Notes under the pieces: model-generated
Database searches by the model: none
The model's input: the letters and a program-made list of their open reading frames with translations, nothing else
Told to the model about the DNA's origin: nothing
In this document: one piece after another, positions 1-64,000 of the stretch
Numbering within the stretch: the first letter of the stretch is position 1
How the letters are laid out: each line of letters opens with the position of its first letter
IMG/VR virus record: IMGVR_UViG_3300038412_000061
Coordinates: 31,950-95,949 of that record
DNA length: 64,000 nucleotides
Direction: 5' to 3' (one strand)
From: a virus
Made by a program: the position numbers and the translations under genes

Positions 1-546
1 AACGATGCGCACAACGATGCCAATGTACCTGCTTCTGGTACCACTGCTGGTCTTTCGACTTACTCAACCGCAGTATCACAGACCTACAGCGCCTCCGACC
101 GTGGCAACCTCAACTCTGCTGGAGTCAATGTTATCCGACTGGTCCCGAACATCAATGTAATCGCAATGTACGGCAACCGTAGTCTTTCGTTCGCTCCTGC
201 ATTCCAGGGCCTTAACAACGTCCGATTCCGTATGCAGATCACGCGCGACCTCGACTCAATCGGTGAGTCGTTCGTCTTCGATGAGATCGACGGAAAGGGC
301 CAGCTGTTCAGCTTCTTCAATGGAGCCATAACCGGCCAGCTGAATGACTACTGGTCACGCGGCTCCCTATACGGGCTGAGCGCCGATGAGGCATTCTTCG
401 TGGACACTGGTGAGTCTGTCAACACGCCAAGCACGATTGCCAACGGACAGATCATCGCCAGCGTTGGCGTGAAGATGTCTCCGCAGGCAGAATTCGTAAC
501 AATCAACATCACCAAGTACTCGGTTGCTGCCAACCTTCCGGCTTAA
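1..546 (+). CDS. contractile tail sheath protein, C-terminal part (5' truncated by window)
   Basis: Frame 1 open from base 1; LNSAGVNVIR...YGNRSL...LNNVRFR...FVFDEID sheath C-terminal motifs; precedes tube gene. Confidence 0.88.
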   Translation, partial: NDAHNDANVPASGTTAGLSTYSTAVSQTYSASDRGNLNSAGVNVIRLVPNINVIAMYGNRSLSFAPAFQGLNNVRFRMQITRDLDSIGESFVFDEIDGKGQLFSFFNGAITGQLNDYWSRGSLYGLSADEAFFVDTGESVNTPSTIANGQIIASVGVKMSPQAEFVTINITKYSVAANLPA

Positions 547-586
547 TCGATCCCAACAACACTTTCTAAATTCATAGGAGAATTCA

Positions 587-1048
587 ATGGCTGATAACCT
601 ATTCAGTGCTTACGGATCTGAGCAGCAGTGGATTCCACATCTTACGGTGATCTCGCCGTTCAAGACTGGTATCACGGCAGGCAAGACCTACAAAGTACAG
701 TTCGACAAGTTCTCAGGTGGCGACGTTACAGCGAACCCGCCTAAGCACCGCCCTTCTGGCATGGGAGACGAAATCTCGTACGCCGCACTTCCTGTCTACT
801 CTGACGTTATGGTGACAAAGGCGTTCGAACAGGCTGACCTAGCAACACAGACGGCATTGCGCCTTCTCGCTGGGCGAGCTCAAGCAATCGTCACACTTGT
901 ACCTCTCGATGACACTGGTGTCGCGTGGGGCAACAACCGTGTGTACACAGGCCGACTTGCTGTAGTCAAGGACGGAGTCACGGACTCGAATTCGAGCGCT
1001 GTTCGAACTTGGGACGTTTCTATCTCAGTGGAAACCATCAGCGGTTAA
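587..1048 (+). CDS. tail tube protein
   Basis: 153 aa directly after sheath; FDKFSGG...YSDVMVTK pattern of gp19-like tubes; AGGAG RBS. Confidence 0.78.
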   Translation: MADNLFSAYGSEQQWIPHLTVISPFKTGITAGKTYKVQFDKFSGGDVTANPPKHRPSGMGDEISYAALPVYSDVMVTKAFEQADLATQTALRLLAGRAQAIVTLVPLDDTGVAWGNNRVYTGRLAVVKDGVTDSNSSAVRTWDVSISVETISG

Positions 1049-1076
1049 TCCACAAACCTAAAACCATTGGAGGAAT

Positions 1077-1634
1077 ATGGTTGATTTCAATATTGAGGGT
1101 AACGACACGTCTTTGGACGAGAGCAAAGATGTTGTGTTCGAAGCGTCCGCTCCAGCTGTGGACAAGAGCACACCTCTGTTCTCGCTGAAGAACCGCCGTG
1201 CCGAGATTCTCAAGACTCTCTACATCGATCTTCGCGTTCCGCGCTACGACGAGCCTGAGGTATGGGTTCGATTCAAGCCTGTCAACACCGTTCACATGAA
1301 CGCTGTTCTGGAAAAGCGTCGTAAGTCCAAGGAACCCGACTGGGGCCTGAAAGCAAACGCAGAAGTTCTTATCAACTCTTGCATCGGCATCTACGCAATG
1401 TTCCCAGAGGACACCAATGCGAAGTACTCTTTGCGCGAGGGAGACCCTCTGGGGGAGTGGACCAAGTTCGATACCGCACTGGCAAAGGCTCTGGACATCA
1501 CACCCGATGACCATGACTCCGCTACATCTGTGGTTCGTTCATTCTACATGGCCGATGGTGACCTTGTGGACACTACCGAACGTCTTTTGAAGTGGTCCAA
1601 CATCTCCAACAACGAGGCCGACACAGTTTTTTAG
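1077..1634 (+). CDS. tail assembly chaperone (gpG-like)
   Basis: Between tube and tape measure; ends GTT TTT TAG; GGAGG RBS. Confidence 0.75.
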   Translation: MVDFNIEGNDTSLDESKDVVFEASAPAVDKSTPLFSLKNRRAEILKTLYIDLRVPRYDEPEVWVRFKPVNTVHMNAVLEKRRKSKEPDWGLKANAEVLINSCIGIYAMFPEDTNAKYSLREGDPLGEWTKFDTALAKALDITPDDHDSATSVVRSFYMADGDLVDTTERLLKWSNISNNEADTVF

Positions 1635-1858
1635 AAGCCCTGAGCAAGGAACCATACGTTGAGCAAGCGGCTTACGCACTCATGGCGGGTATGGACCCAC
1701 TTCAGCTTCTAGACCAGGGCGTAGAAGAACACTTAATCAGCATAGCGATCCTAAACAAGTCGCTCGAAATCGGAAGCAAGAACAAGGTTGAGGAGTTCAA
1801 AATACTTTCTCAATTGACTGCCTACGAGCTGGCTAAGATACTCGTTAAAATACTCTAA
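1628..1858 (+). CDS. tail assembly chaperone gpT-like extension (-1 frameshift product)
   Basis: -1 frame open across the GTTTTTT run at 1626-1632; no good RBS of its own. Confidence 0.65.
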   Translation, partial: FLEALSKEPYVEQAAYALMAGMDPLQLLDQGVEEHLISIAILNKSLEIGSKNKVEEFKILSQLTAYELAKILVKIL

Positions 1859-1894
1859 CCCAATACCGTCTTAATATCCATAGGCGGCGAGAGA

Positions 1895-1927
1895 CCGCTA
1901 CCCTTCGGGGTGGCGGCTTTCTTGTTT
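1895..1927 (+). terminator. intrinsic terminator-like hairpin before tape measure
   Basis: CCGCTACCC-TTCG-GGGTGGCGG followed by CTTTCTTGTTT. Confidence 0.7.
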
Positions 1928-1937
1928 AAGGAACAAA

Positions 1938-4900
1938 ATGTCAAACGTAGGGCCAGATGGCGTTGTAGTACCAATTGTAGTGGATACAGGTGATTCTGCG
2001 CAGCAGATCACCACCACCGATGACGCCATCAAGGGCTTGGCGGACAGCGCCAAGGGTGCCGATGCTGCCCTCATAGGACTCGCAGATGCCAACGACATAG
2101 TCGTAATCTCAACCGACAGAGTAACAAAGGCACTCCTTCGAAAGAGGGCAGCTGCTGGGGAGGACGTTAGCGAAGCGAAAGCTCAGGTAGCGGCACAGGA
2201 AGACGTTGCAGCCGCGACCGACGCTGCAGCCGCGTCTGCAGACAGAAATGTCGCTGCTCTAGACGCTGAGGCTGCCGCATACGCTCGTACTGAGGCTGCG
2301 GCTATGACGATGGCTGCCACCCAGGAAGAGGTTGCTGCCAATGTGGCAGCTGCCAATGCTGCTCTTGGGTCTACGTATGCCGGAATGAGCAAGCTAGAGA
2401 TGCTCGGCACACCAGCACTGATGAAGGCAGCTACGTGGTCGGTTTTGGGTGTCGGTGGCATCGCTTACGAAGGCATCAAGCAGTACATGAACTTCAACAA
2501 GCTGATTACCCAGACTATCACCCAGGCCGGACAGCCAGCCAGCAACATGGGATACCTGACCAACATGACCGAGAGCATCTCCAAGATGACTGGTGTTGGC
2601 CTTACGGATGTAGCTAACAACCTGTACCGTGTAGCTTCCGGTACCGCCTCATGGAACAACGGTCTCGGCGCAACCAAAAAGCAGCTCGCGGACATCGTGA
2701 CATCTGTGACTAAGCTGCAGGTTCTTGGGAACGTGCCAGCCGGTGCAGCATCAGAGCAGGCCGCTCGTGTTATCACCGCTCTTGTCAACTCCAACATCGT
2801 CGGTGTGGGTAGAAACCCCGATAAAGCTGCTGCTCTAATCAACGCTGCCGTTGGTTCTGGTGACATGCGCCTTAATGACTTGGTTCCTGGTATCGGACGT
2901 GGCGTTCTGCAATCTGCCAAGGCTAACGGCTTGAGCGCCCAGGACATGCTTTCGTGGATTGCCCTCCAGACGTCTATGGGTACTACAGCCAACGTTGCTG
3001 GTAACTACGTTAAGACAGGTATAAACCTTTTGGCCAACCCGTCTGCGCAGGGAGTTCTGGCAGAAGCGATGATTGGTATCAAGCCTGGTGAAATGCAGGG
3101 CATCATGTCAGGCCCCGGTGGCCTACAACAAGCCGTGGAGGTGTTCGACAACGCCATCAAGCACTTTGCTCCAGCATCCGGCATGGTGTCGTACCGAACT
3201 CCCGAAGGTTTTCCTCGACCACAGTCCCCAGGAATCATTGGTGCCATCAACAAACTGCAGACATGGATGGTCGGGGAGATGAACCCCACCGTTTTGAAGC
3301 AGTGGGAGCATGGTGGAAGCGCGGCCTCTGGTGGGCTTACCGCCAAGAACCTTCAATGGGTGCAGGACTTGATCATGACCAAGGCGTTTGGTGGGTCAAA
3401 GCAGTTCGCCACCCTTGCTGCTATTTTGAAGAACCCTCAGCTTCTTTCTGGTATCGAGTCATCAATCCAAAACAAATCATCTCTTTCGTATTTCAACTCA
3501 TCGTACGGAATCGCAGCAATGACTCCTTCTCAGCGCTTCCACAAGGACCTAGCGTCAATTGAGGTTGACCTTGTAAAGGCTGGACAGGCTCTTTACCCAA
3601 TTACTATCAAGCTAGTTGACGGGTTCACTTGGTTCGTTGGAAAGCTTGTTTCCTGGAAGCCAGCTCTATTCGAGATCGGCGCCGCCATGCTAGCCATTGT
3701 AGGGTTCGCCGCATTGGTAAAGGCGGCGTCTATTGGGAAAAGTGCCATGGCGCTTTACGGTGGAATACTGACGAAGTTCGACCCTCAGGGCACGAACATG
3801 ATGCACTTCAGAAATGCCTACCAGTACCAGTCCGTTGGGACGATGGCAGACATAGGGGAGCAGGTCAGAAAGGCTGGCATCGCCACCCAAGAACAAATAA
3901 AGGTTGAGGGAACGGGTATCGAGGCAGCCGTTCGAGATGTTGGCACCGCCGAGGTTACTGCTCTGAATGAAGTGCGTGACATGATCGCTGCAGGGTCTGG
4001 CCTCAAGGGTGGCACTCCTGGTGGTGGCTCATTGATCAACCGTACCGCAGCTGGGGGCTCTTCGACAGAGTCAACTATAGTGGCAGGAGAGGCGGCGTCC
4101 GCGTCCAGAACGACACTTCTTCGTGACCCGGTAACGGGAAGGATGATGAGCGCAGAGGCTAGTGCAGCCGCCATGTCTCAGGAGGCCAATGCCGCCAGTC
4201 TAGCGGCTTACTATGGTTACAATGATCGACGTTTTCAGGCAGTTAACCCGGTAACTGGTGCTTTTATGGGAGACGCGCAGGTAAGCGCCCGTGCATCTAG
4301 AATTGCAGAAATAAGCAATCTTGAGGCCATGGGGGCTGCGCAGAACGCTTCCATCAACAGTTCAATGGCGAGCATAGCTGCGAGAGGAGCTGGCCGTAGC
4401 ACTGGGTACCCAGGTTACAGTGGTCCGATGCCTTACGTGCTCCCTTCTGACGGATGGTCTGGTGCAGCAAAAGAGATGTCATCCGTTGTGCCTACCGTGG
4501 CTTCAGACGTATCAAAGGTCGGCATCCTGTCTAGGATAGGGTCGCTTGGAGCGAGCGCGCTCGATCTGGTCGGCGGTCCCGTTGGAATAGCAATGCTTGT
4601 GGCCACTGTGATGCCGCTTGCAATGCCATACATGATCCATGGGATAAGCGCTCTTGGTGGTGTCATAGGGAGATGGCTTTCTGGCTCATCAACCCCGCAA
4701 GTCTTGAAGGTGCCAACCGTAGATGCATATTCACGTACTCAGTCTCAATTAAGCTCTTCAATCTCCTCTTACCAAAAGCAGATAGCAACCATGAATAAGG
4801 GGGGATTCAACTACGCAACCGCGACCCCAGACCAGCTGGCACGTTACTTTAATCTCCACGGCGCCCTAAGCTCAACTGAGATGGCATTGAAGAACCTCTC

Positions 4901-5807
4901 TCCAGCCGCTCAGATGAAGGAGTTCAAGGCGGCCTGGTCAAGGTCCAACGACCCACAGATGAATGCTCTGATGGGGCTTACTTCTACTGGGTCGTCCTTG
5001 TTCAGCGAACTTGGGACTTCATCTAACCTTTCAACTGCGTGGTTGCCAAATGGTGGTTCATCAAGACTGATAAGTGCCTTCAGGGGATACAATGGGCCAG
5101 GAGCCGCCGTCATACACGCCATGCTAGCCGGTACCAGGGGGCTGAACAAGAAGTACAGCTACTTGCAGAATGCTTCTCCACGCCAAGTTGACACATTGAT
5201 AAATTCCACGCTGTCCGGAATCTTCTCTGGAGCTCAAAGAGAACTGTCAACACCAGAGGCCGTCGCCGCACTCCAGGGCAACAAGATCATCCCTGACTTC
5301 GCCGGATACATGGCTGCTGAGGGGAAGATAAGATCCCAGGCAAACTACGGAAACCTAGCCCAGTCTCTCACTCTCAAGGGTCTGACGACAAAGAACTACA
5401 AGCAGCGCTATGGCTCAGCTGAAGGAATTTCGGCAGCTCTGTCAGGAATCGCAGTGTCCGACATGATAAGAAGCAAGGCCCCCGGCACCAGCTCCGCAAC
5501 CGCAGAACTTTACAGGGCTGCTTCTAAGAGAGCCCTTGAAGAGGCGCAAGCCTTCGATGTGCTGAGGAACGAGATGGCCAACAAGCTAAATGGCCAGAAG
5601 CTCGATAAGGGGAGCATGAAGGACCTTGCCACAGAGATCACCAACCAGCAGAGAGACCTGTACAAGGCTCTTGGAATAAGCGCTGTTGACTTTGGCAAGG
5701 CATTTGCCAGTGCTCTTTCAAGCCAGTCGAGCACGCTAGCTTCAATGATAAACGCAGCCAACTCCCGTGTTAATGGGACTGGCGCCAAGCCACCAGCGCA
5801 CAGATAA
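1938..5807 (+). CDS. tape measure protein
   Basis: 1289 aa, Ala/Gly-rich helical; position after chaperone; TP901-like core (LINAAVGSGDMRLNDL, AFGGSKQFATLAAIL). Confidence 0.9.
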   Translation: MSNVGPDGVVVPIVVDTGDSAQQITTTDDAIKGLADSAKGADAALIGLADANDIVVISTDRVTKALLRKRAAAGEDVSEAKAQVAAQEDVAAATDAAAASADRNVAALDAEAAAYARTEAAAMTMAATQEEVAANVAAANAALGSTYAGMSKLEMLGTPALMKAATWSVLGVGGIAYEGIKQYMNFNKLITQTITQAGQPASNMGYLTNMTESISKMTGVGLTDVANNLYRVASGTASWNNGLGATKKQLADIVTSVTKLQVLGNVPAGAASEQAARVITALVNSNIVGVGRNPDKAAALINAAVGSGDMRLNDLVPGIGRGVLQSAKANGLSAQDMLSWIALQTSMGTTANVAGNYVKTGINLLANPSAQGVLAEAMIGIKPGEMQGIMSGPGGLQQAVEVFDNAIKHFAPASGMVSYRTPEGFPRPQSPGIIGAINKLQTWMVGEMNPTVLKQWEHGGSAASGGLTAKNLQWVQDLIMTKAFGGSKQFATLAAILKNPQLLSGIESSIQNKSSLSYFNSSYGIAAMTPSQRFHKDLASIEVDLVKAGQALYPITIKLVDGFTWFVGKLVSWKPALFEIGAAMLAIVGFAALVKAASIGKSAMALYGGILTKFDPQGTNMMHFRNAYQYQSVGTMADIGEQVRKAGIATQEQIKVEGTGIEAAVRDVGTAEVTALNEVRDMIAAGSGLKGGTPGGGSLINRTAAGGSSTESTIVAGEAASASRTTLLRDPVTGRMMSAEASAAAMSQEANAASLAAYYGYNDRRFQAVNPVTGAFMGDAQVSARASRIAEISNLEAMGAAQNASINSSMASIAARGAGRSTGYPGYSGPMPYVLPSDGWSGAAKEMSSVVPTVASDVSKVGILSRIGSLGASALDLVGGPVGIAMLVATVMPLAMPYMIHGISALGGVIGRWLSGSSTPQVLKVPTVDAYSRTQSQLSSSISSYQKQIATMNKGGFNYATATPDQLARYFNLHGALSSTEMALKNLSPAAQMKEFKAAWSRSNDPQMNALMGLTSTGSSLFSELGTSSNLSTAWLPNGGSSRLISAFRGYNGPGAAVIHAMLAGTRGLNKKYSYLQNASPRQVDTLINSTLSGIFSGAQRELSTPEAVAALQGNKIIPDFAGYMAAEGKIRSQANYGNLAQSLTLKGLTTKNYKQRYGSAEGISAALSGIAVSDMIRSKAPGTSSATAELYRAASKRALEEAQAFDVLRNEMANKLNGQKLDKGSMKDLATEITNQQRDLYKALGISAVDFGKAFASALSSQSSTLASMINAANSRVNGTGAKPPAHR

Positions 5808-5816
5808 GGATCACTG

Positions 5817-6581
5817 ATGGTATTCTCAGGCGGAACCCCCAACCCAACATACGTGCCACCGGCGATACAGCCGCCGTCGCGCAACCTAGTCCTCATCCCG
5901 TACTCCCCGAACAAGACGTACAAGCCAGTCTCAATTGGCATCGCGGGAATCGTTCCTCTTACACAGGTGACCGGGTCTGGGGGTTGGCAAATAGTGGACA
6001 GGCCAAGACGGGTTTCTGCGACTCAGTGGTACGACCGATCTCCATTCGAACTTGTCATACCTGGCATTCTCGATCAGTCTGTGACTAACTCTGCTACTTC
6101 TCCCTCTGAGGATGTAGCGCAGATGATTTCATGGATGGACGCCCCAGATGTGAATGCCACAGTGATACAGCCGCCAACTATAACGGTGCGTGGCCCTATC
6201 CTAGGAACCGAACTGACGTGGGTGGTATATTCGCTCAACATCAAGGACGCACTGAGGGACAAGTCCACGGGCGAGATAATCCAGCAGATGGTGGACATAA
6301 CGCTGTATGAGTACAACCCTCCTTTCCCATCGCTTCAGAGGAAGAGCCCAACGCAGACAGCCTCCAAGCTGAACAAGAGCTCATCGACAAAGAACTATGT
6401 AGTCAAGGCTGGGGACACTTTGGCCAAGATAGCTACGCAGCAGATGAAGGGCGTGGCGCTTTCGACAGCGGAATCGAAGATCATTGATGCTAACAGGAAC
6501 GACCCTGCTCTGAATATGAGAAGTCCTAACCAAATACTAACATCCCTTTTAGGTAAGACTATTAAGATACCGAGCAGCTAA
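5817..6581 (+). CDS. tail tube initiator / LysM-domain baseplate protein
   Basis: C-terminal LysM (YVVKAGDTLAKIA...IIDAN...IKIP); position after TMP. Confidence 0.8.
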   Translation: MVFSGGTPNPTYVPPAIQPPSRNLVLIPYSPNKTYKPVSIGIAGIVPLTQVTGSGGWQIVDRPRRVSATQWYDRSPFELVIPGILDQSVTNSATSPSEDVAQMISWMDAPDVNATVIQPPTITVRGPILGTELTWVVYSLNIKDALRDKSTGEIIQQMVDITLYEYNPPFPSLQRKSPTQTASKLNKSSSTKNYVVKAGDTLAKIATQQMKGVALSTAESKIIDANRNDPALNMRSPNQILTSLLGKTIKIPSS

Positions 6582-6583
6582 GA

Positions 6584-7720
6584 ATGGCATCCACGAAGTC
6601 AATACCCGCTACCAACAATTCCGCAAAGTCTTCAACAGGTGCGGCGCCACCGTCGCAGTCTTCTGTAACCGCACCCAACCCAAACGCGCTTCTATCCACG
6701 ATAGGGTTTGGGGCTCTTGACCTCAGCAACATAAAGTTCGTTGACCCATCTACGCACGTCTCTTCATCTGTGCCGGATGCTTACATAGATGCCATCACCG
6801 ACATCATCTATGAGAAGAATATGAACGGTGTAACGACGGTCACCATGCAGATGAACGACCCGACACGAGAGCTGTTGCGAACACTCGTCAAGAATGGCAC
6901 CGTTCTAACGTTAGTCGATGCTGGCAGAGAGGTGTCATTCGCCTTCACACAACAGACCAAGGCAGCTGATCAGCTTCAGCTAGCCTTCGAATCTATGACG
7001 GTACACCGCCTGTCAGGCCAGCGTAATCCTCCTGGTACCACCACGACTTACACCAGCACAGCTGTCACCGAGTTCATGGCCTCCCTGGTCCACGCGCTTA
7101 ATTACAGCGGTTCCCCGTACCCTACGGTCAACTTTGTGGCGCCCGACTATGCGACTACGTGGTCAGAGATCCGTGGCTTTCTGGGCTCCAAGCCGCTAGC
7201 GGTTGGGCTTGGGCGTGGAACAACGGTAGACCCGTTCGAGGACTCGTGGACATGTATGTCTCGCATTGCATCCACCATCGGCTGGCGTTTGTGGGAGAAC
7301 AACAACACCGTTTATTTTGGGCCAGATGAGTACTGGCTCGGAATCCTCAACAAGACTCCGCAGGGTATAGCACAACCCCCAGTGAATGTAGCCCTTGGGA
7401 CAACTGGCGTCAACATACCAATCATAGAAGAGTTCGGTGATGAGATAATGCTCGTTGACTTCGACTGGGACGTTAACAAGCCATACGCACAGGCCACCGT
7501 TACGTGCATGTTGGACAAGTGGTCATATGACATCGGTGAGATAGTGCAAACGAAGAATCTTGGACAAGGAGATGGGTACTGGATGGTGTACGACATGCAG
7601 CGAGACCTGTACAACCCTCAGGCCACAATGACGCTTCAGGTTCCGACACCTCATGCGCAACTGTACGAGCCAACCTCCCTCCCACTCCCCGGATTCCCCC
7701 TATCAGCGAAGTTGGTCTAA
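6584..7720 (+). CDS. baseplate hub protein (P2 gpD/Mu gp44-like)
   Basis: Synteny; EDSWTCMSRIASTIGWRLWENNNTVYFGP hub-like segment. Confidence 0.65.
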   Translation: MASTKSIPATNNSAKSSTGAAPPSQSSVTAPNPNALLSTIGFGALDLSNIKFVDPSTHVSSSVPDAYIDAITDIIYEKNMNGVTTVTMQMNDPTRELLRTLVKNGTVLTLVDAGREVSFAFTQQTKAADQLQLAFESMTVHRLSGQRNPPGTTTTYTSTAVTEFMASLVHALNYSGSPYPTVNFVAPDYATTWSEIRGFLGSKPLAVGLGRGTTVDPFEDSWTCMSRIASTIGWRLWENNNTVYFGPDEYWLGILNKTPQGIAQPPVNVALGTTGVNIPIIEEFGDEIMLVDFDWDVNKPYAQATVTCMLDKWSYDIGEIVQTKNLGQGDGYWMVYDMQRDLYNPQATMTLQVPTPHAQLYEPTSLPLPGFPLSAKLV

Positions 7721-8137
7721 ATGGGCAGAAGTAATTCTTCATCCACGCTACTGCAGCATAACCTTAAATCGATGTTTGGCGTTTTGTCAGACGCTCCTCA
7801 GATTAACGGCATTTACTACGGTACCGTTCTGCAGACACACGTTTCCATTGGTCTCGGGGCATCCTCGCCAATACCCGCTGGAATGATGACTGTCAACATT
7901 CCCACCCTTGGCGTTAACTACGTGTCAGACCCAGTTCCATACCCTGGGACGGTTGCACCGGCACCTGGCACCCAGGTTGCGGTTGGGTTCGACGCCGCCT
8001 CCAACCCAGTGGTCCTGGCCATGTACAACAACCCGCCTGGAGTTAGTGGGACGGTTACATTGGCATCACTGGGCACTCACGCTGGTTCACTAACCTTTGT
8101 GGATGGCATCATAACCGCGTTCACAGCACCCGCCTAA
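7721..8137 (+). CDS. baseplate spike (gpV-like OB fold)
   Basis: IYYGTV...VNIP...PAPGTQVAVGF...PVVL pattern; synteny. Confidence 0.6.
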   Translation: MGRSNSSSTLLQHNLKSMFGVLSDAPQINGIYYGTVLQTHVSIGLGASSPIPAGMMTVNIPTLGVNYVSDPVPYPGTVAPAPGTQVAVGFDAASNPVVLAMYNNPPGVSGTVTLASLGTHAGSLTFVDGIITAFTAPA

Positions 8138-8141
8138 ACAC

Positions 8142-8170
8142 TTGCTTTTTTGACAATCGTATGGTAAGAT
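8142..8170 (+). promoter_or_regulatory. sigma70/SigA-type promoter
   Basis: TTGCTT-17 nt-TAAGAT with TG extension, in intergenic gap. Confidence 0.5.
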
Positions 8171-8196
8171 CATAAGAAGACTGGACCTTTACGCCC

Positions 8197-8907
8197 ATGG
8201 CGCAACCCATCACAAATCTAACTGCTGACTGGATGCCGTCCATGGGGATTCTACTCCAGTGGACAGCGGCCACAGACGCTACCAATGAGTCTGTTTACGA
8301 GATTTACGTCCTCCAAGACGTGCTGTCTCACTCGCCATCGTGGAACCTTGTCGGACAAGGGCTTCCGTACGTCGTGCCATCCACGTCCCCCGGCACTTCC
8401 GCACCCGTCTTCCTTACGGTTGTAGCCCCTGCGACAGACTTCACTTTTTCCCAGTCTTCCATCGACGCCATAATGGGACCTGGATCAACTGTAGCTCCAG
8501 ACTCTTTGGCTTTTTCGATCATACACGTTGACGCCACTGGCGCTTCAAGCACCGCACTGAGTGTTTCGGCATTCAAGCCTTCACAGAATGTCACCTACGG
8601 AGTACCTCACTTCAAGAACGAGGTGTCACTTGATTCGTTTGGGCAATTCCGCGTCAACCCACAAGACTCGTACGGTGATATTGCGTCCAACGCCGAGATG
8701 TTTCTTGGGACTCTACCTGGCCAGAGAGACATGGTCCCTGACTACGGAGTTCCTGATTTGCCCTTCAGCGAGTTGGACATCATCAAGATAACAAACGATT
8801 TGAACTTTTACGATGACAGAGCGAACGCCATCATCTCTGTGCAGGTAGACGATTATGACAACGCAACCTTGAGCGTCAAGGTTCAGGGTGGACAGGGCGG
8901 AGTGTAA
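8197..8907 (+). CDS. baseplate wedge gp25/gpW-like protein with N-terminal FN3-like domain
   Basis: LGTLPGQRDMVPDYG gp25-like motif in C-terminal part. Confidence 0.7.
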   Translation: MAQPITNLTADWMPSMGILLQWTAATDATNESVYEIYVLQDVLSHSPSWNLVGQGLPYVVPSTSPGTSAPVFLTVVAPATDFTFSQSSIDAIMGPGSTVAPDSLAFSIIHVDATGASSTALSVSAFKPSQNVTYGVPHFKNEVSLDSFGQFRVNPQDSYGDIASNAEMFLGTLPGQRDMVPDYGVPDLPFSELDIIKITNDLNFYDDRANAIISVQVDDYDNATLSVKVQGGQGGV

Positions 8908-8909
8908 AG

Positions 8910-11609
8910 ATGCCAACAAATTACATATCGTTGCCCGTAGTCACAGACAGCGATGTCATTGTCCAGCAGGCTCTTGCAAACATTTCAAAATCTCTGCCGG
9001 GATGGGTCGCGCGCGAAGGCAACCTAGAGGTGCTTATTCTTGAGCAGATGGCTGTCGCTGCCGCCGAGGCAGCTACCGTCGCTTCTGACGTTCCGGCGAA
9101 CATCTTCACTTCATTCGGCGCCATGGTTGGTATCACGCCAATGCCAGGAACTTATGAGACGATTCAGGTGACTCTGAACCTTGCCAACCCAGCGTCTGGG
9201 AGCCCAGGTTACCAGATTCCATCAGGGACTCAGATGGGTTTCTACTTCTCTGGGGCGTCCTACGTTTTCCAAACAACTGCAGATGCCCTTATCCCCACAG
9301 GGCAGTCAAGCATTTCTCTAACGGTTCAGGCAGTGGCCACAGGTTCTATCTACGACCTTGATGCCCTAGCTTTGACGAGCGGTCTGAATCTGTCAAGTCA
9401 GTACCTGCAGTATGTCTCTTCAGACCCTTTGGTCTCAAACATCATCATCACTTCAACGCCGGGAACGAACTCCGCGCTGGTTTTGGGAACTGACCCAGAG
9501 ACTACCACATCATTCTTGAATCGCCTTTCTGCTGAATTGCAGCTTCTGGCTCCCCGTCCCATCACATCTTCGGACTATTCTCTGTTCTCACAGAACGTTG
9601 CCGGGATCTACCGCGCCTTGTCAATTGACGGCATCAATCCGTTCAGCAACTTGATGTCTGCGGCTAACGCCAACATGACCATAGCTCCAACTTCTTCCAG
9701 CGCACCAGCTGGATGGATCGGAGTAGGTGACGGCGGTACCAATGTAGCGGCAGTTACGACCCCTGGCACCGCACCGTCAAACTACGCTTTAGTAACCACA
9801 GCTGCATCTGCCCTCGTGTCTGGTGCGGCGCTTCAGGCGGCCAGCGTTGTTGGCGCAACATCCCTCACGGTAGTCGTGGGAACCGGCCCAACGTTCAGCA
9901 CCTCCACGAGCCCTAGCAACCCTTCGATCATCATCATCGATGACGCTACCAATGGAAACGAAGCCGCCGTCGTCATAGGAGCAGCTGCAGCCACCGGTAC
10001 CGGTGGAACAACGCAGCAAGTCATAACCCTTAGCTCTCCCCTGCACTACGCTCATGGTACATCAGCTACCGTTTCGGCAGGCCAGGGTGTTCAGCTTCCT
10101 CTTGTCGGAGGTGCACCAGGGAACGCAGGCGTCACTGCAGCCAACTCAAAGTACTATCAGGCGTCTGCTGTAGTGGAGTGCGGGTCGGATACAACGGCCA
10201 CGGCAAAGCCCGCCATAGTAGCAGTGGCTACATACCTCGATGGGTCTACATCGGTATTCTCTAACGAGCCACAGTACACGAGCCGACTGTTCGATTACAC
10301 TTCAGCGCCGAAGACGATTTACTGCAACATTCCCGTGACGAACTCTGGGACTACCAACAACATTGCTGGATCGGCCAACTCTCCCTACAACACACTGAAG
10401 CCTTCACTTGTTTCAGTCCAAACATACGTTGTGTGGACACTGGCTGGAGCATCAAAGACGCACTACATCTACTACGACAGCGTTTCGGCTTCGCCATACC
10501 GTTTTGACGGAGACGACAACCCAACGGTATCAACAAGTTACTGGAACTTCATTCCCGACTCCAACCTAGCGAGCTATTATTTTGCCAACTCTGCCGTGGG
10601 TTCGTGGACCATTCCAGCTGGCGTAACTGTTCTACCAGGATTTGGGATGCAGTGTCTCGGAACGGGGAGTGCTTTGGGAAGTGCCCTCACCGCAGTGTCT
10701 CAGATTTTCAACCTGTCGAACGTAGCCTCTGACATAGGACCGGGCACCACCTCAAGAACGTATACGGCATTTGCGACAATTGACTCATCTTACACGGGAT
10801 CTACTTATGGAGACATAGCCCTAGAGGTATGGGACATGTCAACCGGTACCGCGTTGGCGTCTGTTTCACCGGCCTCCGCGAGTTTGTCAACGGTGGTGCT
10901 GCCGTTCACAATCACTACAGCAAAAGATGTCGAAATCAGGATTGTGTTCGGTGCTGGTCTTGACGTACCGCTTAACTCAAGCGTGGTTGTTTCAGAGATC
11001 GGAGTGATGAGCGGAAGCCAGAACTCCAATTACTGCCTGACGCACAACGACGTTGGTTATTCATGGACTCCTGGAGGCCTGTACTCGACCCAGACCTTCA
11101 ACTACCCACGAATGGTATCGATCTGTCCACTTGATGTTGATGGGCTTGGGGCCATCGACGGCACAAATGACAACTTGATTCAGTACTTGTCTTCGCGCCG
11201 TGAGGTAAACTTCGTCACCAACGTCTTGCAACCTAGCTACTTTCCAATCGATGTTCAATGGACTGCATTCATAGATCCGGGTTACGACGCGTCAACAATA
11301 CAGGCAAACGTCAATGCCGCCATCCGAGCTTTCCTCAACCCAGCCACATGGGCGAACGGCAACAACAACCCACCATTGTGGGACGGCTCTCAAACTACTA
11401 TTCGCATCTTCGACATCGCCTCAGCAATGAGCGCGGTGCAGGGGCTGGGAAGTATCACCTCTGTTACAACCAGAGTGTCATACCCAATCTCTGGATCGTA
11501 CGGAACGTCTGACATCACTATGGTTGGCATTGCTGGCTTGCCGATTGCCAATAACATAATCGGTTCAGTCATCGACCCACGAAATGTCGCATACAGCGGT
11601 CTGACCTAG
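8910..11609 (+). CDS. baseplate J-like protein with large internal insertion
   Basis: GTDPETTTSFLNRL...PITSSDY; C-terminal IRAFLNP...AVQGLGSI; 899 aa. Confidence 0.82.
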   Translation: MPTNYISLPVVTDSDVIVQQALANISKSLPGWVAREGNLEVLILEQMAVAAAEAATVASDVPANIFTSFGAMVGITPMPGTYETIQVTLNLANPASGSPGYQIPSGTQMGFYFSGASYVFQTTADALIPTGQSSISLTVQAVATGSIYDLDALALTSGLNLSSQYLQYVSSDPLVSNIIITSTPGTNSALVLGTDPETTTSFLNRLSAELQLLAPRPITSSDYSLFSQNVAGIYRALSIDGINPFSNLMSAANANMTIAPTSSSAPAGWIGVGDGGTNVAAVTTPGTAPSNYALVTTAASALVSGAALQAASVVGATSLTVVVGTGPTFSTSTSPSNPSIIIIDDATNGNEAAVVIGAAAATGTGGTTQQVITLSSPLHYAHGTSATVSAGQGVQLPLVGGAPGNAGVTAANSKYYQASAVVECGSDTTATAKPAIVAVATYLDGSTSVFSNEPQYTSRLFDYTSAPKTIYCNIPVTNSGTTNNIAGSANSPYNTLKPSLVSVQTYVVWTLAGASKTHYIYYDSVSASPYRFDGDDNPTVSTSYWNFIPDSNLASYYFANSAVGSWTIPAGVTVLPGFGMQCLGTGSALGSALTAVSQIFNLSNVASDIGPGTTSRTYTAFATIDSSYTGSTYGDIALEVWDMSTGTALASVSPASASLSTVVLPFTITTAKDVEIRIVFGAGLDVPLNSSVVVSEIGVMSGSQNSNYCLTHNDVGYSWTPGGLYSTQTFNYPRMVSICPLDVDGLGAIDGTNDNLIQYLSSRREVNFVTNVLQPSYFPIDVQWTAFIDPGYDASTIQANVNAAIRAFLNPATWANGNNNPPLWDGSQTTIRIFDIASAMSAVQGLGSITSVTTRVSYPISGSYGTSDITMVGIAGLPIANNIIGSVIDPRNVAYSGLT

Positions 11610-11610
11610 C

Positions 11611-12885
11611 ATGACTACCACTCTGCCAAACTCTTACACAACGAACCAGATCTATCAGGCCTTCCCCCAGTTCGTGCAAGATCAAGACGCCCAGAACAAT
11701 TACGCATTGTGGTGGTGGGTCTATGGAGTGTGCCAGAACTTGGACACCATAGACACGCTAATGTTCGACAATGTCGGGGCCGGTGTCACCGTCACACCAA
11801 CACAGGTCGGCGCAACACCGATCACTCAAGCAAAGTTGTCCGCTTCGATTGGTCCATCAGACACTTCGATAACAGTGTTTAACACAGACTCTACATGGAA
11901 CCAGGTAAACACGTCGGCCAGTTTCACCGCCATGATAGAAGACGAGGAAGTGCTGATCCCGTCAGGCACTTACAACTGGCTCCTTCCGTCTTTGACTATT
12001 AGTGGGCTTACGCGAGGTTACAACGGAACTACCGCAGCGTCACACAGCGCCAGCGCTGGTGCTGACGGCACCATTGACCTAGACAGATACGCCAGTGCCC
12101 CTGGTTGGTCTCAAATTGTGGACATAGATCGATGCCCGGAATACGCACTTCCATGGTTGGCACAATTCGTCGGGGCAGCTATACCACAGAATAACACTCT
12201 CACCTACGAGCAGACCATTCAAAAGATTAAGTCGCGTTCAGGGTTTCAGCGTTCTACTCCTGCCTCGATTCAAGCAGAGATGGCTGCGGCCATCAACTCT
12301 GGTAACGTTTCTAGCCCCATACTTCCGTCTCAGGTAATCTTGTTGGAGAACACCGCTCTTCTCGCCCCGCGAGGAGCAAATCTTAATGCTGCTCTCAGCA
12401 ACTCCGCAACATCCCTGACACTGCTCAACACTGATTCTTCATGGGGAAGCCTTGGATCGAACAGCAATTTCGTTCTAGAGATCGACACCGAAAAGATCCT
12501 GGTACCCCAAGGATCATACGCCTGGAGCTCATCCCCAGTAACCCTAACGGGAGTAACGCGCGGGTATGACAGCACTTCTGCAGCAGCGCACCTCGATGGA
12601 GCGAACGTCTCGTTGGCTGGCGGAAATAACATTTACGGCTACGACGAATATGCGATGACGGTCTTGATCCCCGCTATCTACTACGGCCTCTACACCTATT
12701 CAAGCCTTGTAACGGCGGCTGGTGGCGCAGGAACGTACGCAGCTGTCAATAGTTTCATCGGTACCCTGGGCGGCCTATATGGGGACCTTTCCGCGTCGCC
12801 ATTTCCAATTTCTGATTCACAATTTACGAGCTTCATTTACCGCTACCGACCAGCGGGAATACAAGTCTTCGTTGGAGGATACTAG
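11611..12885 (+). CDS. baseplate wedge gpI-like protein with two inserted repeat domains
   Basis: LPWLAQFVG and C-terminal RPAG motifs; duplicated ...TRGY..T.AA.H domain. Confidence 0.7.
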   Translation: MTTTLPNSYTTNQIYQAFPQFVQDQDAQNNYALWWWVYGVCQNLDTIDTLMFDNVGAGVTVTPTQVGATPITQAKLSASIGPSDTSITVFNTDSTWNQVNTSASFTAMIEDEEVLIPSGTYNWLLPSLTISGLTRGYNGTTAASHSASAGADGTIDLDRYASAPGWSQIVDIDRCPEYALPWLAQFVGAAIPQNNTLTYEQTIQKIKSRSGFQRSTPASIQAEMAAAINSGNVSSPILPSQVILLENTALLAPRGANLNAALSNSATSLTLLNTDSSWGSLGSNSNFVLEIDTEKILVPQGSYAWSSSPVTLTGVTRGYDSTSAAAHLDGANVSLAGGNNIYGYDEYAMTVLIPAIYYGLYTYSSLVTAAGGAGTYAAVNSFIGTLGGLYGDLSASPFPISDSQFTSFIYRYRPAGIQVFVGGY

Positions 12886-12887
12886 AC

Positions 12888-13607
12888 ATGTCAACAGGAC
12901 TGACCTCTAGACTGGGGTTTCCGTACCCAGTCAACACAGACACAGCTGCCATAGCCAGCGACATGCAGGGGATGGCTGACTTCTGCGACACTTACTTCAT
13001 ACCCTACAGCCAGTCTGCGTCGGCTACACCGCCAACGACAACAATCTCTGGGTCTTTCTGGTGGTGCACTAATTCCGGTTCAACGTATTATGGTTTGAAC
13101 TACTATGACGGAAGCTCCTGGCACCTCGTCTCCTCCGGCCAGACCGCGTTCTCAGGAATCGCTTCTGCGCGTTCGACCGTCATCCCTTCACCTGTAATAG
13201 GGAACTTCTACTGGGCGACCGACACGTCGGTGCTTACCTTCTACACTGGAAGTGCATGGATCACTGTAGGAAGCAACGTAGTAAACGGGCAAGACATCGC
13301 TATCGCCACCATCAACACATGGCAGTCGGTGGCCACCCTAACGCCGCCCGTTAACGGACTCTACCAGGTCGTAGTATGTTTCGACGTTGCCTCTGGAACT
13401 CCTACAGTTGGTGCACAGGCTCTGTTTGCGGACGCCAACGGCGCCCAGACAATAACTCTAACACCGACCGGGTCTAGCCTGTCCGTTGGCCCGTGGTCTT
13501 CTCTCTCAGCGCTTATTTCGGCGCACACAGGAACGGCAATCAGCCTTCAGGTGCAGGCGTCAACCACGACTGGCATAACAGCTAGCGGATTCATAGAGGC
13601 GGTCTAA
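12888..13607 (+). CDS. tail fibre protein
   Basis: N-terminal TSRLGFPYP motif; repeated YYDGSSW/FYTGSAW; synteny. Confidence 0.6.
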   Translation: MSTGLTSRLGFPYPVNTDTAAIASDMQGMADFCDTYFIPYSQSASATPPTTTISGSFWWCTNSGSTYYGLNYYDGSSWHLVSSGQTAFSGIASARSTVIPSPVIGNFYWATDTSVLTFYTGSAWITVGSNVVNGQDIAIATINTWQSVATLTPPVNGLYQVVVCFDVASGTPTVGAQALFADANGAQTITLTPTGSSLSVGPWSSLSALISAHTGTAISLQVQASTTTGITASGFIEAV

Positions 13608-14665
13608 TGAGTGGCGGAATCATTCTTCCAGGTACGGCTACTGCGTCTGACGTAAGAAGTGGAAAGACGTTCTCAAGTTCTAGCGGGTTCAACATCACAG
13701 GCACTAAGGGTTTGATGCTTCCATCTGGGGTGTTTGGAATTTTTCCGTCCAGCGGGGGCACGGCGAACCCCATGCAAAATATGGTTTCACTCGGTAACGA
13801 CCTTTACTACACCGTAAGCAACCTAGCGACGATCTACAAGGTTGACATAACGACATTGTCGGTCAGCACGTTTACGAACCCCCATGGATTGATGCTTGGT
13901 TCCTGCGTGGGTCCAGACGGAAACATTTGGTTTACTTCTCCCGGCACCACCGCAGGGAATGGTTACATTGTAAAAATGACACCTGCGGGCGTATTCACCT
14001 CATACCAGATCCCAACGGTTTCATACCCGTATGCGACTAGGATTGTCGCGGGGCCAGACGGAAGGCTGTGGTTTTCCCTTTCATTCTTCGGTACTTACTA
14101 TGGTGCAGTAACAACGTCAGGCGTCTTTAGTATGTACACCAGTTCCTCGAACTCGTTTTCCCAAAATGGAAATCTAGCGGTTGATGGCACATATATCTAT
14201 TTTACGGGTGGAACGTTAGCTAGTGTTTATGCAATAGACATGTCAGGAAGCATTGCTTACACATATCCCGTAAGCTCTTCATTCTCTTCCCAGGGTGGCA
14301 TGGTGTATGACAACGCTGGATACGTGTGGGGGCGCGGGAGCTCGTATCTGCATAAGTTCACCCCAGGGAGCAGCACTGTTACGACTGTGTCCTCGTCACT
14401 AACGACCGCATACCAGCAGACATCCGGCGTTCTAGCCAACGATGGAAACATCTACTTTTCGTACATGTCAAACACAACACCATATCCGACGAATGTTGAA
14501 AAACTCGTCCCCTCAACGTCCACGATCACCTTGGAAGGCATGACCGGTGCAACCAACAATTCAGTTGGTTACAGTTCATACAATTTGACCTGTCTTGGAA
14601 GTGATGGAAACATATACTTTGGATTGCCAATATTGTCCTCCATCGGTGTTCTCGCCCTAAGTTAA
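13607..14665 (+). CDS. Vgb-like beta-propeller tail-associated protein
   Basis: GPDGNIWFT, GPDGRLWFS, NDGNIYFS, SDGNIYFG blades; N-terminal ATASDVRSGKTF fibre motif. Confidence 0.65.
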   Translation: MSGGIILPGTATASDVRSGKTFSSSSGFNITGTKGLMLPSGVFGIFPSSGGTANPMQNMVSLGNDLYYTVSNLATIYKVDITTLSVSTFTNPHGLMLGSCVGPDGNIWFTSPGTTAGNGYIVKMTPAGVFTSYQIPTVSYPYATRIVAGPDGRLWFSLSFFGTYYGAVTTSGVFSMYTSSSNSFSQNGNLAVDGTYIYFTGGTLASVYAIDMSGSIAYTYPVSSSFSSQGGMVYDNAGYVWGRGSSYLHKFTPGSSTVTTVSSSLTTAYQQTSGVLANDGNIYFSYMSNTTPYPTNVEKLVPSTSTITLEGMTGATNNSVGYSSYNLTCLGSDGNIYFGLPILSSIGVLALS

Positions 14666-14723
14666 CAGAAAAGTCAAGTACGTCAGTGTCACGACTAGCG
14701 ACCTACATTTCATTGGAGACAAG

Positions 14724-15431
14724 ATGACAATAGAAATGCTCGATTCAATCGACATCGCCAACATACCCAAGACAGCCACGATGGTGGCTGGGTACGTCAA
14801 CGGAAACTGGCCAACGTATGACGCGCTTGTGAAGGCGTTCCCACATGCACACCACGTTTCGATTGACGTGAACGGTAGCGGAGTTGCCGACGTTTTGGAT
14901 GTGGAGCGCGGAGATGCAACTCCCGCACAGGCACCGGCATGGGCCAAGAGGATGCGTGCACTCAAGCGCACTGCAATCATCTACTGTTCAGCTGGCATAA
15001 TCCCCACTGTGAAGGCTGCCTTCGCCGCTGCTAAGGAACCTGAGCCGTTGTTCTGGGCAGCCGACTGGACGAACAAGCCGCACTTGTATCCAGGATCTAT
15101 AGCCACCCAGTGGGCTGACGGAACTCCTACCTACCCTGGTATCGCTCTGCACTGCGACTCCTCGCTCGTGTCGCCGTCGTGGCCAGGTCTTCAGCCCCCC
15201 GCCCCAAAGAAGACCGCAAACCCAACTGCTGCGCAACTTGCAGCACATGGGTACGTATTGATGGCCAACCCTTCAGAGGCTTTGATCGCCTGCAAGAATG
15301 GATGGCAGTTGTTTGTATGGAATGGAATCGGATTTAGCAATGCTGCAGTCAATCTTCCCGCTGGTACTCACGAGTACGCCTCTAAGAACTACAAGACTCA
15401 CAATCCAGCAGTGAAGGTTGGAGAAGAGTAA
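14724..15431 (+). CDS. endolysin, GH25-like muramidase
   Basis: LDVERGD, IIYCS, WAADW, ATQWA, DSS motifs; precedes membrane proteins. Confidence 0.75.
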   Translation: MTIEMLDSIDIANIPKTATMVAGYVNGNWPTYDALVKAFPHAHHVSIDVNGSGVADVLDVERGDATPAQAPAWAKRMRALKRTAIIYCSAGIIPTVKAAFAAAKEPEPLFWAADWTNKPHLYPGSIATQWADGTPTYPGIALHCDSSLVSPSWPGLQPPAPKKTANPTAAQLAAHGYVLMANPSEALIACKNGWQLFVWNGIGFSNAAVNLPAGTHEYASKNYKTHNPAVKVGEE

Positions 15432-15983
15432 ATGTTCATGGTAATCCATTTCTTCTCCGGCTCATTCGCAGTTCTAAACTACATAACAGATCTGGTGATT
15501 GTAGCTGGCGCGTTCTTTTCCGGCTACCGGTGGTATGACAGGCGTCAGAAAAACAGACAAGCAAAAGAGGACGCTGCAGAGCAGACACGCATCGACACAA
15601 TAGTTAAGGCTTCTGTCGATGCAAGCATACTGAGGGTTATGACTAACGTTGACACGTTGGTGGAGAAGAGCGTTAAAGACGAATTGTCAAACGTCAATGA
15701 CAGAATGAACAAGCAAGATGCTGTTCTCGCCGTCCTTGAACACGAAGTGACATTTAACGATGGGTCTTCAATGAAGGACTCGCAAAAGAGAACTGAGAAC
15801 GCAATCAACCTTGCGGCGACTGCACTTGAGGGATTGCGCGAAAGCATGATCTCGCAGAAGGAGATTATGCACGGGCAGTCGGTGATCATTGAAAAGATAG
15901 AGATGCGCCAGAACGATTTGGCAAACACCATGGCGTCGCACATAGGTGCCCACAGCGGGCTGCCAGATTCGGGGAAGAATTAG
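15432..15983 (+). CDS. membrane-anchored coiled-coil lysis protein (holin-associated)
   Basis: Single N-terminal TM then coiled coil; after endolysin. Confidence 0.5.
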   Translation: MFMVIHFFSGSFAVLNYITDLVIVAGAFFSGYRWYDRRQKNRQAKEDAAEQTRIDTIVKASVDASILRVMTNVDTLVEKSVKDELSNVNDRMNKQDAVLAVLEHEVTFNDGSSMKDSQKRTENAINLAATALEGLRESMISQKEIMHGQSVIIEKIEMRQNDLANTMASHIGAHSGLPDSGKN

Positions 15984-16330
15984 TGCTTTACCTAGTAGCC
16001 CTGATTGCGGCAATCGCAATGGCCGTCCAGGACATCCTGGGCATTATCCTTTTGATGGCAGCGACAAGAAACCGTGGCTCACTGGCTGGCATCATGGACA
16101 GCCTCCAGTGGTTGGTCGGGATGACCACAACCACCATCTCGGTGAGCATCTTCCAGGGTCACTCCCTGTATTCGAAGGTTATCGTGGTCGCATTTGTCAG
16201 CCTAGCAAACTACTTCGGTACCCTTTGGGGGGAGAAGCTTGGTAGCAGGTTCGTCAAAGACCGCGCAGTGACAAACGAACAAAGAATTACAGCATTAGAG
16301 CAGTACATAGCCAATGATAACCATAGTTAA
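15983..16330 (+). CDS. holin-like membrane protein
   Basis: ~3 hydrophobic segments, charged C-terminus. Confidence 0.5.
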   Translation: MLYLVALIAAIAMAVQDILGIILLMAATRNRGSLAGIMDSLQWLVGMTTTTISVSIFQGHSLYSKVIVVAFVSLANYFGTLWGEKLGSRFVKDRAVTNEQRITALEQYIANDNHS

Positions 16331-16340
16331 GGGGAATTAG

Positions 16341-17081
16341 ATGAGTGAGAACACAGACGTGCGCAAGGCCGGTAAGAGGGGCAAGCTTCCTGCCAAGCCA
16401 TTGCTCACTACCACGCTCCGTGACTACATGAAGGGTGGCCTTCCTAGCGCCCCAACAACGGTTGACTACGCGCCACGAGTGTCGAACTTCCCAATGGCGC
16501 TGAACGACAAGGAGGGTGACTGCACAATCGCTGGCATCATCCACCTTCTCCAGCTCCAGTACGCCGAGATTGGTGAGACCTTCACATACCCCGGAGACGC
16601 CGAGACACAGTCCACATACTACAGCTTCACTGGCGGACAGGACACCGGCTGTGTAGAGACCGACGTGTTGTCTAAGTGGGCTGGAGACGGTCTATTCGGC
16701 ACAAAGGCCGCTGCCTGGGTCCCTGTTAACCCGCGCGACGAAGCCGAGATGAAAGCCGCTATCTACCTCTTTGGCGGCCTGTACCTGGGTGTAGAACTTC
16801 CAGGGAACGCTGAGCAGCAGTTCGAGAACCACGAGCCATGGCACCTAACGATTCCTAAGGCATCTCCGGTTGGCGGTCACTGCATCGTTGCATCTGGCTA
16901 CAATCGCCAGGGAATGGACATCATTACTTGGGGTCAAGAGACATCGGCTACATGGGACTGGAGCGACTACTACTGCTCTGAGGCTTACGCAGTCATTCCC
17001 CAGGCGTTTGTCGAAGCTGACCATGGCCCTGTCTACAAGATCGACATTCTTCAACTTCAGGCAGACCTTAAGTTGGTCTAG
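16341..17081 (+). CDS. papain-like (C1-type) cysteine peptidase
   Basis: GDCTIAG (Cys), GGHCIV (His), ITWG. Confidence 0.7.
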   Translation: MSENTDVRKAGKRGKLPAKPLLTTTLRDYMKGGLPSAPTTVDYAPRVSNFPMALNDKEGDCTIAGIIHLLQLQYAEIGETFTYPGDAETQSTYYSFTGGQDTGCVETDVLSKWAGDGLFGTKAAAWVPVNPRDEAEMKAAIYLFGGLYLGVELPGNAEQQFENHEPWHLTIPKASPVGGHCIVASGYNRQGMDIITWGQETSATWDWSDYYCSEAYAVIPQAFVEADHGPVYKIDILQLQADLKLV

Positions 17082-17629
17082 TGACATCACTTTACCAGCC
17101 AAAACCTGGAGATGCCGTATTCGCGCGCACTACCACTAATTATGGAAGACTGATCCGTTTCGGCCAAGCACTCCGTTGGTGGAAGGGGCGTGACTGGAAC
17201 CACATGGCTATTGTTGTGAAGATCGACCCTGACGGCACAGTGTGGTGCCTGCAGATGGTCAAACACTGCAGCCTCGTGCGACTACAGGACATCACCCCCC
17301 TTGGCGAAATAGTTGTCGTGCCTTGCCCAGATGGGGTTGACCGCGACAAATCCGTGATGTTTGCCAACCTACAACTTGGCGTTGATTACGGGGACCTAGA
17401 TATTGTAAGCATCGCAATCAACATCTGCTTGCCATCTGTGCTTGGGTTTGACGTGCACAAGAACGACACCCTCATCTGCTCTGCTCTAGTAGCACGAAGC
17501 TGGGAGCACGGTGGCTACACGCTCCCAAGAGGAATAGACCCATTCACCATAACACCAGGACAGTTCTACCTCGTATTGGGGGTGGCTGGCTACAGCCTCA
17601 AAGAAACCATCTTACACAAAGGATCTTAA
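17081..17629 (+). CDS. permuted NlpC/P60 (YiiX/C92-like) peptidase/amidase
   Basis: PGDAVF, WNHMAIV (His), YG, LICSALVARSW (Cys). Confidence 0.72.
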   Translation: MTSLYQPKPGDAVFARTTTNYGRLIRFGQALRWWKGRDWNHMAIVVKIDPDGTVWCLQMVKHCSLVRLQDITPLGEIVVVPCPDGVDRDKSVMFANLQLGVDYGDLDIVSIAINICLPSVLGFDVHKNDTLICSALVARSWEHGGYTLPRGIDPFTITPGQFYLVLGVAGYSLKETILHKGS

Positions 17630-18114
17630 TGACCAATTCAGCACCAGACGTAGCGGCACATGCTCAGAGCAGAGACCTCAAGGAAACGATTTTCTACCCA
17701 GATCATGTAAAGCGCGGTGCAGAGAGCCACGAGTTTGAAGAGGACAAGAAGGAACTAGAGGCTAGCGGTGGCGGGTGCTTCATTTGTGGCAAGACGCAAG
17801 CAGACCTTGGACCCAGCGTGCGCATGGAGGGACACCACTACAACGTTGAGTGGTCCCTAATCAACTCGTTGGATCTGGCAAAAGTCCAGAGGTATTTCCC
17901 CGACGTGACGAGCCTAGAAGAGTTCCTGGACTCTAAAGAGAATCTGATTCTTCTTTGCCCCAAGCACCACCGTTCCCCCCTCTACGGAGTCCACATGGTG
18001 TCAATGCCAGCGTGGGTCGCACAGAGGTTACAGAAGGATGGCTGGGACCTTGCCAAGGGCGAAAACGCAGCGGCAGAGATAGAGGACCTGTCAACGTATT
18101 ACCCGGAGCACTAA
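17629..18114 (+). CDS. HNH-like zinc-binding protein
   Basis: CFICG...EGHH...NLILLCPKHH...GVH. Confidence 0.55.
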   Translation: MTNSAPDVAAHAQSRDLKETIFYPDHVKRGAESHEFEEDKKELEASGGGCFICGKTQADLGPSVRMEGHHYNVEWSLINSLDLAKVQRYFPDVTSLEEFLDSKENLILLCPKHHRSPLYGVHMVSMPAWVAQRLQKDGWDLAKGENAAAEIEDLSTYYPEH

Positions 18115-18172
18115 GTATTAACGACAAGATACCTGGCGTCGTGATGATGCCAACAATCACAAGGAGCATCTC

Positions 18173-18562
18173 ATGGCAGATGGAGCAGCAGTAGGAATAG
18201 TCAACGCATGGTTGGCGTCAGTACTCAACGGAACAGCGCCGACCACATTCTCAGCACCCTATGTTCAGTTGCACGTCGGTCTCCCCGGCGCGGCAGGAAC
18301 GGCAAACATAGCTGGTGAGTCAACACGCCAGCAGGCGACTGGCACATTCGTCATCTCTGGCGGATCAACGACAAACCCAACGGCAATTAACTGGACTTCA
18401 GTGACGACCGCAGAGACATACACGAACATAACCCTATGGTCTGCAGCAACCGGTGGGACATTCATCGCATCAGGAACTATAACGGCCAATGCCGTCTCAG
18501 TGGGTGACAACTTCTCAATTCCCGTGGGGTCCGCTACAATCTCAATGCCTGTAGCGAGCTAG
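18173..18562 (+). CDS. minor virion/tail structural protein
   Basis: YVQLHVGLPG...RQ...LWSAATGGTF pattern of phage minor tail proteins. Confidence 0.6.
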   Translation: MADGAAVGIVNAWLASVLNGTAPTTFSAPYVQLHVGLPGAAGTANIAGESTRQQATGTFVISGGSTTNPTAINWTSVTTAETYTNITLWSAATGGTFIASGTITANAVSVGDNFSIPVGSATISMPVAS

Positions 18563-18599
18563 CACACAGCCGTATGGCTGTCCGTTCGGGGATTGACCC

Positions 18600-21500
18600 T
18601 TGACTCTTTCACTAGGTTCCGCAGTCACAACTAGCTACGGGGTTGGCGTTGGCTCAATGAGCATAACGCCAACCCATGTTGGCGATTGTGTTGTTTTTTG
18701 TACTTCCGTCAATACGACGGGTATATCCTGCACCGGTCTAAGCTCCAGCAATGTGGCGTGGGACTCAACACCAATTGTGACGCTCACGGCTAATGGGTAT
18801 ACCATACAGGGTTGGAAGGGCGTGGCCACGTCAACAAGCGCTGCAACGGTTACAGCCTCGTGGTCGGCGTCAATTTCTTCGAACAACACAGAGCTAGCGT
18901 CCTGGGGGGTCCACTCCTCTGTCTCTTGCACGTGGAAGTTACTTTCTGGTCAAGCCGGGTCTACTTACGGAAGCGGAACGTCATACAACTTTCCATCGCT
19001 TACATCTGGGAGCGGTGATCTTGGCGAATTCTATGGTGGCTTCGTCGTCGCTGGCAATACTGCGAGTGCTGGCTCGACCACTGGTTTCACCTACAGCCCA
19101 GACGGCAATGGGAACATGGAGATTTATGACCTCGCGCTCGCATCGTCTACGGTTTACGCACCGGGTGGAACAGAGAGCCCGTCAGGTAACTATTCCACAA
19201 TAGGATTCATAGTTCAAGCCGTTGCGCCTGTACTTTCTCTAGGCTCTGCCCCTTCAATCCAGCCAGGTATAGGGCCTCAGACACTCACCGTCACTCCCGC
19301 ACACGTAGGCGACTGCGTGATCTTCGTCACTCAGACGAGCAGCTCACCCACGATCTCTTCGACGGCACTAAGTTCAACGAACGTCACGTGGGACTCAGCG
19401 CCGATGTTCTCCTATGTTTCGGGCTATCTGAACATTCAGATTTGGAAGGGTGTGGCGACCTCCACCTCCTCTGCTGTCGTCACACCTACATGGTCTGCTT
19501 CCGTCACTGGAGTGCACATCGAACTTATGTCAATGGGCGTTCACTCGTCAGTAGCGTGTGACTGGAAGCTTCTGCCAGGAGCCAGCGGAGGAACTTCCGG
19601 GACCACCGCATCGTCTGCGCTTGTTAGTGCAGCGTCACTCACATCTGGTTCAGGTGACCTGGGCGAGTTCTACTTCGGGTACATGTACTCGTCACCCGGA
19701 GCTGCAGCAGGTACGACACCAGGGTTCACGTACTACATAGACGCCTACGGGAATGGTGAGTTCTACGATTTAGTTCTGGCGCCATCGACGGCCTACACGC
19801 CAAACATCACCAACTCTGGCTCTGGCGCGTGGGACATTGCATCAGTAATCGTTCAGGCCGTCACACCATATGATGCTTACCTTGAATCCCTGTCACCGGT
19901 AGGGTGGTGGAAGCTGGCAGATGCAGTTGGTGCATCGTCCGCCATAGACTCATCTGGCAACTCGTTCAATCTTACAAAGAACGGGACCATCACATTTGGT
20001 CAAACGACACCGTCTCAGATCAGCCCCGAAACGGGAGCTCTGTTCGATGGTACATCAGGGTATCTGATCGGGACGATGACCTCGACGCAGGCCGCTGTCT
20101 TCAGTGGCTCTTTCACCGTCGCTGCATGGGTGAATACGTCTAACTGGAGTCCCACCTCTGACGTTGAATTCTTCGGAGCGGGCGGCACATCTTACGCAAC
20201 CGATCATCTGTTCCAACTCTTCATCGACGGAAATAACTACTCTGGCGGTGGTCTCGCTATAGGCTTCTATGGAGATGACTGGGGAAGTGGCTTCCACCCG
20301 TCAGCTGGATGGCATTTCGTCGTTGCAACGGTAAGTCGTGGCGCATCAACTAGTGTTCGAACACTCTATGTGGACGGAGTGTCAAAGGGTAGCAATACGT
20401 CCACCGGCAACCTAACGGTGTCATCTGGAAACTTTCTGGAGATCGGACGAGAGCCAGCTGTAGGTAACTACTGGCCCGGTGACATTGCCCAAGTCGCTAT
20501 CTTCAACAGCGTTTTGACTTCCACAGAGATCAGTACACTTTACTCTGGTGGGGTTGCCTCCTACACCGTCACCTTCAATGCCAATGGTGGTTCGGGGACG
20601 ATGTCGCCCGAGACGGCAAGTTCCGCAACCGCTCTGACCCTGAACACGTTCACTCGCACAGGCTACGCGTTTAATGGCTGGAACACGGCTGCTGATGGCT
20701 CAGGAACGTCTTACGCTGACGGGGCAAGCTACCCATTCACATCTAGCATCACCCTTTATGCTCAATGGGCTGTTGTAATATATCATCCAACTGGGTTCCC
20801 ACTTTCCACTGGATCAGACTCAGCTGCGTGTCCGGCGCCAACCTCTTACACAATGCCGCATGCCTATGGGGCCATTGGTGACTTAGCGATATTCGCCCCT
20901 GCTTATTTCGGCACAGTAAACCCTACAATCTCGTCCATTACCGGAACACAGAGTGGCACCTGGACCCTGCGCGAGAGACTCCTTGGGTATGCCTCAGAAA
21001 ACTTGGACATATGGACCGCGCCAGTCACGGCTACGGCCAGTGCCGATGTTCTCAGCATCACCTACGCTGGGTCAACGGCTGGCGGCTGCGGTGACTTTTG
21101 GGGAGATTCACTGAGCTCAGGGTTCGGTGCCTCCACCGTGTGGTCGTTCCCGGCATCAGGCTCAACAGAGGTAGCCAAAAGTACCACGTTCTCCTATCCA
21201 GCTCTACTTAGTGCTACCACTTCTGATCCTCAGGCTTATTGGGGTCACGGCGTTCCATCAGGAGTAGCCAGCGGAGGCACGACCCCTGGGTTCTCCTATC
21301 TTGAAGGTGGAGGATTCGGACAGGAACAGATATATGATCTATCTATTGCCTCCAATACGACCTACACACCCACATCTACAGCTACTTCGAGTGGCGGAAG
21401 CAACAATGCGAACGACCTCACTGTGGGCATCATTATTAGGGCGTCTTCTGAGGTCACCGGTGTCGCTTCCGTTACTGCCGGTGCGCTAAGCGTCTCCTCT

Positions 21501-23255
21501 TCTTCTAAAAAGACAGTTAAAGGAACTGCCAGCGTAGGGGCCGGAGGTCTTAGCATAGCTTCAACTGGCAAGGTGACCGTTAAGGGCACCGCGTCAGTGA
21601 GTGCGGGTAGTGTATCCCTATCATCAACCTCAAAAAGGTCAACGTTCGCAACTGCGAGCGTAGCCTTAGGGGCTGTTAGCGTTCACTCGAATTCTGTTGA
21701 CGCAGTCTCTGGCCACGCATCTGTCACCGCAGGGACTTTGACGATTGCCTCTTCGTCTAAAAGGACCGTCAAGGGAAGTGCCAGTGTTGGTTCTGGTGCC
21801 CTTAACCTCTCTGCCGCGAGCAAGAAAACCGTCTCATCGACAGCTTCAGTAACCCTAGGTTCTGTCTCGTTTAGCTCCAATGGAACCACCACAGTTCTCG
21901 GAGTCGCAAGTGCGCCTCTAGGAACATTGACAATCGCTTCTTCTTCAAAGCGAACCGTTAAGGGAACCTCGTCTCTTTCTGTGGGTAACCTATCACTGAC
22001 GGCCTCAAGCGGTGCGTATGCCACGGTGCGCATTGGTTCGCTGACCGTTGCCGCAACTGGCAAGCGCACCGAATTGTCTGCGGCATCTATCCCTATTGGT
22101 GGACTGTCTGTGGCCTCCACAGGACAAGACACCGTTAGAGGGACAGCCTCAGTAGGCGTAGGGGGCCTAAGTCTAACCTCCGCTGGGAAGCGTACCGTAA
22201 ACGGTACCACACACGTTTCTGCAGGAAACCTATCACTATCATCAACGTCTAAGAGATCAACGTTTGCCACCTCCAACATTTCAGTTGGATCTCTTTCGCT
22301 GCACTCCAACTCTCTAGACGCCGTGTCAGGCTACGCTTCCGTGGCGGTTGGAAGCCTGTCAATTGCTAGCAGCTCGAAGACAACCGTAACCGGCACGGCA
22401 TCAGTACCGTATCGTAGTCTTTCCATCACATCTTCGTCTAAGAAGGTTGTGTTCGGGTCTGCGCTTTACGCTATCAGTGCACTTTCAGTTCACGCAAGCA
22501 GTTCTGGTGCTAAGAACGGCACGGCCAACGTCTCTGTCGGAAACCTTGGGCTTGCATCAACGTCAAAGGTCACGGTTCGAGGAGTAGTCTCGGCAGTGCT
22601 CGGTGCGCTTAGACTTGCGTTCTCCGGCGCCGCGCCAAAAACTGGTGTATCCTCTGTACTCATCGGTGCCCTTTCTGCCGCAGCGTTCGGCAAGACCACA
22701 GCACTAGGATCTACTTCCATAGGTGTCGGTGGGGTCTCGCTGTCATCGTCTTCGCGCCGAACTGTGATTGGAACTGCTGACACAACCATCGGCGCTGCGA
22801 GTGTTGAGTTAACCTCAAAGCGCACTGCCACAGGGAGACCCTCAATCGTCCTTGGGCCTCTTGACTTGGCATCTCGCGGGGGAAGAGTAGTCGCAGGAGC
22901 TTCAGCGCTGCAATTCGGCAACGTGACAATCTCGTCCTCTTCGAAGCGAAGTGTATTTTCAAGGTCTGCAGCTTCGATGGGTCCAACTTATTTGACTGCC
23001 ACTGGGCAGAGGGTAGCGACTGGGTACCCACAGGTAACCTTGAGCGGCCTTGAGCTATCTTCGCTGTCCGTAGTGACAAGCACCTCTCCGTTCACGCATC
23101 CTGGCGCCGTCGAATTCGGAATCCTGCAGCCGAAAACGTCTTTGTTGAGTCGAGCAAACAAGATAGAGATCCATACCCAATCACCCTCAGTCAGCGCAGG
23201 ATTCATAGCAACACAATTGGAAGCTTCAGTATCCAGACCATCAGTTAGGACTTAA
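18600..23255 (+). CDS. large modular virion protein (3 repeated beta domains, LamG, InlB B-repeat, 21-aa repeat stalk)
   Basis: PVGWWKL...GDIAQVAIFNSVLT (LamG); YTVTFNANGG...TLYAQW (B-repeat); periodic K(K/R)TVxGTASV repeats. Confidence 0.72.
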   Translation: MTLSLGSAVTTSYGVGVGSMSITPTHVGDCVVFCTSVNTTGISCTGLSSSNVAWDSTPIVTLTANGYTIQGWKGVATSTSAATVTASWSASISSNNTELASWGVHSSVSCTWKLLSGQAGSTYGSGTSYNFPSLTSGSGDLGEFYGGFVVAGNTASAGSTTGFTYSPDGNGNMEIYDLALASSTVYAPGGTESPSGNYSTIGFIVQAVAPVLSLGSAPSIQPGIGPQTLTVTPAHVGDCVIFVTQTSSSPTISSTALSSTNVTWDSAPMFSYVSGYLNIQIWKGVATSTSSAVVTPTWSASVTGVHIELMSMGVHSSVACDWKLLPGASGGTSGTTASSALVSAASLTSGSGDLGEFYFGYMYSSPGAAAGTTPGFTYYIDAYGNGEFYDLVLAPSTAYTPNITNSGSGAWDIASVIVQAVTPYDAYLESLSPVGWWKLADAVGASSAIDSSGNSFNLTKNGTITFGQTTPSQISPETGALFDGTSGYLIGTMTSTQAAVFSGSFTVAAWVNTSNWSPTSDVEFFGAGGTSYATDHLFQLFIDGNNYSGGGLAIGFYGDDWGSGFHPSAGWHFVVATVSRGASTSVRTLYVDGVSKGSNTSTGNLTVSSGNFLEIGREPAVGNYWPGDIAQVAIFNSVLTSTEISTLYSGGVASYTVTFNANGGSGTMSPETASSATALTLNTFTRTGYAFNGWNTAADGSGTSYADGASYPFTSSITLYAQWAVVIYHPTGFPLSTGSDSAACPAPTSYTMPHAYGAIGDLAIFAPAYFGTVNPTISSITGTQSGTWTLRERLLGYASENLDIWTAPVTATASADVLSITYAGSTAGGCGDFWGDSLSSGFGASTVWSFPASGSTEVAKSTTFSYPALLSATTSDPQAYWGHGVPSGVASGGTTPGFSYLEGGGFGQEQIYDLSIASNTTYTPTSTATSSGGSNNANDLTVGIIIRASSEVTGVASVTAGALSVSSSSKKTVKGTASVGAGGLSIASTGKVTVKGTASVSAGSVSLSSTSKRSTFATASVALGAVSVHSNSVDAVSGHASVTAGTLTIASSSKRTVKGSASVGSGALNLSAASKKTVSSTASVTLGSVSFSSNGTTTVLGVASAPLGTLTIASSSKRTVKGTSSLSVGNLSLTASSGAYATVRIGSLTVAATGKRTELSAASIPIGGLSVASTGQDTVRGTASVGVGGLSLTSAGKRTVNGTTHVSAGNLSLSSTSKRSTFATSNISVGSLSLHSNSLDAVSGYASVAVGSLSIASSSKTTVTGTASVPYRSLSITSSSKKVVFGSALYAISALSVHASSSGAKNGTANVSVGNLGLASTSKVTVRGVVSAVLGALRLAFSGAAPKTGVSSVLIGALSAAAFGKTTALGSTSIGVGGVSLSSSSRRTVIGTADTTIGAASVELTSKRTATGRPSIVLGPLDLASRGGRVVAGASALQFGNVTISSSSKRSVFSRSAASMGPTYLTATGQRVATGYPQVTLSGLELSSLSVVTSTSPFTHPGAVEFGILQPKTSLLSRANKIEIHTQSPSVSAGFIATQLEASVSRPSVRT

Positions 23256-23258
23256 CAA

Positions 23259-23864
23259 ATGGCAAGCAATCCCACAATCACTACAGTCCAGTATGGATCT
23301 GTCTTTAGGTTCATCAACGATATGGATGGACCGTTCACTTCTCTCGACGGAGTAGTGGTGGACCCCGACATCGTCAGCATCACCTTCACACCGACCGCTT
23401 CCCCGAACTCTACCCCAACTCCGGTGACCTTCACATACACCAACGGTGCGATTCCACCAGACCCAAGCTATATGGTGAACAGATTCGAACTGCCCATAGC
23501 CTCCGTGACCCCAAGTTATCCGGTGCCTGGACAGGTCGGGTACACCACGACGGGGAACAACAACTTCATCGTAGGACAGACCGTTACGATTGCAGGCATC
23601 TCCACTGCAGGGTACAATGGGACGTTCACAGTCGCGGCTGTTCAGAGCGATGGGGGTTTCTCCGTGATCAACTCCACAACCACGACCCCCACGGTCTCAT
23701 CGCCTACCGTGACCGCCAACGGGATTTACTACATGGACGTGGACACTACCGCCTACACCACTGGTGTGTGGGAGTACTACATTTCAGGCGAACCAGGTCC
23801 CAGCGGTATCGACCTCACGAAGACAAAGGTGCGCTCGCAAATTTACAGTCTTCTTGTCGAATAA
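23259..23864 (+). CDS. virion structural protein with FCCH-like beta-barrel insert
   Basis: FIVGQTVTIAG...YNGTFTV motif inside a BppU-like frame. Confidence 0.45.
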   Translation: MASNPTITTVQYGSVFRFINDMDGPFTSLDGVVVDPDIVSITFTPTASPNSTPTPVTFTYTNGAIPPDPSYMVNRFELPIASVTPSYPVPGQVGYTTTGNNNFIVGQTVTIAGISTAGYNGTFTVAAVQSDGGFSVINSTTTTPTVSSPTVTANGIYYMDVDTTAYTTGVWEYYISGEPGPSGIDLTKTKVRSQIYSLLVE

Positions 23865-23881
23865 TTCGAACCAAGAAATAC

Positions 23882-23910
23882 TTGCAAAGTCCCTCGTTTC
23901 CTGCTATAAT
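23882..23910 (+). promoter_or_regulatory. SigA-type promoter
   Basis: TTGCAA-17-TATAAT with TG extension. Confidence 0.75.
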
Positions 23911-23930
23911 GGTGGTGAAAGCGAGGGATT

Positions 23931-24188
23931 TTGTCTGTACCGAACATAGACGTTTTCAGAAAAAAGACTGGGTGCATTATCTCCACCCTCCCCTTCTCCG
24001 CCGAACAAAGAGCGGCGTTTGATGCTGTCATGGACGCAGATCAAGAAGAGTACCCTAACGTCCAGATTCAAGAAGTAGTCAGCAAAGAGTGGGGCATTGC
24101 CTTGAAAAAGACAGCGCTTTCCGCTCATCGACGCAAGAAGTGCTTGTGCTTCGAGGGCAACATCGCCCGTAATATGGAGAACAAATGA
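23931..24188 (+). CDS. small HTH/Zn protein upstream of phosphoesterase
   Basis: N-terminal Cys and C-terminal HRRKKCLC; ATGA coupled to next gene. Confidence 0.55.
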   Translation: MSVPNIDVFRKKTGCIISTLPFSAEQRAAFDAVMDADQEEYPNVQIQEVVSKEWGIALKKTALSAHRRKKCLCFEGNIARNMENK

Positions 24189-25408
24189 CCGAAATCATTT
24201 CGCAGTTTCGCCGCACTCCCCGTCAGAAGTTTGACCACCCTAAGGGGTTCGAGCCAGGAGTTCAGTGGGAACCCGGCAAGGGTGGACACCTAACAGTGAT
24301 CGCTGATTCTGAACCAGACTCTTCGATTTGGCTAAACCTTATTGAGGACTGGGACTTGAACCCGGCTCAAGTAGAGGTAGTCCCAGGAACGGTGCAAGTT
24401 CGTGCATGGGACGCCAACATGGGGGACGGAGAGGTAAAGCGTTTTAAGTACTACCGCGCCACACTCCGGCCAAAGACTGGAATCACCAGCGCAGAACATC
24501 AGGCGGACGTAGAAGAACTGATGAAGTTCGTGAAGGGACGCAAGCCGGTAAAGGTCACCACCTCAGAGGTGGTTGACACAACACTCTTGGTCCTTCTTGC
24601 TGACTGGCAGGTTGGCAACGGAGAGGCCGGTGGAACTGACAAGATCATCGAGCAGATCCTTGCCTCTCGTGATCGAGCTGTTGCCCGTGCAAAGACGTTG
24701 CGCAAGCTCGGCAAGATAGGTGACACTGTGTGTTTGGCGGGTTTGGGCGACCTGGCTGAGGGGTGCCTAGGCTGGTACCCAATGCAATGCTATTCTACTG
24801 ACCGCAACATCCGTGAGCAGGACCGCATTGTGCGACACTTGATCATCGAATGGATCGATGGATTCGTGGCAGAGGGCTTTAAGGTCACCGTTTTTGGTGT
24901 AGGAGGTAACCACGGCGAGCAGCGTGTTGATGGGAAAGCGTACACCTCGTTTGACGACAACAGAGACGTTCAGGCGTTTGAAATCGTTGCGGAGATTCTT
25001 GCTGACAACCCGCGCTATGAAAATGTGTCGTTCCCAATGGGAATCCTAGACGAGTACGACCTTAGCGCCACCCTGGACATCTCTGGCGTGCCTTGCACGT
25101 TTGTGCACGGACACCAGTTTGGTGCAGGAGGCCAGGGCAACAAAGTCAACGTCATTGAAAAGTGGTTCACCAACCAGGTTATGGGCCGACGCCCAGTTTC
25201 TGATGCGGAGATACTGTTTAGCGGGCACTTCCACCACTTCATTGCCTCAGAGGCGAGTGGCCGTCAGGTCTTTCAGGCACCGGCCTCAGACACTGGTTCT
25301 GCATGGTTTACGAACAGCACTGGCAAGTCGTCGCACCCAGGAGTTCTGACCCTCGTTATCGGGGATGACGCTGGCTTCCGTGGATGGAACGACCTAGCGA
25401 TCCTCTAA
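24185..25408 (+). CDS. calcineurin-like metallophosphoesterase (Mre11/SbcD-like)
   Basis: DWQVG, GDLAEG, GNHGE, HGH, GHFHH motifs. Confidence 0.85.
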   Translation: MTEIISQFRRTPRQKFDHPKGFEPGVQWEPGKGGHLTVIADSEPDSSIWLNLIEDWDLNPAQVEVVPGTVQVRAWDANMGDGEVKRFKYYRATLRPKTGITSAEHQADVEELMKFVKGRKPVKVTTSEVVDTTLLVLLADWQVGNGEAGGTDKIIEQILASRDRAVARAKTLRKLGKIGDTVCLAGLGDLAEGCLGWYPMQCYSTDRNIREQDRIVRHLIIEWIDGFVAEGFKVTVFGVGGNHGEQRVDGKAYTSFDDNRDVQAFEIVAEILADNPRYENVSFPMGILDEYDLSATLDISGVPCTFVHGHQFGAGGQGNKVNVIEKWFTNQVMGRRPVSDAEILFSGHFHHFIASEASGRQVFQAPASDTGSAWFTNSTGKSSHPGVLTLVIGDDAGFRGWNDLAIL

Positions 25409-25683
25409 TGGCTAGAGACAAGCTTGACGAGACGCGGAAGGTACAAAAGCCTCCGCCCGATGACGTTCTGTCTGTGCAGAAGAAGCGCGAATGGCTGCCT
25501 TGGGAGCAAGGTGATGTCCCGTGCGAGATATGCGGCCTTCTGTGCCCACTCAACTGTTACGAAGGATTTGAGACCGTTCACATTACCTGCACCTACACGG
25601 TGAGTGGCAAGAGATGGGTCAAGGCACGCAATGCTGCGAAGAAGAAGGCCCTTCTAGCTAGCACCAAGCCCGAACTGTTCTGA
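25408..25683 (+). CDS. small Cys-rich hypothetical protein
   Basis: TAATG overlap; CEICG...HITC. Confidence 0.55.
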   Translation: MARDKLDETRKVQKPPPDDVLSVQKKREWLPWEQGDVPCEICGLLCPLNCYEGFETVHITCTYTVSGKRWVKARNAAKKKALLASTKPELF

Positions 25684-26013
25684 GCACAGGAGTTCTTCGA
25701 ACGCATCATCAGGGTCAGTACCCTCCGAGATCCACACTGCCCGGTCGTCGGGACGGCTTCCCCACACTCCTTGGTCGTCTTTGTTCTCCAGAGCAAACGT
25801 GAAGCACTCCCTGCGCACTGGGCATCTTTTGCAAATGTCGAGTCCCCTCTGCATGTACGCAGCTTGCCCCTGCCCTGGGAAGAAGAACTCTTGAGGCTCG
25901 CCAATACACAGAGCGTCGTGGACCCATGGCGGACGCTGACGTTGTAGCATGGATATGAACTGAGCTATCTCCCAGTCAGAAAACGAAATGACTGGATGTT
26001 CCCTACTTGTCAC
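25654..26013 (-). CDS. whiB: WhiB-family transcription factor
   Basis: WVHDALC...FFP...ICKRCPVRREC...GVWG; start uncertain (GTG 26013 or later ATG). Confidence 0.88.
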   Translation of the reverse strand: MTSREHPVISFSDWEIAQFISMLQRQRPPWVHDALCIGEPQEFFFPGQGQAAYMQRGLDICKRCPVRRECFTFALENKDDQGVWGSRPDDRAVWISEGTDPDDAFEELLCSEQFGLGAS

Positions 26014-26164
26014 GCAGCCCCAATTCGTTGTAAATGTGGAGGTGCGCAGACGCATGGGCCATAGGACTATTGTCCTCAACACCAAGGTTCGATCCACAGG
26101 AGCACTTTACTCTGAGCTTGCCCTTTTCGGGAGTGATTTCTACGTAATGCGTGGTATTGCTCAT
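26003..26164 (-). CDS. small Zn-finger-like protein
   Basis: CSCG...HASAH; ATGA overlap with HNH stop. Confidence 0.55.
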   Translation of the reverse strand: MSNTTHYVEITPEKGKLRVKCSCGSNLGVEDNSPMAHASAHLHIYNELGLRDK

Positions 26165-26556
26165 TTCACAAATCCCTTTTCTTTCGCCTCTTGATCTCTG
26201 ATAGTAATCAGTGTGTGGCACGAACGGCACACAGCACGAAAGTTTGAGTCGTCGTCCCCAACTGGGACAAGGGCGCCCCCTTGCGAGCGCAACTTTATCT
26301 CGTCTACGTCCACTGACTCTCCACCGCACCCACGTAGCCTAGCTTCGCAGGTCGGATGTTCGCTCAGGAACTTTACGACAAAGGGGATTCTTTCCTCTTC
26401 ATAAAACTTAGCCATCTTCTCTGACCGGGCTCGGATCTTCTTACGGGATCTGAGCCCGGTCTTGGCTTTAGAGAGGCCCGAGGTACTGTTCGAGCTGCTC
26501 TTGGTAAATGGTGTTCGCGCGAGCGAGACGTGCGATTTCAAGGTCCCTTTTTTCAA
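26161..26556 (-). CDS. HNH endonuclease
   Basis: CEARLRGC...VDEIKLRSQGG...NFRAVCRSCH; start uncertain. Confidence 0.75.
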   Translation of the reverse strand: MKKGTLKSHVSLARTPFTKSSSNSTSGLSKAKTGLRSRKKIRARSEKMAKFYEEERIPFVVKFLSEHPTCEARLRGCGGESVDVDEIKLRSQGGALVPVGDDDSNFRAVCRSCHTLITIRDQEAKEKGFVK

Positions 26557-26623
26557 TTTGGTGCTCCGCCTCGAATAGCTGCATCTCAAGCTCGTGTATG
26601 TAGTCTAGTGTCTCTTCGTCCAT
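26468..26623 (-). CDS. small acidic coiled-coil protein (51 aa, not in ORF track)
   Basis: MDEETLDYIHELEMQLFEAEHQIEKRDLEIARL...; starts right after upstream stop. Confidence 0.5.
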   Translation of the reverse strand: MDEETLDYIHELEMQLFEAEHQIEKRDLEIARLARANTIYQEQLEQYLGPL

Positions 26624-26998
26624 CTATGAGCCTCCAGTAACGGTTCGGTAGTTGCTGTTCAAACTCTGTAAAGCCCCGATCTCTTCGCGTATGGAGAGAA
26701 GTGCTTGCCTGTGTGCGTCCCTTTTCGCTGCAGTAGCTTCCATTTCGAAACGTTCATCTTCTGTCTCGATGGTGGCTATGTCATCTGCCGCATCTCCACT
26801 AATCTTCACTCCATTGACGACCCCAAGAACTCGCGCATTAAAACGCTCCTTGGCAAACCTCGTTTTGAACAGCGTCTCGGCTCTTCCAGCGGCTTCGATT
26901 ACATCAAGGTACCCACTAGTCAGTTCGTTCTGACGGTTGATGGCGTCTCTTAAGCGGTTCTCGATGGCGCCAATAGAAAGGGGACCACGTTCGGACAT
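26624..26998 (-). CDS. hypothetical coiled-coil protein
   Basis: 124-aa ORF, translationally coupled. Confidence 0.6.
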   Translation of the reverse strand: MSERGPLSIGAIENRLRDAINRQNELTSGYLDVIEAAGRAETLFKTRFAKERFNARVLGVVNGVKISGDAADDIATIETEDERFEMEATAAKRDAHRQALLSIREEIGALQSLNSNYRTVTGGS

Positions 26999-27327
26999 CA
27001 GGCTGAGTGTGTTCCTTCGACTTGACGGGCTTCACGACTGACAGTTCGGGAGTTGAGAGAATCAAGTGCTGCGTTTAGATGCGAGATGGCTTCAGCGTTC
27101 TCTTCGCAGAAGAACTTACCGTTGCTAGCCGCCTGGTAGAACTCTATCCGCTGCTTGGCTGCAGCTATCACGGTCTCCACAAACGCGCCGTTCGGTTCCA
27201 AACGATCCTCTCCGCGCCCCAGTGGGCCGTCCTGCCAGGAAATGACGAGTCCAACACCAACGACGGTACCGCCAGTCGGGTTGCCGTTCTTGTCAATCTT
27301 GTTCTCGGCTTCAAATTTTGCTAGCAT
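26998..27327 (-). CDS. Tad1-like cyclic-nucleotide sponge (anti-Thoeris/CBASS)
   Basis: WQDGP...NG...QRIEFYQ...FFCEENAEAISHLNAALDSLNSRT..R..RQVEGT matches the Tad1 pattern as recalled. Confidence 0.72.
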   Translation of the reverse strand: MLAKFEAENKIDKNGNPTGGTVVGVGLVISWQDGPLGRGEDRLEPNGAFVETVIAAAKQRIEFYQAASNGKFFCEENAEAISHLNAALDSLNSRTVSREARQVEGTHSA

Positions 27328-27328
27328 T

Positions 27329-27481
27329 TCACTCTCCTAACACGTACTCTTCGAACTGTTCCGCGATGCTCACGGTGCTCATTGAATGGTCAACACCCTG
27401 CTGTTTGATAGCTAGCTCTAGAAGCTGAACTCGGAGGTCGATCAGCTCGCCCGTGCTGATTTCGGTAACTGCCTGTATCAC
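27329..27481 (-). CDS. small hypothetical protein (50 aa)
   Basis: Fills gap; GTGA overlap with upstream stop. Confidence 0.45.
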   Translation of the reverse strand: MIQAVTEISTGELIDLRVQLLELAIKQQGVDHSMSTVSIAEQFEEYVLGE

Positions 27482-27723
27482 TGTTGTCCTCCCCTGGCCT
27501 TGTTGGGCGTCAGCGCCGCCCTAACGACTCTGGCGGCTTGCCATCCTATACCCGCTAGGAAGAACCACCAAAAGCTGTGCGTGTGTGCGGCAACAAACCA
27601 CCAGACCGCGCCCGTGAATAGTCCAGACAGAGCAATGAGAAGCGCCGCTACCAAGAAGATCCCGAATGCTACGACGTACAGGTTACCTTTGCTCAAATCG
27701 TTTAGGTCAGGTGCTTTTATCAT
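27478..27723 (-). CDS. membrane protein
   Basis: Two TM segments. Confidence 0.6.
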   Translation of the reverse strand: MIKAPDLNDLSKGNLYVVAFGIFLVAALLIALSGLFTGAVWWFVAAHTHSFWWFFLAGIGWQAARVVRAALTPNKARGGQQ

Positions 27724-28061
27724 CTTGCGTTTACCCGTGCTTCCTCTTCTGTCGCCCCTAGTCCCACGCCGCCAGTTCTAAGGTTTGTAACCCTGAACAT
27801 CATGTTCGGCGGACGAGAAGCATCCTTGAACTCTTGGACTTCCCAAGCGTCTTTTACGAGTTCCTGCAAACTCACAATGTCAGCGAGCTTAGCGAACGGG
27901 TGGGTGGGCGTAGTATTCCATCCTACCACATCCCAATGCGACCTTTGGGCAGCAAGATTCTTTGGAATGAAACCTAGACTATCACAAAGATCATCAAAAG
28001 CCTCGTTGGACCTGTTCAGTGCACGTTCAAGCCGATCTACACGGCGCCTCAACCTTGACAT
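27720..28061 (-). CDS. hypothetical protein
   Basis: Coupled ORF in operon. Confidence 0.6.
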   Translation of the reverse strand: MSRLRRRVDRLERALNRSNEAFDDLCDSLGFIPKNLAAQRSHWDVVGWNTTPTHPFAKLADIVSLQELVKDAWEVQEFKDASRPPNMMFRVTNLRTGGVGLGATEEEARVNAR

Positions 28062-28483
28062 TAGAAAGGCTCTTCGTCAAAGGTGTACGCGGTCGGTGCT
28101 ACCTTCGTAGAGTACCCCTCAGACTTTGGGGTGCGTACCACGACTGCTGTAGCCCACTTCAAAGAAGGGGCAATCTCGTCCGCAACGATCTCAAACGCCT
28201 GACGCTTTTCCCCGGAATCAGTTTCCCAGGTACGCTGCTCCATCCGACCGGTGACTACGACTCGTGCGCCTCGCTCGATAGAAGAAGCAGTGTTCTCAGC
28301 TAGAGGCCCGTAAGAGGAAACATCGAAGAATGAAACCTTCTCCTCCCACTCCTGGGTCTGACGGTTCTGCCAGCGACGGTTGACGGCGATGCCCATTTGC
28401 AGACTCGCCTGTCCAGAGTTCAAGAACTTGAGTTCTGGCGCTCTCGTCACATTTCCTACGACTGTGATTGTGTTGTCACTCAT
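28061..28483 (-). CDS. ssb: single-stranded DNA-binding protein
   Basis: ITVVGNVTRAPELKF...VVVTGRMEQRTWE; acidic DEEPF tail. Confidence 0.95.
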   Translation of the reverse strand: MSDNTITVVGNVTRAPELKFLNSGQASLQMGIAVNRRWQNRQTQEWEEKVSFFDVSSYGPLAENTASSIERGARVVVTGRMEQRTWETDSGEKRQAFEIVADEIAPSLKWATAVVVRTPKSEGYSTKVAPTAYTFDEEPF

Positions 28484-28523
28484 TAGTGTCCTTTTCTATA
28501 TTCGTGAACTTTTGCGACCACTG

Positions 28524-28733
28524 TTACGCCTCGGTGAAGTCAACATAGTAGTCTTGGCCAACAATAAGACTAGCACTGGTCTCATCTTTTTTGACAGTTA
28601 TGGTAATCAGCCCGCTTGGCGTCGTTCGGAAGAAGTCTTCGTTCTCGGCGGACCCCGAAATAACAGGGGTCAACTTGTAGGTGCGTGAGTAAAGACTCCA
28701 CTCTGCAGATTGGCACGTAAACTTTGCTCTCAC
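28524..28733 (-). CDS. conserved phage hypothetical protein
   Basis: RAKFTC...ENEDFFRTTPSG...YYVDF. Confidence 0.6.
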   Translation of the reverse strand: MRAKFTCQSAEWSLYSRTYKLTPVISGSAENEDFFRTTPSGLITITVKKDETSASLIVGQDYYVDFTEA

Positions 28734-28738
28734 TTTTC

Positions 28739-29542
28739 CTACTTCTTCGCCGGTGGGGTGTAGTTGGGATGAGCCTCAAGCTTGGCCTTTACCTTCTTGA
28801 ACTCCGTAACGGTCAACTCGTCGTTGTCATCGATGTGCCGACCGATCACCTGGTCAACATAGTCGCGCATAGTGGGTTCATCCATGCCGATGTTCTTCAC
28901 ACACACTGCCCAAATCAATTGGGCCTGAGGCTTGGTGACCAGATTACCAGCAGGCGCAGGAGAAGACCCAGCTGTATTGGCAATCTTCTCATTCATACCG
29001 GTCGTCGGCGCAGGTGAGCTCGACTGCTGCTGGGAGGGCTGACGTGTGGTTACAGGAGCGGCCCCAGATGGTTGTGTGATGTCGCGCACCTTTGTCCCTA
29101 CGGTGTCAGGGTCAGGGTCGCCGGTAACAATCTTGAAAGTCTCCTTGTAGAAGTACTTTTCTGCCAGCGACAGGGCAGCACTCATAGACTTGTCGTTATC
29201 ATTCTCCGACTCGCCCACCATCGTTGCCACCTCCTGCGAACCATCAGGGCCGGTCATCTTGTAATTAACGATGACTTGAGCCCAGTGTTGGTTGCCGACT
29301 ACGGCGCCCTGCTGATTGTAGATTTCCTTGTCCCACGATTTAGCGGATGACACTGCTGGTACAATAGACAGCGACTCCTGAACAAGGATTGGCTGTACGG
29401 CCTCGATAATCTGTTCGATACCCATGACCCTATAGTCACGGCCACCACCGATTCCAGCTACCTCAACCCCCTTAGGAATTTTGCCGATTGCGTCGGTGAC
29501 GGCAAGGATTGCCTCATGTACGCTCTTCGATCCTACGGCCAT
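28739..29542 (-). CDS. ERF-family ssDNA annealing protein
   Basis: GESENDNDKSMSAALSLAEKY...F.I.TGDPDPD; adjacent to YqaJ. Confidence 0.8.
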   Translation of the reverse strand: MAVGSKSVHEAILAVTDAIGKIPKGVEVAGIGGGRDYRVMGIEQIIEAVQPILVQESLSIVPAVSSAKSWDKEIYNQQGAVVGNQHWAQVIVNYKMTGPDGSQEVATMVGESENDNDKSMSAALSLAEKYFYKETFKIVTGDPDPDTVGTKVRDITQPSGAAPVTTRQPSQQQSSSPAPTTGMNEKIANTAGSSPAPAGNLVTKPQAQLIWAVCVKNIGMDEPTMRDYVDQVIGRHIDDNDELTVTEFKKVKAKLEAHPNYTPPAKK

Positions 29543-29569
29543 TGCGTTCCTCCATTTAAGTTCGTTCCC

Positions 29570-29598
29570 AGTATAGCACCTTGCCACTGGATTGTCAA
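29570..29598 (-). promoter_or_regulatory. SigA-type promoter
   Basis: TTGACA-17-TATACT with TG extension on minus strand. Confidence 0.8.
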
Positions 29599-29614
29599 CA
29601 CGTAATTCACTTTT

Positions 29615-29842
29615 CTACGAATTCATGACATCAAGGATAAACTCATACTCTGCGTCAGACCCTATGAAGACAAATGGATCTTTTGGCTGAATTTTGAATA
29701 TACCCTGAGCAGGGTTTATCGTGTACATATTTGCCAGGGCAATCTCTGGCGGATTTTCCATCGTTGGATCTATCTCTACCGTTATCACGTCTGATTCTGG
29801 CGGCAGCGACCTTAAATGGGAAATCAATTGTATCACATTCAT
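29615..29842 (-). CDS. hypothetical protein
   Basis: 75-aa ORF in operon. Confidence 0.55.
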   Translation of the reverse strand: MNVIQLISHLRSLPPESDVITVEIDPTMENPPEIALANMYTINPAQGIFKIQPKDPFVFIGSDAEYEFILDVMNS

Positions 29843-29843
29843 G

Positions 29844-30899
29844 TCACTTTACCAGCAGCGTTCGAGACCCTGGGGACGATTTCAGATACTTCTCGTACAC
29901 ATCTGGCTCCAACGCCTCCAGAGCCTTGGCATCGAAGGTTACCCTGTCTTGACCCGACTTGAAGGTCAGGACCAAATCTCCACTGTACACAGCTGCCTCA
30001 GAGTCACCAAGACGTGAGACGATCTTGGTGCGTAGTGCCTTCTCACGTTCGGTGGCGCGCTTGGTTTCCTCTTTCGCTGCGACAAAGTTGAGGACCATGA
30101 GGTAGTCTTCCTCGTCCATCTCCAATACCTTGTCTGGTGTGCTGCGAGGGTGACGAGCGGAGACAATCTCCTCCGTGGTATCTGACCCGTCAATCTCTGG
30201 CTCAATGTCGTACACGACGTTAGACCAGAATGCGGCCTCAGCAATGCAGATGTCCATCGCCGTCTTGTCATCCCAAATCAAGTCATCGTCAGGTCGTTTT
30301 CCAAGTTTTCGAACCACCAAACCCTGACCGGCCACTAGTGCAACAAACGTCACATGGAACAGGGGAACACCTATTGTCTCCAGAACCGTTCCGTAGTGGT
30401 ATCCCTGTACCAGATATGTCTCTGGTACCTTTCCCTTGGCCCATTTGTTAGCCGAGCCCATCGTGGCGATACCAGTGGTTTTGCACTCCACGATGTCAAT
30501 GATTCCTGGCGGAATCTCGGTGCTGTGCCAGACAGTCACTTCCCCCGCTGGGAACTGATCTGATGGCTCAACTTCGACATAGTCCAGGTTGACGAACATG
30601 AACGGATAGTCGGGGGACAAGGACCAAATAAGGACGGGCCACTCGACCAGTGCCTTGTTGAAACGCTTGGCGTACATCGCCCCAATGACTGGCTCAAGAG
30701 CATGTCCCCACTCGGTCGCCTCGTTGCCATGAAAGGTGCGCTCGGTTTTGCCAGCCTTCTCGCTCCAGAGTTGAAAGGCTGAGTTGAAGGTGTTGACGCC
30801 AACAATGGTGCCAGCGTCACTACCGCCAATGCCGCGAGAGCGTTCCGCCAACCACTCATCTTCCGTCATGTCCCATACGGGAATGATTGTCTCTGTCAT
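29844..30899 (-). CDS. YqaJ-like (lambda exo/RecE-type) exonuclease
   Basis: WLAERSRGIGGSD, WGHALE, NLD, VECKT, Y.VQ..HY. Confidence 0.9.
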   Translation of the reverse strand: MTETIIPVWDMTEDEWLAERSRGIGGSDAGTIVGVNTFNSAFQLWSEKAGKTERTFHGNEATEWGHALEPVIGAMYAKRFNKALVEWPVLIWSLSPDYPFMFVNLDYVEVEPSDQFPAGEVTVWHSTEIPPGIIDIVECKTTGIATMGSANKWAKGKVPETYLVQGYHYGTVLETIGVPLFHVTFVALVAGQGLVVRKLGKRPDDDLIWDDKTAMDICIAEAAFWSNVVYDIEPEIDGSDTTEEIVSARHPRSTPDKVLEMDEEDYLMVLNFVAAKEETKRATEREKALRTKIVSRLGDSEAAVYSGDLVLTFKSGQDRVTFDAKALEALEPDVYEKYLKSSPGSRTLLVK

Positions 30900-31240
30900 A
30901 CCAGCTTCCCTCCATGACGCCACGGGCGCTTGGCGTTGTAGGCCATCTTCTTCTCGAACTCTTCTTCCAAGTCGAAACCGTGAGGGGCAACGAACTGGTC
31001 CCAAGTGGAGAACAGGCGAATCAAAACGTCCGCCAGCTCGCAAGCTACGCCCTCTGGCTTCGGCTGATCATCCGGCTCGGAAAACCCCCACAGGCGGAAG
31101 GCCTCAAGCGCCTCACTAATCTCTGATGTCAAAAGGGCAAGGGAAGTTCCGAACTGATTATCGTTGGGCCTCCACCCTTTGCTATGCTCAAAGGCTACGA
31201 CCTCTGCCATCATTTCGTTTAGCGTCTTGCTCAATTCCAT
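30896..31240 (-). CDS. MazG-like nucleotide pyrophosphohydrolase
   Basis: LALLTSEISEALEA...ELADVLIR...KMAYNAKRP. Confidence 0.85.
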   Translation of the reverse strand: MELSKTLNEMMAEVVAFEHSKGWRPNDNQFGTSLALLTSEISEALEAFRLWGFSEPDDQPKPEGVACELADVLIRLFSTWDQFVAPHGFDLEEEFEKKMAYNAKRPWRHGGKLV

Positions 31241-31512
31241 TCCTCCACTAATTCGTATGTTGCTGCGAATATTTCTGGCTTACAGGGGTAGAACTCTCCA
31301 GCCACCCCCCTGATAACGAAGTCACCTGGCTGGACGGTCATGTCTCCCTCCAGGGTAGGTATGACCATGGAGACAAAGTCACATGTTGACATCCCGAGGG
31401 GGTAAAGCTTTCCCGTTTCCATCCAGCAAGTAATTCTTCCCACGTCAGTTGACGATCCGTTGAATTTGACAGCCTCTACCTCTACGGGTCTCTTACGGTA
31501 CTTAGCCATCAC
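31231..31512 (-). CDS. conserved phage protein (YRKRPV...PGDF...YPCKP family)
   Basis: KYRKRPVEVEAV...TLEG...GEFYPCKPEIFAATYE. Confidence 0.7.
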   Translation of the reverse strand: MMAKYRKRPVEVEAVKFNGSSTDVGRITCWMETGKLYPLGMSTCDFVSMVIPTLEGDMTVQPGDFVIRGVAGEFYPCKPEIFAATYELVEEWN

Positions 31513-31736
31513 TTCCCTTTCTTTGCCAACCGGATGCTGCGAGCAACATTCTCTACCAGGGTGATTTTACCACTGTCGTGTAACACCGCGCAAGTCGAGT
31601 GGACGTTCCCGAGTGAAATACCGGTCATCTGCTGCAAGTCCCTGTAGGAGGGGCCATGGTCAAATTCCTTGTACCACTGCTTGATGGCGGCGAGCACAGC
31701 CTTTTCATTGTCCTGCCTACGGTCGATAACCGTCAC
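31509..31736 (-). CDS. LexA-like winged-helix DNA-binding domain (no peptidase domain)
   Basis: VLAAIKQW...GPSYRDLQQMTGIS...VH....L...G.I.....ARSI. Confidence 0.75.
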   Translation of the reverse strand: MTVIDRRQDNEKAVLAAIKQWYKEFDHGPSYRDLQQMTGISLGNVHSTCAVLHDSGKITLVENVARSIRLAKKGK

Positions 31737-31924
31737 TCGTCCTCCTCATAGTAATCGTTGTCCCAATCCTCTGGAGATCCGAGGCGCACCACGTGAACGC
31801 AGAAATCGCCGTTGTCGTCATTCATCTCTTTGTCAGAAAGTGGTACTCCACAATGCGTCATGCACACCTGACCGGAGCAATAGCCGTTTCTTTCCCCGTA
31901 TCGTAGCCATTCGTTAAAGTCCAT
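31733..31924 (-). CDS. small hypothetical protein
   Basis: FNEWLRYG..GYCS..VC.TH; acidic tail. Confidence 0.6.
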   Translation of the reverse strand: MDFNEWLRYGERNGYCSGQVCMTHCGVPLSDKEMNDDNGDFCVHVVRLGSPEDWDNDYYEEDE

Positions 31925-32927
31925 TTGACTCCTCCTGGATTACCTTGTCAACAGCTTCCTTGATCATAGCATAGGTGTCTGGCTCGTCTGTCATTCGTTG
32001 TTTTCCCTTGACCTTTCCATTGGAGAACTGCTCGCCTTCGAAGTATACCCACCCTCCCTTGACAGTCAGAACACCCTTCTCGATGGCGACATCGTAAAGA
32101 GAGTTCGCCTTGGGCGCGCCCTCGCCAAAGATGATGTCAAACTCAGCGACCTGGTACGCAGGACCAACCTTGTTCTTCACCATCTTAACCTTGGTCCTAT
32201 AACCGATGATACGGTTCTCGGAGTCCTTGATGGGGTCTCCTTTTCGAACGTCCATGTCTACTGAGGCGTAGAAGCCGAGAGCCCTACCACCGCTCTTGGT
32301 CTCGTTACTCCCGTAGATGACGCCGATCTTCTCACGAATCTGGTTGATGAACAACACCGTGGTGCCCGTCTTGCCTGCAGACGCAACAATTTTGCGAAGT
32401 GCCTGACTCATTAGGCGCGCCAGAAGTCCAACGTTGGCGTCCCCCATGTCACCCTCCATCTCGGCACGCGGCACCAAGGCCGAAACAGAGTCCACTACGA
32501 TGAGGCCAACTTCGCCGCTCGCCGCCAGACGGTTGACAATCTCAAGAGTCTGTTCTGCAATTTCTGGCTGAGCAAAAAGCAACTTGTCTTTGTCCACGCC
32601 AAGCGTCTTCATGTAGGCCGGGTCGAGGGCATACTCAAGGTCAAGATACGCACACACGAGTCCTTGGCGCTGCGCCTCGGCCACACAGTGGAGTGCCACT
32701 GTAGTCTTCCCAGACGACAACGGTCCAGATGCCTGAACAATCCTGCCTCGCGGAAGCCCACCAATTCCCAGGGCCATGTCCAACGGGAAGATACCGGTGG
32801 AGATAGCCTCGACAGGCATGACCCCGTCGTCTCCCATGAACTTGATACTTCCGGCACCAAAGGTCTTGTCGATGTCCGCCATGGCCGCCTGTAACTTGTC
32901 ATCAACAGCCGTAGTCTTCTTAGCCAT
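31914..32927 (-). CDS. recA: RecA recombinase
   Basis: LDMALGIGGLPRGRIV, GPLSSGKTT, VVDSV, ARLMSQALRK, INQIREKIG, KNKV. Confidence 0.96.
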   Translation of the reverse strand: MAKKTTAVDDKLQAAMADIDKTFGAGSIKFMGDDGVMPVEAISTGIFPLDMALGIGGLPRGRIVQASGPLSSGKTTVALHCVAEAQRQGLVCAYLDLEYALDPAYMKTLGVDKDKLLFAQPEIAEQTLEIVNRLAASGEVGLIVVDSVSALVPRAEMEGDMGDANVGLLARLMSQALRKIVASAGKTGTTVLFINQIREKIGVIYGSNETKSGGRALGFYASVDMDVRKGDPIKDSENRIIGYRTKVKMVKNKVGPAYQVAEFDIIFGEGAPKANSLYDVAIEKGVLTVKGGWVYFEGEQFSNGKVKGKQRMTDEPDTYAMIKEAVDKVIQEESNGL

Positions 32928-32948
32928 TTCGTCCTTTCGAAAAGTCAC

Positions 32949-32977
32949 AGTATACAGCCGTTCATATCTTTTGTCAA
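32949..32977 (-). promoter_or_regulatory. SigA-type promoter for recA operon
   Basis: TTGACA-17-TATACT. Confidence 0.8.
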
Positions 32978-32981
32978 TCCC

Positions 32982-33010
32982 TTGACGTAGAAAGTTTCAT
33001 CTGCTATAAT
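32982..33010 (+). promoter_or_regulatory. SigA-type promoter, probably leaderless, for helicase
   Basis: TTGACG-17-TATAAT with TG extension; ATG at 33018. Confidence 0.8.
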
Positions 33011-33017
33011 GGCCACC

Positions 33018-35108
33018 ATGAGCCAGCCCTTTTCACTATTGCAGGAAACTCGAAGTTCCGTCACCAACCTTGCGTGGCTAGACGGTAACGAGATCCGCAT
33101 CGCATTCAAGCCACCATACAACAAGTTTGACCAATGGGTTAAGGAGTGCCGTGCGGTTGCGGGGCGTACATGGGATGGGAAGCACAACATATTCCCCGTA
33201 AGGTCGGCGGCTGATGTTCGTTCCCTCACTGAGGCATGGGGGGTCCCCGTCTCCCCAGAAGTGGAGCTGCTTGAAGCGTGGAACACCTATGTAGGGATGG
33301 CCCAAAAGGGTGAGTACAACGTCCACATGCAGAACAAGTCAGTAGTTATAACGTTTGACTATAACCCCACGCTCATCTCTGTCATTCACCACTATATCCC
33401 TGGGGTAGCTTGGCGGGGATCACAAGGCGTCTACAAAGCTCCAGGTGACAACGTCGGTGAAGCCATAAAGTTCGCTCATGAGTTCGAACTAACGGTAGAC
33501 CCTGAAATCGAAGCACGTATTCAGAGAGCGTTGGACGACGCGAAAGAGCTATACGAACACTCTACCCTACTCGATTGGGAAGACTTCAAGATACCAGGAC
33601 TCGTGGGCGAGTTGCGGCCCTACCAGCGCGCTGCTGTCGCCTACATGCAGAGAGTAAGGCGCTGCATCCTCGCGGACCAGCCGGGTCTAGGTAAGACAGT
33701 TACTTCGATCTCCACAGTAATCTATGACCAGTCGTTGCCTGCCGTTGTCGTCTGCAAGAATAGACTTAAGGAAACGATCCGAGAAGACTTTCTCAAGTTC
33801 TACCCCGACCTCCAGATAACCGTGCTTAATGGTGGGAAGCTTCAGGAGATTCCAAAATCAGACGTTGTCATCGTGAACTACGACATAGCCAAGCAAAGGC
33901 TACCCGACATATTAGAACACGGGTTCAAGGCACTCATCGTTGACGAGTCACACTACATCAAGAACGGTAGGAAGCGTTCAACCTGTACGTCGTGTGGATA
34001 CAAGGTTCAGTCTAATGCCGTCAACTGCAAAGGGTGCGGGAAGTCGGGCATCAAGGTGAACACGCGCTGGGATGTACGTCGCACAGATGCCGTTATGCGT
34101 TTGTCGATGACGCTGCCACAGGATGCTCTTGTCCTTCTCCTGACGGGCACCCCCATCAACATCCGTCCTGGCGAACTGATTCGACAGTTGGAGTGCATTG
34201 ACCGTCTGGATCTGTTTGGTGGTGAGTACCGGTTCAAGAAGCGCTACTGCCCTGACAACAAAACTGCACTCAACCTTCAGGAGCTGAACACCAAGTTGCG
34301 TGAGAACTGTTTCATTCGTCGGAAGACTTCAGATGTATATGGACAGCTGCCAGCTATACAGAACTCCATCCAACGGATGGTGTTGACTGAAGAGCAGATG
34401 GATCGATACAGGGAGATCGAGGGCGACGTAATTGAGTACTTGGCTGACAAGGCACGTCAGCGTGCCAAGGACATGGGCGAGGACCACGATGCTGCTTATT
34501 GGAACAAGCGTCACCGCATTGAACGTGCAGAAGCACTTCTCCGTGTTAACGCACTCCGAGGTGCTGTAGTTGACCTCAAGTATGAAGCCATGCTAGAGTG
34601 GATCGACACTTTTTTGGAAACGGGCGATGAGCCCATCCTTCTCTTCGCGGAGAGGATCAAGGTAGTGGAGGGTGTGTATGACAGGTACAGTGAAATGGCA
34701 GTTAAAGTCAGAGGAGACATCACGAACGAGCAGGCTCTTGAGGCGACTCACACTTTTCAAGAGCAGGATTGGTGCCGCATATTCGCGGCGAACATCTCGT
34801 CGGCCAAGGAGGGCTTCACGCTGACAAAGGCATACCATTGCGCGTTCATGGAGCTTATGTTTGCCCCCACCGACCACAGCCAAGCTGCTAGTCGTGGCTA
34901 CGGGCGCGCGAACGATCCCCATGGTATGACGGCGTATTACTTGCTGGCACCCGGAACCATCGATTACGACCAGTACGATTTGCTACAGGAGCGTCAGAAG
35001 ATTGTGGACGCCGTAACGGATGGTGAGGAGCTTGACGAGAAGCAATTGAGCATTGAGGACCAGTTGATAAAAATGCTTGAAGACAGGGGGATGAAAAATG
35101 AGGGCTAG
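33018..35108 (+). CDS. SNF2-family (SMARCAL1/HARP-like) helicase
   Basis: LADQPGLGKT, DESH, LTGTP, EGFTLT, QAASR; two N-terminal HARP-like repeats; CxxC..CxxC insert. Confidence 0.88.
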   Translation: MSQPFSLLQETRSSVTNLAWLDGNEIRIAFKPPYNKFDQWVKECRAVAGRTWDGKHNIFPVRSAADVRSLTEAWGVPVSPEVELLEAWNTYVGMAQKGEYNVHMQNKSVVITFDYNPTLISVIHHYIPGVAWRGSQGVYKAPGDNVGEAIKFAHEFELTVDPEIEARIQRALDDAKELYEHSTLLDWEDFKIPGLVGELRPYQRAAVAYMQRVRRCILADQPGLGKTVTSISTVIYDQSLPAVVVCKNRLKETIREDFLKFYPDLQITVLNGGKLQEIPKSDVVIVNYDIAKQRLPDILEHGFKALIVDESHYIKNGRKRSTCTSCGYKVQSNAVNCKGCGKSGIKVNTRWDVRRTDAVMRLSMTLPQDALVLLLTGTPINIRPGELIRQLECIDRLDLFGGEYRFKKRYCPDNKTALNLQELNTKLRENCFIRRKTSDVYGQLPAIQNSIQRMVLTEEQMDRYREIEGDVIEYLADKARQRAKDMGEDHDAAYWNKRHRIERAEALLRVNALRGAVVDLKYEAMLEWIDTFLETGDEPILLFAERIKVVEGVYDRYSEMAVKVRGDITNEQALEATHTFQEQDWCRIFAANISSAKEGFTLTKAYHCAFMELMFAPTDHSQAASRGYGRANDPHGMTAYYLLAPGTIDYDQYDLLQERQKIVDAVTDGEELDEKQLSIEDQLIKMLEDRGMKNEG

Positions 35109-35244
35109 TATAGCTCACCACATTGCCACCAGCACGTTCAGAAGGGGCCTAGCACGTCACGGAACTAAAAAGAAGTACCACCCTACTACTGCGCAAAAAA
35201 TAGCCGCCTACGGGGCTTACAGGGCTCTGAAAAAGGATTTGTAG

Positions 35245-36186
35245 ATGAGCATAAGAGTCATGAGTGCGGTTTTCGATGCCGAGGGCCTCACATCATCTGA
35301 GAAAATAGTGGCGTTGGCACTCGCTGACCACTGTCACGACGACGGGACAGAGGCGCGCCCAGGACTAAAGAGGATAGAGACGAAGACGGCTCTTAGCAGA
35401 AGAACCGTGCAGGCTGTCATAAAGTCGCTGATCAGCAAAGGTGTAATGGCGCTCGACAAGAGAAGTACTCCCACCGACCCTAACTGGTATCGCTTCATTC
35501 TCACCCCAGATGGTAGGTCATTAGCTGCGATGGGGGGTGCAGTGGTTGCACCTGGGGGGTGCAGTGGTTGCACCCCAGGGGGTGCAGTGGTTGCACCTGG
35601 GGGGTGCAGTGGTTGCACCCTAATCATCAATGAACCATCAATAGAACCATCATCTTCTACCCACACCCCTGCGGGGAGCGAGAAGTGGAGTGATGACGTG
35701 AAGTCTCTCACCGCCCTTCTCTGCGATTGGAATGTCCTGAACGGATACAAAGCCTTTACCCTTGGTCCAAAGCAGTGGGCAGATATGGACAAGCTGTTAC
35801 GTATAGATAAGCACCCTGCCGACGAGGTTCGCCAGGTCATTGAGTGGTGCCAGGGCGACGCATTCTGGAATGCCAACATCCGAAGCACGTTCAAACTCAG
35901 AAAACAGTATGACTCCCTTGTGGGAAGGATGCGTCAAGAAGGTATATCCCTTGGGCCGAAGGCGCCGACAGCACTTTCCCCAGACAACAAGTATGCCGCC
36001 ATCATCTTTGATGCCTACGACCAGGGAGAAGAGTGGTACTTCGAGGGCACTGGAGAGCTTTTGTTTGACAATCCCTCTGCTTTGGGCTATACTAGACCGC
36101 GAGACGAACAGGGGAACATGGTGGACGCGAACGGGTTGCCGTACAAGCTTGACGCTCAAGGGCGTAGGACTAGGGTGGAGGCTTAG
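35245..36186 (+). CDS. replication initiator (N-terminal wHTH, lambda O-like layout)
   Basis: EKIVALALAD...PGLKRIE....SRRTV; FWNANIRS..KLRKQYD; internal iterons. Confidence 0.8.
   Translation: MSIRVMSAVFDAEGLTSSEKIVALALADHCHDDGTEARPGLKRIETKTALSRRTVQAVIKSLISKGVMALDKRSTPTDPNWYRFILTPDGRSLAAMGGAVVAPGGCSGCTPGGAVVAPGGCSGCTLIINEPSIEPSSSTHTPAGSEKWSDDVKSLTALLCDWNVLNGYKAFTLGPKQWADMDKLLRIDKHPADEVRQVIEWCQGDAFWNANIRSTFKLRKQYDSLVGRMRQEGISLGPKAPTALSPDNKYAAIIFDAYDQGEEWYFEGTGELLFDNPSALGYTRPRDEQGNMVDANGLPYKLDAQGRRTRVEA
35536..35619 (+). repeat. four iterons GGTGCAGTGGTTGCACC (probable origin)
   Basis: Copies at 35536, 35558, 35581, 35603 (22/23/22 spacing), each an interrupted palindrome. Confidence 0.85.
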
Positions 36187-36462
36187 ATGGTTTGGTATCT
36201 TATGACACTGGCGTGGATCATCTTATTCATCCTCATACTTTTTGGAGTCGGCGTTTTCCATCGCCTCGAAGTGTCGATGGCGGAAGAGGGGAACCCTGCT
36301 GGACATCCTCTTGACGCGAGTCTCTCTAGTGATTGCATCTGGCACATCAATGCCTACATCGAGTCTCTCCCCGAGAAGCTGGAGGACCCTAGCGATGTAG
36401 GTGCCGCAGTTTATGAGGCTCTCAGTAGTTGGATCGCATCTAAGTACGAGGAGGACCTATGA
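36187..36462 (+). CDS. membrane-anchored hypothetical protein
   Basis: N-terminal TM. Confidence 0.55.
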   Translation: MVWYLMTLAWIILFILILFGVGVFHRLEVSMAEEGNPAGHPLDASLSSDCIWHINAYIESLPEKLEDPSDVGAAVYEALSSWIASKYEEDL

Positions 36463-36704
36463 GAAAGCAGAACCCATTAGTCTGGGTGAACGATCCAGAC
36501 AACAAGAACATCTTGGTGAGAGCCATCAGCACGGACGACATGTTTTGGTTTGAGATCCAAGAATTTGAACGGGGCGAGGGGGACGAAGAGTACTACTACT
36601 GCCTCTTTGCAGAAGGAACTTTGCTGTGTGATGGTGACACGATACAGGAGTGCAAGCTCAAGGCTCAGAGAATCCAAGACACGATTGATGGTGTAGATGA
36701 ATAG
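36459..36704 (+). CDS. hypothetical protein
   Basis: Coupled ORF. Confidence 0.55.
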   Translation: MRKQNPLVWVNDPDNKNILVRAISTDDMFWFEIQEFERGEGDEEYYYCLFAEGTLLCDGDTIQECKLKAQRIQDTIDGVDE

Positions 36705-37917
36705 TCTGTATGACCAAAAGGCAGAAGAGTCCGTTATCGGATCAATGCTTTTGCGAAGGGAATCAGTCATTGAGGCCATTGACATCTGTCAGGCTTCAGA
36801 CTTCTACGTCCCATTCCACGCACGAGTTTTCTCTGCGATAGAGGAACTGCTTTCCGAGGGAACACCGATTGACTTCACAACTGTCGGCGCCAAGGTTGGT
36901 GGGGACGATGTGTTCTCACGACTCGTCTCCATGACAATCGACACCCCAGCCGCCAACGCTACGACCGACTATGCCAAGATCGTTTACGATAAGAGTGTGG
37001 CCAGAACTATACTACGCGACATTGAGGGTGCACGTGAAAAGATCCTTTCTGGCGCAGACCCTTATGAGACGACAGAGGAGCTGGATCGCCTTCTTGGAAC
37101 CATAGGAACGGCTCACCTTGATGAGGTCGAAGCGGTTACGCTAGACGAGTTGAGCGAAAGCATGTCGGATGTTGAGGATGTGGTCATTCCGGGAATGCTT
37201 AACCGTGGATGGCGCACAATCATTGTGGCACCAGAGGGTAGTGGTAAGTCAACGGTGTTGCGTGCCATCGGTATTTCTGCATCGCAGGGGCTCCATCCAT
37301 TTTCGCACAGACCCATCAATCCAGTCCGTGTCCTTGTTGTTGACCTTGAGAATCCGAAAGAGGCCATAGTCGAAACTGGTTTGAAGTTCATGAAGTTTTT
37401 GCGCCCCTGGTCACAGGAAGATTATGACCCAACACGCTTCAAGGTGTTTCGACGCCCAGGTGGGATAGACCTGCGCCGAGCTAAGGACAAGGCTGACCTG
37501 CGCCGAGAGATAGATGCTCACAAGCCAGACTTGGTCTGCATTGGCCCCGTCATCAAGATGTACCAGCGCAAGGGCGGCGAGTCGTACGAGGAGTCAGCCG
37601 ACGCGGCAATGTACGAGTTGGACCAGTTGCGTGTTCGATACGGCTTTGCTTTGATGCTCGAACACCATGCTGCCAAGGGTCACCAGGGGCAGCGAGATAT
37701 GACGCCGTTCGGTTCACAAAGGTGGATGAGCTGGCCTGAGTCTGGCAAAAGCTTGACTCCAGACAAGGACGATCCAACCCTGCTGCGCGTTAGTACGTTC
37801 CGTGGTGACAGACTGGCGGGAATCCAGTGGCCTAACAAAATCTTGCGGGACAGAGAGTGGCTAGTGAACGGTGTGTGGGATGACGGAGTCCCAGAGAGTG
37901 CGGGGAGGCGACAATGA
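36697..37917 (+). CDS. DnaB-like replicative helicase (DnaB N-domain + RecA/AAA_25 domain)
   Basis: AEESVIGSML...DFY..H..VF; APEGSGKST; DLENP; EHHAAK. Confidence 0.85.
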   Translation: MNSLYDQKAEESVIGSMLLRRESVIEAIDICQASDFYVPFHARVFSAIEELLSEGTPIDFTTVGAKVGGDDVFSRLVSMTIDTPAANATTDYAKIVYDKSVARTILRDIEGAREKILSGADPYETTEELDRLLGTIGTAHLDEVEAVTLDELSESMSDVEDVVIPGMLNRGWRTIIVAPEGSGKSTVLRAIGISASQGLHPFSHRPINPVRVLVVDLENPKEAIVETGLKFMKFLRPWSQEDYDPTRFKVFRRPGGIDLRRAKDKADLRREIDAHKPDLVCIGPVIKMYQRKGGESYEESADAAMYELDQLRVRYGFALMLEHHAAKGHQGQRDMTPFGSQRWMSWPESGKSLTPDKDDPTLLRVSTFRGDRLAGIQWPNKILRDREWLVNGVWDDGVPESAGRRQ

Positions 37918-38411
37918 CTGTCATAGCTGGCTACACCAAGGGTGGCCAATGGGCCATAGCGTCTGATTCTGGCGTATTCGAGTCGGGCGAGAACGGTGTT
38001 ACATTTAAGACCAAAGGCACAAAAGTGTGGAAGCGTGACGACTCGCTCATTGGTGCAGCCGGTGGCAGTCGCGCGTGCGAACTTGCCGAATTGTCAATGT
38101 CTGGTGACCCCAAATCCATAGTGGAGTTCATGCGAAAGGGAGAGGCGACCGGTGACTGGAATGTTCTGGTCGTGATGGAGAATGAAATTTTCTACATTGG
38201 CGATGACTTCTCACTGTCACGAATTGATGGTAATTACATGGCCATCGGTGCGGCCAGCGCCCCAGCCCTTGGAGCACTGTGCGCAATGGATGATGACGAC
38301 GTAGACGCCTCCACCAAGGTCCGTGCCGCAGCTAATGCGGCTGTAAAACATCACGTCTGGGCGGTTGGCCCTGTGAAAGTGCTGTCCATGAAAGGTGTAG
38401 CGATTGATTAG
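37914..38411 (+). CDS. HslV/proteasome-beta-like Ntn protein
   Basis: N-terminal MTVIAG, ASDS, TKV, YMAIGA. Confidence 0.65.
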   Translation: MTVIAGYTKGGQWAIASDSGVFESGENGVTFKTKGTKVWKRDDSLIGAAGGSRACELAELSMSGDPKSIVEFMRKGEATGDWNVLVVMENEIFYIGDDFSLSRIDGNYMAIGAASAPALGALCAMDDDDVDASTKVRAAANAAVKHHVWAVGPVKVLSMKGVAID

Positions 38412-38748
38412 AGAGTTATTTGAAGGGCAGGATCGCGGTGAATGCCGTGGAGATTACAAGAACTTCAAGTTCAACTCCAAGAAAGACCCAGTGACAATGG
38501 CAATGTGTGGTCGATGTGTTGTGAGGGAAGCGTGCCTGTGGTATGGCGTACGCCACGAGTCTTACGGCATCTGGGGTGGTCTGAATGAGGATGACAGAAA
38601 GCTCGTGCGCAAGGCCTCCAACATATCTACTCCGCCGCTTCTTGGATATGAAAAACCGTTACAGGCCGTAAGCGTTTACATAAACCGTGAGCGCAGTGCT
38701 AAGAGAATGAGAGAGATGAAATGGCGAAGAGCAAAGCAGTTGCAGTAG
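38404..38748 (+). CDS. whiB: second WhiB-family transcription factor
   Basis: C...MCGRCVVREAC...YGIWGGLNEDDR. Confidence 0.85.
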   Translation: MIRELFEGQDRGECRGDYKNFKFNSKKDPVTMAMCGRCVVREACLWYGVRHESYGIWGGLNEDDRKLVRKASNISTPPLLGYEKPLQAVSVYINRERSAKRMREMKWRRAKQLQ

Positions 38749-39470
38749 CAATGTCTGAGGACGAGAGAAGTCAGGCCGAACTTTGGGACTCAGCACACCC
38801 TGGCAGAAAGATGCCCGGTACCTTTGAGCCCGAGGAGGGTAACTGCAGTGCCAAGATGCGCAACCGGGACCTTGACTCCCTTGGAATTATCAGGTACTGT
38901 GGGAAGTCGTCTGGCTACGGAACGTCTCATCCCGGAGTGGATCGCTGCAAGTTCCATGGCGGTTCTACGCCAACCCAGGTGCGTGGTGCCATGCGCAAAA
39001 CCGTACGTAAAGAGCTAGCGCTGCTCTCACAAGACCTAGAAGAAGCAGACCCGATTGGTCCACCGGAGCTAGAAGCTTTCAAGCTTGCCGCCAAGGTTAA
39101 GAGATGGTCGCTCATCATTGAAGAGAAAATGGATGAGCTGGACGGGATGTGGACGCAGTTCGACCAGACTGGTGTCGAGCGCGTACGCGCGATGATTGAG
39201 CTCATGGAGCGAGCGCACGAACGTCTTCAGCGGAGCTTAGAGTTCCTGCTAAAGCACGATCTGCACAAGAGAGTTGTCGCACTCGAAGAGCAACAGGCCC
39301 TGCTCATCTCGCAGGCGTTCTTCAACATCATCATGAGCCAAGAGATGGATCTAAAGGAAAAGCAGGTCAATCTCGCTCGTCGCATGTTCTCGGAAGCGAT
39401 GATTGACCTTGGCGACAGCCTGTCCCCGTCGTGGGCTGCCAACGTAGTTGATGGCGAGGTTGTAGACTAA
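38721..39470 (+). CDS. HGGxSTG-domain protein, probable terminase small subunit
   Basis: CSAK...CGK..G.GT.H.G..RCKFHGGST then helical region. Confidence 0.6.
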   Translation: MAKSKAVAVAMSEDERSQAELWDSAHPGRKMPGTFEPEEGNCSAKMRNRDLDSLGIIRYCGKSSGYGTSHPGVDRCKFHGGSTPTQVRGAMRKTVRKELALLSQDLEEADPIGPPELEAFKLAAKVKRWSLIIEEKMDELDGMWTQFDQTGVERVRAMIELMERAHERLQRSLEFLLKHDLHKRVVALEEQQALLISQAFFNIIMSQEMDLKEKQVNLARRMFSEAMIDLGDSLSPSWAANVVDGEVVD

Positions 39471-39616
39471 CCTACAAGCTTCAGTTCCACAACCTTGTTT
39501 CCCACCTTCGCCATGGGACAGTTGTGTGACACTGCCTGCACCCCACTGGGCTGACGCTCGCGGTGGTTGCACTTGGGGCAAACCCAAACACGTGTGCGCT
39601 GCTTCTCGACTGCCAT
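39467..39616 (-). CDS. small Zn-ribbon protein (49 aa, not in ORF track)
   Basis: WVCPKCNH...HNCP; TAATG overlap. Confidence 0.5.
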   Translation of the reverse strand: MAVEKQRTRVWVCPKCNHRERQPSGVQAVSHNCPMAKVGNKVVELKLVG

Positions 39617-40008
39617 TATGCTTCCTCGTATCCGTCTAGTTGCTGAACTGCAAAGTTGACCATGCCGTCACAGAAAATCTTCTGCGATGAAAAAAACCAT
39701 GAGGGGCACACAGAATTGTAGATGTAGTGGCCAACCAACTTGATCAACTGTAGGGGGGACTCCAGAGAATCATTTCGATCCCACGAGTAGGCTTTGCGCA
39801 GTGGTAGTTCGTTGCCCTCCGCATAATAGGCTTCTCGATTCATGTTGATGAGCCACTCGCCTAGCTGGTTTTGCGTCATGAACTGCCAGCTGACTGCTGG
39901 ATGGTCAACCTCAGAAGCTGCGAAGTCGAGCATCAAGACATTGTGCTGTCCCGTGTCCCACGCAACCGTAACTAGCGCATCGATTTCGTCTTTCGTCAGT
40001 AGAGCCAT
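39616..40008 (-). CDS. hypothetical protein
   Basis: 130 aa; own promoter and RBS. Confidence 0.65.
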   Translation of the reverse strand: MALLTKDEIDALVTVAWDTGQHNVLMLDFAASEVDHPAVSWQFMTQNQLGEWLINMNREAYYAEGNELPLRKAYSWDRNDSLESPLQLIKLVGHYIYNSVCPSWFFSSQKIFCDGMVNFAVQQLDGYEEA

Positions 40009-40028
40009 TTAGAACCTTTCTTTCCATC

Positions 40029-40057
40029 AGTTTAGCACAGTAAGAACCGGTTGTCAA
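40029..40057 (-). promoter_or_regulatory. SigA-type promoter
   Basis: TTGACA-17-TAAACT with TG extension. Confidence 0.75.
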
Positions 40058-40164
40058 TACTGTGATGAATACCCTGATGAAACAGCAAAATTCCTGAAAA
40101 TAGCCAATTTCAAAACCGAAAAAAAACAGAATTCCACACGTGAACAAAAGTTCAGAGAATGGTG

Positions 40165-40193
40165 TTGACACCGGACGGAGAAAGGTGTACAAT
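40165..40193 (+). promoter_or_regulatory. SigA-type leaderless promoter
   Basis: TTGACA-17-TACAAT; ATG at 40200. Confidence 0.8.
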
Positions 40194-40199
40194 GGACAT

Positions 40200-40379
40200 A
40201 TGGACACTTACTTCAAGCAAATGGACAAGTCTCGACATGCTATAGACCGAGCAGAGACAGCGTTGACTAAGCGCTATGAGTTGGCGCAGGTGCTTGCAAC
40301 GTTAGCGGTGGCCGAGTCCAACCTAGCGGTTGCTGCCGCCATTATGGAACGCCCGCAACCAGACAATGGATGTATCTAA
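40200..40379 (+). CDS. hypothetical protein (leaderless)
   Basis: ATG at predicted +1. Confidence 0.55.
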   Translation: MDTYFKQMDKSRHAIDRAETALTKRYELAQVLATLAVAESNLAVAAAIMERPQPDNGCI

Positions 40380-40576
40380 TGGCAAAGTGGATTTGTTGCG
40401 CAAATTGCGAAGACGAAGTAACCAACGACGGTGACTGGTTCGACCCATTTCTGTGGAACCACAACTACAGCGTAGAGATGCCCAAGCCCGGTGATTGGTT
40501 TCATCCTTATTACGCTGACGTGTGGTGCAGGAACGGAAATGGCACGAAGGCACAGCCGGGTAGGGAGATGGAATGA
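40379..40576 (+). CDS. small Cys/Trp-rich protein
   Basis: CANC...H...WC; coupled. Confidence 0.55.
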   Translation: MAKWICCANCEDEVTNDGDWFDPFLWNHNYSVEMPKPGDWFHPYYADVWCRNGNGTKAQPGREME

Positions 40577-40965
40577 GCGAAATAGCGATTACTGACATTA
40601 GGTGCACCCACGGTGCATACGGCCACTCTCTGACGCATTCTAATAATCCAGAGGAGTTCGCGGAGTTTTGGGGTGATCCCGTTTTCTGGTGTAGCCGCGT
40701 CCTTCGAGAGATTCCTGTAGGATGGGTGTACGCAGAGACACAGGACTGTTGTGGTGGGTGGTTTAACCCCACCGAGTTCAAAGCAATGTTTAGCGTTTTG
40801 CAGGCACATGACAGCGAGGCGCCTCTGATGAATTGCCGACACTGTCGCTGCCCCATCTACCCCCTCCACGATGAACAGTGGGAACACGACTGCTACCACA
40901 CCCTCTCTGAACACGATCACTTCGCAGAGCCCGACAAGCGCATCAACACCCAAGGAGAGAACTGA
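40573..40965 (+). CDS. Cys/His-rich hypothetical protein
   Basis: CRHCRC; coupled. Confidence 0.55.
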   Translation: MSEIAITDIRCTHGAYGHSLTHSNNPEEFAEFWGDPVFWCSRVLREIPVGWVYAETQDCCGGWFNPTEFKAMFSVLQAHDSEAPLMNCRHCRCPIYPLHDEQWEHDCYHTLSEHDHFAEPDKRINTQGEN

Positions 40966-41285
40966 TGAGAAACATTTACTACCACCCGGAAGAATTCGGA
41001 TTGGAAGTAGTGGCGAAGATTGACGACAGGTGGGCTTGCTACTCGTTCGACCTAACCGTCGTGTGGCGCGACATCGCCACAGGGAAGAAATACTGGGCTT
41101 CAGACAGCGGGTGTTCTTGCCCGTCTCCTTTTGAGGATTTCCAATCGGTAGATTCCCTTGCCCCCTTGGATTCAGATGGGGATTGGGACCGACTTAACAA
41201 GCACCTGATGGATCAGAGTCGTGAAAAGTACCCTCTGTCTGACATAAACAAATTCATGGTCGCGGCCCAAGGAGAGAACTGATGA
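40949..41285 (+). repeat. 20-bp direct repeat CCCAAGGAGAGAACTGATGA flanking one gene
   Basis: Identical copies at 40949-40968 and 41266-41285 (RBS + stop + start). Confidence 0.85.
40965..41282 (+). CDS. conserved actinophage-type hypothetical protein
   Basis: YSFDL..VWR...YWASDSGCSCPSPFE. Confidence 0.65.
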   Translation: MRNIYYHPEEFGLEVVAKIDDRWACYSFDLTVVWRDIATGKKYWASDSGCSCPSPFEDFQSVDSLAPLDSDGDWDRLNKHLMDQSREKYPLSDINKFMVAAQGEN

Positions 41286-41686
41286 CTGAGAGAGTGACGA
41301 TGGAGGACATACGGATTTCCGCGAGAGCCGGAGTGCTTGCCCCAACGAGTTTTAGAGAACTTCTCGAACGCTACGCCGACCAGCACGCCGAGGACGCCCG
41401 CGCCGAAGCCCAGTCAGAGATTGACGACCTCAAGGCCCAACTAGAGCGGGCGATTGTGCCGAAGTTCTCCGTGGGAGACCGGGTGAAGGTGTCCAGTCTG
41501 CTCGGGGGGACGAGAATCGTCGGGGTAATTCAACGCTACGAACTAGAAGGCTTCACAGGGTTGTGGCATGAATCGTCCCTCTCCCTCCTACCGGCGAAGT
41601 GCACTCACATCGTTCACGAAGATAACCCCTACGGGTGGAACTTCTGCCCCCTGTGCGGCGAGCCCCTTACTTCAGGGGGTGAGTGA
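41282..41686 (+). CDS. hypothetical protein with SH3-like and Zn-ribbon segments
   Basis: KFSVGDRVKV; WNFCPLCGE. Confidence 0.6.
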   Translation: MTERVTMEDIRISARAGVLAPTSFRELLERYADQHAEDARAEAQSEIDDLKAQLERAIVPKFSVGDRVKVSSLLGGTRIVGVIQRYELEGFTGLWHESSLSLLPAKCTHIVHEDNPYGWNFCPLCGEPLTSGGE

Positions 41687-42048
41687 TGCTGGAATGGAGA
41701 AACGACAAAATGCCCGCACCGCGCCAAGCGGGGTTATGGCGTCTTTGGAAGAATGGATACGGCGACGACTGGCGGTTGAATTACGGTTGCGAACCCGTCG
41801 CTAAGTCGGGGACTGAAAACGAGATGATGGCCCTCGCCCAACGTCTCCAGGACGTACTCGATGGTCGCGACGTAGTTGGCGAGGTACTGGCGAAGGTGGA
41901 AGAGGCGCTAGCGTTAATGCGAATCGACCCCCTTCCCGAAGATGACAAAATTGACCAAGTTTTGACCGATGTTGTAAACGGGGTGACGGACCGCGCCCTC
42001 GCCATCGTCCGTTCCTTCTCTACTGAAAGGAGCGGGGAAGGTGCGTGA
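41686..42048 (+). CDS. hypothetical protein
   Basis: Coupled ORF. Confidence 0.55.
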   Translation: MLEWRNDKMPAPRQAGLWRLWKNGYGDDWRLNYGCEPVAKSGTENEMMALAQRLQDVLDGRDVVGEVLAKVEEALALMRIDPLPEDDKIDQVLTDVVNGVTDRALAIVRSFSTERSGEGA

Positions 42049-42197
42049 CGAAAAGAATAGATGTAAATCATTGAAATACAAAGATTCTGGTCCGTGGGGA
42101 ACTGATTACTACAGATGTCAGCATTCCGAAGGCCACAGAGGATTACACCAGAACAATTCTGCAAAACCCCCCGAATTATGGAAGAAAGGGGACAAAA

Positions 42198-42719
42198 ATG
42201 AGTGACCGAATAGAAGAAATCAAAGAGCGAGTGGACAAGGCAACGCCGGGGCCGTGGGTTTCAGAATGCGAGGTTGGCGAGACGTTTATTTGGAACGCCA
42301 ACAAGACAGGTTGGCGAGGTCCGGGTCCTGCCTTGGTTGTTGACGACGAATACATTTCTCCAGAAAACGCCGACTTCATCGCCCACTCCCGTGACGACAT
42401 CCCCTACCTCCTGACCCGTCTCGCCTCAGTAGAGGCCGAGAACCGAGAGCACGTTCTACGAGCCGACAGCCTGCGAGCGGAGATCGAGCGTCTCAACGAA
42501 GAGGAGAACGAGTGGTCGGAGAAGTGGGACGAGATGGTCGCCCGTCTCGCCCACTTAGAGGCTCTCCTGTCCCGCGAGAGACTTGATGAGTTGATTGGGG
42601 AATTGTTTAAGAAACCAGGTCCGCTGAACCCCGATGCGTATTTCATTACACGTGATATTGGGATTCGACGGGCCGGGGCGCTCGCGTTGCGCGACGCCAT
42701 TAGGAAGGAGGCGGAATGA
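42198..42719 (+). CDS. Ead/Ea22-like protein
   Basis: KATPGPW...NADFIAHSRDDIPYLL + coiled coil. Confidence 0.65.
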   Translation: MSDRIEEIKERVDKATPGPWVSECEVGETFIWNANKTGWRGPGPALVVDDEYISPENADFIAHSRDDIPYLLTRLASVEAENREHVLRADSLRAEIERLNEEENEWSEKWDEMVARLAHLEALLSRERLDELIGELFKKPGPLNPDAYFITRDIGIRRAGALALRDAIRKEAE

Positions 42720-43024
42720 GCGACGGACAATTCTACGAAGCGAAAGACCCTTACGCGGCGGGAAAGGAACTCGTCGCCCTCCGTGAGCGTGCCGAACGAG
42801 CCGAGCGGGTAATCGACGTTCTCTTGAATCTAGGAGAAGTTATCGATGAAGAGACTTTCGCCGAAATGTCGGCGTCGTATTTGTCGGTGGACACGACCCG
42901 GTACTTCAGCGCGTTTGAAGCGGGCGACTGGGAATGGCTGGGTGAAAAATTCGAGAACGCTCTTGAACGGCGCTCTCTGTTTGCCCCGTCTCCTCAGCCC
43001 GACACCGACAAAGGAGAGAGATGA
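42716..43024 (+). CDS. hypothetical protein
   Basis: Coupled ORF with RBS. Confidence 0.55.
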   Translation: MSDGQFYEAKDPYAAGKELVALRERAERAERVIDVLLNLGEVIDEETFAEMSASYLSVDTTRYFSAFEAGDWEWLGEKFENALERRSLFAPSPQPDTDKGER

Positions 43025-43206
43025 CGAAAAGCTGGAGAGCGAAATTCTACGTCGAATTTGAGGTGACCGCTGACGACGCGCTCACTGCGGTAGCAGAGGC
43101 GTGTGAAGCCCTTCTTGAAGGAAGATACGATAGCGACCAAGTGATAATGGACGACATATTCGAAGTTGACCCAGAAACTGGCTGTGAAGTAGGTGTTGAC
43201 TCGTGA
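43021..43206 (+). CDS. small acidic protein
   Basis: AGGAG RBS; D/E-rich. Confidence 0.55.
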   Translation: MTKSWRAKFYVEFEVTADDALTAVAEACEALLEGRYDSDQVIMDDIFEVDPETGCEVGVDS

Positions 43207-43335
43207 TTTTTGATGACGTTGAGCCAGAGGCTGACTATGGATATTCAGATTGGCAAGAGCAGTTGCTAGAAGAAGCGTGGCTTGAAGCAATAGACGATTT
43301 TTTGGATGATGAGATCCACCAAGGTGAGGACCCAG

Positions 43336-44742
43336 ATGAGCTCGACGGATAACTTGGAGGAATCAGTGACAAAGATTGTCGAGATCGTCAGATACATGGG
43401 CGGGAGCGCCCTCATAGTTGGTGGCGCAGTTCGTGATTTTGTGATGTACGGGGGGGCGGGCGTCTTCGATAACGCCTCCGACATCGACCTGGAGATTTTT
43501 GGTTTAGAGTGGGGGGAGATCAAGCATTTGTTAACCCATGCCGGTTTCGCTTATGACGAGGTCGGAGAACAGTTCTGTGTTCTAAAGATCAAGGGACTCC
43601 CAATCGACATTTCCATCCCGCGCCGCGAGAAGTCAACTGGCGTTGGTCACAAAAACTTCGACGTTATCGGTGACCCTCATATGTCATTTGAGGACGCCGC
43701 GCGAAGACGTGATTTCACAATGAACGCAATGGGCTATGACCCCTTGACGAATGTAATCGTTGACCCTTACGGCGGCAGGCGGGATATAGACACTCAATTC
43801 ATCCAGCACACCTCAGAGGCTTTCTTCGAAGACCCCTTGCGCGTTCTCCGTGCCGCCCGATTCGCGGCCAGATACGATTTTGTGGTAAGCGCCCCTACCG
43901 CACAAGCATGTGAAGACATGAACAATCTGGCTCCAGAGCTTCCTTTTGAGAGAATCTGGATGGAGATGGAGAAGGCGCTCCTTCAGTCCATCAAGCCAAG
44001 CAGGTTCTTTAGAGAGCTCAACCGCTGTGGATGGCTGTACGTCTTCCCAGGGGTAGAGGCCTTGATTGGCGTCGATCAGGACCCTGGATGGCACCCCGAA
44101 GGGGATGTGTTCGAACACACTATGCACGCCCTTGACTACTGGGCGAAGAACCTGAAAACTGGTGACAAGGAAGACGATCTGGTCGTGGCCTTGTCCGTCC
44201 TGTGCCACGACTTCGGCAAGGTCTCGACCACAGAGTTTGTGGACGGCAAAATTCGGGCGCGGGGGCACGAAGAGGCGGGTGCAGAACCCACTGAGAAACT
44301 CCTGCATAGTATGCGTCAGTACGAACTAGCCAAGAATGTCGTCCCGATTGTGGAGAACCACCTGTACCCCCTCCACGTAGAGAACTTTTCCGCGCGCGGG
44401 ATACGGAGACTTTCAACGAGAGTTGATAGGATTGACCTTCTTACCATCGTCTCAAGGGCAGACGTTGCCGGAAGACCCCCCATCGATCCTGCTGACTCTT
44501 TTGCAAAGATTGACGAATTCGAGGCCATGGTTAAGAAAACTGACGTTCCGGTAGGTGGCCCTAAAAGACTGGCGACTGGAGATATGCTGATTGAGATGGG
44601 CCTATTCCCCGGACCAGAGTTCAAACACATTCTAGACAATGCCTATGAGGCCCAGCTCGACGGTATCGTATTTGACGCCGACAGCGCACTAGAGTACCTA
44701 CACGCCATGTTAGATGGCCCAATGAATGGATACGGAAACTGA
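43336..44742 (+). CDS. cca: CCA-adding tRNA nucleotidyltransferase with HD domain
   Basis: VGGAVRD...DIDLE, RRDFTMNAM, EDPLRVLRAARF, ERIWME, HPEGDVFEHT, LCHDFGK. Confidence 0.93.
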   Translation: MSSTDNLEESVTKIVEIVRYMGGSALIVGGAVRDFVMYGGAGVFDNASDIDLEIFGLEWGEIKHLLTHAGFAYDEVGEQFCVLKIKGLPIDISIPRREKSTGVGHKNFDVIGDPHMSFEDAARRRDFTMNAMGYDPLTNVIVDPYGGRRDIDTQFIQHTSEAFFEDPLRVLRAARFAARYDFVVSAPTAQACEDMNNLAPELPFERIWMEMEKALLQSIKPSRFFRELNRCGWLYVFPGVEALIGVDQDPGWHPEGDVFEHTMHALDYWAKNLKTGDKEDDLVVALSVLCHDFGKVSTTEFVDGKIRARGHEEAGAEPTEKLLHSMRQYELAKNVVPIVENHLYPLHVENFSARGIRRLSTRVDRIDLLTIVSRADVAGRPPIDPADSFAKIDEFEAMVKKTDVPVGGPKRLATGDMLIEMGLFPGPEFKHILDNAYEAQLDGIVFDADSALEYLHAMLDGPMNGYGN

Positions 44743-44759
44743 TGAAGAAAGGACTTTAA

Positions 44760-44945
44760 GTGAAAAATAACGTTCGAATGGTGTGGTGTTCTGTGGCTGC
44801 TATCGTGACAGGGATTTCAGCACTGGGACTTTGGATTTCTTGTATTTGGACGACGGGTGCAACTTCGTCGCACCTTGGTTCGACGGCTGGAGTAATCGCG
44901 CTATTAACCTTTATGCTGGTCATGATTGCCACCTTTCCTGCATAA
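44760..44945 (+). CDS. small 2-TM membrane protein
   Basis: Hydrophobicity. Confidence 0.5.
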   Translation: MKNNVRMVWCSVAAIVTGISALGLWISCIWTTGATSSHLGSTAGVIALLTFMLVMIATFPA

Positions 44946-44994
44946 AAGTTATGCACAGCCTAGTCTGATCAGGGGGAAAACGCCACTAAGAGAC

Positions 44995-45022
44995 TTGACT
45001 CTCGCTAAAAGTATGCTAAACT
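44995..45022 (+). promoter_or_regulatory. SigA-type promoter upstream of rpf-like gene
   Basis: TTGACT-16-TAAACT with TG extension. Confidence 0.6.
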
Positions 45023-45101
45023 GTGAACAACACATTGTAATTGGAGGAGGCTGAGTGAAGACAACACTTGCCACGTAACATTCGCTGACCAAAGGAGCAA
45101 C

Positions 45102-45524
45102 GTGATTCAAAAGATCCGACCCCTACTTGTAGCAGTAATTCTTTCCCTATCAATCTTTGCCGTTCCGACAACATCCGGTGCGTCAACTCTACATCATAAG
45201 CCAGTGATTCATCTGGCTGCACACCACACACCATTAAAGCCAGTAGCTGCCACCAAACCCCTCATGCCTTTGTGGGAGTTCAAGGCCTGGGCTTGGGTCG
45301 GGTGGTGTGAAACACACGACAACTGGACCATGGAAGGTCCGTCGTATTCCGGTGCCCTAGGCATCACGCGCTCCAATTGGGTAGCCTATGGAGGACTAAG
45401 GTTCGCTTACGATGGCGCTCACGCCACGCCAATTGAACAGGCATTCATAGCTTCAAAAATTCAAGGTCATTACCCTATACCAGATCAACCGACTGGTGTT
45501 TACTGCAACCCGACAGGATGGTAA
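45102..45524 (+). CDS. secreted resuscitation-promoting-factor (Rpf)-like transglycosylase
   Basis: Signal peptide; W..V..CE...NW...Y.G.L.....W.AYGG....A.A...EQ..IA Rpf pattern with catalytic Glu. Confidence 0.8.
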   Translation: MIQKIRPLLVAVILSLSIFAVPTTSGASTLHHKPVIHLAAHHTPLKPVAATKPLMPLWEFKAWAWVGWCETHDNWTMEGPSYSGALGITRSNWVAYGGLRFAYDGAHATPIEQAFIASKIQGHYPIPDQPTGVYCNPTGW

Positions 45525-45525
45525 C

Positions 45526-45768
45526 ATGGAAGCAGAGTTGAGCGTTCAACAGGTCATCGACGCCTTACGCACCGGGGTGCAAGCTGACATGCAAGAAAAG
45601 ATCGATAAGATCCTCTTGACAGCAAGGCAAAAAGGTGATACACTCGGTGTATTGATTGATGCGGTGGCAGATGGGTCAACTGACTCGTGGCTGCTTTCTA
45701 TACACATGGCTAACAGCCTGGAGGATATGCTAAATGAAGAGCCGGTTCAAGGTGGGAGACCGAGTTAG
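45526..45768 (+). CDS. hypothetical protein
   Basis: ORF in operon. Confidence 0.5.
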   Translation: MEAELSVQQVIDALRTGVQADMQEKIDKILLTARQKGDTLGVLIDAVADGSTDSWLLSIHMANSLEDMLNEEPVQGGRPS

Positions 45769-46369
45769 AACCACACCAAACGTTCCATACGGCCCGGTCG
45801 GGGCTGAAGGGGTGGTGACGCGGTTAACCTTTAACTATACACAGGTCCTTTTTGATAATCCTGATCTTCGCCACATCGAGGTCATGAGTTTTCTGGACGA
45901 CGAGATTGAACTTTGTACTGCTGGCGAGTTCCGAGAGGGTGACAGGGTAGTCCTTATCGGTGGGGGTGCAAATGCAGACCTTCTTGGAAAGCACGGCACC
46001 GTCGTAAAATCTCAATTTTCTGGTTTGGAGGGGGGGAATCTCGTAGGGGTAACCCTTGACCATGATTCAGGCAACTATCACGTAGTTAGTGATGGATACT
46101 TGGTATTCGAGGGTGAAAAGGTAAAGACATTCACCGGGTACCGCACCGGCGACATCAGTGATACGCACACGTCGGACCAGATGAACGATCCCAGAGAGCC
46201 ACAGTACTATGGTGCCGTGTTTCCTAACGGCAGAACCATTGTTTCCTGGAACACTACCGTAAAGTCTGTGTCGGTGTTCGACTCCTTTGACGAGTTCGAG
46301 AAAATTCACGGTCACTATGATGACGGTTACGGGACGTTCATTTCCTGGGGTAATGGAGAACAGGGCTAA
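45734..46369 (+). CDS. tandem SH3/KOW-like domain protein
   Basis: FKVGDRV and FREGDRV repeats plus C-terminal domain. Confidence 0.55.
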   Translation: MKSRFKVGDRVRTTPNVPYGPVGAEGVVTRLTFNYTQVLFDNPDLRHIEVMSFLDDEIELCTAGEFREGDRVVLIGGGANADLLGKHGTVVKSQFSGLEGGNLVGVTLDHDSGNYHVVSDGYLVFEGEKVKTFTGYRTGDISDTHTSDQMNDPREPQYYGAVFPNGRTIVSWNTTVKSVSVFDSFDEFEKIHGHYDDGYGTFISWGNGEQG

Positions 46370-46538
46370 TGCGCAGATTTATTGCACTCATGATCTTGAT
46401 GTTCTCGGCCATTGACGGCTCAAATATTCAGTGGGGAATTCGCTTTCATCATCCAGGCTCTATCTGGGCAGCGTCCCTCTCCCTAGTCTTTTTCGTTGCA
46501 GTAATCATGTTCACCCCGGTGTTCAAGGGTAACAAGCA

Positions 46539-46916
46539 GTGAACAGTTGGTACCACGCCGTGTCGGCCTCCAAGAAATGGGGAGGTACGCCAGATGATTA
46601 CATCGAGATCGAAGAGTTCATTGACTCGTCTAAGGTGTCTTTGGGTGATGTTAGGCACAGGAGTTTGTATCACCACACCGAGGGTGTTTGGTTGTGCCAA
46701 AAGGTTTTTGGTAGGACTGTCACCCTGGGTGGCGGAAGACAGGTGCCGGTAAGGATCATAGCCGAGCGCCACATCATTGAGGATCTAGGGTGGTTGCCTT
46801 CACCGGCAGACTATCTGAAAGCGATGCCGATTCAGGAATGGTTCGGAGGAATGAAAACAAAGGAATTGGGATGGGACCAATTGAAAACTATACCACAGGA
46901 GGAAGCAAATGTCTGA
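46539..46916 (+). CDS. DUF6915-like protein
   Basis: YHAVSASKKWGG..DDY...DSSK....RHR..HH.EG...AERHI.EDLG. Confidence 0.75.
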   Translation: MNSWYHAVSASKKWGGTPDDYIEIEEFIDSSKVSLGDVRHRSLYHHTEGVWLCQKVFGRTVTLGGGRQVPVRIIAERHIIEDLGWLPSPADYLKAMPIQEWFGGMKTKELGWDQLKTIPQEEANV

Positions 46917-47406
46917 ACTAGGTGGAATCCCCATCGAAGGCTATATCATGCCCACGCATGGGGTAGTTGACCAGGACCCCATTGAGTATTTCGTTGACGC
47001 TCTTAGGGGTGTTTTCACAACCGGTGTTATCAAGGCCGTAAAGTGGGCACAGTACACGCCGTACTTCAACGATGGGGAGCCGTGCGTCTTCACGATTCAC
47101 GAGCCGTACTTCCGCTTCGCGGACCTGGACGACTACGATGATGGTGGAGACTACGAAGACGGTTACCTCTCTTCGTACGAGGAGAAATACCAGAGAATCC
47201 TTGGAGGCGATAAGTGGAATCGTGAAACTAGATCGTATGACCGCATTGAGGGGGAGGACCCGGTTACGGGCGCTCTTGTTAAGTCATTTGAGGACGTACT
47301 GAACAGTGGACGACACACTGTCGAGCTTGGGCGTATCTTCGGTGACCACGCTAAGGTGATTGCTACTCCAGACAAGTTCCTAGTCGAATCGTATGACCAC
47401 GACTAA
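46909..47406 (+). CDS. conserved phage protein (WxQYTPYFNDGEPC family)
   Basis: WAQYTPYFNDGEPCVF; C-terminal FGDH...YDHD. Confidence 0.65.
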   Translation: MSELGGIPIEGYIMPTHGVVDQDPIEYFVDALRGVFTTGVIKAVKWAQYTPYFNDGEPCVFTIHEPYFRFADLDDYDDGGDYEDGYLSSYEEKYQRILGGDKWNRETRSYDRIEGEDPVTGALVKSFEDVLNSGRHTVELGRIFGDHAKVIATPDKFLVESYDHD

Positions 47407-47699
47407 TGGCCTTCGACGCAAAGAACAATTACGTCTTTTTGACGCTAGACGACAAAGAGGACAAGGTCATGGAGTCGGGGTTGGTTATCCCACGGGGAGG
47501 CCCGTTGCCATCTGAGGGGACAGTCGTAGCAGCTGGACCGGGGAAGGTTGACGACAGAGGGCGGCTAATCCCTAACCCGGTGAACGTTGGTGATGTGGTG
47601 AACTTCGACAAGCTCCATGCTCATGGTGTGAAAATCGAGGGAACGGAATACGTGTACATCGACGCTGACCACATTCGCGCTATCTTGAAAGAGGAGTAG
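47406..47699 (+). CDS. groES: GroES-like co-chaperonin
   Basis: SGLVIP...GTVVAAGPG...VNVGDVV...VKIEGTEY. Confidence 0.85.
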   Translation: MAFDAKNNYVFLTLDDKEDKVMESGLVIPRGGPLPSEGTVVAAGPGKVDDRGRLIPNPVNVGDVVNFDKLHAHGVKIEGTEYVYIDADHIRAILKEE

Positions 47700-47844
47700 T
47701 GACAAGACCAGAATTGCAAATCAGGTTTCACTTGAATCCTCACGAACATCGCGAGGACGGCACCACCCACACGAAGACAACGCGACTGTCGCGGAAGATA
47801 AAGCGCCGCAAGAAGAACAAGGAAGCTAGGAGAGCCCGCAAACG

Positions 47845-48153
47845 ATGATCTATCTACTTTGGGTTCTGCTCATAGTCATCTTTCTGATTTTGTGGGGGAT
47901 TGCTGATTCGCTCACGTACCAGACTTTGATGAGAAAAAGCATGGTTTCCCCAGGGGCACCGAGCCCTGCAATAACGGAGTTGTACGGATTCCACGTGAAG
48001 TACAGCCCACTCGTAGAGCCTGGTGTCGCCCTGTTCATTAAGGGAGACTCCATATGGAATGCTGACTACGTGGTCTTTCACGGAGACGAGAGCAGTGATT
48101 CAGAGGCGTGGTGTGAGTCGTGGCAGAGAATCCTGGAAAGGGAAGAGGACTAA
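47845..48153 (+). CDS. membrane-anchored hypothetical protein
   Basis: N-terminal TM. Confidence 0.55.
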   Translation: MIYLLWVLLIVIFLILWGIADSLTYQTLMRKSMVSPGAPSPAITELYGFHVKYSPLVEPGVALFIKGDSIWNADYVVFHGDESSDSEAWCESWQRILEREED

Positions 48154-48863
48154 TGGGGTCTTTGGTTTATCACAAAATCAACTCTATCCAAAAGAGGGTG
48201 GCGGAAGGACCGGGAAAGGGCCAGTTCACCGGCGAATGGGCTGACCCTAACTTCGAAGAGCTTCAAGACCTTCATTGGATTTGCAGGGAGAAAATCGACG
48301 GGACCAATATCCGTGTGCACTTGTCACAAGAAGACAGAGGCGAGGGAGTGTCAATCCAGCGCATCAAACTTGATGGACGCACAGACAAGTCAGCCATCCC
48401 GAAGCCATTACTTACACGTTTGAACTATCTTTTTAACGACGAGGTCGCCACTAAGGCTTTTACAGAAATCTTTGACCACGGCGCGCTAGAAACGGGTGTA
48501 ACGATCTACGGCGAGGGATACGGTTCAGGAATCCAAAAGGGTGAAGACTATGGCCCAGTGGACTTCATCGTCTTCGACATCCGAATTGGACACATGTGGC
48601 TCGTAGAGGAGGCAGTCACAAGCATATCCCTTGCTCTTGGACTTAAACGAGTACCGATCTACGAGAACATCAAAACTTTGCGTGACGCCATCTCAATCGT
48701 CTCGAATGGGACTCTTATATCTCATTGGCCAGCCTACGGCGAGGCTGAGGGGATAGTGGCCGTACCTGCATCCGGAATTCTGGACCGCCGTGGAAATCGC
48801 ATCGTTGCAAAGGTCAAGGGAGTGGACTTCCCTAATCGACATTTCCGGGAAGGCGGATCATAG
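48153..48863 (+). CDS. RNA ligase (Rnl2-like adenylyltransferase)
   Basis: EKIDGTN (motif I), YGEGYG, FDI, EGIV, KVK. Confidence 0.82.
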   Translation: MGSLVYHKINSIQKRVAEGPGKGQFTGEWADPNFEELQDLHWICREKIDGTNIRVHLSQEDRGEGVSIQRIKLDGRTDKSAIPKPLLTRLNYLFNDEVATKAFTEIFDHGALETGVTIYGEGYGSGIQKGEDYGPVDFIVFDIRIGHMWLVEEAVTSISLALGLKRVPIYENIKTLRDAISIVSNGTLISHWPAYGEAEGIVAVPASGILDRRGNRIVAKVKGVDFPNRHFREGGS

Positions 48864-49081
48864 TGATAGACGAGACACTAGACCTTGAGAGTCAAAGCTT
48901 CAACTTGTTGCTCTCTGGGGAACAAATCAAGATCATTATGGAGGCCCTGCACTTTTCTCACGGGTTCTTAGGGGGATTGGATGCCGACGTTCAAGAGTCT
49001 GTCGTGGCAGTGAACAACGCAATCGTTGACCAGGTGACGGAGCAGATCGAAGAAACGGATGTCGTGAATGATGTTAGTTGA
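48863..49081 (+). CDS. acidic hypothetical protein
   Basis: Coupled ORF. Confidence 0.5.
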   Translation: MIDETLDLESQSFNLLLSGEQIKIIMEALHFSHGFLGGLDADVQESVVAVNNAIVDQVTEQIEETDVVNDVS

Positions 49082-49322
49082 CTTTGACCAATTGGTGCCG
49101 GAGGTTGACTCTACCCTGATGGACATTGCCTACACAAACGTCATCGCCATGGTGGAGAGCCACATCCTAACGTGGCGTCAGATGCACAGCCCAAGGGAAC
49201 TACTGGACATGGCGGACGAGACACAACGTGACGACGAGTTCTTCTTCCGTGGCGGGGCAGTAGCGCTGGAAAGCCTTAAGCTTGAGTTGGAAGGCGAGAG
49301 GGCCACACAATTCCTTTCATAG
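49068..49322 (+). CDS. hypothetical protein
   Basis: Coupled ORF. Confidence 0.5.
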   Translation: MMLVDFDQLVPEVDSTLMDIAYTNVIAMVESHILTWRQMHSPRELLDMADETQRDDEFFFRGGAVALESLKLELEGERATQFLS

Positions 49323-49326
49323 TGCC

Positions 49327-49355
49327 TTGACATGTTGGGGCGACTATGCTACAAT
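49327..49355 (+). promoter_or_regulatory. SigA-type promoter
   Basis: TTGACA-17-TACAAT with TG extension. Confidence 0.8.
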
Positions 49356-49379
49356 GGTGAAAAGACAAAAGGAGGACCA

Positions 49380-49607
49380 ATGTTCAAGACGTTGGCTAAG
49401 ACGTTGACGAAAGTGACGATGTATGCTGGCGGTGGTGCAGTTGGGATTTTGCTGATTCTTCTCTTGGCACTTTCATGGCTTGCGCTTGGTGCAGCGTGGT
49501 GGGGCTTTTGGATCATGATCATCATGGGCGCTACCGGACACGCATGGATGGGATTCACCACAGCGTGGTTGTGGGGGTTTGTCCCGGCGATTCTGACTGG
49601 TTCGTAG
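49380..49607 (+). CDS. membrane protein
   Basis: AGGAGG RBS; hydrophobic. Confidence 0.6.
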   Translation: MFKTLAKTLTKVTMYAGGGAVGILLILLLALSWLALGAAWWGFWIMIIMGATGHAWMGFTTAWLWGFVPAILTGS

Positions 49608-49617
49608 GAGGGCGGCG

Positions 49618-49842
49618 ATGGGAAAGAAGACAGACGAGTTGCAGCGGCAGGTAGACGAGTTGCGCGGAGAGATGGTTGGTCTGCGCAAGCGCGTTCGTGA
49701 CTTGGAGGGAAAGCCTCCTCCCTTCACCATCGACCCTTGGGTGAAGCCAGCTCCATATAGGCAATACCCTGACCAGACGTTTCCGGCGCCATATATTCCA
49801 CCTACAATTTGGTGCAACGTCGGTAGCAGTAGGTCTGTATGA
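49618..49842 (+). CDS. hypothetical protein (coiled coil + Pro-rich)
   Basis: AGGAGG RBS. Confidence 0.55.
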   Translation: MGKKTDELQRQVDELRGEMVGLRKRVRDLEGKPPPFTIDPWVKPAPYRQYPDQTFPAPYIPPTIWCNVGSSRSV

Positions 49843-50024
49843 CGCGTGACCAAGAACTTCGGTTCAATCTAGTGGTTTTGATGGTCTTGGGCTTCGTATC
49901 TGCTATTTTTGCGCTTGTTTTCTCACTGGATTACGTACAGTTCGTCTCTACGTGGTTCATTGCTGGGTTGACATACTGCTTGGGATGCTTGCTGTTCCCT
50001 TTAAGTAGGGATGGAGAAATGTGA
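49839..50024 (+). CDS. small membrane protein
   Basis: 2 TM. Confidence 0.5.
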   Translation: MTRDQELRFNLVVLMVLGFVSAIFALVFSLDYVQFVSTWFIAGLTYCLGCLLFPLSRDGEM

Positions 50025-50082
50025 TGGCATGGGGCAACTTTGACTGGCCGTGGAGACGCCTTTGGCGTCAGTGGCGTAAGGG

Positions 50083-50286
50083 ATGGTCGTACCTATGAGC
50101 GTCGGCTTTTTGGACGGTGAGGACGCTCTTTACGAAGAGGGTGACAGGGTCATGACCTGTAGCGCGGGGCGCATTGGAACTGTAAGAAGGAGCCACACAG
50201 AGCTAGGTAGACGCTTATACACGATTGAGGACGAGTCAGGAACGTTGTTCGTGGCCGAGGAGGAGGACCTAATATCAATATGGTGA
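50083..50286 (+). CDS. small SH3-like protein
   Basis: YEEGDRV...GTV...YTI...EEDL. Confidence 0.5.
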   Translation: MVVPMSVGFLDGEDALYEEGDRVMTCSAGRIGTVRRSHTELGRRLYTIEDESGTLFVAEEEDLISIW

Positions 50287-50738
50287 ATCAACGAACACGC
50301 CTAGTGACAGAGGGCGAACTGGAGTTGCAGGTTGGTGATACATTTTGCGCGCGTTTAGGCAACGGCTATGGAGCAGAACACACAGTCAGCGCCGTAGAGA
50401 TCGTCCCTGGTGTTGGGATCAAGGTTTTCTCCGGGCCATGGACAAATTCGTGGTATTGGTACCACGAATTGGCCAAAGTCGTCACAATCGAAGAAGTGGT
50501 CACGAAAAAGATTCTTGTCAATCTCGATCCCCCTGTGCTGCAACGTTTACCTGAGGTCGGTAGGTTTTTGCCCGGCGACGAAGTTTACTGGGACACAGCC
50601 CGAACACCAATCAGCCCCAAGGCCCACAGACGCTACGAGGTCGTTCGAGATGTGCAAGGCGACGATGTGTATTTCGAGGGTAGTGGGTGGCAGCCTGCAC
50701 ACAAACTGCATCACTTGTGGGAAGAGGAAGTGCAGTGA
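50280..50738 (+). CDS. hypothetical protein
   Basis: GGAGGAGG RBS. Confidence 0.55.
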   Translation: MVNQRTRLVTEGELELQVGDTFCARLGNGYGAEHTVSAVEIVPGVGIKVFSGPWTNSWYWYHELAKVVTIEEVVTKKILVNLDPPVLQRLPEVGRFLPGDEVYWDTARTPISPKAHRRYEVVRDVQGDDVYFEGSGWQPAHKLHHLWEEEVQ

Positions 50739-51094
50739 AGGTTTTTGAAAAGCCTGTAGAGGTTGGTGTACGAAGATTCTGTAACACGCAGGAGGAGCTA
50801 GACTTTTGGACTGAACGTTTCCGTTTTCTTTCCGGGGACGGGGGGGAACTACCTGAATACGAAAGGATGCGCGACGAAATGGTCAAGGCAATTCTTATGT
50901 GTAATGACCTTTTGGCCAACTTCAGAGCGCCGCTAGTCGAGTACCCTGAGGGCGACAAGAAACTTGCTCTAGCGATGTACGAGGCAAAGAGGTTTGTTGA
51001 CTCCGAGGATCTAGCAAGATTCATTTTTGATGCAATTTTGTCTGGAGAGTTGCAATTCAGAGTCTCTGAAACTGCGCTAGCGCTTCATGATTGA
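50735..51094 (+). CDS. hypothetical protein
   Basis: GTGA coupled. Confidence 0.55.
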   Translation: MKVFEKPVEVGVRRFCNTQEELDFWTERFRFLSGDGGELPEYERMRDEMVKAILMCNDLLANFRAPLVEYPEGDKKLALAMYEAKRFVDSEDLARFIFDAILSGELQFRVSETALALHD

Positions 51095-51140
51095 ATCATA
51101 GCCCTAAATCGCCGCATGTCATAGTGTGCGCGTATACAAG

Positions 51141-51173
51141 AAGTCCCCGCCGAAAGGCGGGGCTTCGTCGTTT
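51141..51173. terminator. GC-rich, potentially bidirectional terminator hairpin
   Basis: CCCCGCC-GAAA-GGCGGGG with T-rich flanks on both strands. Confidence 0.7.
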
Positions 51174-51286
51174 GAGGTCGAATCATGTGCCAGATCGAAT
51201 CACGTGTGCGGGTGCAGTGGCGGACGGTAAACGAAGGAGAAACCCGCCCGCCACTCCCCCAGGGAGTGCAACCCCTTTGTTGTAAC
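51141..51286 (-). ncRNA. candidate ~145-nt sRNA with anti-Shine-Dalgarno loop
   Basis: Bounded by minus-strand promoter (51293-51321) and terminator; 12-bp stem displaying UCUCCUU; no convincing ORF. Confidence 0.5.
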
Positions 51287-51292
51287 TACAAC

Positions 51293-51321
51293 ATTGTAAC
51301 ATAGGGCAGCTAAAAAGTCAA
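51293..51321 (-). promoter_or_regulatory. SigA-type promoter driving candidate sRNA
   Basis: TTGACT-17-TACAAT with TG extension on minus strand. Confidence 0.7.
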
Positions 51322-51334
51322 GAGGATCTTGATC

Positions 51335-51389
51335 GAATCACCGGAAATTTTGCACATCGCGAGCGCGCGATTGGAATCTGTGCTACAAT
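51335..51389 (+). promoter_or_regulatory. element 1 (drives tRNA operon)
   Basis: GAATC..ATCGCGAGCGCGCGAT..TGC-TACAAT. Confidence 0.8.
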
Positions 51390-51430
51390 ATAGGCGTCCC
51401 AAAGAATTGCTTAAGAAGTTTGGAGGGATA

Positions 51431-51528
51431 GCCGTGTGCGTATGACAAGTGGCCCAGATACCCACTTAGGCAAGTACACATCGTCTTATGTACGATGAGG
51501 CTCGGTTCGAATCCGGGGCACGGCACCA
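51431..51528 (+). tRNA. tRNA-Ile(UAU)-like with extra hairpin in D-loop
   Basis: Acceptor GCCGTGT/GCACGGC+A-CCA; T arm CTCGG-TTCGAAT-CCGGG; anticodon stem CATCGT/ACGATG, loop CT-TAT-GT; D stem GTAT/GTAC. Confidence 0.75.
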
Positions 51529-51728
51529 TGGCGAAGAAAACACCTAAGAGCATGAAGGGGAAGTTGCCACGGACGTTCACGTGTGGGTACTGTCGAGAGG
51601 GTGACCCTCCAGTCGTAACACGCATGGTTGTGAACGACCCTGCGAATCGCTACCATTTCGAGACTCAACACGCTTGGGCAAAGGACAACTGGACCCCAGT
51701 GTCAGAGAGAGGGAGCAGGGGAACGTGA
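51528..51728 (+). CDS. small basic Zn-ribbon-like protein
   Basis: MAKKTPK...CGYC...; ATG overlaps tRNA CCA. Confidence 0.5.
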   Translation: MAKKTPKSMKGKLPRTFTCGYCREGDPPVVTRMVVNDPANRYHFETQHAWAKDNWTPVSERGSRGT

Positions 51729-52012
51729 TGAACGTGATCTACAAGTACGCGGTTGGGGCCGGAGGTGCCTCATACGAATTTCCGGTTGGCTACAAGATAC
51801 TCTCTGTTGGTGCGCAGGCGGAGGAAATATGCGTGTGGGTTGAGCACTCGGTCGAGGCGCAAACTACCCACCGCTCTGAGGTTGAGTTCACGATCATTCC
51901 AACTGGTGGGACCGGCCACGAGGAAGGGAGCATTGGAAATTACGTGGGAACCGTTTTGTTGTTTCGAGGTTCATTGGTGTTTCACATATTTGCAAAGGAG
52001 GTTGTGCAGTGA
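51728..52012 (+). CDS. conserved phage protein (IYKY...YVGTV...VFH family)
   Basis: IYKYAV, ILSVGAQ, PTG, YVGTV, LVFHIF. Confidence 0.65.
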   Translation: MNVIYKYAVGAGGASYEFPVGYKILSVGAQAEEICVWVEHSVEAQTTHRSEVEFTIIPTGGTGHEEGSIGNYVGTVLLFRGSLVFHIFAKEVVQ

Positions 52013-52179
52013 CAAGGGCAGAGAGAGCAAGGGCACAGGAGGAGGCGCGTAGCATGGCGGTTCGCTACGCCTTTGACGACGAGGAGAGTGGGACGGTCCA
52101 GTACGAGGGGAGCATGGCCCACAGGCGCAGTCACTCTCAGTGGGCCAATGTCGGTTCGATTGGGGCGAGCCGTTTGTAG
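52009..52179 (+). CDS. small hypothetical protein (56 aa)
   Basis: AGGAGG RBS, GTGA overlap, stop abuts element 2. Confidence 0.45.
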   Translation: MTRAERARAQEEARSMAVRYAFDDEESGTVQYEGSMAHRRSHSQWANVGSIGASRL

Positions 52180-52181
52180 TC

Positions 52182-52236
52182 GAATCCCCGAAAGGGGAGC
52201 TAATCGCGCGTGCGTGATGCACTTCAGTGCTATACT
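52182..52236 (+). promoter_or_regulatory. element 2
   Basis: CCCC-GAAA-GGGG hairpin; ATCGCGCGTGCGTGAT; TGC-TATACT. Confidence 0.85.
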
Positions 52237-52260
52237 TGAAAACGAAAGCGAGGGAAACAA

Positions 52261-52470
52261 ATGACTGAACACGATGTGAATGTCATGGAGGCACAGATTG
52301 CGCAACTTGAGTCCAACTACAAGGACGCCTGCGAGCGCTTGAATGCCATCTATGGATTGTTGCCATCGGGGACAACCGAGGAGGAAATCCGTGAAGAAAT
52401 CTACCAGGCAAACTACGACCCCATCGACGCCATTACGAAGATCGTTCAAATTCTAGAGGAGGGTGTATGA
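52261..52470 (+). CDS. small acidic protein
   Basis: First gene after element 2. Confidence 0.6.
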   Translation: MTEHDVNVMEAQIAQLESNYKDACERLNAIYGLLPSGTTEEEIREEIYQANYDPIDAITKIVQILEEGV

Positions 52471-52811
52471 GCGAAAGGCGCGTTAGGAGCAATGAGCCGT
52501 TCACCAAGGACCGTTTCTTGGGTATCAGCACTCAATCGGTACGGTCGGTCTACCGGTTTGCTGAGGAGCGTGAGGATGGTTCATATGCCGGTGGTGGATA
52601 TGCTCCCGGCGACATGATTGGTCATCAGATCATCAACACGGTGCGCGGTTTGTGTGATAAGGTGGACTACCTAGAAAGGGTCATTGTGGACATCGCTTTC
52701 GCTCTTCCGTCATCGAGGTCGGAGGTATGGGAGGGTGACGACATGTACGATTCGTTGGTGGCAATCCGAGAGATTTTGATTGAGGACGTTGGGTTTAAGG
52801 ACAACAGATGA
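52467..52811 (+). CDS. hypothetical protein
   Basis: Coupled ORF. Confidence 0.6.
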   Translation: MSERRVRSNEPFTKDRFLGISTQSVRSVYRFAEEREDGSYAGGGYAPGDMIGHQIINTVRGLCDKVDYLERVIVDIAFALPSSRSEVWEGDDMYDSLVAIREILIEDVGFKDNR

Positions 52812-53230
52812 GCGAATTCTTGAAGATTGACAGTGACGCATTGGACCGGCACATTACCGGAAATTACGGGGAGGACCAGTTGGGGACCGAGGAGCAAAAG
52901 GAGAACCTGTGGCATTGGCTTGAGAACGGTGCCGAGGACGCGTACCCAGTTGACCGCATCCTCCACGATTCTCTTTCCGAGTTCTACACGTGGGGTTTGA
53001 ACTACGACATGTCCACCAGCCCGTTCAATCTGTTCCGCGACCTGGTTGGTTGGAGCGAAGAGAACATCGGTGGGAGGTTGTACGACTACTCTGAGGGTAC
53101 ACTGGGCTACTTGGAGGCTGGACTTCTTTCAAAGGCGCTAGACTTTTGGAGTGACGACCCACGGCGCGTGGAAAAGTGGCTCGACCGTGTCAGTGAGTTG
53201 GAGTTGGCCGACTACGATGTCAATGGATAG
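52808..53230 (+). CDS. acidic hypothetical protein
   Basis: DALDRHITGNYGEDQ; LGYLEA. Confidence 0.6.
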   Translation: MSEFLKIDSDALDRHITGNYGEDQLGTEEQKENLWHWLENGAEDAYPVDRILHDSLSEFYTWGLNYDMSTSPFNLFRDLVGWSEENIGGRLYDYSEGTLGYLEAGLLSKALDFWSDDPRRVEKWLDRVSELELADYDVNG

Positions 53231-53657
53231 GTTCTATGATCAAGATGGAGGAAAGATAATGGGTATGGAAGACCACCCGTCGTTAAGCAACATGTCGCCC
53301 GACGAGCGACGGGAGTACATGCAATTCGCCAAGTTGGCGGGTCGAGACGTTCCACTACCGGAGGTAGGTAAGAAATCAATGGCAACGGAGGAATTGGTCT
53401 ACATTGACCGTGACGGTTTGTATGGTGATGCAACCGGCTTATTGGTCATCAAGACATCCGACCTGGGGGAGGGTGGCCGACAGGCCTTTGAAAAGGCCAA
53501 GGACCAGGCAGAGGACCTGTTGACGTGGGTGGTCGGATACCTTGGCGCGTCCGGCGTCCCCATCGGTGCGACTTTCGTGGCGCATACCTCCAAGTTGTAC
53601 CCGGCGACCGTCACCAAAAACTCCAGGGGCATCCTCAAGAGACTGCGGGGCATGTAG
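53223..53657 (+). CDS. hypothetical protein
   Basis: Coupled ORF; start uncertain. Confidence 0.5.
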   Translation: MDRFYDQDGGKIMGMEDHPSLSNMSPDERREYMQFAKLAGRDVPLPEVGKKSMATEELVYIDRDGLYGDATGLLVIKTSDLGEGGRQAFEKAKDQAEDLLTWVVGYLGASGVPIGATFVAHTSKLYPATVTKNSRGILKRLRGM

Positions 53658-53659
53658 AG

Positions 53660-53833
53660 ATGAGCGAGGTAGTGGGCTACACATGCAATGGTGAAATCTT
53701 TTGCCTTGCGTGTGTGGCCCTTAACCCTTGGGCGGAGCCGTTCAAACACTGTAGTCCACCCATCTTCAAGGATGAAGCGGACTACGTTGACTGTACCATT
53801 TGTGGCGCGCCCTTGATCGAATCAGCGGACTGA
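53660..53833 (+). CDS. small Zn-binding protein
   Basis: FCLAC...CTICG. Confidence 0.55.
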   Translation: MSEVVGYTCNGEIFCLACVALNPWAEPFKHCSPPIFKDEADYVDCTICGAPLIESAD

Positions 53834-53873
53834 GCTCAGATCGCGCACGCGCGATCCGCCACCGTGGTACACT
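53819..53873 (+). promoter_or_regulatory. element 3
   Basis: ATCGCGCACGCGCGAT; TGG-TACACT. Confidence 0.85.
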
Positions 53874-53898
53874 GTTTGCACAAGCGAGAGGATGCAAA

Positions 53899-54150
53899 GT
53901 GAGTAGGTTCAAGATCGGTGACGAAGTCGTCATCCACATGGATGGCAGGGACAGCGACCCTTATTGGGTGGGAAGACATGGAACCGTGTGCGACGTTCTT
54001 CCCGTTAAGGATGGGCACATTGTACCTAGCGTGTCATTCTATGTTAGTGACGCGGACACGTGGGACGTTCAGGTAAATGTGGAAGACCTGTTCGACGGCG
54101 AACTGGGGTCCGCACCATGGTTTGACGAGACTGAATTGGAGTTGGCATGA
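53899..54150 (+). CDS. SH3-like small protein
   Basis: FKIGDEV...GTV...ETELE. Confidence 0.55.
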   Translation: MSRFKIGDEVVIHMDGRDSDPYWVGRHGTVCDVLPVKDGHIVPSVSFYVSDADTWDVQVNVEDLFDGELGSAPWFDETELELA

Positions 54151-54749
54151 GTTACGTTCACGACACTTTCGTGCATGGCGACTGGAGGGTCAAAATCTTG
54201 CAGGACGAAGACTGCCCGAGTCCGCGAGAGTGGATTAACGTTGGCATAATGGTCACTTGGTGGCATGGCTACTCTTCACCAGATGGACAGGCAAACTCCT
54301 GGCACGACATTGAAGAGTTCGAGTCATGGTACAACTGGCAGGACAAAGACGAACGTTGGGTATGTTTGCCCCTGAAGCCACGGTATTACGATGGCGGGTA
54401 TCTCATTGCGTCCGACCAGGACATTTTGGAGAACCGTTATGTCGGGTGGATTTTCACTACAACGGAAACCGTGGAGTACACGGGCGCGCCGGTAGAGAGC
54501 CTTGAGGCGCAACTTCTTGCAGAGGTTGAAGAGTACAATACGTGGGCCAGCGGTTACTGCTACGGGTACGTTATAGAGCGTCTTGTCCCATCTTGTTCTT
54601 GCGGAGAGTGCAAAAACTGGGAGGAAGTCGAAGATGGTTCATGTTGGGGTTTCATTGGCAAGATTTTGGACTTCTACTACCCGGACGGTTTCCCCGAGGA
54701 GTTGAAGTGCGAATTGCGCAAGAGTGGCTACCTTGGGGAGGGAGTATGA
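54147..54749 (+). CDS. acidic, aromatic-rich conserved MGE protein
   Basis: DEDCPSPREW...EVEEYNTWASGYCYGYVIE...SCWGF. Confidence 0.65.
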   Translation: MSYVHDTFVHGDWRVKILQDEDCPSPREWINVGIMVTWWHGYSSPDGQANSWHDIEEFESWYNWQDKDERWVCLPLKPRYYDGGYLIASDQDILENRYVGWIFTTTETVEYTGAPVESLEAQLLAEVEEYNTWASGYCYGYVIERLVPSCSCGECKNWEEVEDGSCWGFIGKILDFYYPDGFPEELKCELRKSGYLGEGV

Positions 54750-54970
54750 GCGCGGGAATAGCGAAGGTCAGGAACTACCATCCGGGGGAGTTCATCTACG
54801 GGCGGAAAATTCTGAATGAAGAGACCGTTGATGTGTTTCTTACAGATGTCGAGGTGGAGAGCGCCGAGAGGGGCCTGGTGGATGACAACGGGAACGTCGT
54901 GTTGGAGATCGAAGTGGACGGTTGCATCGAACTTGTCATTGTACAATCGATAGATTTGGAGTGGCGATGA
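54746..54970 (+). CDS. small acidic protein
   Basis: ATGA coupled. Confidence 0.5.
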   Translation: MSAGIAKVRNYHPGEFIYGRKILNEETVDVFLTDVEVESAERGLVDDNGNVVLEIEVDGCIELVIVQSIDLEWR

Positions 54971-54990
54971 AGGAATCAATGTGATTGAAT

Positions 54991-55045
54991 GAATCCGAGC
55001 AACCGGAGCTAATCGCGCGTGCGCGATCCAGATCTGTGGTACACT
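54991..55045 (+). promoter_or_regulatory. element 4
   Basis: ATCGCGCGTGCGCGAT; TGG-TACACT. Confidence 0.85.
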
Positions 55046-55072
55046 GTGACCACGAACAAGGAAAGGCAACAC

Positions 55073-55378
55073 ATGAAGGTGCGAATCACGGAGGGTCAGT
55101 CGGTGACTGGAATCTCCTCTCACAACTACCCGCGCGGTACGGTTGTCGAGGTGAACGACGACCTTGTCATTTTGGACGGCCCGAGGCCAGGGTACATTCT
55201 GGACGCTGATTGGTGCGAAGAGGTCGAGGGCGACACCTCATCCTACGCCGTCAACGTTAGAATTACGTATGAGGAGGTCCGAGGCCTTGAAAGGGTGATT
55301 GCTTTCGCTGAGGACGAGGGCCTGAATGTTGACCTTGAGTGGGGAGTTTTGGGAAAGATCAGAAAGGCCATGCAATGA
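55073..55378 (+). CDS. hypothetical protein
   Basis: RBS; first gene after element 4. Confidence 0.55.
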   Translation: MKVRITEGQSVTGISSHNYPRGTVVEVNDDLVILDGPRPGYILDADWCEEVEGDTSSYAVNVRITYEEVRGLERVIAFAEDEGLNVDLEWGVLGKIRKAMQ

Positions 55379-55671
55379 GGCACCTAGACGCAATGATGTT
55401 GCAGATCAAGAGTCTTGACAACGATGCTTCCGTCCGATACAGTCAGTACACCCACATGTGGTACGTGTCGGCAAACATCGAGATTGGTGGCGATGGGCTT
55501 CTGTCAGGAATCGCTTCACATGCCGAATCCCCCCAGTTGGCTGTAGAGGAGTATTTCAAAGTCATCACCACAGTGCCCATTGGCTATTACCTGGTAACGG
55601 AGCGTGGGGAGGGGCGTCGTGAGTGGTTGTGGAATGGTGCCGCATTTTTTGAGACTGGACGGACGAAATGA
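55375..55671 (+). CDS. hypothetical protein
   Basis: ATGA coupled. Confidence 0.55.
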   Translation: MRHLDAMMLQIKSLDNDASVRYSQYTHMWYVSANIEIGGDGLLSGIASHAESPQLAVEEYFKVITTVPIGYYLVTERGEGRREWLWNGAAFFETGRTK

Positions 55672-56066
55672 CAGATATTGACCTGGACAAGATAGTTAAC
55701 GGGTACCTTCAATGTGCCCTGTTTACGGGGGTGACTGAAGACGACGAGCCCATGGACTACGTCTACAACATTGGCGATTTTTCCGAAGAGGCGGTCGAGC
55801 AGGCAACCGTGGAATGTGCTCTTTTCGTGCAGTCGAATTTGGACGACGTTAGAGAGTTGCTGGATTCCCATGGTGGGGTCGATAACGAGGACATCGGTAT
55901 GGACTTGTGGTACACCCGGAATGGACATGGATGTGGCTTTTGGGACCGGGGGTATGGCGAGTTGGGCGACCGTCTGACCGAGTACTGCCACACTATCCCA
56001 GAGCGTAGTGTGGTGGCAGGGGATGGAAACGAATTCGAGTTGGGCGACACGTTGGTGATCGAATGA
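55668..56066 (+). CDS. acidic conserved phage protein
   Basis: YLQCALF...G.DLWYTRNGHGCGFWDRG. Confidence 0.65.
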   Translation: MTDIDLDKIVNGYLQCALFTGVTEDDEPMDYVYNIGDFSEEAVEQATVECALFVQSNLDDVRELLDSHGGVDNEDIGMDLWYTRNGHGCGFWDRGYGELGDRLTEYCHTIPERSVVAGDGNEFELGDTLVIE

Positions 56067-56290
56067 ATGAGAGCGTGCGTACCGTAACTGACAAAGAAAT
56101 CTGGGAATTGAGCGCTAGTGCTGTTAACGCCATGGACAATTTCTTTGACAATGAGGCTGATGTTGGCGGAGACATGAATGAATGGACTCACGCTGACGCA
56201 GTTGCGTTGTGGGATGACATAATCATGTATTTGGAATCTCGTCGGAATCGTAGCAAAGAGATTGTGGAGAGTAGCGAAAATGGTAGTTAA
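56063..56290 (+). CDS. small acidic protein
   Basis: Coupled ORF. Confidence 0.5.
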   Translation: MNESVRTVTDKEIWELSASAVNAMDNFFDNEADVGGDMNEWTHADAVALWDDIIMYLESRRNRSKEIVESSENGS

Positions 56291-56447
56291 GTCCAAGCAC
56301 ACAGGCGAGTCGTGGGTGGTCATTGCCAACCGTGAGAGATGGGAGCGAAGAAGGGAAGAGGCTAAGGCAAGACGCCTTGAACTGTTGAAGGTCCGTGCCG
56401 ATTACTACGCCAGAATCTCGCACGACTACGACAACGATCTTATTTGA
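56280..56447 (+). CDS. small hypothetical protein
   Basis: Stop TGA lies in the TGAATC of element 5. Confidence 0.45.
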   Translation: MVVKSKHTGESWVVIANRERWERRREEAKARRLELLKVRADYYARISHDYDNDLI

Positions 56448-56501
56448 ATCCCCGGAAAAGGGGTGGAATCGCGCGTACGCGATAAGCTAATCTGGTACAC
56501 T
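56446..56501 (+). promoter_or_regulatory. element 5
   Basis: CCCC..GGGG hairpin; ATCGCGCGTACGCGAT; TGG-TACACT. Confidence 0.85.
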
Positions 56502-56527
56502 GGTGCAAACGACTTGAGAGGAATACT

Positions 56528-56923
56528 GTGGAACTTGAATTGAAGGAACGGTGGGTAGGCGCACTTCGAAGCGGTGAGTATCGTCAGGGGAAGGGAGTGC
56601 TACGCACCGATAGTGACAAGTACTGTTGCTTGGGAGTTTTGTGCAACCTGGTGGACCCCAACGCCTGGGAGCCGGGTACCGTGTCCCAATGGGTGGGCTC
56701 AGAGGAGGGCGATGACGGCGCAATGGTCGAGGCTCGCGTCTACCCACAGCCTTTGAATTCGAGGGAGAAGATCGACGAGAAGGCGATTCCCTACACCTTC
56801 CTCTCTACCAAGTTCTTGCAAGATGTAGGCCTGGATGAAGGGATTGCTCACATGCTTGCCGAACGCAACGACCTTGGATGGTCTTTCGGTGAACTGGCTG
56901 AACTGATCGAAGAGAGGGTCTGA
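56528..56923 (+). CDS. conserved phage protein (WV.ALRSG.Y.QG...CCLGV family)
   Basis: WVGALRSGEYRQGKG, YCCLGVLC, NDLGWSF. Confidence 0.7.
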   Translation: MELELKERWVGALRSGEYRQGKGVLRTDSDKYCCLGVLCNLVDPNAWEPGTVSQWVGSEEGDDGAMVEARVYPQPLNSREKIDEKAIPYTFLSTKFLQDVGLDEGIAHMLAERNDLGWSFGELAELIEERV

Positions 56924-56926
56924 TTT

Positions 56927-56981
56927 GAATCCCCGGAAGGGGGTATGATCGCGCGTGCGCGATCTGCGCATTCGGTAGACT
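56927..56981 (+). promoter_or_regulatory. element 6
   Basis: CCCC-GGAA-GGGG; consensus palindrome; TAGACT. Confidence 0.85.
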
Positions 56982-57006
56982 GGAGACAAGCAAAACAGGA
57001 GGAATT

Positions 57007-57270
57007 ATGAGTTTTTTCACAGCGAAGTACATCCGAGAGTGCTTGGATGGAGTGCCGGACGATGAGCCTGTATTCGGCATTATCTTCACCCGCGCCGAGA
57101 ACGAAGTGGACGCGGTGGACGAGGACGGGAACTACGGTAGCCGTGTAACGACTCCTGCGGAGTGGGAGAAGATCGTGGAAAGGGCCGAGTCATATGCGGA
57201 GCCCTACGGTTTTAATAGTCTGTGGGAGTGTCTGAACGACGCCAAGAGCGAAGTGGTGACTTGTGACTAA
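57007..57270 (+). CDS. small acidic protein
   Basis: AGGAGG RBS. Confidence 0.6.
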   Translation: MSFFTAKYIRECLDGVPDDEPVFGIIFTRAENEVDAVDEDGNYGSRVTTPAEWEKIVERAESYAEPYGFNSLWECLNDAKSEVVTCD

Positions 57271-57502
57271 ATTCACCTACACCGTTACCGTGGAGGTCGA
57301 GGACGACTTGGGTATGCCAATCGAGTGCTACAACGAGGATTTGTTCGATTGGACGGACGACGACTACGACGAGGACGGCAACATAACAGCGCGGTGGTTG
57401 TCCCCCGATACCATGGCAAGCATCGTTATGGCGAATCGCTTGGGTTGCGACGAGGACTACGGGTTTGACTACACCGTGGATTGGAGTAGGGCTGATGGCT
57501 GA
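57263..57502 (+). CDS. very acidic small protein
   Basis: DWTDDDYDEDG; coupled. Confidence 0.55.
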   Translation: MTKFTYTVTVEVEDDLGMPIECYNEDLFDWTDDDYDEDGNITARWLSPDTMASIVMANRLGCDEDYGFDYTVDWSRADG

Positions 57503-57758
57503 ATTGGACGAGGTATTGGCCCTGGCTATTGAGGACTACGACCCGGAGGCTTTCTACGACGGGGAAGAGCAGATTGTCAAGGAGAGCGTCACAGAGTTGT
57601 ATGGGTGTATTGCGTTCCCAACCGACTACTCTCCCGAGCAAATCCTGTCGGAATACCACGACACATTCCTGGGGTGGTACGACAGTTTTGAGGCGATGGC
57701 TGACGACAACATTTTTGACACGTGGGAGTCTGAGGGGTACTACTTTAGGAGCGTCTGA
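57495..57758 (+). CDS. ArdA-like acidic protein (short paralog)
   Basis: FLGWYDSFEAMA...WESEGYYFR, similar to 61361-61732. Confidence 0.5.
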   Translation: MAELDEVLALAIEDYDPEAFYDGEEQIVKESVTELYGCIAFPTDYSPEQILSEYHDTFLGWYDSFEAMADDNIFDTWESEGYYFRSV

Positions 57759-57768
57759 TCGAGCGAAC

Positions 57769-57823
57769 GAATCCCCCCGAGTGGGAACAATCGCGTGCAC
57801 GCGATCTGCATCTTTGATACACT
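57769..57823 (+). promoter_or_regulatory. element 7
   Basis: Perfect palindrome ATCGCGTGCACGCGAT; TGA-TACACT. Confidence 0.85.
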
Positions 57824-57841
57824 GGAGGAACAGGGGGGCAA

Positions 57842-58030
57842 ATGGACTACACGGTTCAGAGGTATGAAATCACATTGGAAGTGAGGGACGACGGGTTCGT
57901 CAATCTCAGCATTTCGTTCACGAGGAACGACGGAGAGCCGGATTGGCACAGCCACAATCGTGTGACACTTGACTACGCCATCAAGCGTATAGAGATGCAC
58001 GCGCACGCTGGTCACGCGAGGGAGGAGTAA
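57842..58030 (+). CDS. small hypothetical protein
   Basis: First gene after element 7. Confidence 0.55.
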   Translation: MDYTVQRYEITLEVRDDGFVNLSISFTRNDGEPDWHSHNRVTLDYAIKRIEMHAHAGHAREE

Positions 58031-58173
58031 TGCACATTTTTCACAAGTGGGGGAAGTGGGAGGCCTTCGACGTGTTGTCAGTTGACACGTCCACCGGTAA
58101 GGGGTATGAGGTTACGCGACAAAAGCGTATGTGTCGTAAGTGTGGACTACTGAGGGTCAAGAAACTGGGGTAG
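58030..58173 (+). CDS. small Zn-ribbon protein
   Basis: HKWGKW...QKRMCRKCG; TAATG overlap. Confidence 0.5.
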   Translation: MHIFHKWGKWEAFDVLSVDTSTGKGYEVTRQKRMCRKCGLLRVKKLG

Positions 58174-58235
58174 GGGAAACCAAAGTACGAATCATGGTCA
58201 TGGAGTGCACCAATTTGAGGGGTGGTCATGGGGTT

Positions 58236-58289
58236 AAATCCCCGGACCGGAGCTGATCGTGCGCGCGCGATACCCGCACCTGGTACACT
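58236..58289 (+). promoter_or_regulatory. element 8
   Basis: AAATC; ATCGTGCGCGCGCGAT; TGG-TACACT. Confidence 0.8.
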
Positions 58290-58312
58290 GGAATCACAAG
58301 CGAGGAGAGAAT

Positions 58313-58543
58313 ATGGAAAGCCCAACAGTATCATTCGCAGTGGAGAGCGAGTTCGACGCCAGGGTTGTGGAGAACTTCTACAACACTTTGCGCCGTGTCC
58401 GCGAGTTGAAGACCATGTCGGTCCGCAAGCCGGGGATGTCAACCGAGGAGCAGGAGACAGCCGACCTGGCCCTTGACGACTACAACAATGCACGCTGGTC
58501 AATGTTCCGCTGGATTGAGCGACGTTGCGAGGACGGTGTCTGA
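58313..58543 (+). CDS. hypothetical protein
   Basis: GAGGAG RBS. Confidence 0.55.
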   Translation: MESPTVSFAVESEFDARVVENFYNTLRRVRELKTMSVRKPGMSTEEQETADLALDDYNNARWSMFRWIERRCEDGV

Positions 58544-58770
58544 TGGACCAAGACATCATTACCCTGTTGGAGAGGGTGAGGGAGAAACGGCACGCGTGGA
58601 GGTTCGGTGACACCTTCGGGGACGACGAGCGTTACGAAGAGTACGCCAAAGCGAAGAAAGAGTACATGAGGTTCTGTGAATATGCCGTGTACGACGAGCG
58701 CGGAGAGGACGAGCAACCGCGAGACACCTTCGGTCTGGGAAAGTTGGAGGAGGCCCACGCAGAATGGTGA
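58543..58770 (+). CDS. hypothetical protein
   Basis: TGATG coupled. Confidence 0.55.
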   Translation: MDQDIITLLERVREKRHAWRFGDTFGDDERYEEYAKAKKEYMRFCEYAVYDERGEDEQPRDTFGLGKLEEAHAEW

Positions 58771-59060
58771 GCAATTTTTTTGGGAGGGGGAGGAAGGTAT
58801 ACGACGACGCACCGCCCGAGTACTCCTCAGTGCAAACAGACTCGCTGGAAGATGCAGAGGCACTTAAACTTATATACAGGTACGTAAAGATGAGCCGTGT
58901 CATACACACCCTGGGAGAGAGGGATGGCATGGTGTACGACGACTTGGAAGCGGACCTGGTTGGGAAAACATGTGGATTGGTGGGTGACATGATCGACCCC
59001 GAGTGGGGTAGCAAGTTCAGGGAAATCCTTTATCGGGATGGGGTGGTTTGGTATGTGTGA
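58764..59060 (+). CDS. hypothetical protein
   Basis: Coupled ORF. Confidence 0.5.
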   Translation: MVSNFFGRGRKVYDDAPPEYSSVQTDSLEDAEALKLIYRYVKMSRVIHTLGERDGMVYDDLEADLVGKTCGLVGDMIDPEWGSKFREILYRDGVVWYV

Positions 59061-59241
59061 ATTGGACAAAGAGACTGAGTCATGGGAATACGGGGAAAGA
59101 GGGTTACAGCGTAGAGGGACACAGGAAATCCTAGATCGAACGGAGAAGCCATTGGTGGACAATCACGGTAGATACGTGTGGACCGTAACTTACTGCCAGT
59201 ATGGTGGAAAGAGGTTCAAAGCCACATGGAGGGAATATTAG
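59053..59241 (+). CDS. small hypothetical protein
   Basis: Coupled ORF. Confidence 0.45.
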   Translation: MCELDKETESWEYGERGLQRRGTQEILDRTEKPLVDNHGRYVWTVTYCQYGGKRFKATWREY

Positions 59242-59620
59242 TCTTCATCGAATCATTCTGGCACCTATGAACGCTGAAGGTACATAGTGACTTTGGGATG
59301 ATGAGTTGTTTTGAACCTATACCCATACTGGTTGAATTCCCTGATGGGTGTGGTGGAATGGGTATGAATCACACGTCTTTCGGAAAAACACACGTGTATG
59401 CGTGATTTTGCACCACCGTTGCACGGAATTCCGAATTATTCCTGATCAAATCATGTAATTTGCACCAATCCTCATTGAATCATGCGCGAAAGTAGACAAA
59501 ATGGACGCGGGAAGGGGGTTATTCCGGGTATTTCACCCACCTATTTTGACCAGGCAAAACGTGAAAAAAAGGGAGGTTTCACACCGGGGCTGAGTAAATT
59601 GAAAGTAGACAAGCGTGATC

Positions 59621-59657
59621 GAATCACGGGTTCGCCGCCGAATCGCGCGCACGCGAT
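59621..59657 (+). promoter_or_regulatory. element 9 (truncated: no -10, no cargo)
   Basis: GAATC..ATCGCGCGCACGCGAT followed 7 nt later by element 10. Confidence 0.8.
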
Positions 59658-59664
59658 CCACATT

Positions 59665-59719
59665 GAATCACGGGTGGGCAGGAGCATCGCGCGTGCGCGA
59701 TAGCCCTGAATCGTAAGAT
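59665..59719 (+). promoter_or_regulatory. element 10 (leaderless)
   Basis: Consensus palindrome; TAAGAT; ATG at 59726. Confidence 0.8.
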
Positions 59720-59725
59720 TTGGGC

Positions 59726-59908
59726 ATGGAAACCTACCAAATCAAAGACTGGACCGGGAAGGTGTGTTTCTTCGGTCAGACGTTCGAATCCTTCGAAGAC
59801 GCATGGGGCTTCATCTACGAGTCCGACCCGGAACCGTCACAGGGAGACCCCAGGTGGCAAGATGGATGGTACGACGACTACTATGTGGAACCGGTGGAGG
59901 GTGATTGA
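59726..59908 (+). CDS. small acidic aromatic protein
   Basis: FESFEDAWGFIYE...YDDYYVE; stop in TGAATC. Confidence 0.6.
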   Translation: METYQIKDWTGKVCFFGQTFESFEDAWGFIYESDPEPSQGDPRWQDGWYDDYYVEPVEGD

Positions 59909-59961
59909 ATCACCGGTTTGCCGGTTAATCGCGCGCGCGCGATGACTCTGGGTGATAGAGT
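59907..59961 (+). promoter_or_regulatory. element 11
   Basis: ACCGG-TTTG-CCGGT; AT(CG)6AT; TGA-TAGAGT. Confidence 0.85.
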
Positions 59962-59978
59962 GGTGGAAAAGGAGGGAC

Positions 59979-60125
59979 ATGTCTACACCATACAGTGACA
60001 CCCAGTTGGAGACAGCGGGAAGGGATGTGGAGTTAACGTTCCAAGCGTGGCAGGATGCCATAGCAGTACAGGACATGATGTTGGAGCACAATGTTTTGGT
60101 GGAGAGGGAGGAAGACTTCTATTAA
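59979..60125 (+). CDS. small acidic protein (48 aa)
   Basis: AAGGAGG RBS; MSTPYSDTQLE...EEDFY. Confidence 0.55.
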   Translation: MSTPYSDTQLETAGRDVELTFQAWQDAIAVQDMMLEHNVLVEREEDFY

Positions 60126-60126
60126 C

Positions 60127-60180
60127 GAATCCCCGGCGCGGGGAATTTCGTGCGCGCGCGATGGGGGACTGTGATAGAGT
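60127..60180 (+). promoter_or_regulatory. element 12
   Basis: TTCGTGCGCGCGCGAT; TGA-TAGAGT. Confidence 0.8.
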
Positions 60181-60198
60181 AGTGGGAAAGGAGGGTTC

Positions 60199-60330
60199 AT
60201 GGAATACTGTTCAGGGTGTAATTACGACCACTCGCCATCAGACTGTTCTTATGGAATGTCGGTGGAGGATTACGAGCGTGAATCAGGAGACTACCGAACG
60301 GAAGAGAGATACGCCAACGGAGAGCACTAA
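60199..60330 (+). CDS. small Cys/acidic protein (43 aa)
   Basis: AAGGAGG RBS; CSGC..H....C. Confidence 0.55.
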   Translation: MEYCSGCNYDHSPSDCSYGMSVEDYERESGDYRTEERYANGEH

Positions 60331-60331
60331 T

Positions 60332-60387
60332 GAATCACCGGGAAACCGGGTATATCGCGCGTGCGCGATCAGCTGGTGTATTACACT
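60332..60387 (+). promoter_or_regulatory. element 13
   Basis: CCGG-GAAA-CCGG; consensus palindrome; TACACT. Confidence 0.85.
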
Positions 60388-60418
60388 TGGGAGCAAGGAA
60401 TCAACCAAAGGAGATGAA

Positions 60419-60634
60419 GTGGCAACAAGATACGAGTATGAGGTTCAGGTCACCCACTATGTGGCGTTCTACGACGATGATGTGGTGGGGGACAGCCGTT
60501 TCGAGGGCGACCCGGACAACGTGACCGACGAGGACCGCGCAGGGTTCGCCAGTCGTAACTGGGGCGGAGTGTACGACACGGATTTCTCATTCGACGTGGT
60601 GAACGAGTACGACGCGACGGAGGAGGAAGACTGA
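60419..60634 (+). CDS. very acidic small protein
   Basis: AAGGAG RBS, GTG start. Confidence 0.6.
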   Translation: MATRYEYEVQVTHYVAFYDDDVVGDSRFEGDPDNVTDEDRAGFASRNWGGVYDTDFSFDVVNEYDATEEED

Positions 60635-60801
60635 TGGCGAGCAAGCGACAATTGCCCAAGGATGCGGTGCACAAGCGATTCCTTCCCCCCGGTCCCTGCG
60701 ATTTTTGTGGGGTGGAAGGACCATTGAGGGCGGTCAAGCGCGGAAAGGGTGAGGCGAATTACTACTGCATTCCCTGTCACGTGGACGGCAACGCCGCGTG
60801 A
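60634..60801 (+). CDS. small Zn-finger protein (55 aa)
   Basis: CDFCG...YCIPCH; TGATG coupled. Confidence 0.55.
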   Translation: MASKRQLPKDAVHKRFLPPGPCDFCGVEGPLRAVKRGKGEANYYCIPCHVDGNAA

Positions 60802-60803
60802 AT

Positions 60804-60858
60804 GAATCCCCGGAAGGGGGTGCAATCGCGCGTGCGCGATGGGGTGGTGTGTTACACT
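60804..60858 (+). promoter_or_regulatory. element 14
   Basis: CCCC-GGAA-GGGG; consensus; TGT-TACACT. Confidence 0.85.
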
Positions 60859-60886
60859 GAGAGCAAGAAGCAACCAAGGAGGCACA

Positions 60887-61246
60887 ATGGGCACAGTCCA
60901 GATAGTAAGAGAGATTGATGAGACCGAGTTTTGGTCCAACATCATGGGGAGTGGCTGGGAGTCGTTCGGCAGTTGGTGGGTCTCGGAGGACTACATCTCA
61001 GGTGACTGGGAAACACCGGGGGAAGTGACACTGACAATTGCGGACCCGGAGAACGAAGACACGGTGGTCGTGGGGAAGGTGACACTGCCCATCCTACTCC
61101 AAGCCTACAATGACCTTTGGGCGAAGGTAGGTCAGAAGGGTAGCGACGGTATGCACCCTGACTACCTGGACATCGACAATCTCGATTGCGTGGGTGGCGA
61201 CGGAATCCTCCAGCAGGCCATCCTAGGTGGTGTCATCTACGGGTGA
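60887..61246 (+). CDS. acidic conserved phage protein
   Basis: C-terminal LD...D.ILQ.A..G.VIYG; AAGGAGG RBS. Confidence 0.65.
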   Translation: MGTVQIVREIDETEFWSNIMGSGWESFGSWWVSEDYISGDWETPGEVTLTIADPENEDTVVVGKVTLPILLQAYNDLWAKVGQKGSDGMHPDYLDIDNLDCVGGDGILQQAILGGVIYG

Positions 61247-61274
61247 GTTTTTATGCAGACCGGTGAGTTTTAAT

Positions 61275-61330
61275 GAATCACCGGCTTTGCACCCCCATCG
61301 CGCGCGCGCGATCCCCACGCCTGCTACAAT
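61275..61330 (+). promoter_or_regulatory. element 15
   Basis: AT(CG)6AT; TGC-TACAAT. Confidence 0.85.
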
Positions 61331-61360
61331 GTAGACGTACCAAACAACCGAAGGAGAGAT

Positions 61361-61732
61361 ATGACGGATTACACAGAAGGCCCGGAAGTCGAGGTCGAGG
61401 AAGACGAGGGGGAGGAGTTGGAAGGTTTCGCCCGAATTCTGGACGAAGTTCCCAGCAACCTCGCGAGCCTTGATGAGGAGGCGTTTGAGGCGTTCTACGA
61501 CAACCAGCCATCCTACTGGGACTCGTGCGACGTAGAAGATTTCTGGAGCGAGTTTGAGGACGCCTATCAGGGCACGTGGTCCAGCGATGAGGAATTCGCC
61601 CAGGAGATGGCTGAGATGTCGGGATACCGCGCCAGCAATGAGTGGCCTTACTACTGCATCAACTGGGATTTCGCGGCCCGTGAGTTGATGTACGACTATT
61701 TCGAGAGTGGCGGGTACTACTTCCGTCGCTAA
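61361..61732 (+). CDS. ArdA-like antirestriction protein (DNA mimic)
   Basis: FEDAYQGTWSSDEEFAQE...YYCINWDFAAREL..DY....GYYFR; very D/E-rich. Confidence 0.72.
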   Translation: MTDYTEGPEVEVEEDEGEELEGFARILDEVPSNLASLDEEAFEAFYDNQPSYWDSCDVEDFWSEFEDAYQGTWSSDEEFAQEMAEMSGYRASNEWPYYCINWDFAARELMYDYFESGGYYFRR

Positions 61733-61737
61733 AATTC

Positions 61738-61790
61738 GCGGGGGTAGGGTTTCTTGGTTGTCCCTACCCCCGCCCTCCACGAACCAAGAA
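61738..61790 (+). other. H-type RNA pseudoknot / strong hairpin after ArdA-like gene
   Basis: 12-bp stem GCGGGGGTAGGG/CCCTACCCCCGC; loop TTCTTGGTT complementary to downstream AACCAAGAA. Confidence 0.6.
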
Positions 61791-61803
61791 CGCGTGCGTA
61801 ATC

Positions 61804-61858
61804 AAATCACGCGCTTGCCCATCCATCGCGCGTGCGCGATGACCTCATCTGGTACACT
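61804..61858 (+). promoter_or_regulatory. element 16
   Basis: AAATC; consensus; TGG-TACACT. Confidence 0.85.
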
Positions 61859-61882
61859 GTGCGTACCAACCAAAGGAGTGAG

Positions 61883-62095
61883 ATGAAGACCTACACAGTT
61901 TGCCAGCGTGTCTACTGCTATGACACGTTTGACGAGTCGGACATCCCGGAGGGTTTGACCCCCATCGAGTACGCCGAACAGCGTTACGAAGAAGAGTTGG
62001 GCGACCCGGATTCGCATGAGTTGTATCTCATTGGTGAGGACGAGGACGGCAGGGTGTTCATGAGCATCGACACCGCCGACATGGAGGAGGATTAA
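61883..62095 (+). CDS. very acidic small protein
   Basis: AAAGGAG RBS. Confidence 0.6.
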   Translation: MKTYTVCQRVYCYDTFDESDIPEGLTPIEYAEQRYEEELGDPDSHELYLIGEDEDGRVFMSIDTADMEED

Positions 62096-62096
62096 C

Positions 62097-62152
62097 GAAT
62101 CACGGGGAAACCCGCAGAATCGCGCGTGCGCGATGGGGGGAAGATGTAGACT
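62097..62152 (+). promoter_or_regulatory. element 17
   Basis: CGGG-GAAA-CCCG; consensus; TAGACT. Confidence 0.85.
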
Positions 62153-62175
62153 GATGACACAACCAAAGGAGCAAG

Positions 62176-62493
62176 ATGTATTCATGGGAGATTGACAAGG
62201 ACGGGATCTACAGCCACCCACAATTCCATGGTGTGGCTTTGTACTGCAAGGGTCCGGCTAAGTCGTGGACTGATGAGTCCTGGGAGTTGGTGTGCGACGA
62301 GGAGGAATGCGACCACACTAGCGACATGTGTTACTACTACATCGAGCCCGAGGAATTCGAGGATGAGGAGCGCGTGGTGGTGGTGATGGTGGGCGACGAC
62401 TGGAAGCACACTGTCTACGCCGAGGACCTGACCAAGATTGACGAAGAGGACTACTGCCATGGGTGCGGTCAAATCGGGTGCGGTCATAGTTGA
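62176..62493 (+). CDS. acidic Cys-rich conserved phage protein
   Basis: VMVGDD...EEDYCHGCGQIGC; stop in TGAATC. Confidence 0.65.
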   Translation: MYSWEIDKDGIYSHPQFHGVALYCKGPAKSWTDESWELVCDEEECDHTSDMCYYYIEPEEFEDEERVVVVMVGDDWKHTVYAEDLTKIDEEDYCHGCGQIGCGHS

Positions 62494-62546
62494 ATCCGGG
62501 GAACCGGGTACAATCGCGCGTGCGCGATAGACACATGTGTTATACT
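62492..62546 (+). promoter_or_regulatory. element 18
   Basis: CCGG-GGAA-CCGG; consensus; TGT-TATACT. Confidence 0.85.
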
Positions 62547-62574
62547 GGGCACATCACCAACCAAGGAGGATGAG

Positions 62575-62721
62575 ATGGCTTGCGAAGACTTCCCGTGCTG
62601 TGGGCACGAGATGGGCGATTGCGAGGGCCTGTTGTACGGCTCGGACGAGAGCATCAAGGCGCGCGTGTATGCTCGGATGGAGCAGGACTACTACGACCCG
62701 TACTACGATGACGAGTACTAG
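62575..62721 (+). CDS. small CEDxPCCGH-motif acidic protein (48 aa)
   Basis: MACEDFPCCGH...YYDDEY; AAGGAGG RBS. Confidence 0.6.
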   Translation: MACEDFPCCGHEMGDCEGLLYGSDESIKARVYARMEQDYYDPYYDDEY

Positions 62722-62724
62722 GTC

Positions 62725-62779
62725 GAATCCCCGAAAGGGGGTGCAATCGCGCGTGCGCGATGCGGAGGGATGGTATACT
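62725..62779 (+). promoter_or_regulatory. element 19 (leaderless)
   Basis: CCCC-GAAA-GGGG; consensus; TGG-TATACT; ATG at 62785. Confidence 0.85.
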
Positions 62780-62784
62780 GAGAC

Positions 62785-63003
62785 ATGACCAAAAAACAAC
62801 TACAAATCATGTCTTACGCCATTGCCATTGCGACATTCGTGGTGGTCTTCGAGATTCTGGACGTTCTTGCTGGCTACAACGCTGGCGTAGCGATTCAATG
62901 GCTCGTTATCATCGTCTCCCTACTCATTGCGTCCGCTGTCCTGCTGGTGGTTGCTCTGTGTGTCATGGCGGTATCCCCCCCAAAGAGACACCGCCGATAC
63001 TAG
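62785..63003 (+). CDS. 2-TM membrane protein
   Basis: Hydrophobic; leaderless start. Confidence 0.6.
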   Translation: MTKKQLQIMSYAIAIATFVVVFEILDVLAGYNAGVAIQWLVIIVSLLIASAVLLVVALCVMAVSPPKRHRRY

Positions 63004-63019
63004 GGGAGGGTGCGTGATT

Positions 63020-63074
63020 GAATCACGCGCCAGCCCGCTCATCGCGCGCGCGCGATCCGCCTACCTGCTACACT
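63020..63074 (+). promoter_or_regulatory. element 20
   Basis: AT(CG)6AT; TGC-TACACT. Confidence 0.85.
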
Positions 63075-63097
63075 GGTGGTACGATCAAGGAGATGAG

Positions 63098-63271
63098 ATG
63101 AACGGATACATAGCGTTTTACAAGGGGAAGCGGACTGAAGTCTACGCGGAGACCCTGTACGGTGCGCAGTTGGAAGCGGCTAAGTTCTTCGGTGCCAAAA
63201 AGTCTTATGAGGTCATTGTGGGACTGGCCGAGAAAGATGGTGTGCCAGTGGTGCACCGCGCGGTTGATTGA
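63098..63271 (+). CDS. conserved small phage protein
   Basis: MNGYIAFYKGKRTEVYA...AQ..AA..F; stop in TGAATC. Confidence 0.65.
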   Translation: MNGYIAFYKGKRTEVYAETLYGAQLEAAKFFGAKKSYEVIVGLAEKDGVPVVHRAVD

Positions 63272-63324
63272 ATCACGCGCAGCTGCGTGCATCGCGCGCG
63301 CGCGATTGCCGGACCTGCTAGACT
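63270..63324 (+). promoter_or_regulatory. element 21
   Basis: AT(CG)6AT; TGC-TAGACT. Confidence 0.85.
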
Positions 63325-63351
63325 GTGCGCATCACCAACCAAGGAGATGTC

Positions 63352-63597
63352 ATGGAAGACTGCTACTACTGTGATGGCGAGCACGCCGAGGGAAATTGCC
63401 CGGTGCGCTCGGGAGATGTCCCCCTGCGCGAATGGAAGTGCGACTGCGGGCGCGTGGTGCAACTGTACTACTGGGAGCGTGCCAGCGACACGTCGTGCGA
63501 CTGCGGGCAGATGTTCAATTGCTGGGGTCAGCGCGTTAACGGCTCTCTGTACGACATCGACCCCATGGACGTAGGGGAGGGGTGGGACGATGATTGA
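63352..63597 (+). CDS. small multi-Cys Zn-binding acidic protein
   Basis: CYYC..H, CDCG x2, FNCWGQ; stop in TGAATC. Confidence 0.6.
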   Translation: MEDCYYCDGEHAEGNCPVRSGDVPLREWKCDCGRVVQLYYWERASDTSCDCGQMFNCWGQRVNGSLYDIDPMDVGEGWDDD

Positions 63598-63650
63598 ATC
63601 CCCACCGGGGACACACATCGCGCGTGCGCGATCCGGGAGTGTGGTACACT
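63596..63650 (+). promoter_or_regulatory. element 22 (no protein cargo evident)
   Basis: Consensus palindrome; TGG-TACACT. Confidence 0.85.
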
Positions 63651-63768
63651 GGGAATAGGCAGGAATCACGGAGGAGTAATTAACCATCCGGGTGAGATGT
63701 GCACTATCACCCTAATTCGTCTCGGGCCACCGGAGCGATGAGTGATGCCTAAACAGGTGGCATTTATC

Positions 63769-63823
63769 AAATCACCTGCCCCGACACACATCGCGTGCGC
63801 GCGATCCGGGGAAATGTTAGACT
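63769..63823 (+). promoter_or_regulatory. element 23
   Basis: AAATC; ATCGCGTGCGCGCGAT; TGT-TAGACT. Confidence 0.85.
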
Positions 63824-63867
63824 GGTGACATGAAGGACAAGACATACCAAGCGTGGGAGGAACTACA

Positions 63868-63987
63868 ATGGACGAGCAGGAACTCATCGAAGCCCAGGAC
63901 GAGAACCGGAGCAAGACTGCTGAGGAACTGGAAGAGGAGTCGCGTCGATTTCTGACGGACCACTTCGTCTTCCTTCAGGTCGGTTGA
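63868..63987 (+). CDS. small acidic protein (39 aa)
   Basis: GGAGG RBS; MDEQELIEAQDE. Confidence 0.45.
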   Translation: MDEQELIEAQDENRSKTAEELEEESRRFLTDHFVFLQVG

Positions 63988-64000
63988 GCCGGTGGGGGTG

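What the first reader, a model, noticed from the sequence alone, without database searches (positions are those of the whole stretch)
51335..63823. 23-copy phage promoter class in which a 16-bp CG palindrome replaces the -35 box
Seen: 23 co-oriented, mostly intergenic elements: (G/A)AATC, then ATCGCG-N4-CGCGAT starting 20-22 nt later (~2 helical turns). In all 22 complete copies exactly 12 nt separate the palindrome from a TAnnnT -10, and 18 of 22 carry the extended TG. The palindrome therefore sits at about -40 to -25, and no TTGACA is present. The promoters found left of 51.33 kb are instead canonical TTG-type -35 with 16-17 nt spacers. Established: T4 middle promoters replace -35 with a MotA box (sigma appropriation), and extended -10 promoters can work without a -35. 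Inference: a dedicated regulon of ~40 small genes switched by one dimeric factor, with an upstream accessory site. Candidates in this window are the two WhiBs (the family binds SigA region 4) and the LexA-like DBD. I do not recognise this motif from described phages.
Basis: partly seen in the sequence, partly recalled or inferred. Interest (0 to 1): 0.92.

Follow-up and report, generated by a model that had tools for sequence, protein, structure and literature searches.

The report
Phage promoter array with CG palindrome
An uncultured actinobacterial phage drives about 45 small early-type genes from 26 near-identical promoters whose usual -35 box is replaced by a 16-bp CG palindrome, probably the docking site of a still unidentified dimeric regulator; the design recurs in related uncultured phages.

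Summary
The window holds 23 copies of ATCGCG-N4-CGCGAT (chance 0.01). The array runs over the genome end, giving 28 unique copies in the 95.9-kb phage. In 26 of these, TAnnnT follows after exactly 12 nt, and 21 carry TGn. They behave as real host-RNAP promoters. Fifteen of 89 related elements open SD-less ORFs, 12 with ATG exactly 6 nt after the -10 (leaderless mRNAs). About 20 canonical TTGACA-17-TAnnnT promoters with the same -10 flavour serve the rest of the genome. No phage RNAP or sigma was found.

The design is conserved in uncultured relatives: 98 unique elements, 89 at 12 nt and 7 at 11 nt, with randomised spacers. A second lineage lacks the AATC box. In a third, complete genome the palindrome sits about 13 bp further upstream, beside a weak -35.

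The composite motif is absent from 185,579 prokaryote genomes and from the searched literature. The binding factor was not identified. WhiB1, WhiB2 and a conserved Cys/His protein next to WhiB2 are only leads, and the 'LexA-like' protein is a replication initiator.

I favour positive control (a -35 substitute). A shut-off repressor remains a serious rival. This is a new variant of known kinds (T4 MotA, PafBC and PeSL).

The parts
51335..51389 (+). element 1: GAATC, palindrome at 51356-51371, 12 nt, TGC-TACAAT
52182..52236 (+). element 2: palindrome at 52203 (1 mismatch), TGC-TATACT
53819..53873 (+). element 3: palindrome at 53840, TGG-TACACT
54991..55045 (+). element 4: palindrome at 55012, TGG-TACACT
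56447..56501 (+). element 5: palindrome at 56468, TGG-TACACT
56927..56981 (+). element 6: palindrome at 56948, TAGACT, no TG
57769..57823 (+). element 7: palindrome at 57790, TGA-TACACT
58235..58289 (+). element 8: palindrome at 58256 (1 mismatch), TGG-TACACT
59621..59657 (+). element 9: GAATC plus palindrome at 59642 without a -10 ('empty' unit in tandem with element 10)
59665..59719 (+). element 10: palindrome at 59686, TAAGAT; leaderless ATG at 59726
59907..59961 (+). element 11: palindrome at 59928, TGA-TAGAGT
60126..60180 (+). element 12: palindrome at 60147 (2 mismatches), TGA-TAGAGT
60333..60387 (+). element 13: palindrome at 60354, TACACT, no TG
60804..60858 (+). element 14: palindrome at 60825, TGT-TACACT
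61276..61330 (+). element 15: palindrome at 61297, TGC-TACAAT; drives the ArdA-like gene 61361-61732
61804..61858 (+). element 16: palindrome at 61825, TGG-TACACT
62098..62152 (+). element 17: palindrome at 62119, TAGACT, TG displaced by one position
62492..62546 (+). element 18: palindrome at 62513, TGT-TATACT
62725..62779 (+). element 19: palindrome at 62746, TGG-TATACT; leaderless ATG at 62785
63020..63074 (+). element 20: palindrome at 63041, TGC-TACACT
63270..63324 (+). element 21: palindrome at 63291, TGC-TAGACT
63596..63650 (+). element 22: palindrome at 63617, TGG-TACACT
63769..63823 (+). element 23: palindrome at 63790, TGT-TAGACT; leaderless ATG at 63830. It lies in the 247-bp terminal repeat, so it is the same copy as genome position 37.
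51564..64000 (+). cargo of the array: about 40 small ORFs in the window and about 45 in all. Roughly two thirds have pI below 5. Nearly all are ORFans; one is ArdA-like (61361-61732).
38404..38748 (+). WhiB2: WhiB domain plus a basic C-terminal tail. Conserved in G001, G405 and G406. A lead for the factor or cofactor only.
38721..39470 (+). 249-aa protein (P0006) next to WhiB2 in four phages. Cys42, Cys60, Cys76 and His79 are invariant ('CKFHGG'), and the C-terminal half is helical. Weak likeness to small terminase subunits. A lead only.
25654..26097 (-). WhiB1, conserved in the relatives. A lead only.
An unlikely regulator of the array.

Best explanation
Each element is a genuine promoter read by the host's housekeeping RNA polymerase through an extended -10 (TGnTAnnnT), with transcription starting 7 nt after the hexamer. 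The 16-bp palindrome has two ATCGCG half-sites 10 bp apart and lies at -40 to -25, centred exactly where sigma region 4 would read a -35 box. I read it as the high-affinity site of a dimeric, most likely phage-encoded, DNA-binding protein.

I commit to positive control. The bound dimer takes the place of -35 recognition by holding or adapting sigma region 4 or the polymerase. This turns on about 45 small, mostly very acidic takeover and anti-defence genes as one block.

Upstream, the preceding gene's stop codon, an AATC box 20 nt before the palindrome and a variable hairpin close the previous cassette. The repeated units also serve as break points for cassette shuffling.

Shown: the repeat, its geometry, its conservation, its promoter character, and the lack of a -35.
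Inferred: that a protein binds, that it is a dimer, that the phage encodes it, and the sign of control.
For: Promoter character:
- The -10 lies at exactly 12 nt in 26 of 28 copies, and TGn is present in 21 of 26.
- Fifteen of 89 related elements have an SD-less ATG 4-7 nt after the -10, opening conserved ORFs; 12 of these are at exactly 6 nt. At random positions the rate is 9% spread over 8 offsets.
- The rest of the genome uses the same -10 flavour with perfect TTGACA at 17 nt: 23 sites against 3 in the control.
- No phage RNAP or sigma was found in about 190 scanned ORFs.

Protein site:
- The sequence, not merely the structure, is invariant across lineages with 42-53% GC. By contrast, the 9-nt spacer has 0.295 pairwise identity against 0.268 expected by chance.
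- The half-sites are one helical turn apart.

Coupling to the polymerase:
- Spacing is 12 nt in 89 and 11 nt in 7 of 98 unique elements, although the spacer sequences are randomised.
- The palindrome centre equals the centre of a -35 hexamer at 17-nt spacing (geometry).
- In the complete relative G406 the site lies entirely upstream of a weak -35, centred at about -45 to -47. That is a usual activator position and an unusual one for a simple repressor.

Phage rather than host factor:
- The composite motif has 0 hits in 185,579 prokaryote species genomes.
- No regulon was found in 401 Actinomycetota genomes.

Precedents:
- The T4 MotA box lies 12 +/- 1 bp from the -10, and about half of those promoters carry TGn (PMC2988021).
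- PafBC hybrid promoters lack a -35 (PMC8635444).
- Homodimeric SiwR activates from a palindrome in the -35/-10 region (PMC10693628).
Against: - No binding protein was identified, and there are no expression data: the only run that holds the DNA is a DNA metagenome.
- Extended -10 promoters can work without any -35 or activator. TGn is commoner here (92% in family A) than in the canonical class (15 of 23), which fits self-sufficient promoters that are repressed.
- The cargo (ArdA-like, acidic proteins) looks immediate-early. That is awkward if a phage-made activator is needed first.
- The site's position differs between lineages (-32.5 against about -46), and within G406 the spacing varies from 24 to 27 nt. 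A steric repressor tolerates such variation more easily than a stereospecific activator.
- The asymmetry between half-sites points in different directions in different lineages.
Confidence: 0.45

Rival explanations
1. Shut-off or immunity operator. The extended -10 promoters fire on their own as soon as the DNA enters. A phage repressor dimer, made from one of the canonical promoters or from the array itself, then binds the palindrome, blocks the -35 zone, and silences all takeover genes together.
For: - The site is a perfect, high-information palindrome overlapping the promoter.
- TGn is present in 92% of elements, so no -35 is needed.
- The cargo is of the immediate-early type: an ArdA-like protein, and about two thirds of the proteins with pI below 5.
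- The operator position differs between lineages, and the spacing is loose (24-27 nt) in G406.
- Palindromes without a -10 persist at array ends and in empty units.
- Many-operator phage repressors are known (P1 C1, L5 gp71, phiC31 CIR; from my own knowledge, not checked here).
Against: - Spacing to the -10 is held at 12 nt (11 in 7) in 96 of 98 elements while the spacer sequence is random. Steric repression does not require this.
- In G406 the site leaves both the -35 and the -10 free.
- No repressor-like HTH, RHH or Cro/CI protein was detected in about 190 ORFs.
- No integrase or other sign of lysogeny was seen.
Confidence: 0.33
2. Hijack of a host factor. The palindrome is the site of a host transcription factor, for example a stress or DNA-damage activator of the PafBC/SiwR kind. 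The phage has wired its early genes to a protein that is already present in the cell.
For: - It would reconcile activator-like geometry with immediate-early cargo.
- Actinobacterial precedents exist: PafBC and SiwR.
- The phage has no recognisable regulator of its own apart from the WhiBs.
Against: - The composite motif has 0 hits in 185,579 species genomes.
- The palindrome alone occurs only as scattered single hits across phyla.
- In 401 Actinomycetota genomes no genome has more than 3 one-mismatch matches in one orientation (4 counting both), and none is promoter-like in series.
- The motif does not match the PafBC consensus tGTCgg-N10-TAnnnT.
- The host is unknown, so its own sites may simply not have been sampled.
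Confidence: 0.1
3. No transcription factor is involved. The palindrome acts as nucleic-acid structure, or as a recombination module. It could be an RNA hairpin ending the upstream transcript, a (CG)6 tract that flips to Z-DNA or a cruciform and buffers supercoiling, or simply the homology patch for cassette exchange.
For: - Most family A copies are AT(CG)6AT, the classic Z-forming tract; the literature hits for this sequence are Z-DNA oligonucleotides.
- Cassettes are gained, lost and moved at the elements, and contigs of relatives break at the array.
- In T4-type PeSLs the stem-loop can overlap the -35 (PMC2839356).
Against: - The sequence is conserved, flanking A/T included, with no compensatory change. 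A separate, variable hairpin already lies upstream.
- Family B has a CGGG centre, which breaks the purine-pyrimidine alternation.
- There is no U-tract, and terminator-like sites are at chance (12 against 10.1).
- There is no Rfam match.
- No integrase or recombinase was found.
- The fixed distance to the -10 would be unexplained.
Confidence: 0.07

Closest known systems
T4 middle promoters (MotA box with AsiA: sigma appropriation)
   Same: A phage-specific element replaces the -35. It is fixed 12 +/- 1 bp upstream of a host-type TAnnnT -10, often with TGn. There are dozens of copies in one genome (PMC2988021).
   Different: The MotA box is a 9-bp asymmetric A/T-rich motif read by a monomer, whereas this is a 16-bp GC palindrome. 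No MotA or AsiA homologue was detected. The host is an actinobacterium. The cargo is small ORFans rather than replication genes.
PafBC and SiwR hybrid promoters of Actinobacteria (sigma adaptation)
   Same: The housekeeping SigA -10 is kept, there is no -35, and a factor site lies at a fixed distance. SiwR is a homodimer on a palindrome in the -35/-10 region (PMC8635444, PMC10693628).
   Different: The consensus differs (tGTCgg-N10-TAnnnT for PafBC). The element sits at -26 rather than -32.5. Those are host regulons. No WYL protein was found in the phage.
PeSL cassettes (promoter-early stem-loop) of T4-type phages
   Same: Composite terminator-like stem-loop plus promoter units lie between small ORFan genes in a plastic region. 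Cassette gain, loss and movement happen at the units (PMC2839356, PMC4122927).
   Different: PeSL promoters are ordinary sigma-70 -35/-10 promoters. They have no invariant palindromic protein site and belong to unrelated phages and hosts.
Multi-operator phage repressor systems (lambda-type operators; P1 C1; mycobacteriophage L5 stoperators; phiC31 CIR).
   Same: One regulator has many identical sites spread over early transcription units.
   Different: Those sites lie at varied positions relative to the promoters and their repressor genes are known. Here the geometry is fixed and no repressor was found.

Membership tests
Extended -10 (TGn/-10) promoter of housekeeping sigma-70/SigA | TAnnnT hexamer | tested here: met
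   26 of 28 copies, at a fixed position; 96 of 98 elements in relatives, counting 12-nt and 11-nt spacing
Extended -10 (TGn/-10) promoter of housekeeping sigma-70/SigA | TG at -15/-14 | tested here: met
   18 of 22 in the window, 21 of 26 in the genome, 92% in family A
Extended -10 (TGn/-10) promoter of housekeeping sigma-70/SigA | transcription start 6-8 nt after the hexamer | tested here: inconclusive
   Indirect only: 12 SD-less conserved ORFs start with ATG exactly 6 nt after the hexamer. No RNA data exist.
T4 MotA-dependent middle promoter | MotA box (a/t)(a/t)(a/t)TGCTTtA centred at -30 | tested here: not met
   The element is ATCGCG-N4-CGCGAT, palindromic and centred at -32.5
T4 MotA-dependent middle promoter | 12 +/- 1 bp between the element and the -10 | tested here: met
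   12 nt in 89 and 11 nt in 7 of 98 elements
T4 MotA-dependent middle promoter | MotA and AsiA encoded by the phage | tested here: not met
   No such Pfam or PHROG hit in about 190 ORFs
PafBC-type hybrid promoter (sigma adaptation) | tGTCgg-N10-TAnnnT consensus (-26 element) | tested here: not met
   The sequence upstream of the -10 is CGCGAT-N12, with no GTC at -26
PafBC-type hybrid promoter (sigma adaptation) | no -35 alongside a canonical -10 | tested here: met
PafBC-type hybrid promoter (sigma adaptation) | the factor inserts between the DNA and sigma region 4 | not testable with these tools
   Needs biochemistry or a structure
PeSL regulatory cassette | promoter plus stem-loop unit between ORFan genes | tested here: met
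   Hairpins lie in the 42 nt upstream (mean -11 kcal/mol, mean z -1.6); the cargo is ORFans
PeSL regulatory cassette | canonical sigma-70 -35 and -10 | tested here: not met
   No -35 is present
PeSL regulatory cassette | cassette insertions, deletions and rearrangements bounded by the units | tested here: met
   Cassette families F1-F8 and F10 occur in different orders. An empty tandem unit sits in L018 where L020 has F7.
Integron-like cassette array | integrase and attC-type sites | tested here: not met
   No recombinase was found in the scanned ORFs, and every cassette has its own promoter
Repressor operator overlapping a promoter | a cognate repressor gene in the phage | tested here: inconclusive
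   No HTH, RHH or CI/Cro family was detected, but small phage repressors often escape profile searches

The most novel reading that the evidence does not exclude
An uncultured clade of actinobacterial phages has its own sigma-appropriation or sigma-adaptation system. A phage-encoded dimer binds AT(CG)6AT-type palindromes and stands in for -35 recognition by host SigA. The dimer may be the conserved Cys3His protein encoded next to WhiB2, acting together with that sigma-region-4-binding WhiB. It would switch on an arsenal of about 45 acidic takeover and anti-defence genes. In a sister lineage the same factor would act from about -45.
Probability: 0.25. Interest if true: 0.85.

Novelty: new variant of a known kind. 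Interest (0 to 1): 0.6.

Why it matters
If a phage factor replaces -35 recognition here, it would be a second, independently evolved form of sigma appropriation. It would be the first in actinobacterial phages, a group that matters for phage therapy of mycobacteria and for Streptomyces and Corynebacterium engineering.

About 150 natural promoter variants from three lineages, with two geometries, give a ready-made mutational series for in vitro work. They would also provide a compact, orthogonal switch for synthetic biology.

Even under the repressor reading, the array marks out the phage's takeover and anti-defence genes. Two thirds of them are strongly acidic, and one is ArdA-like. The array also shows PeSL-like cassette shuffling outside the T4 group.

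One practical point: assemblies of related phages break at this array.

Tried and rejected
- **Near-identical DNA in GenBank phages:** none. The closest cultured relatives are Arthrobacter phages at 28-32% protein identity.
- **RNA evidence:** no RNA holder is listed; the single holder is a mine-drainage DNA metagenome.
- **Rfam:** nothing above noise in 50.5-64 kb.
- **tRNA scan of the window:** 0 genes.
- **Host-operator tests:**
  - The composite motif has 0 hits in genome contigs.
  - The palindrome alone gives more than 120 scattered single hits in many phyla.
  - In 401 Actinomycetota genomes, 69 have 1-3 one-mismatch hits in one orientation (4 at most on both strands) and there is no series.
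  - One recurring host hit (L154/L156) proved to be a single homologous locus with an imperfect site and was dropped.
- **Search for the factor:** Pfam and PHROG scans of about 190 ORFs gave no HTH, RHH, sigma, RNAP, MotA, AsiA, WYL or integrase.
- **The 249-aa protein P0006:**
  - Weak hits to PDB RNase III (E about 0.02-0.04) were judged spurious after reading the sequence.
  - The atlas gives only unnamed phage clusters.
  - The AlphaFold model is too poor to use (pLDDT 49.6), so no fold search was run.
- **The AATC box as a degenerate third half-site:** rejected as a simple reading, because G never occupies the fourth position.
- **Literature:** full-text searches for the motif returned only unrelated primers and Z-DNA oligonucleotides. 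phiC31 CIR papers are not in the library.
- **Earlier scan notes:** no look-alike sequence was found by sequence search.

Full report
**Observation.**
An exact search finds 20 copies of ATCGCG-N4-CGCGAT in the window, all between 51356 and 63790, where shuffles give 0.01. Allowing mismatches adds 52203, 58256 and 60147, which have the same flanks. Every copy has (G/A)AATC 20-22 nt upstream. Twenty-two of the 23 have TAnnnT exactly 12 nt downstream, and 18 of those 22 have TG at -15/-14. The exception, 59642, is a unit without a -10, followed 44 bp later by a complete unit.

**Extent.**
The window is the right 64 kb of a 95,949-bp virus record with a 247-bp terminal repeat that carries one mismatch. 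The array continues across the end to genome position 1794. In all there are 28 unique palindromes in about 14.7 kb, 26 of them with the -10 at 12 nt and 21 of those with TGn. No further copy occurs in the other 81 kb apart from chance-level sites with 1-2 mismatches. The DNA comes from a mine-drainage metagenome. Two WhiB genes and an Rpf-like domain point to an actinobacterial host. The nearest cultured phages are Arthrobacter phages, at only about 30% protein identity.

**Are they promoters?**
Four lines of sequence evidence say yes.
- The -10 hexamers (TACACT, TAGACT, TACAAT and the like) with TGn are the same flavour as in 23 canonical TTGACA-16/18-TAnnnT promoters found elsewhere in the genome (control 3). 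These sit in front of RecA, ERF, the DnaB operon, the tRNA block and the terminase region.
- Inside the array, canonical -35/-10 sites are at chance, 7 against 7.1.
- Among 89 unique elements of this type from this phage and its relatives, 15 have an ATG 4-7 nt after the hexamer. Twelve of these lie at exactly 6 nt. They have no Shine-Dalgarno sequence and open ORFs conserved between phages, whereas random positions give 9% spread over eight offsets. This is the signature of leaderless mRNAs, which are common in Actinobacteria (my own knowledge). It places +1 seven nucleotides after the hexamer. Another 63 elements have an SD-led start 17-84 nt (mostly 17-31) after the hexamer.
- No RNA polymerase or sigma factor was found in about 190 scanned ORFs, including all the large ones.

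With the hexamer at -12 to -7, the palindrome spans -40 to -25. Its centre (-32.5) is exactly the centre of a -35 hexamer at 17-nt spacing. The AATC box lies at -60 to -57.

**Conservation.**
The composite pattern has no hit in 185,579 prokaryote species genomes. It does hit 18 metagenome contigs and two IMG/VR contigs. Three lineages emerge.
- **Family A** (this phage, G001 and 11 contigs). It has 98 unique oriented elements. The spacing is 12 nt in 89 and 11 nt in 7, and TGn is present in 92%. The AATC box starts 20 +/- 1 nt before the palindrome in 84 of 89. The spacer has 0.295 pairwise identity against 0.268 expected by chance. Length is therefore conserved while sequence is not.
- **Family B** (L001/L013 group). 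It has the same half-sites, a CGGG centre, 12-13 nt spacing, weaker -10 hexamers and no AATC box.
- **Family C** (the complete 78,430-bp genome G406; TerL 63% identical). It has 27 palindromes in one array, but the palindrome ends 24-27 nt before TGnTAnnnT. A weak TTGACx-like -35 lies 2 nt after it, and there is often an extra CATCGCGCAA half-site 19-20 or 30 nt upstream. The site centre there is about -45 to -47.

The contigs of two further relatives (G001, G405) stop exactly at the edges of where the array should be.

**Anatomy upstream.**
The preceding gene's stop codon usually sits in YRAATC (for example TGATTGAATC or TAATCAAATC). A hairpin of variable sequence follows or embraces the box (mean -11 kcal/mol). 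It has no U-tract, and terminator-like sites are at chance. The box never has G at the position where the half-site has G, so it is not simply a degenerate half-site.

**Cargo and plasticity.**
The array encodes about 45 small proteins. Nearly all have no family; one is ArdA-like (E = 6e-5, below Pfam's cut-off) and one is DUF7352. About two thirds have pI below 5, as DNA mimics and takeover proteins often do (my own knowledge). Between arrays, cassette families occur in different orders. In L018, 'empty' tandem elements sit where L020 has a cassette. This is the behaviour described for the PeSL cassettes of T4-type phages (PMC2839356, PMC4122927).

**Who binds?**
The half-sites are one helical turn apart, and the sequence is invariant across lineages of 42-53% GC. 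This argues for a dimeric DNA-binding protein rather than a structure: a terminator hairpin would co-vary, and family B breaks the Z-DNA alternation.

I could not identify the protein. The 'LexA-like' domain belongs to a replication initiator. The non-structural, non-replication proteins shared by all four larger genomes are WhiB1, WhiB2 and a 249-aa protein encoded next to WhiB2. That protein has invariant Cys42, Cys60, Cys76 and His79 and a helical C-terminal half. Its model was too poor to use. These are leads only.

A host factor is not excluded, but nothing supports one. There is no composite hit in host genomes. The palindrome alone gives only scattered single hits, and there is no series in 401 Actinomycetota genomes.

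**Mechanism.**
I hold with high confidence (about 0.85) that these are factor-linked extended -10 promoters. The sign of control is open.

For positive control (a -35 substitute):
- the spacing is fixed in spite of random spacers;
- the site coincides exactly with the -35 position;
- every copy lacks a -35, in a genome that elsewhere uses perfect TTGACA;
- in family C the site lies wholly upstream of a weak -35, as activator sites do;
- there are precedents in T4 MotA (12 +/- 1 bp), PafBC and SiwR.

For repression:
- the extended -10 is self-sufficient;
- the cargo looks immediate-early;
- the site's position differs between lineages, and the spacing in family C is loose.

The half-site asymmetry is strong in family A (49 distal against 1 proximal mismatch, p = 3e-14), but it points the other way in families B and C, so I do not lean on it. 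I put activation by a phage factor at 0.45, repression at 0.33, a hijacked host factor at 0.10 and non-protein roles at 0.07.

**Comparison and novelty.**
It works like T4 middle promoters or PafBC hybrid promoters, set in PeSL-like cassettes. It is a member of none of these. The element's sequence and symmetry, the absence of MotA, AsiA or WYL homologues, and the absence of a -35 each fail a defining feature. Full-text searches for the motif found nothing relevant.

Earlier notes of this scan describe analogous promoter-palindrome arrays in other phages. The general kind is therefore recurrent, while this motif and its two geometries are new. I rate it a new variant of a known kind, with interest 0.6.

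Noticed in passing
L028:1800-2440 (genome 1.8-2.4 kb, outside the window); also L020:6560-7260, L018:7720-8420, L016:2940-3640: Right after the last palindrome lies a conserved non-coding stretch of about 450-600 bp. It carries iteron-like repeats (TTCCTAC-N-TTCACTAGGAATAG) and further invariant blocks. It could be the replication origin for the O-like initiator, or a packaging site.
   Followed up: partly
genome ends: window 63754-64000, identical to genome 1-247: The 247-bp terminal direct repeat has one mismatch and lies inside the array. If the ends are real, takeover cassettes sit at both termini.
   Followed up: partly
window 51564-64000: About two thirds of the array proteins have pI 4.1-4.8, which is DNA-mimic-like. 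One is ArdA-like (61361-61732). A few are small, basic, Cys4 zinc-ribbon-like proteins (60634-60801, 58030-58173).
   Followed up: partly
window 40030-40210: Back-to-back canonical promoters at 40057 (-) and 40165 (+). The leftward one serves an acidic 130-aa protein that is 80% identical in G001. The rightward one appears to start a leaderless 60-aa ORF at 40200. The layout resembles a switch, but no family matched.
   Followed up: partly
window 39178-39193: A one-mismatch palindrome (AGCGCGTACGCGCGAT) lies inside the gene of the 249-aa candidate protein. No palindrome lies in the G406 ortholog (G001 and G405 were not examined for this), so it is probably chance.
   Followed up: partly
G001 and G405 (loci L005-L009, L207-L210): The contigs of related phages end exactly at the two edges of the expected array. 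The repeat evidently breaks short-read assemblies, and CheckV-style completeness values miss about 15 kb.
   Followed up: yes
ARAGORN reports no tRNA anywhere in the window.
   Followed up: partly
genome 10038-11222 (RtcB), window 43306-44742 (CCA-adding enzyme), window 48120-48863 (RNA ligase), genome about 13-18 kb (tRNA block): The phage carries a full tRNA repair and maintenance kit beside a large tRNA array, which suggests defence against host anticodon nucleases.
   Followed up: no
L018:436-480: At the start of one relative's array, three AATC boxes occur in tandem with an 11-bp period (TCGAATCCTCA repeated three times). This suggests the box is itself a protein-binding site.
   Followed up: no

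Follow-up and report, generated by a model that had tools for sequence, protein, structure and literature searches.

Isoleucine tRNAs with a UAU anticodon are found in Mycoplasma mobile, in Bifidobacterium, and in many large phages, where they carry A37 and have no hairpin in the D-loop. Mixed tRNA-mRNA units, in which a tRNA and a coding sequence share one transcript, are exemplified by thrU-tyrU-glyT-thrT-tufB of Escherichia coli and by the tRNA punctuation model of mitochondria. Archaeal tRNA introns at non-canonical positions are excised by EndA at bulge-helix-bulge motifs, and the halves are sealed by RtcB (PMC3241643, PMC4090602). Finally, Actinobacteria often have leaderless genes; in Propionibacterium acnes, for instance, the transcription start falls on the start codon in 50 cases, and another 88 start codons lie no more than 10 nt after a transcription start (PMC3848588). 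A limited literature search turned up reports neither of D-loop hairpins in phage tRNAs nor of leaderless mRNAs generated from tRNAs, and, in the literature searched, we found no description of tRNA processing that recreates a leaderless mRNA.

We compared these systems with a locus in a phage (labelled G000) represented by an IMG/VR record of 95,949 bp (53% G+C) from a mine-drainage metagenome. The window, i.e. the whole stretch of DNA analysed, comprises 64,000 nt and corresponds to bases 31950-95949 of that record. The promoters, ribosome-binding sites, and nearest terminases of the phage are of the bacterial type, and, because its large terminase is only 32% identical to those of the nearest annotated phages, which infect Arthrobacter, we regard it as a distant, probably actinobacterial phage. 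An independent Logan assembly, probably of the source sample, spans 50000-51577 with zero differences. Relatives were obtained only by a terminase search, the closest complete one being G001 (88,953 bp), the terminase of which is 85% identical. BLAST searches of 50,697 phage records, with the region and with 20 kb of sequence as queries, were without a match, queries with the DUF7352 protein and the RNA ligase returned no relatives from IMG/VR, and a search with the pattern of the promoter element gave single, chance-level matches only; in the phage collection, the DUF7352 protein matches just two distant records, a Vibrio phage and a Pseudomonas phage. The features of the locus, in window coordinates, are the following.

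43306 to 44742, + strand: CCA-adding enzyme family protein with an HD domain (PF01743, PF12627, PF01966)
48120 to 48863, + strand: RNA ligase (PF09414, E = 1.6e-12; phrog_548), listed as context and with no demonstrated link to the tRNA-like gene
51335 to 51389, + strand: early promoter element, with GAATC at 51335-51339, the palindrome ATCGCGAGCGCGCGAT at 51356-51371, and a 12-nt spacer
51381 to 51389, + strand: extended -10 sequence TGcTACAAT of the promoter element
51396 to 51430, + strand: 35-nt leader, probably a degenerated copy of the opening ~33 nt of the 66-aa ORF
51431 to 51528, + strand: 98-nt tRNA-like gene, recognised by its sequence, its fold, ARAGORN after hairpin deletion, and hairpin-deletion controls
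51431 to 51437 and 51518 to 51524, + strand: acceptor stem of 7 bp with one G-U pair, GCCGTGT/GCACGGC
51438, + strand: G8, followed by C9
51440 to 51443 and 51474 to 51477, + strand: D-stem of 4 bp, GTAT/GTAC
between the D-stem strands, + strand: D-loop, GAC-(AAGTGG-CCCAGATAC-CCACTT)-AGGCAA, with the extra hairpin in parentheses
51447 to 51467, + strand: fifth arm inside the D-loop, with a 6-bp stem (AAGTGG/CCACTT) and the 9-nt loop CCCAGATAC
51479 to 51484 and 51492 to 51497, + strand: anticodon stem of 6 bp, CATCGT/ACGATG
51485 to 51491, + strand: anticodon loop CTTATGT, with TAT at 51487-51489 and G37 at 51490
51501 to 51517, + strand: canonical T-arm, CTCGG-TTCGAAT-CCGGG, which carries GGTTCGAATCC
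51525 and 51526 to 51528, + strand: A73 and the encoded CCA; the variable region is 3 nt
51528 to 51728, + strand: 66-aa ORF (MAKKTPKSMKGKLPRT...CGYC...), the A of its ATG being the last base of the CCA of the tRNA-like gene

The minimum free-energy fold of the 98-mer (-32.6 kcal/mol) is a cloverleaf with an extra hairpin and agrees with how the initial annotation had read the sequence, namely as a 98-nt cloverleaf with an encoded CCA, a hairpin bracketed within the D-loop, G at position 8, and a 6-bp anticodon stem. All of the proposed base pairs are intact (28/28), and the z-score of the fold against shuffles is weak (-1.1 for the 98-mer). The gene displays the canonical features of a bacterial tRNA: a 7-bp acceptor stem, a 5-bp T-stem with a GTTCRANYC loop, a 7-nt anticodon loop, U33, and a purine at position 37. 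The UAU anticodon (51487-51489) and the discriminator A73 (51525) are those of a tRNA-Ile(UAU). The U8-A14 tertiary pair, which is near-universal in tRNAs, is absent (G at 51438 and at 51444, positions 8 and 14, respectively), as is A37, the t6A site, which is expected in tRNAs reading ANN codons; the tRNA-like gene has G37 followed by U38. The D-stem strands are separated by 30 nt, making the D-loop oversized. An alternative D-stem (GTAT/ATAC) combined with a small ACTT/AAGT hairpin was rejected (-25.2 versus -30.5 kcal/mol; pair probability 0). Compared with bacterial and phage tRNA-Ile(UAU) and with the copy in the tRNA array of this phage and its relative (see below), the gene shares UAU, U33, and the discriminator A, and, like them, would read AUA without lysidine; however, they have A37 and no D-loop hairpin, whereas the tRNA-like gene has G37, the hairpin, G8, and G14. 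With archaeal tRNA introns, the gene has in common a short extra sequence in the D-loop and an RtcB gene in the same genome. In contrast to those introns, the hairpin offers no bulge-helix-bulge (in each of the three inner-helix placements inspected, the 4 nt that precede this helix fail to pair with the 4 nt that follow the second bulge), an EndA-type endonuclease (PF01974) is absent from the phage genome, and the promoters, ribosome-binding sites, and terminases are bacterial.

The native 98-nt sequence is not called by ARAGORN, and Rfam RF00005 is silent on it both at the gathering threshold and at E ≤ 10. When 51447-51467 were deleted, ARAGORN reported a 77-nt tRNA-Ile(tat), which bears out the earlier suspicion that standard finders may miss the gene. 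Because an ARAGORN call also results from many other deletions in the D region (16-27 nt), this test does not fix the borders of the insert. As the control, each hairpin with a stem of at least 5 bp was deleted in turn across the 95.9-kb genome (n = 5,112), and only one deletion, that of the D-loop hairpin, produced a new tRNA call. The backgrounds were low, with a total of 1 call from ten dinucleotide shuffles, 0 from the reversed genome, and 0 new tRNA calls from ~16,000 hairpins deleted one by one in five related phage records. The same scan of G001 gave one weak call, which lacked a canonical T-loop. Further, GGTTCGAATCC occurs five times in the tRNA array, once at the tRNA-like gene, and nowhere else in the genome. 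Because of the deletion controls, the rarity of GGTTCGAATCC, the correctly spaced 7-bp acceptor stem, and the terminal ACCA, we consider the derivation of 51431-51528 from a tRNA to be secure. The case is also a warning that standard tRNA finders overlook genes of this kind.

The tRNA array lies on the minus strand at 13.2-18.2 kb of the genome, outside the window, and contains 31 tRNAs according to ARAGORN and 27 according to Rfam, including a tRNA-Ile(GAU) and a compact tRNA(UAU). The array of G001 holds the same tRNAs in the same order. Between the two phages, the array tRNA(UAU) displays compensatory changes in the acceptor, D, and 6-bp anticodon stems; A37 is present in both (anticodon loops CTTATAT in G000 and CTTATAA in G001), and there is no extra arm. 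The compensatory changes and the retention of A37 imply that the array tRNA(UAU) is the conserved AUA reader of the clade, and, because it has A37 and lacks an extra arm, such an arm is not obviously needed for charging in this host. ATA is used 9.9 times per 1000 codons overall and 14.3 times in the structural region, and the tape-measure gene, in which the codon had been noticed to be frequent, contains 21 of them. We rejected a recent duplication of an array tRNA as the source of the tRNA-like gene: its highest identity to these tRNAs, 52/77, is distributed over several isotypes and, hence, generic, and, by BLAST, T-loop words alone match.

The fifth arm is predicted with pair probabilities of 0.83-0.99, and its sequence is unique in G000 and G001 and, hence, is not a repeated element. 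The five 3' bases of its loop CCCAGATAC, GATAC, equal positions 34-38 of the loop of the phage tRNA-Ile(GAU), CTGATAC, and they stand in the same register as in that tRNA, two bases ahead of the 3' strand of the stem. Among the 9,432 genomic hairpins whose loops measure 7 nt or more, GAT is found at such an offset in 1.4%, GATA in 0.32%, and GATAC in 0.095%. We note that the GAUAC match is a single instance. The copy of the tRNA-Ile(GAU) motif suggests that the hairpin stays in the RNA for good as a fifth arm and is not an insert destined for removal.

A pattern scan of IMG/VR provided one clean independent example of a UAU arm combined with a GAU-showing arm. This 91-nt tRNA, on the unrelated contig L102, has 7 of 7 acceptor pairs and a CCGT-TTTATGA-ACGG arm, and its variable region holds the extra arm CCCT-CTGATAA-GGGG. 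L102 had no match in the annotated phage collection, and, as the scan that found it demanded G37, it does not set the frequency of G37 in the class. The tRNA-like gene resembles L102 in combining a UAU decoding arm, in which the anticodon is followed by G37 (CTTATGT and TTTATGA, respectively), with an extra hairpin that presents GAU-A, in the tRNA-like gene at the anticodon-equivalent offset; both are phage-borne and missed by standard tRNA finders. They differ in the site of the arm, which is the D-loop in the tRNA-like gene and the variable region in L102, and in its loop, which is the 9-nt CCCAGATAC in the former and the 7-nt CTGATAA in the latter, so that the tRNA-like gene does not have the variable-region placement with a 7-nt loop of the CUGAUAA type. 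In addition, the tRNA-like gene has no evident sequence similarity to L102, and it exists as one lineage-specific copy away from the tRNA array. Should the fifth arm prove functional, a second, non-decoding anticodon mimic could be borne by a tRNA at varied sites (D-loop or variable region), which would bear on lysidine-free reading of AUA, on recognition by synthetases, and on the contest between phages and tRNA-targeting defences.

We looked for homologues and for a donor of the unit. A covariance model (R1) built from the 98-mer found only itself in 25 related records, i.e. nothing in the other 24, and scored tRNA-like sequences of the unrelated L009 weakly, at 13-24 bits. Exact 21-26-mers of the hairpin and of the 3' end were not found in IMG/VR, and a pattern of the anticodon loop and T-arm matched no IMG/VR record but the unrelated L009 and had no match in the JGI metagenomes. 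The 3' 22-mer occurs in 0 GTDB species-representative genomes, and a relaxed pattern gave only 6 scattered matches; overall, the phage genome itself, IMG/VR, the JGI metagenomes, and the GTDB genomes yielded no donor. Integrase domains (PF00589 and PF00239) are absent from the phage, and an attP carrying a copy of a host tRNA was rejected as unsupported, there being no integrase and, among the GTDB species-representative genomes, no tRNA with the same 3' end. Conservation of the element and its insert among relatives, which the initial annotation had put forward as a check, was thus not found: both are absent from the corresponding site of G001 and of L068, a metagenome contig, and R1 has no match in the 24 related records.

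The comparison with these two relatives shows what happened at the locus. The early promoter element is one of 24 copies in the genome (regular expression: ATCGCG-N4-CGCGAT, 12-nt spacer, TAnnnT), and transcription from it is predicted to start near G51396. Synteny with G001 is kept across window positions 47406-51094, and the orthologous locus of G001 has the same promoter element, TATACT, seven bases, and then ATGGCAAAGAAG; in L068, the same promoter element is followed by TACGAT, six bases, and then ATGGCAAAGAAG. The tRNA-like sequence is absent between the promoter and the orthologous ATG in both. Because the ORF starts 6-7 nt past the -10 box, both relatives have the geometry of a leaderless mRNA. 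The product of the 66-aa ORF is 46-49% identical to its orthologue in G001 and 54% identical to that in L068, with residues 1-14 identical in the latter; reading both sequences over codons 1-15, we counted nine differences between G000 and L068, of which eight are synonymous. Searches of the phage collection and of a set of 5.8 billion proteins found no homologues of the 66-aa ORF. Alignment with G001 and L068 places 132 extra bases (51396-51527) in G000 alone, between 'ataggc' and the ATG, and we conclude from this alignment that the 132-nt stretch is a lineage-specific insertion.

Within the insertion, the tRNA-like unit of ~97 nt is flanked by a degenerate direct repeat of ~33 nt, which is the layout that an unequal crossover would give. 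When compared in register, the leader is identical to the start of the L068 ORF at 19 of 35 positions (shuffle p = 0.0004) and to the start of the phage's own ORF at 17 of 35 (p = 0.006), a resemblance that is not significant by local alignment alone; the leader is probably a decayed copy of the ORF start. A GGAGGG-GTG mini-ORF in the leader was considered as a designed leader peptide and rejected, as GGAGGG aligns to codons 9-11 of the ORF and has the look of a remnant of ATG-AAG-GGC, not of a designed ribosome-binding site. No resemblance to the ORF was seen in the 5' half of the tRNA-like gene (p = 0.12-0.7), and descent of the 5' acceptor strand from the G001 spacer 'cgtgtgc' is unsupported by L068. 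Contigs from RNA libraries of two other mine-drainage studies map only to 50361-51121 and 52544-52772, leaving 51212-52524 uncovered; small structured RNAs are usually lost from RNA libraries of this kind.

The unit and the ORF meet at an ACC-ATG junction (51525-51530), and the encoded CCA consists of the CC of the insertion unit and the A of the ATG. The 66-aa ORF has no Shine-Dalgarno sequence outside the tRNA structure. The locus, therefore, presents a tRNA-shaped RNA that abuts an ORF start devoid of an independent ribosome-binding site, and, as in tRNA punctuation, processing of this RNA would set the end of the mRNA. Unlike in the E. coli and mitochondrial units, the start codon overlaps the CCA by one base, and the orthologues of the ORF are leaderless. 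A tRNA-shaped unit placed at the +1/AUG of a leaderless gene is a testable case of tRNA processing making a leaderless mRNA in a bacterial virus.

Judged by its sequence, the tRNA-like gene belongs to the phage tRNA-Ile(UAU) type, carries its fifth arm in the D-loop, and was gained by one lineage; its product is, in our estimate, likely an expressed, structured RNA. Our best explanation of the locus as a whole, which we favour tentatively, is a lineage-specific tRNA-derived gene with a fifth arm that was inserted before a leaderless gene, is processed, and serves as a supplementary AUA reader aided by the arm, and that is neither an intron-bearing tRNA nor a decaying pseudogene. A unit of ~97 nt would have entered the lineage along with a duplicate of the initial ~33 nt of its target, landing exactly between the early promoter and the start codon of a small, elsewhere leaderless gene. 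A single transcript from the early promoter would then comprise the leader, the tRNA-like RNA, and the ORF. Bacterial RNase P needs only an acceptor/T minihelix and ACCA, and, because both are canonical here, cleavage at G51431 is predicted. tRNA 3'-end processing at the CCA/AUG junction would free an ORF mRNA with a 0-2-nt leader and so would restore the leaderless start that the ORF had before the insertion. In an actinobacterium, endonucleolytic cuts have been mapped inside encoded CCA triplets, and repair of such cut ends by a CCA-adding enzyme was suggested by the authors (PMC3848588); the CCA-adding enzyme of the phage could rebuild a CCA end cut during 3' processing in this way.

The released 98-nt RNA would retain the 21-nt hairpin as a fifth arm, showing G-A-U-A-C like the anticodon loop of tRNA-Ile(GAU), next to a decoding loop with UAU and G37. 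The arm would most likely supply an isoleucine-type identity or another anticodon-loop recognition signal that is missing from the UAU/G37 loop, and the RNA would supplement the conserved array tRNA(UAU) in reading AUA. Help from the GAU arm is the weak step in this explanation. Taken separately, charging of the RNA and decoding of AUA by it seem to us possible but somewhat doubtful, and a role of the GAU arm as an identity signal improbable. Against such a role, the arm sits at the elbow, far from the contact between IleRS and the anticodon, and its loop is 9 nt rather than 7; G8/G14 and G37/U38 are likewise unfavourable for a working tRNA-Ile. An equally improbable elaboration is that the signals for identity and decoding are split, with the D-loop arm offering bases like G34-A35-U36-A37 to IleRS or an identity-setting enzyme and the UAU/G37 loop reading AUA. 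Because the latter loop would be unlike those of host isoleucine tRNAs, such an RNA would have no need of lysidine and could possibly escape anticodon-directed nucleases, and its 3' processing would also generate the leaderless mRNA of the gene behind. The 28 intact pairs, set against a flanking duplicate of which about half has diverged, favour constraint on the RNA, albeit not conclusively. Selection may have acted on the duplicate to remove its ATG, the intact stems may reflect a recent insertion, and a perfect hairpin can arise in a single mutational step or template-switch event.

A first alternative is an ordinary supplementary AUA decoder, which IleRS charges through UAU and A73, with a tolerated, functionless hairpin and a coincidental GAUAC. 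The gene may be the TilS-independent AUA decoder proposed in the initial annotation, but the conserved array tRNA(UAU), G37/U38, the lack of U8 and A14, and the absence from every relative examined weaken the case for it. A plain decoder would fit the UAU anticodon, A73, U33, purine 37, the encoded CCA, the intact stems, and the high use of ATA in late genes, and the insert lies at positions 16-17, ahead of G18-G19, where the D-loop varies in length. However, it would be redundant with the conserved array tRNA(UAU), its G37/U38 and G8/G14 fit tRNA-Ile poorly, it is missing from all of the relatives examined, and it leaves to chance a GATAC at an anticodon-equivalent offset that is seen in just 0.1% of the genome hairpins. 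We consider it unlikely.

We attach a similarly low probability to a neutral relic, i.e. a foreign or damaged tRNA gene brought in by illegitimate recombination, with by-product processing or none and no function in trans. The 28 intact pairs, in the face of a flanking duplicate that has diverged by about half, make decay, which had been suggested for the insert, unlikely; the downstream ORF is intact and conserved, even though it has no ribosome-binding site of its own; and the loop matches GAUAC. On the other side, the unit is confined to a single lineage, the flanking duplication is typical of unequal crossover, Rfam gives no score to a sequence that departs from the consensus at G8, G14, G37, and the long D region, and no donor was found. 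If the gene is only a relic, it is still a clean example of the gain of a tRNA gene by a phage through unequal recombination.

Third, the RNA could be a decoy or shield that mimics isoleucine anticodon loops (UAU and GAU) and absorbs a host tRNA-cleaving nuclease or a modification enzyme, with no role in translation. We think this quite improbable: to our knowledge, no tRNA-Ile-specific nuclease has been described, the unit was kept by no relative, and the sequence does not separate a decoy from a decoder. The idea draws on the two anticodon-like loops carried by one scaffold, on the early promoter upstream, and on the RtcB, RNA ligase, and CCA-adding enzyme that the phage encodes. Phage tRNAs have also been proposed to dodge anticodon nucleases by changes in the anticodon loop (PMC10264068). 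The RNA ligase had been placed at 48153 in the initial annotation, where PF09414 confirms it, and had been linked there to a non-canonical intron. Excision of the 21-nt hairpin and rejoining of the halves by RtcB or the RNA ligase into a 77-nt tRNA would leave a normal-sized D-loop with GG and could use either of the two phage-encoded ligases, but we regard it as extremely improbable, as no bulge-helix-bulge geometry could be drawn, an EndA-type endonuclease is lacking in the phage, Rfam shows no intron match, and the only bacterial tRNA introns we know of are group I introns of at least 200 nt, for which 21 nt is far too short.

The arrangement of a start codon on a tRNA end has a second instance in these phages. 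In both G000 and G001, the A of an ATG lies at tRNA position 76 of tRNA-Leu(CAA), behind which there is a 52-aa ORF. A paralogous relationship between the 66-aa ORF and this 52-aa ORF was considered and discarded, since BLASTP gave no match. We note that both ORFs begin with MAK and share a C-x-YC pattern.

At window 51548-51696, an independent assembly of what is probably the source sample of G000 (the whole record) also contains, at about half depth, another allele of the 66-aa ORF whose ATG shares its A with the CCA end of the 98-nt tRNA-like gene. The allele differs by nine substitutions and three indels (+2, -1, and -1), across which the reading frame is regained within 15 nt. The second allele points to a co-occurring strain that still keeps the 66-aa ORF open.

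The tRNA array of G000 and of its closest complete relative, phage G001, holds the following features.

G000 genome 13242-13313 and G001 6325-6398, minus strand in both: array tRNA(UAU), outside the window in G000
G000 genome 14188-14263 and G001 7398-7469, minus strand in both: tRNA-Leu(CAA) with an ORF behind it
G000 genome 18123-18198 and G001 13821-13890, minus strand in both: first array tRNA, anticodon CAU
G001 ~6160-6260 and ~8990-9110, minus strand: orphan GGTTCAAATCC T-loop motifs within the array

The array tRNA(UAU) is kept in both phages, and three stems differ between the two copies by compensatory changes. Both copies are compact: a single base separates acceptor and D-stem, the D-loop has 5 nt, the anticodon stem has 6 bp, and the T-loops (TCCGATT and ATCATTC) are non-canonical; the G000 copy was missed by the tRNA model of Rfam. 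The first array tRNA is likewise unusual: it has G8-C9, its anticodon stem has 6 bp, its variable region is 3 nt long, its acceptor stem contains mismatches, and it scores only 27 bits with Rfam. G000 and G001 share its 5' half without a difference. No ARAGORN call was obtained at the orphan T-loop motifs of G001, the first of which is followed by a CCGTGGG-G-CCA end for which a matching 5' acceptor strand was not found. Behind tRNA-Leu(CAA), the ATG of the ORF starts at tRNA position 76 in both phages (junctions ACCATGG in G000 and ACTATGA in G001). These ORFs, of 52 aa (G000) and 63 aa (G001), are mutually unrelated and lack a ribosome-binding site.

Further tRNA-like genes were noted on two unrelated viral contigs.

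L009:5771-5867 and L009:5960-6068 (IMGVR_UViG_3300029534_000127): pair of neighbouring tRNA-like genes
L102:~2165-2262 (IMGVR_UViG_3300009537_000056): clean five-arm tRNA, 91 nt

On L009 (40% G+C), the anticodon or variable region of each gene is longer by ~20 bases. One gene has a CTTATGT loop and the other resembles Leu(CAA), and both were missed by ARAGORN. The L102 tRNA combines a UAU/G37 arm (TTTATGA) with a variable-region arm bearing a CTGATAA loop; a BLAST search of the annotated phage collection gave no match to L102.

The promoter element, ATCGCG-N4-CGCGAT followed after 12 nt by TAnnnT, occurs in 24 copies (window 51356-63790 and genome 38-1340). Most copies have a short leader with AAGGAG, and a few (window 59686, 62746, and 63790) show a leaderless geometry, with the ATG 5-6 nt past the -10 box. 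The copies at window 63790 and genome position 38 match through at least 90 nt downstream with one mismatch, so the G000 record is either terminally repeated or circularly permuted.

Follow-up and report, generated by a model that had tools for sequence, protein, structure and literature searches.

The early region of the phage genome examined here holds many small genes separated by copies of a short palindromic element, and the question is whether these copies delimit gene cassettes that are shuffled and, if so, by what kind of recombination. The window that we analysed is a stretch of 64,000 nucleotides (positions 31950-95949) of the uncultured phage record IMGVR_UViG_3300038412_000061, hereafter G000, whose genome was circularly assembled at 95.7 kb (the record measures 95.9 kb). 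The last 247 nt of the record equal its first 247 nt with one mismatch, so that the array continues across the record ends and amounts to 28 distinct copies of the element in the whole circular genome, 23 of them in the window and every copy on the + strand. The palindrome ATCGCGCGTGCGCGAT was found at 23 + strand sites from window position 51356 to 63790 (up to 3 mismatches allowed), against 0.36 matches in a shuffled-sequence control. All 28 copies lie within 14.5 kb; elsewhere in the genome there is none at 1 mismatch or fewer, and one weak site with 2 mismatches lies outside the array at window 39178. In addition, TGAATC occurs 16 times on the + strand of 54990-63600, where about 2.5 occurrences are expected (Poisson, 9e-9). 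The features are listed in window coordinates; L224 and L227 are genus-level metagenomic relatives with the same element, and their cassettes are numbered after the # sign.

28061-32948, - strand: recombination module with SSB (28061-28483), ERF (28739-29587), YqaJ-like exonuclease (29844-31043), wHTH (31509-31736) and RecA (31914-32948)
51335-51389, + strand: element 1, with GAATC, spacer, palindrome (51356-51371) and -10 TACAAT
52182-58289, + strand: elements 2-8 (palindromes 52203, 53840, 55012, 56468, 56948, 57790 and 58256), heading multi-gene units of 0.5-1.6 kb
59621-59719, + strand: elements 9 and 10 in tandem, with palindromes at 59642 and 59686 (distance 44 nt)
59726-59908, + strand: leaderless cassette gene B (60 aa), its TGA stop forming part of TGAATC; orthologues L224#8, L227#6 and in G009
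59907-60387, + strand: elements 11-13 (palindromes 59928, 60147 and 60354), with single small genes 59979-60125 and 60199-60330
60419-60801, + strand: unit 12, an ORF (60419-60634) and gene C (60634-60801, 55 aa)
60804-60858, + strand: element 14 (palindrome 60825)
60887-61246, + strand: cassette gene D, 119 aa; orthologues L224#13, L227#9 and in G008
61361-61732, + strand: cassette gene E, 123 aa, ArdA-like anti-restriction protein; orthologues L224#5, L227#4 and in G008
61883-62095, + strand: cassette gene F, 70 aa; orthologue L224#7
62176-62493, + strand: cassette gene, 105 aa, absent from L224 and L227
62492-62761, + strand: cassette 17, element, gene (62575-62721) and next palindrome; 76% nt identical to L224 6696-6961
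62785-63003, + strand: cassette gene 18, 72 aa, leaderless; orthologues L224#15 and L227#11
63020-63650, + strand: elements 20-22 (palindromes 63041, 63291 and 63617), with genes 63098-63271 and 63352-63597
From 63754: repeat of the record's start (genome 95703-95949 = genome 1-247)
63769-63955, + strand: element 23 (palindrome 63790) and leaderless gene I (63830-63955); orthologues L224#23 and L227#15

Each unit is bounded by an element of about 95 bases that combines a stop codon, a hairpin, the palindrome and a putative promoter. The parts follow one another in the order stop codon, (G/A)AATC, short hairpin, 16-bp palindrome ATCGCGCGNGCGCGAT, exactly 12 nt, the -10 TGnTAnnnT, an RBS or a leaderless ATG, and the small gene. 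Among 73 elements pooled from three arrays, TAnnnT stands exactly 12 nt 3' of the palindrome in 66, with the TG of the extended -10 at -15/-14; AATC lies 20 nt ahead of the palindrome in 53, and a hairpin of at least 4 bp follows it in 46, with a GNRA loop in 26 of those. The palindrome, perfect or near-perfect and fixed in length, is near-invariant, while the remaining parts drift and the hairpin stems vary from copy to copy. The flavour of the element also differs by genome: G000 has GAATC in 24 of 28 copies together with TACACT, and L224 has AAATC in 20 of 27. Neither a -35 hexamer nor an AT-rich tract is present in the element, its hairpins carry no T-run, and a consensus scan found no excess of canonical promoters or terminators. 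Judged from its sequence, the element has putative promoter, terminator and operator roles: the palindrome, at the -35 position, probably serves the units in common as an operator or activator site to which a regulator of the phage would bind, and the GC hairpin may end or stabilise the upstream RNA. The palindrome with the extended -10 gave 0 matches in 185,579 prokaryote genomes, so the reader of the palindrome would be phage-specific.

The original prediction held that stop codons are fused to the element, and curated gene calls bear this out: the TGA is part of TGAATC at 56447, 59908, 62493, 63271 and 63597, and seven further stops (52179, 56923, 60125, 60330, 60801, 62095 and 62721) lie 3-6 nt before (G/A)AATC. 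By a crude longest-ORF rule, the upstream stop falls within -6 to 0 of the R of RAATC at 17 of the 28 elements of G000 (binomial 4e-7 against a uniform 40-nt null), and likewise at 16 of 27 in L224 and 11 of 18 in L227. It had further been claimed that most units from 59.6 kb onwards consist of an element, an RBS and a single small gene. The genes are indeed small (126-372 nt), but three of them (59726, 62785 and 63830) are leaderless and have no RBS, and the unit 60354-60825 holds two ORFs. Elements 9 and 10 do stand in tandem with no cargo between them, the first lacking a TAnnnT -10; their interpretation as an empty cassette is not established, as deletion between two elements leaves a single chimeric one, and relatives also have tandem pairs of this kind. 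The unit 63617-63790 contains no ORF of 25 aa or more. The cargo consists mostly of ORFans plus the one ArdA-like gene; the best match in a homologue search with the cassette 62176-62493 was 48% identical, and there are no paralogous cassettes inside the G000 array, within-array matches being translated element sequence.

Comparison with relatives was the means proposed for deciding whether units are shuffled, and the gene order proved not to be identical, nor the breakpoints unrelated to the elements. Between 12 and 13 of the 28 cassettes are common to G000 and L224/L227, and they stand in different order: G000 #9, 12, 13, 14, 15, 17, 18, 22, 24, 25 and 27 correspond to L224 #8, 10, 13, 5, 7, 21, 15, 23, 22, 24 and 26, and G000 #7, 9, 12, 13, 14, 18, 22, 23 and 25 to L227 #0, 6, 7, 9, 4, 11, 15, 10 and 16. 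L224 and L227 are colinear, with whole-cassette indels between them. Gene C is 67-69% identical in amino acids to L224#10 and L227#7; homology of cassette 17 to L224 stops exactly at the palindrome end in both genomes, and that of the gene I cassette to L224 and L227 begins at the palindrome. The best-mapped crossover is the chimeric element 3130 of L227, whose left part matches L224:3120 (58/60) and whose right part matches L224:3396 (68/75), with the switch inside the palindrome; its identity tract of only 17-19 nt is short for classical homologous recombination. Homology ends in the palindrome at equal offset in both partners in 7 of 18 cases (ca. 40%; P=3e-4); other ends lie at the RAATC edge (-24, -20) or past the -10 (+34, +64), and several fall inside genes because of sequence divergence. 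Element halves are, moreover, homogenised within a genome: genes C and L of G000, though unrelated, are followed by the same left half of 22 nt, and their L224 orthologues carry other hairpins. The second genus pair of the clade, G006/G007, displays the same cassette pattern as the first genus set. Evidently, units are gained, lost and reordered at the elements, as had been predicted. We found no relative nearer to G000 than ca. 70-77% nt identity; G000 breakpoints are therefore mapped at cassette resolution only, and for G000 itself only 3 homology ends lie at palindromes.

The rest of the genome of G001, the closest full relative, is syntenic with G000, and its array region is without nucleotide similarity. 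The only element in G001 is the orthologue of G000 element 1; the record breaks off 220 nt past this first element and resumes within the gene that follows the array, which makes it unusable for array comparison. Two other candidates were set aside, G002 being a fragment without the array and G003 essentially unrelated (6 shared ORFs) with no dominant palindrome. Among 50,697 phage records, megablast found no match to the array, and the 303-aa protein encoded just after it led to no related locus; in viral contigs, strict and loose patterns of the element returned chance single matches only, except L006. The nearest cultured matches of G000 are Arthrobacter and Caulobacter phage helicases only, at no more than 28% identity, and a literature search on palindromic intergenic repeats of actinophages produced nothing relevant.

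The differences in cassette content could be read without any role of the elements in exchange: these would be purely regulatory, and illegitimate recombination or horizontal exchange would change the content, gene-breaking recombinants being lost. The conserved geometry and the leaderless starts do mark expression as the element's primary role, several homology ends fall, through divergence, inside genes, and selection for viable recombinants could by itself concentrate surviving breakpoints in intergenic elements under any mechanism. However, the chimeric element is joined in register within its 17-19 shared nucleotides and is perfect, as illegitimate joins would not be, the homogenised element halves require exchange between elements, and the same pattern recurs in two independent genus pairs. 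We consider this reading unlikely.

As to machinery, the original prediction named the phage RecA, ERF and YqaJ or a site-specific recombinase outside the window. The former genes are present, in a module conserved in every genome carrying the palindrome array, and are the more likely machinery. A search of the whole 95.9-kb record found no tyrosine or serine recombinase (no match to Phage_integrase, PF00589, or Resolvase, PF00239), which speaks against the latter. Since such recombinases are absent, ERF, YqaJ, SSB and RecA are present, and breakpoints lie elsewhere in the element as well, the best reading is shuffling by homologous recombination between repeated regulatory elements, similar to that of the PeSL (promoter-early stem-loop) cassettes and not to an integron; we hold this to be likely. 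The same 40-60 nt, repeated in direct orientation every 0.2-1.5 kb, would supply the homology, so that whole units could be moved by homology-guided exchange. Non-allelic copies would exchange within one genome or between co-infecting relatives, and such exchange would delete, insert, replace or transpose whole units while genes and signals stay intact. Most likely the phage's own ERF/YqaJ/SSB and RecA would carry it out.

A more speculative proposal, which we judge improbable, is that the palindrome is a joint made for recombination and recognised by a protein specific to the clade, for which the conserved wHTH and the uncharacterised proteins of the ERF/YqaJ module would be candidates. Cassette exchange would then be recombinase-independent and would perhaps proceed via promoter-bearing mini-circles. 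The raised read depth of a 4.3-kb segment, described below, might be a trace of such a cassette-exchange system. It is quite improbable, in our view, that the palindrome is a dedicated site-specific site (an attC/attI analogue) at which an unrecognised phage recombinase or nuclease excises and inserts cassettes as circles. Its near-invariance while the element drifts would fit such a site, as would the ca. 40% of mapped homology ends that fall within it at equal offset, the absence of the palindrome and -10 from prokaryote genomes, which points to a phage-specific reader, and several clade-conserved proteins of unassigned function in the recombination module. Against it stand the complete genome without a tyrosine or serine recombinase, the homology ends elsewhere in the element, and the 12-nt spacing between palindrome and -10, whose constancy argues for a transcriptional role; in addition the cassettes have their own putative promoters, unlike those of integrons, and the palindrome is perfect, with no attC-type extrahelical bases.

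That the rearrangements are metagenome assembly artefacts, the assembler jumping between repeated elements, is very unlikely: Logan unitigs do break at 38-nt near-identical elements (including element 14, whose 38-nt core equals the element at genome 1315-1352 except for 1 base) and the broken G001 record indicates that arrays are hard to assemble, but the order changes of D/E/F and I/J/K sit inside one continuous Logan unitig and so are not joining errors, most element pairs share no more than 20 nt of identity, below the assembler k, two different IMG assemblies yielded each variant (L224 and L225 at 99.97% identity, L227 and L221 at 99.66%), and both variants occur together in one assembly, Ga0209067. 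A sequencing-run search retrieved a single DNA run, which is probably the source, and none of RNA; the only joint reported from the Logan contigs of that run is the record's own wrap-around and repeats. A 4.3-kb segment between two near-identical elements has 1.5-2x read depth (39x against 24-30x), for which a tandem duplication, a circle or a long terminal repeat may be responsible.

The preferred reading, PeSL-like homologous shuffling, rests on likeness to the mobile regulatory cassettes of T4-type phages (Arbiol et al. 2010, PMC2839356; Comeau et al. 2014, PMC4122927). In both systems a composite intergenic motif begins with the stop codon of the preceding gene, continues with a stem-loop and an early promoter (putative in G000) and reaches as far as the SD and start; its copies cluster in a hyperplastic region rich in small ORFans. 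In both, the motif also marks the limits of the indels and replacements that separate relatives, deletion leaves a chimeric motif, and there is no dedicated recombinase. They differ in that the G000 lineage is not a T4-type myovirus (it has no T4 core, it has WhiB, ERF and YqaJ genes, and its host is probably actinobacterial). Where PeSLs have a sigma-70 -35/-10 promoter, an AT-rich tract and a stem-loop terminator, G000 has a 16-bp CG palindrome at a rigid distance from an extended -10, a separate GNRA hairpin without T-run, a conserved RAATC 16 nt upstream, and some leaderless units. Excised mini-circles are a PeSL feature; the G000 array was analysed as assembled sequence.

The term integron-like, used in the original prediction, does not suit the array. 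Integrons share with it a direct array of single-gene units with a repeated symmetric site, and units that are gained, lost and reordered. However, they depend on the IntI tyrosine recombinase and attI, neither of which is found in G000, and their attC is a folded imperfect inverted repeat of variable length with extrahelical bases. Integron cassettes are promoterless and rely on a common Pc, while every G000 unit carries its own TGnTAnnnT -10, i.e. its own putative promoter, and so there would be no common Pc; the breakpoints at the RAATC edge and after the -10 also distinguish the array.

The stoperators of Cluster A mycobacteriophages, sites of the L5 gp71 repressor, are asymmetric sequences of 13-14 bp that occur genome-wide in temperate phages and act in lysogeny. 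They resemble the elements as many copies of one short intergenic site near gene ends in an actinophage, probably read by one phage protein that controls a gene block; the G000 site differs in being symmetric, restricted to the early region and fixed at the -35 position, in a genome without integrase. The host-takeover module of SPO1 has dense, very small early genes with ordinary sigma-A -35/-10 promoters. It is similar to the G000 region as a dense block of tiny early genes for host takeover, each unit with its own strong promoter (putative in G000) and RBS; we know of no description of palindrome-bounded shuffling there.

The early region of G000 is thus best explained as hyperplastic, devoted to host takeover and anti-defence and built of about 28 self-contained units of expression, in a phage that on the best explanation is virulent and whose host, as its genes for two WhiB-like proteins suggest, is probably actinobacterial; as a whole we think this explanation fairly probable. 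The metagenomic sources of the clade are bog-lake and mine-drainage. PeSL-type modular shuffling, known from T4-like phages of Gram-negative hosts, would by this finding extend to an uncultured WhiB-encoding clade of 80-96-kb phages with probably actinobacterial hosts, and the case has its strengths in an unusually clean chimeric junction and in replication in two genus pairs. Each gene would carry along a promoter half and an RNA-end half of its own, and the shared palindrome would allow the units to be regulated in common and to recombine at a safe point. The element would then be a compact, portable expression unit of strict geometry, and the array a collection of about 28 early genes yet to be explored, one of them ArdA-like. 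Shuffling of this kind may give the phage a way to maintain a fast-changing set of anti-defence and host-takeover genes.

The window spans bases 31950-95949 of the IMG/VR virus record G000 (95,949 bp). This record closes with 247 nt that repeat its opening 247 nt with one mismatch; the assembly is thus either circular or terminally redundant and comprises 95,702 unique bp. The 16-bp palindrome ATCGCGCG(T/C)GCGCGAT has 23 plus-strand sites between window positions 51356 and 63790 at up to three mismatches (0.36 in shuffled sequence), and the array crosses the record junction into genome positions 37-1809, which brings it to 28 distinct copies over some 14.5 kb. The rest of the genome holds no site at one mismatch or fewer, the sole other site being a weak two-mismatch match at window 39178 on the minus strand. 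The original prediction had described stop codons fused or close to the element, a tandem pair and a series of small units, and this is confirmed: curated gene calls reproduce all twelve stop codons it named (12/12), the pair at 59642/59686 is real and carries neither -10 nor cargo, and the genes from 59.6 kb onward measure 126-372 nt. By a crude rule the upstream stop lies within 6 nt of RAATC in 17 of 28 cases in G000 (P = 4e-7) and in 16 of 27 and 11 of 18 in its relatives; TGAATC is about 6.5-fold enriched on the plus strand of the array. Tandem "empty" elements are recurrent. In addition, some units (130-175 nt) have a full promoter yet lack any ORF of at least 25 aa (window 63617-63790, L224 481-821, L227 1689-1996), and in three arrays a closely spaced element cluster occupies a corresponding position after the A-gene unit; these units and clusters may represent small RNAs or a regulatory hub.

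Alignment of 73 element copies from G000 and two metagenome relatives of the same genus, L224 and L227, gives the consensus T.AT..AATC, 16 nt, ATCGCGCGNGCGCGAT, 9 nt, TGnTAnnnT. The palindrome stands exactly 12 nt from TAnnnT in 66 of the 73, and AATC lies 20 nt upstream of the palindrome in 53. In 46 copies the 16-nt spacer folds into a hairpin of at least 4 bp, 26 of these with GNRA tetraloops; since the stems differ yet compensate, the spacer hairpin points to a structure working at the RNA level. In the remaining copies AATCAC instead base-pairs with GTGATT, located at the preceding gene's end, and so brings the TGA stop codon into the loop. The -10 precedes an RBS of the AAGGAG type, except in three window cassettes and their orthologues, where an ATG stands only 6 nt past the hexamer. 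The latter, which have no Shine-Dalgarno sequence, are predicted leaderless mRNAs:

Window 59726, 62785 and 63830: leaderless cassettes of G000
L224 2895, 5898 and 7171: leaderless cassettes of the first relative
L227 2905 and 5947: leaderless cassettes of the second relative

Judged from their sequence, these conserved starts support the -10 as a real promoter element. Neither canonical -35/-10 promoters nor hairpin-plus-T-run terminators are enriched in the array region. RAATC with strict spacing is confined to the G000 genus, and palindrome-12-TAnnnT is clade-wide.

Among full genomes G001 is the nearest; it is syntenic with G000 at 65-78% nucleotide identity, the array excepted, and was dropped as an array comparison because its record has the first element only. 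The record ends 220 nt past that element and starts inside the orthologue of the G000 post-array gene (L092:8678-8953, L088:1-380); its array is wholly unassembled, though CheckV rates the record 100% complete. L224 (27 elements) and L227 (18 elements) were retrieved by a RAATC-N16-palindrome metagenome scan, and their downstream flanks share 74-82% amino acid identity with G000. Both variants are present in one assembly, and each was assembled twice: a stretch of L224 recurs in L225 at 99.97% identity, and a stretch of L227 in L221 at 99.66%. For cassette comparison, arrays were split at palindromes, element halves trimmed and translated intervals matched. G000 cassettes 9, 12, 13, 14, 15, 17, 18, 22, 24, 25 and 27 correspond, in that order, to L224 cassettes 8, 10, 13, 5, 7, 21, 15, 23, 22, 24 and 26, and G000 cassettes 7, 9, 12, 13, 14, 18, 22, 23 and 25 to L227 cassettes 0, 6, 7, 9, 4, 11, 15, 10 and 16. 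This requires no fewer than three changes of order (e.g. B..C D E F versus E F B C..D; I J K versus K I), and for about 15 of G000's 28 cassettes neither L224 nor L227 has an equivalent. These two are colinear and differ by whole cassettes: L224 cassettes 9, 11, 14, 17 and 19-22 are missing from L227, and L227 cassettes 10 and 14 from L224. The second genus pair, G006 and G007, which is without RAATC, follows the same pattern (4, 5, 6, 8, 9, 11, 12, 15 versus 1, 2, 3, 6, 8, 12, 9, 7), with unique cassettes on each side. Cassette E (window 61361-61732), also found in L224, L227 and G008, is ArdA-like (PHROG anti-restriction, E=2e-9; Pfam 24.2 bits, short of the 27-bit cut-off).

Between L224 and L227, 7 of 18 homology ends fall inside the palindrome, with matching offsets in the two sequences (P = 3e-4), and one more is a single base outside it; further ends are placed at the RAATC edge (-24) or shortly past the -10 (+34, +64). 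Between G000 and its relatives (70-77% nucleotide identity) three homology ends lie at palindromes, among them that of the whole cassette 62492-62761, where homology stops at the palindrome end in both G000 and the relative. The predicted gain, loss and reordering of units at elements thus stands as regards reorderings, whole-cassette indels and palindrome breakpoints; its integron-like part is not supported, and some ends fall at the RAATC edge or past the -10. L227 element 3130 is identical to L224 element 3120 at 58 of 60 positions left of the palindrome, and to L224 element 3396 at 68 of 75 positions right of it. By its sequence it is exactly the chimeric element that exchange between two elements would be expected to leave, and matches the chimera drawn in the PeSL model of T4-type promoter/stem-loop cassettes (PMC2839356). 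The 22-nt left half TGAATCCCCGGAAGGGGGTGCA recurs in G000 downstream of the unrelated genes C and L, whose L224 orthologues have different hairpins; G000 elements mostly carry GAATC (24/28) and chiefly TACACT, and those of L224 AAATC (20/27) and chiefly TAGGCT or TACGAT. Element halves are thus homogenised within a genome, which calls for exchange between non-allelic copies; a purely selective explanation of the breakpoints we consider improbable.

G000 encodes SSB, ERF, a YqaJ-like exonuclease and RecA, kept in every array-bearing genome, and neither a tyrosine nor a serine recombinase occurs in its complete record; of the machinery originally proposed, RecA/ERF/YqaJ is therefore encoded, but no site-specific recombinase of these two families. 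Phage annealing-protein/exonuclease pairs recombine short, diverged homologies. That the palindrome is a dedicated, palindrome-specific recombination joint is quite improbable, as crossovers scattered over several conserved element parts suit a single cleavage site less well than homology-guided exchange. An assembly artefact is very unlikely, since the D/E/F and I/J/K changes sit within one unbroken Logan unitig and so are not joining errors. Under homology-guided exchange, the element would be foremost an expression signal, whose repetition makes it a preferred and harmless crossover point. A Logan unitig of 4,290 nt, bounded by a pair of 38-nt elements that are nearly identical (window 60803-64000 plus genome 1-1352), has a k-mer depth of 39.2, compared with 23.7 upstream and 29.8 downstream (19-30x on either side); this could reflect a long terminal repeat, a segment duplication or circle, or strains sharing part of the array. 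A 149-nt bubble (window 51548-51696) with alleles at depths 19.5 and 9.2 shows two strains.

No DNA-level similarity of G000 to cultured phages was found, and its helicase shares no more than 28% identity with the Arthrobacter and Caulobacter phage enzymes. Four genes bear on its identity, at window 25654-26097 (minus strand), 38404-38748, 45102-45524 and 47406-47699 (all three plus strand); between them they encode a GroES (Cpn10) homologue, an Rpf-type transglycosylase domain and two WhiB-like transcription factors.

Since WhiB is a family of actinobacteria and actinophages, the host probably is an actinobacterium; both the TAnnnT-only promoters and the high frequency of leaderless mRNAs agree with this. 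One sequencing run alone, a mine-drainage metagenome, contains G000 DNA. G000, G001, G002 and G006-G009 form one clade with common terminase, portal, capsid, tail, helicase and recombination module (35-85% amino acid identity), and arrays of the same palindrome with the -10 at 12 nt occur in every member whose record includes the early region. A scan of 185,579 prokaryote species, one genome each, gave no match to palindrome-9N-TGnTAnnnT, and arrays of it are present in eight or more contigs, viral or metagenomic, from this single clade (G006-G009, L006, L224, L227). The zero prokaryote matches indicate a signal that belongs to phages, and a phage-encoded reader is probable. A candidate reader is the 75-aa winged-HTH protein at window 31509-31736 (minus strand), kept in all six array-bearing or related genomes. 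Contig L006 (IMGVR_UViG_3300025723_001708; 14.5 kb, 49% GC) carries about 20 copies of ATCGCGCGGGCGCGAT with the -10 and small genes; one or more cassette proteins are common to it and G000 unit 53151-53657. By analogy, we read the array as a PeSL-like system; G000 adds to such systems a clade of actinophage type and a junction that is especially clean.
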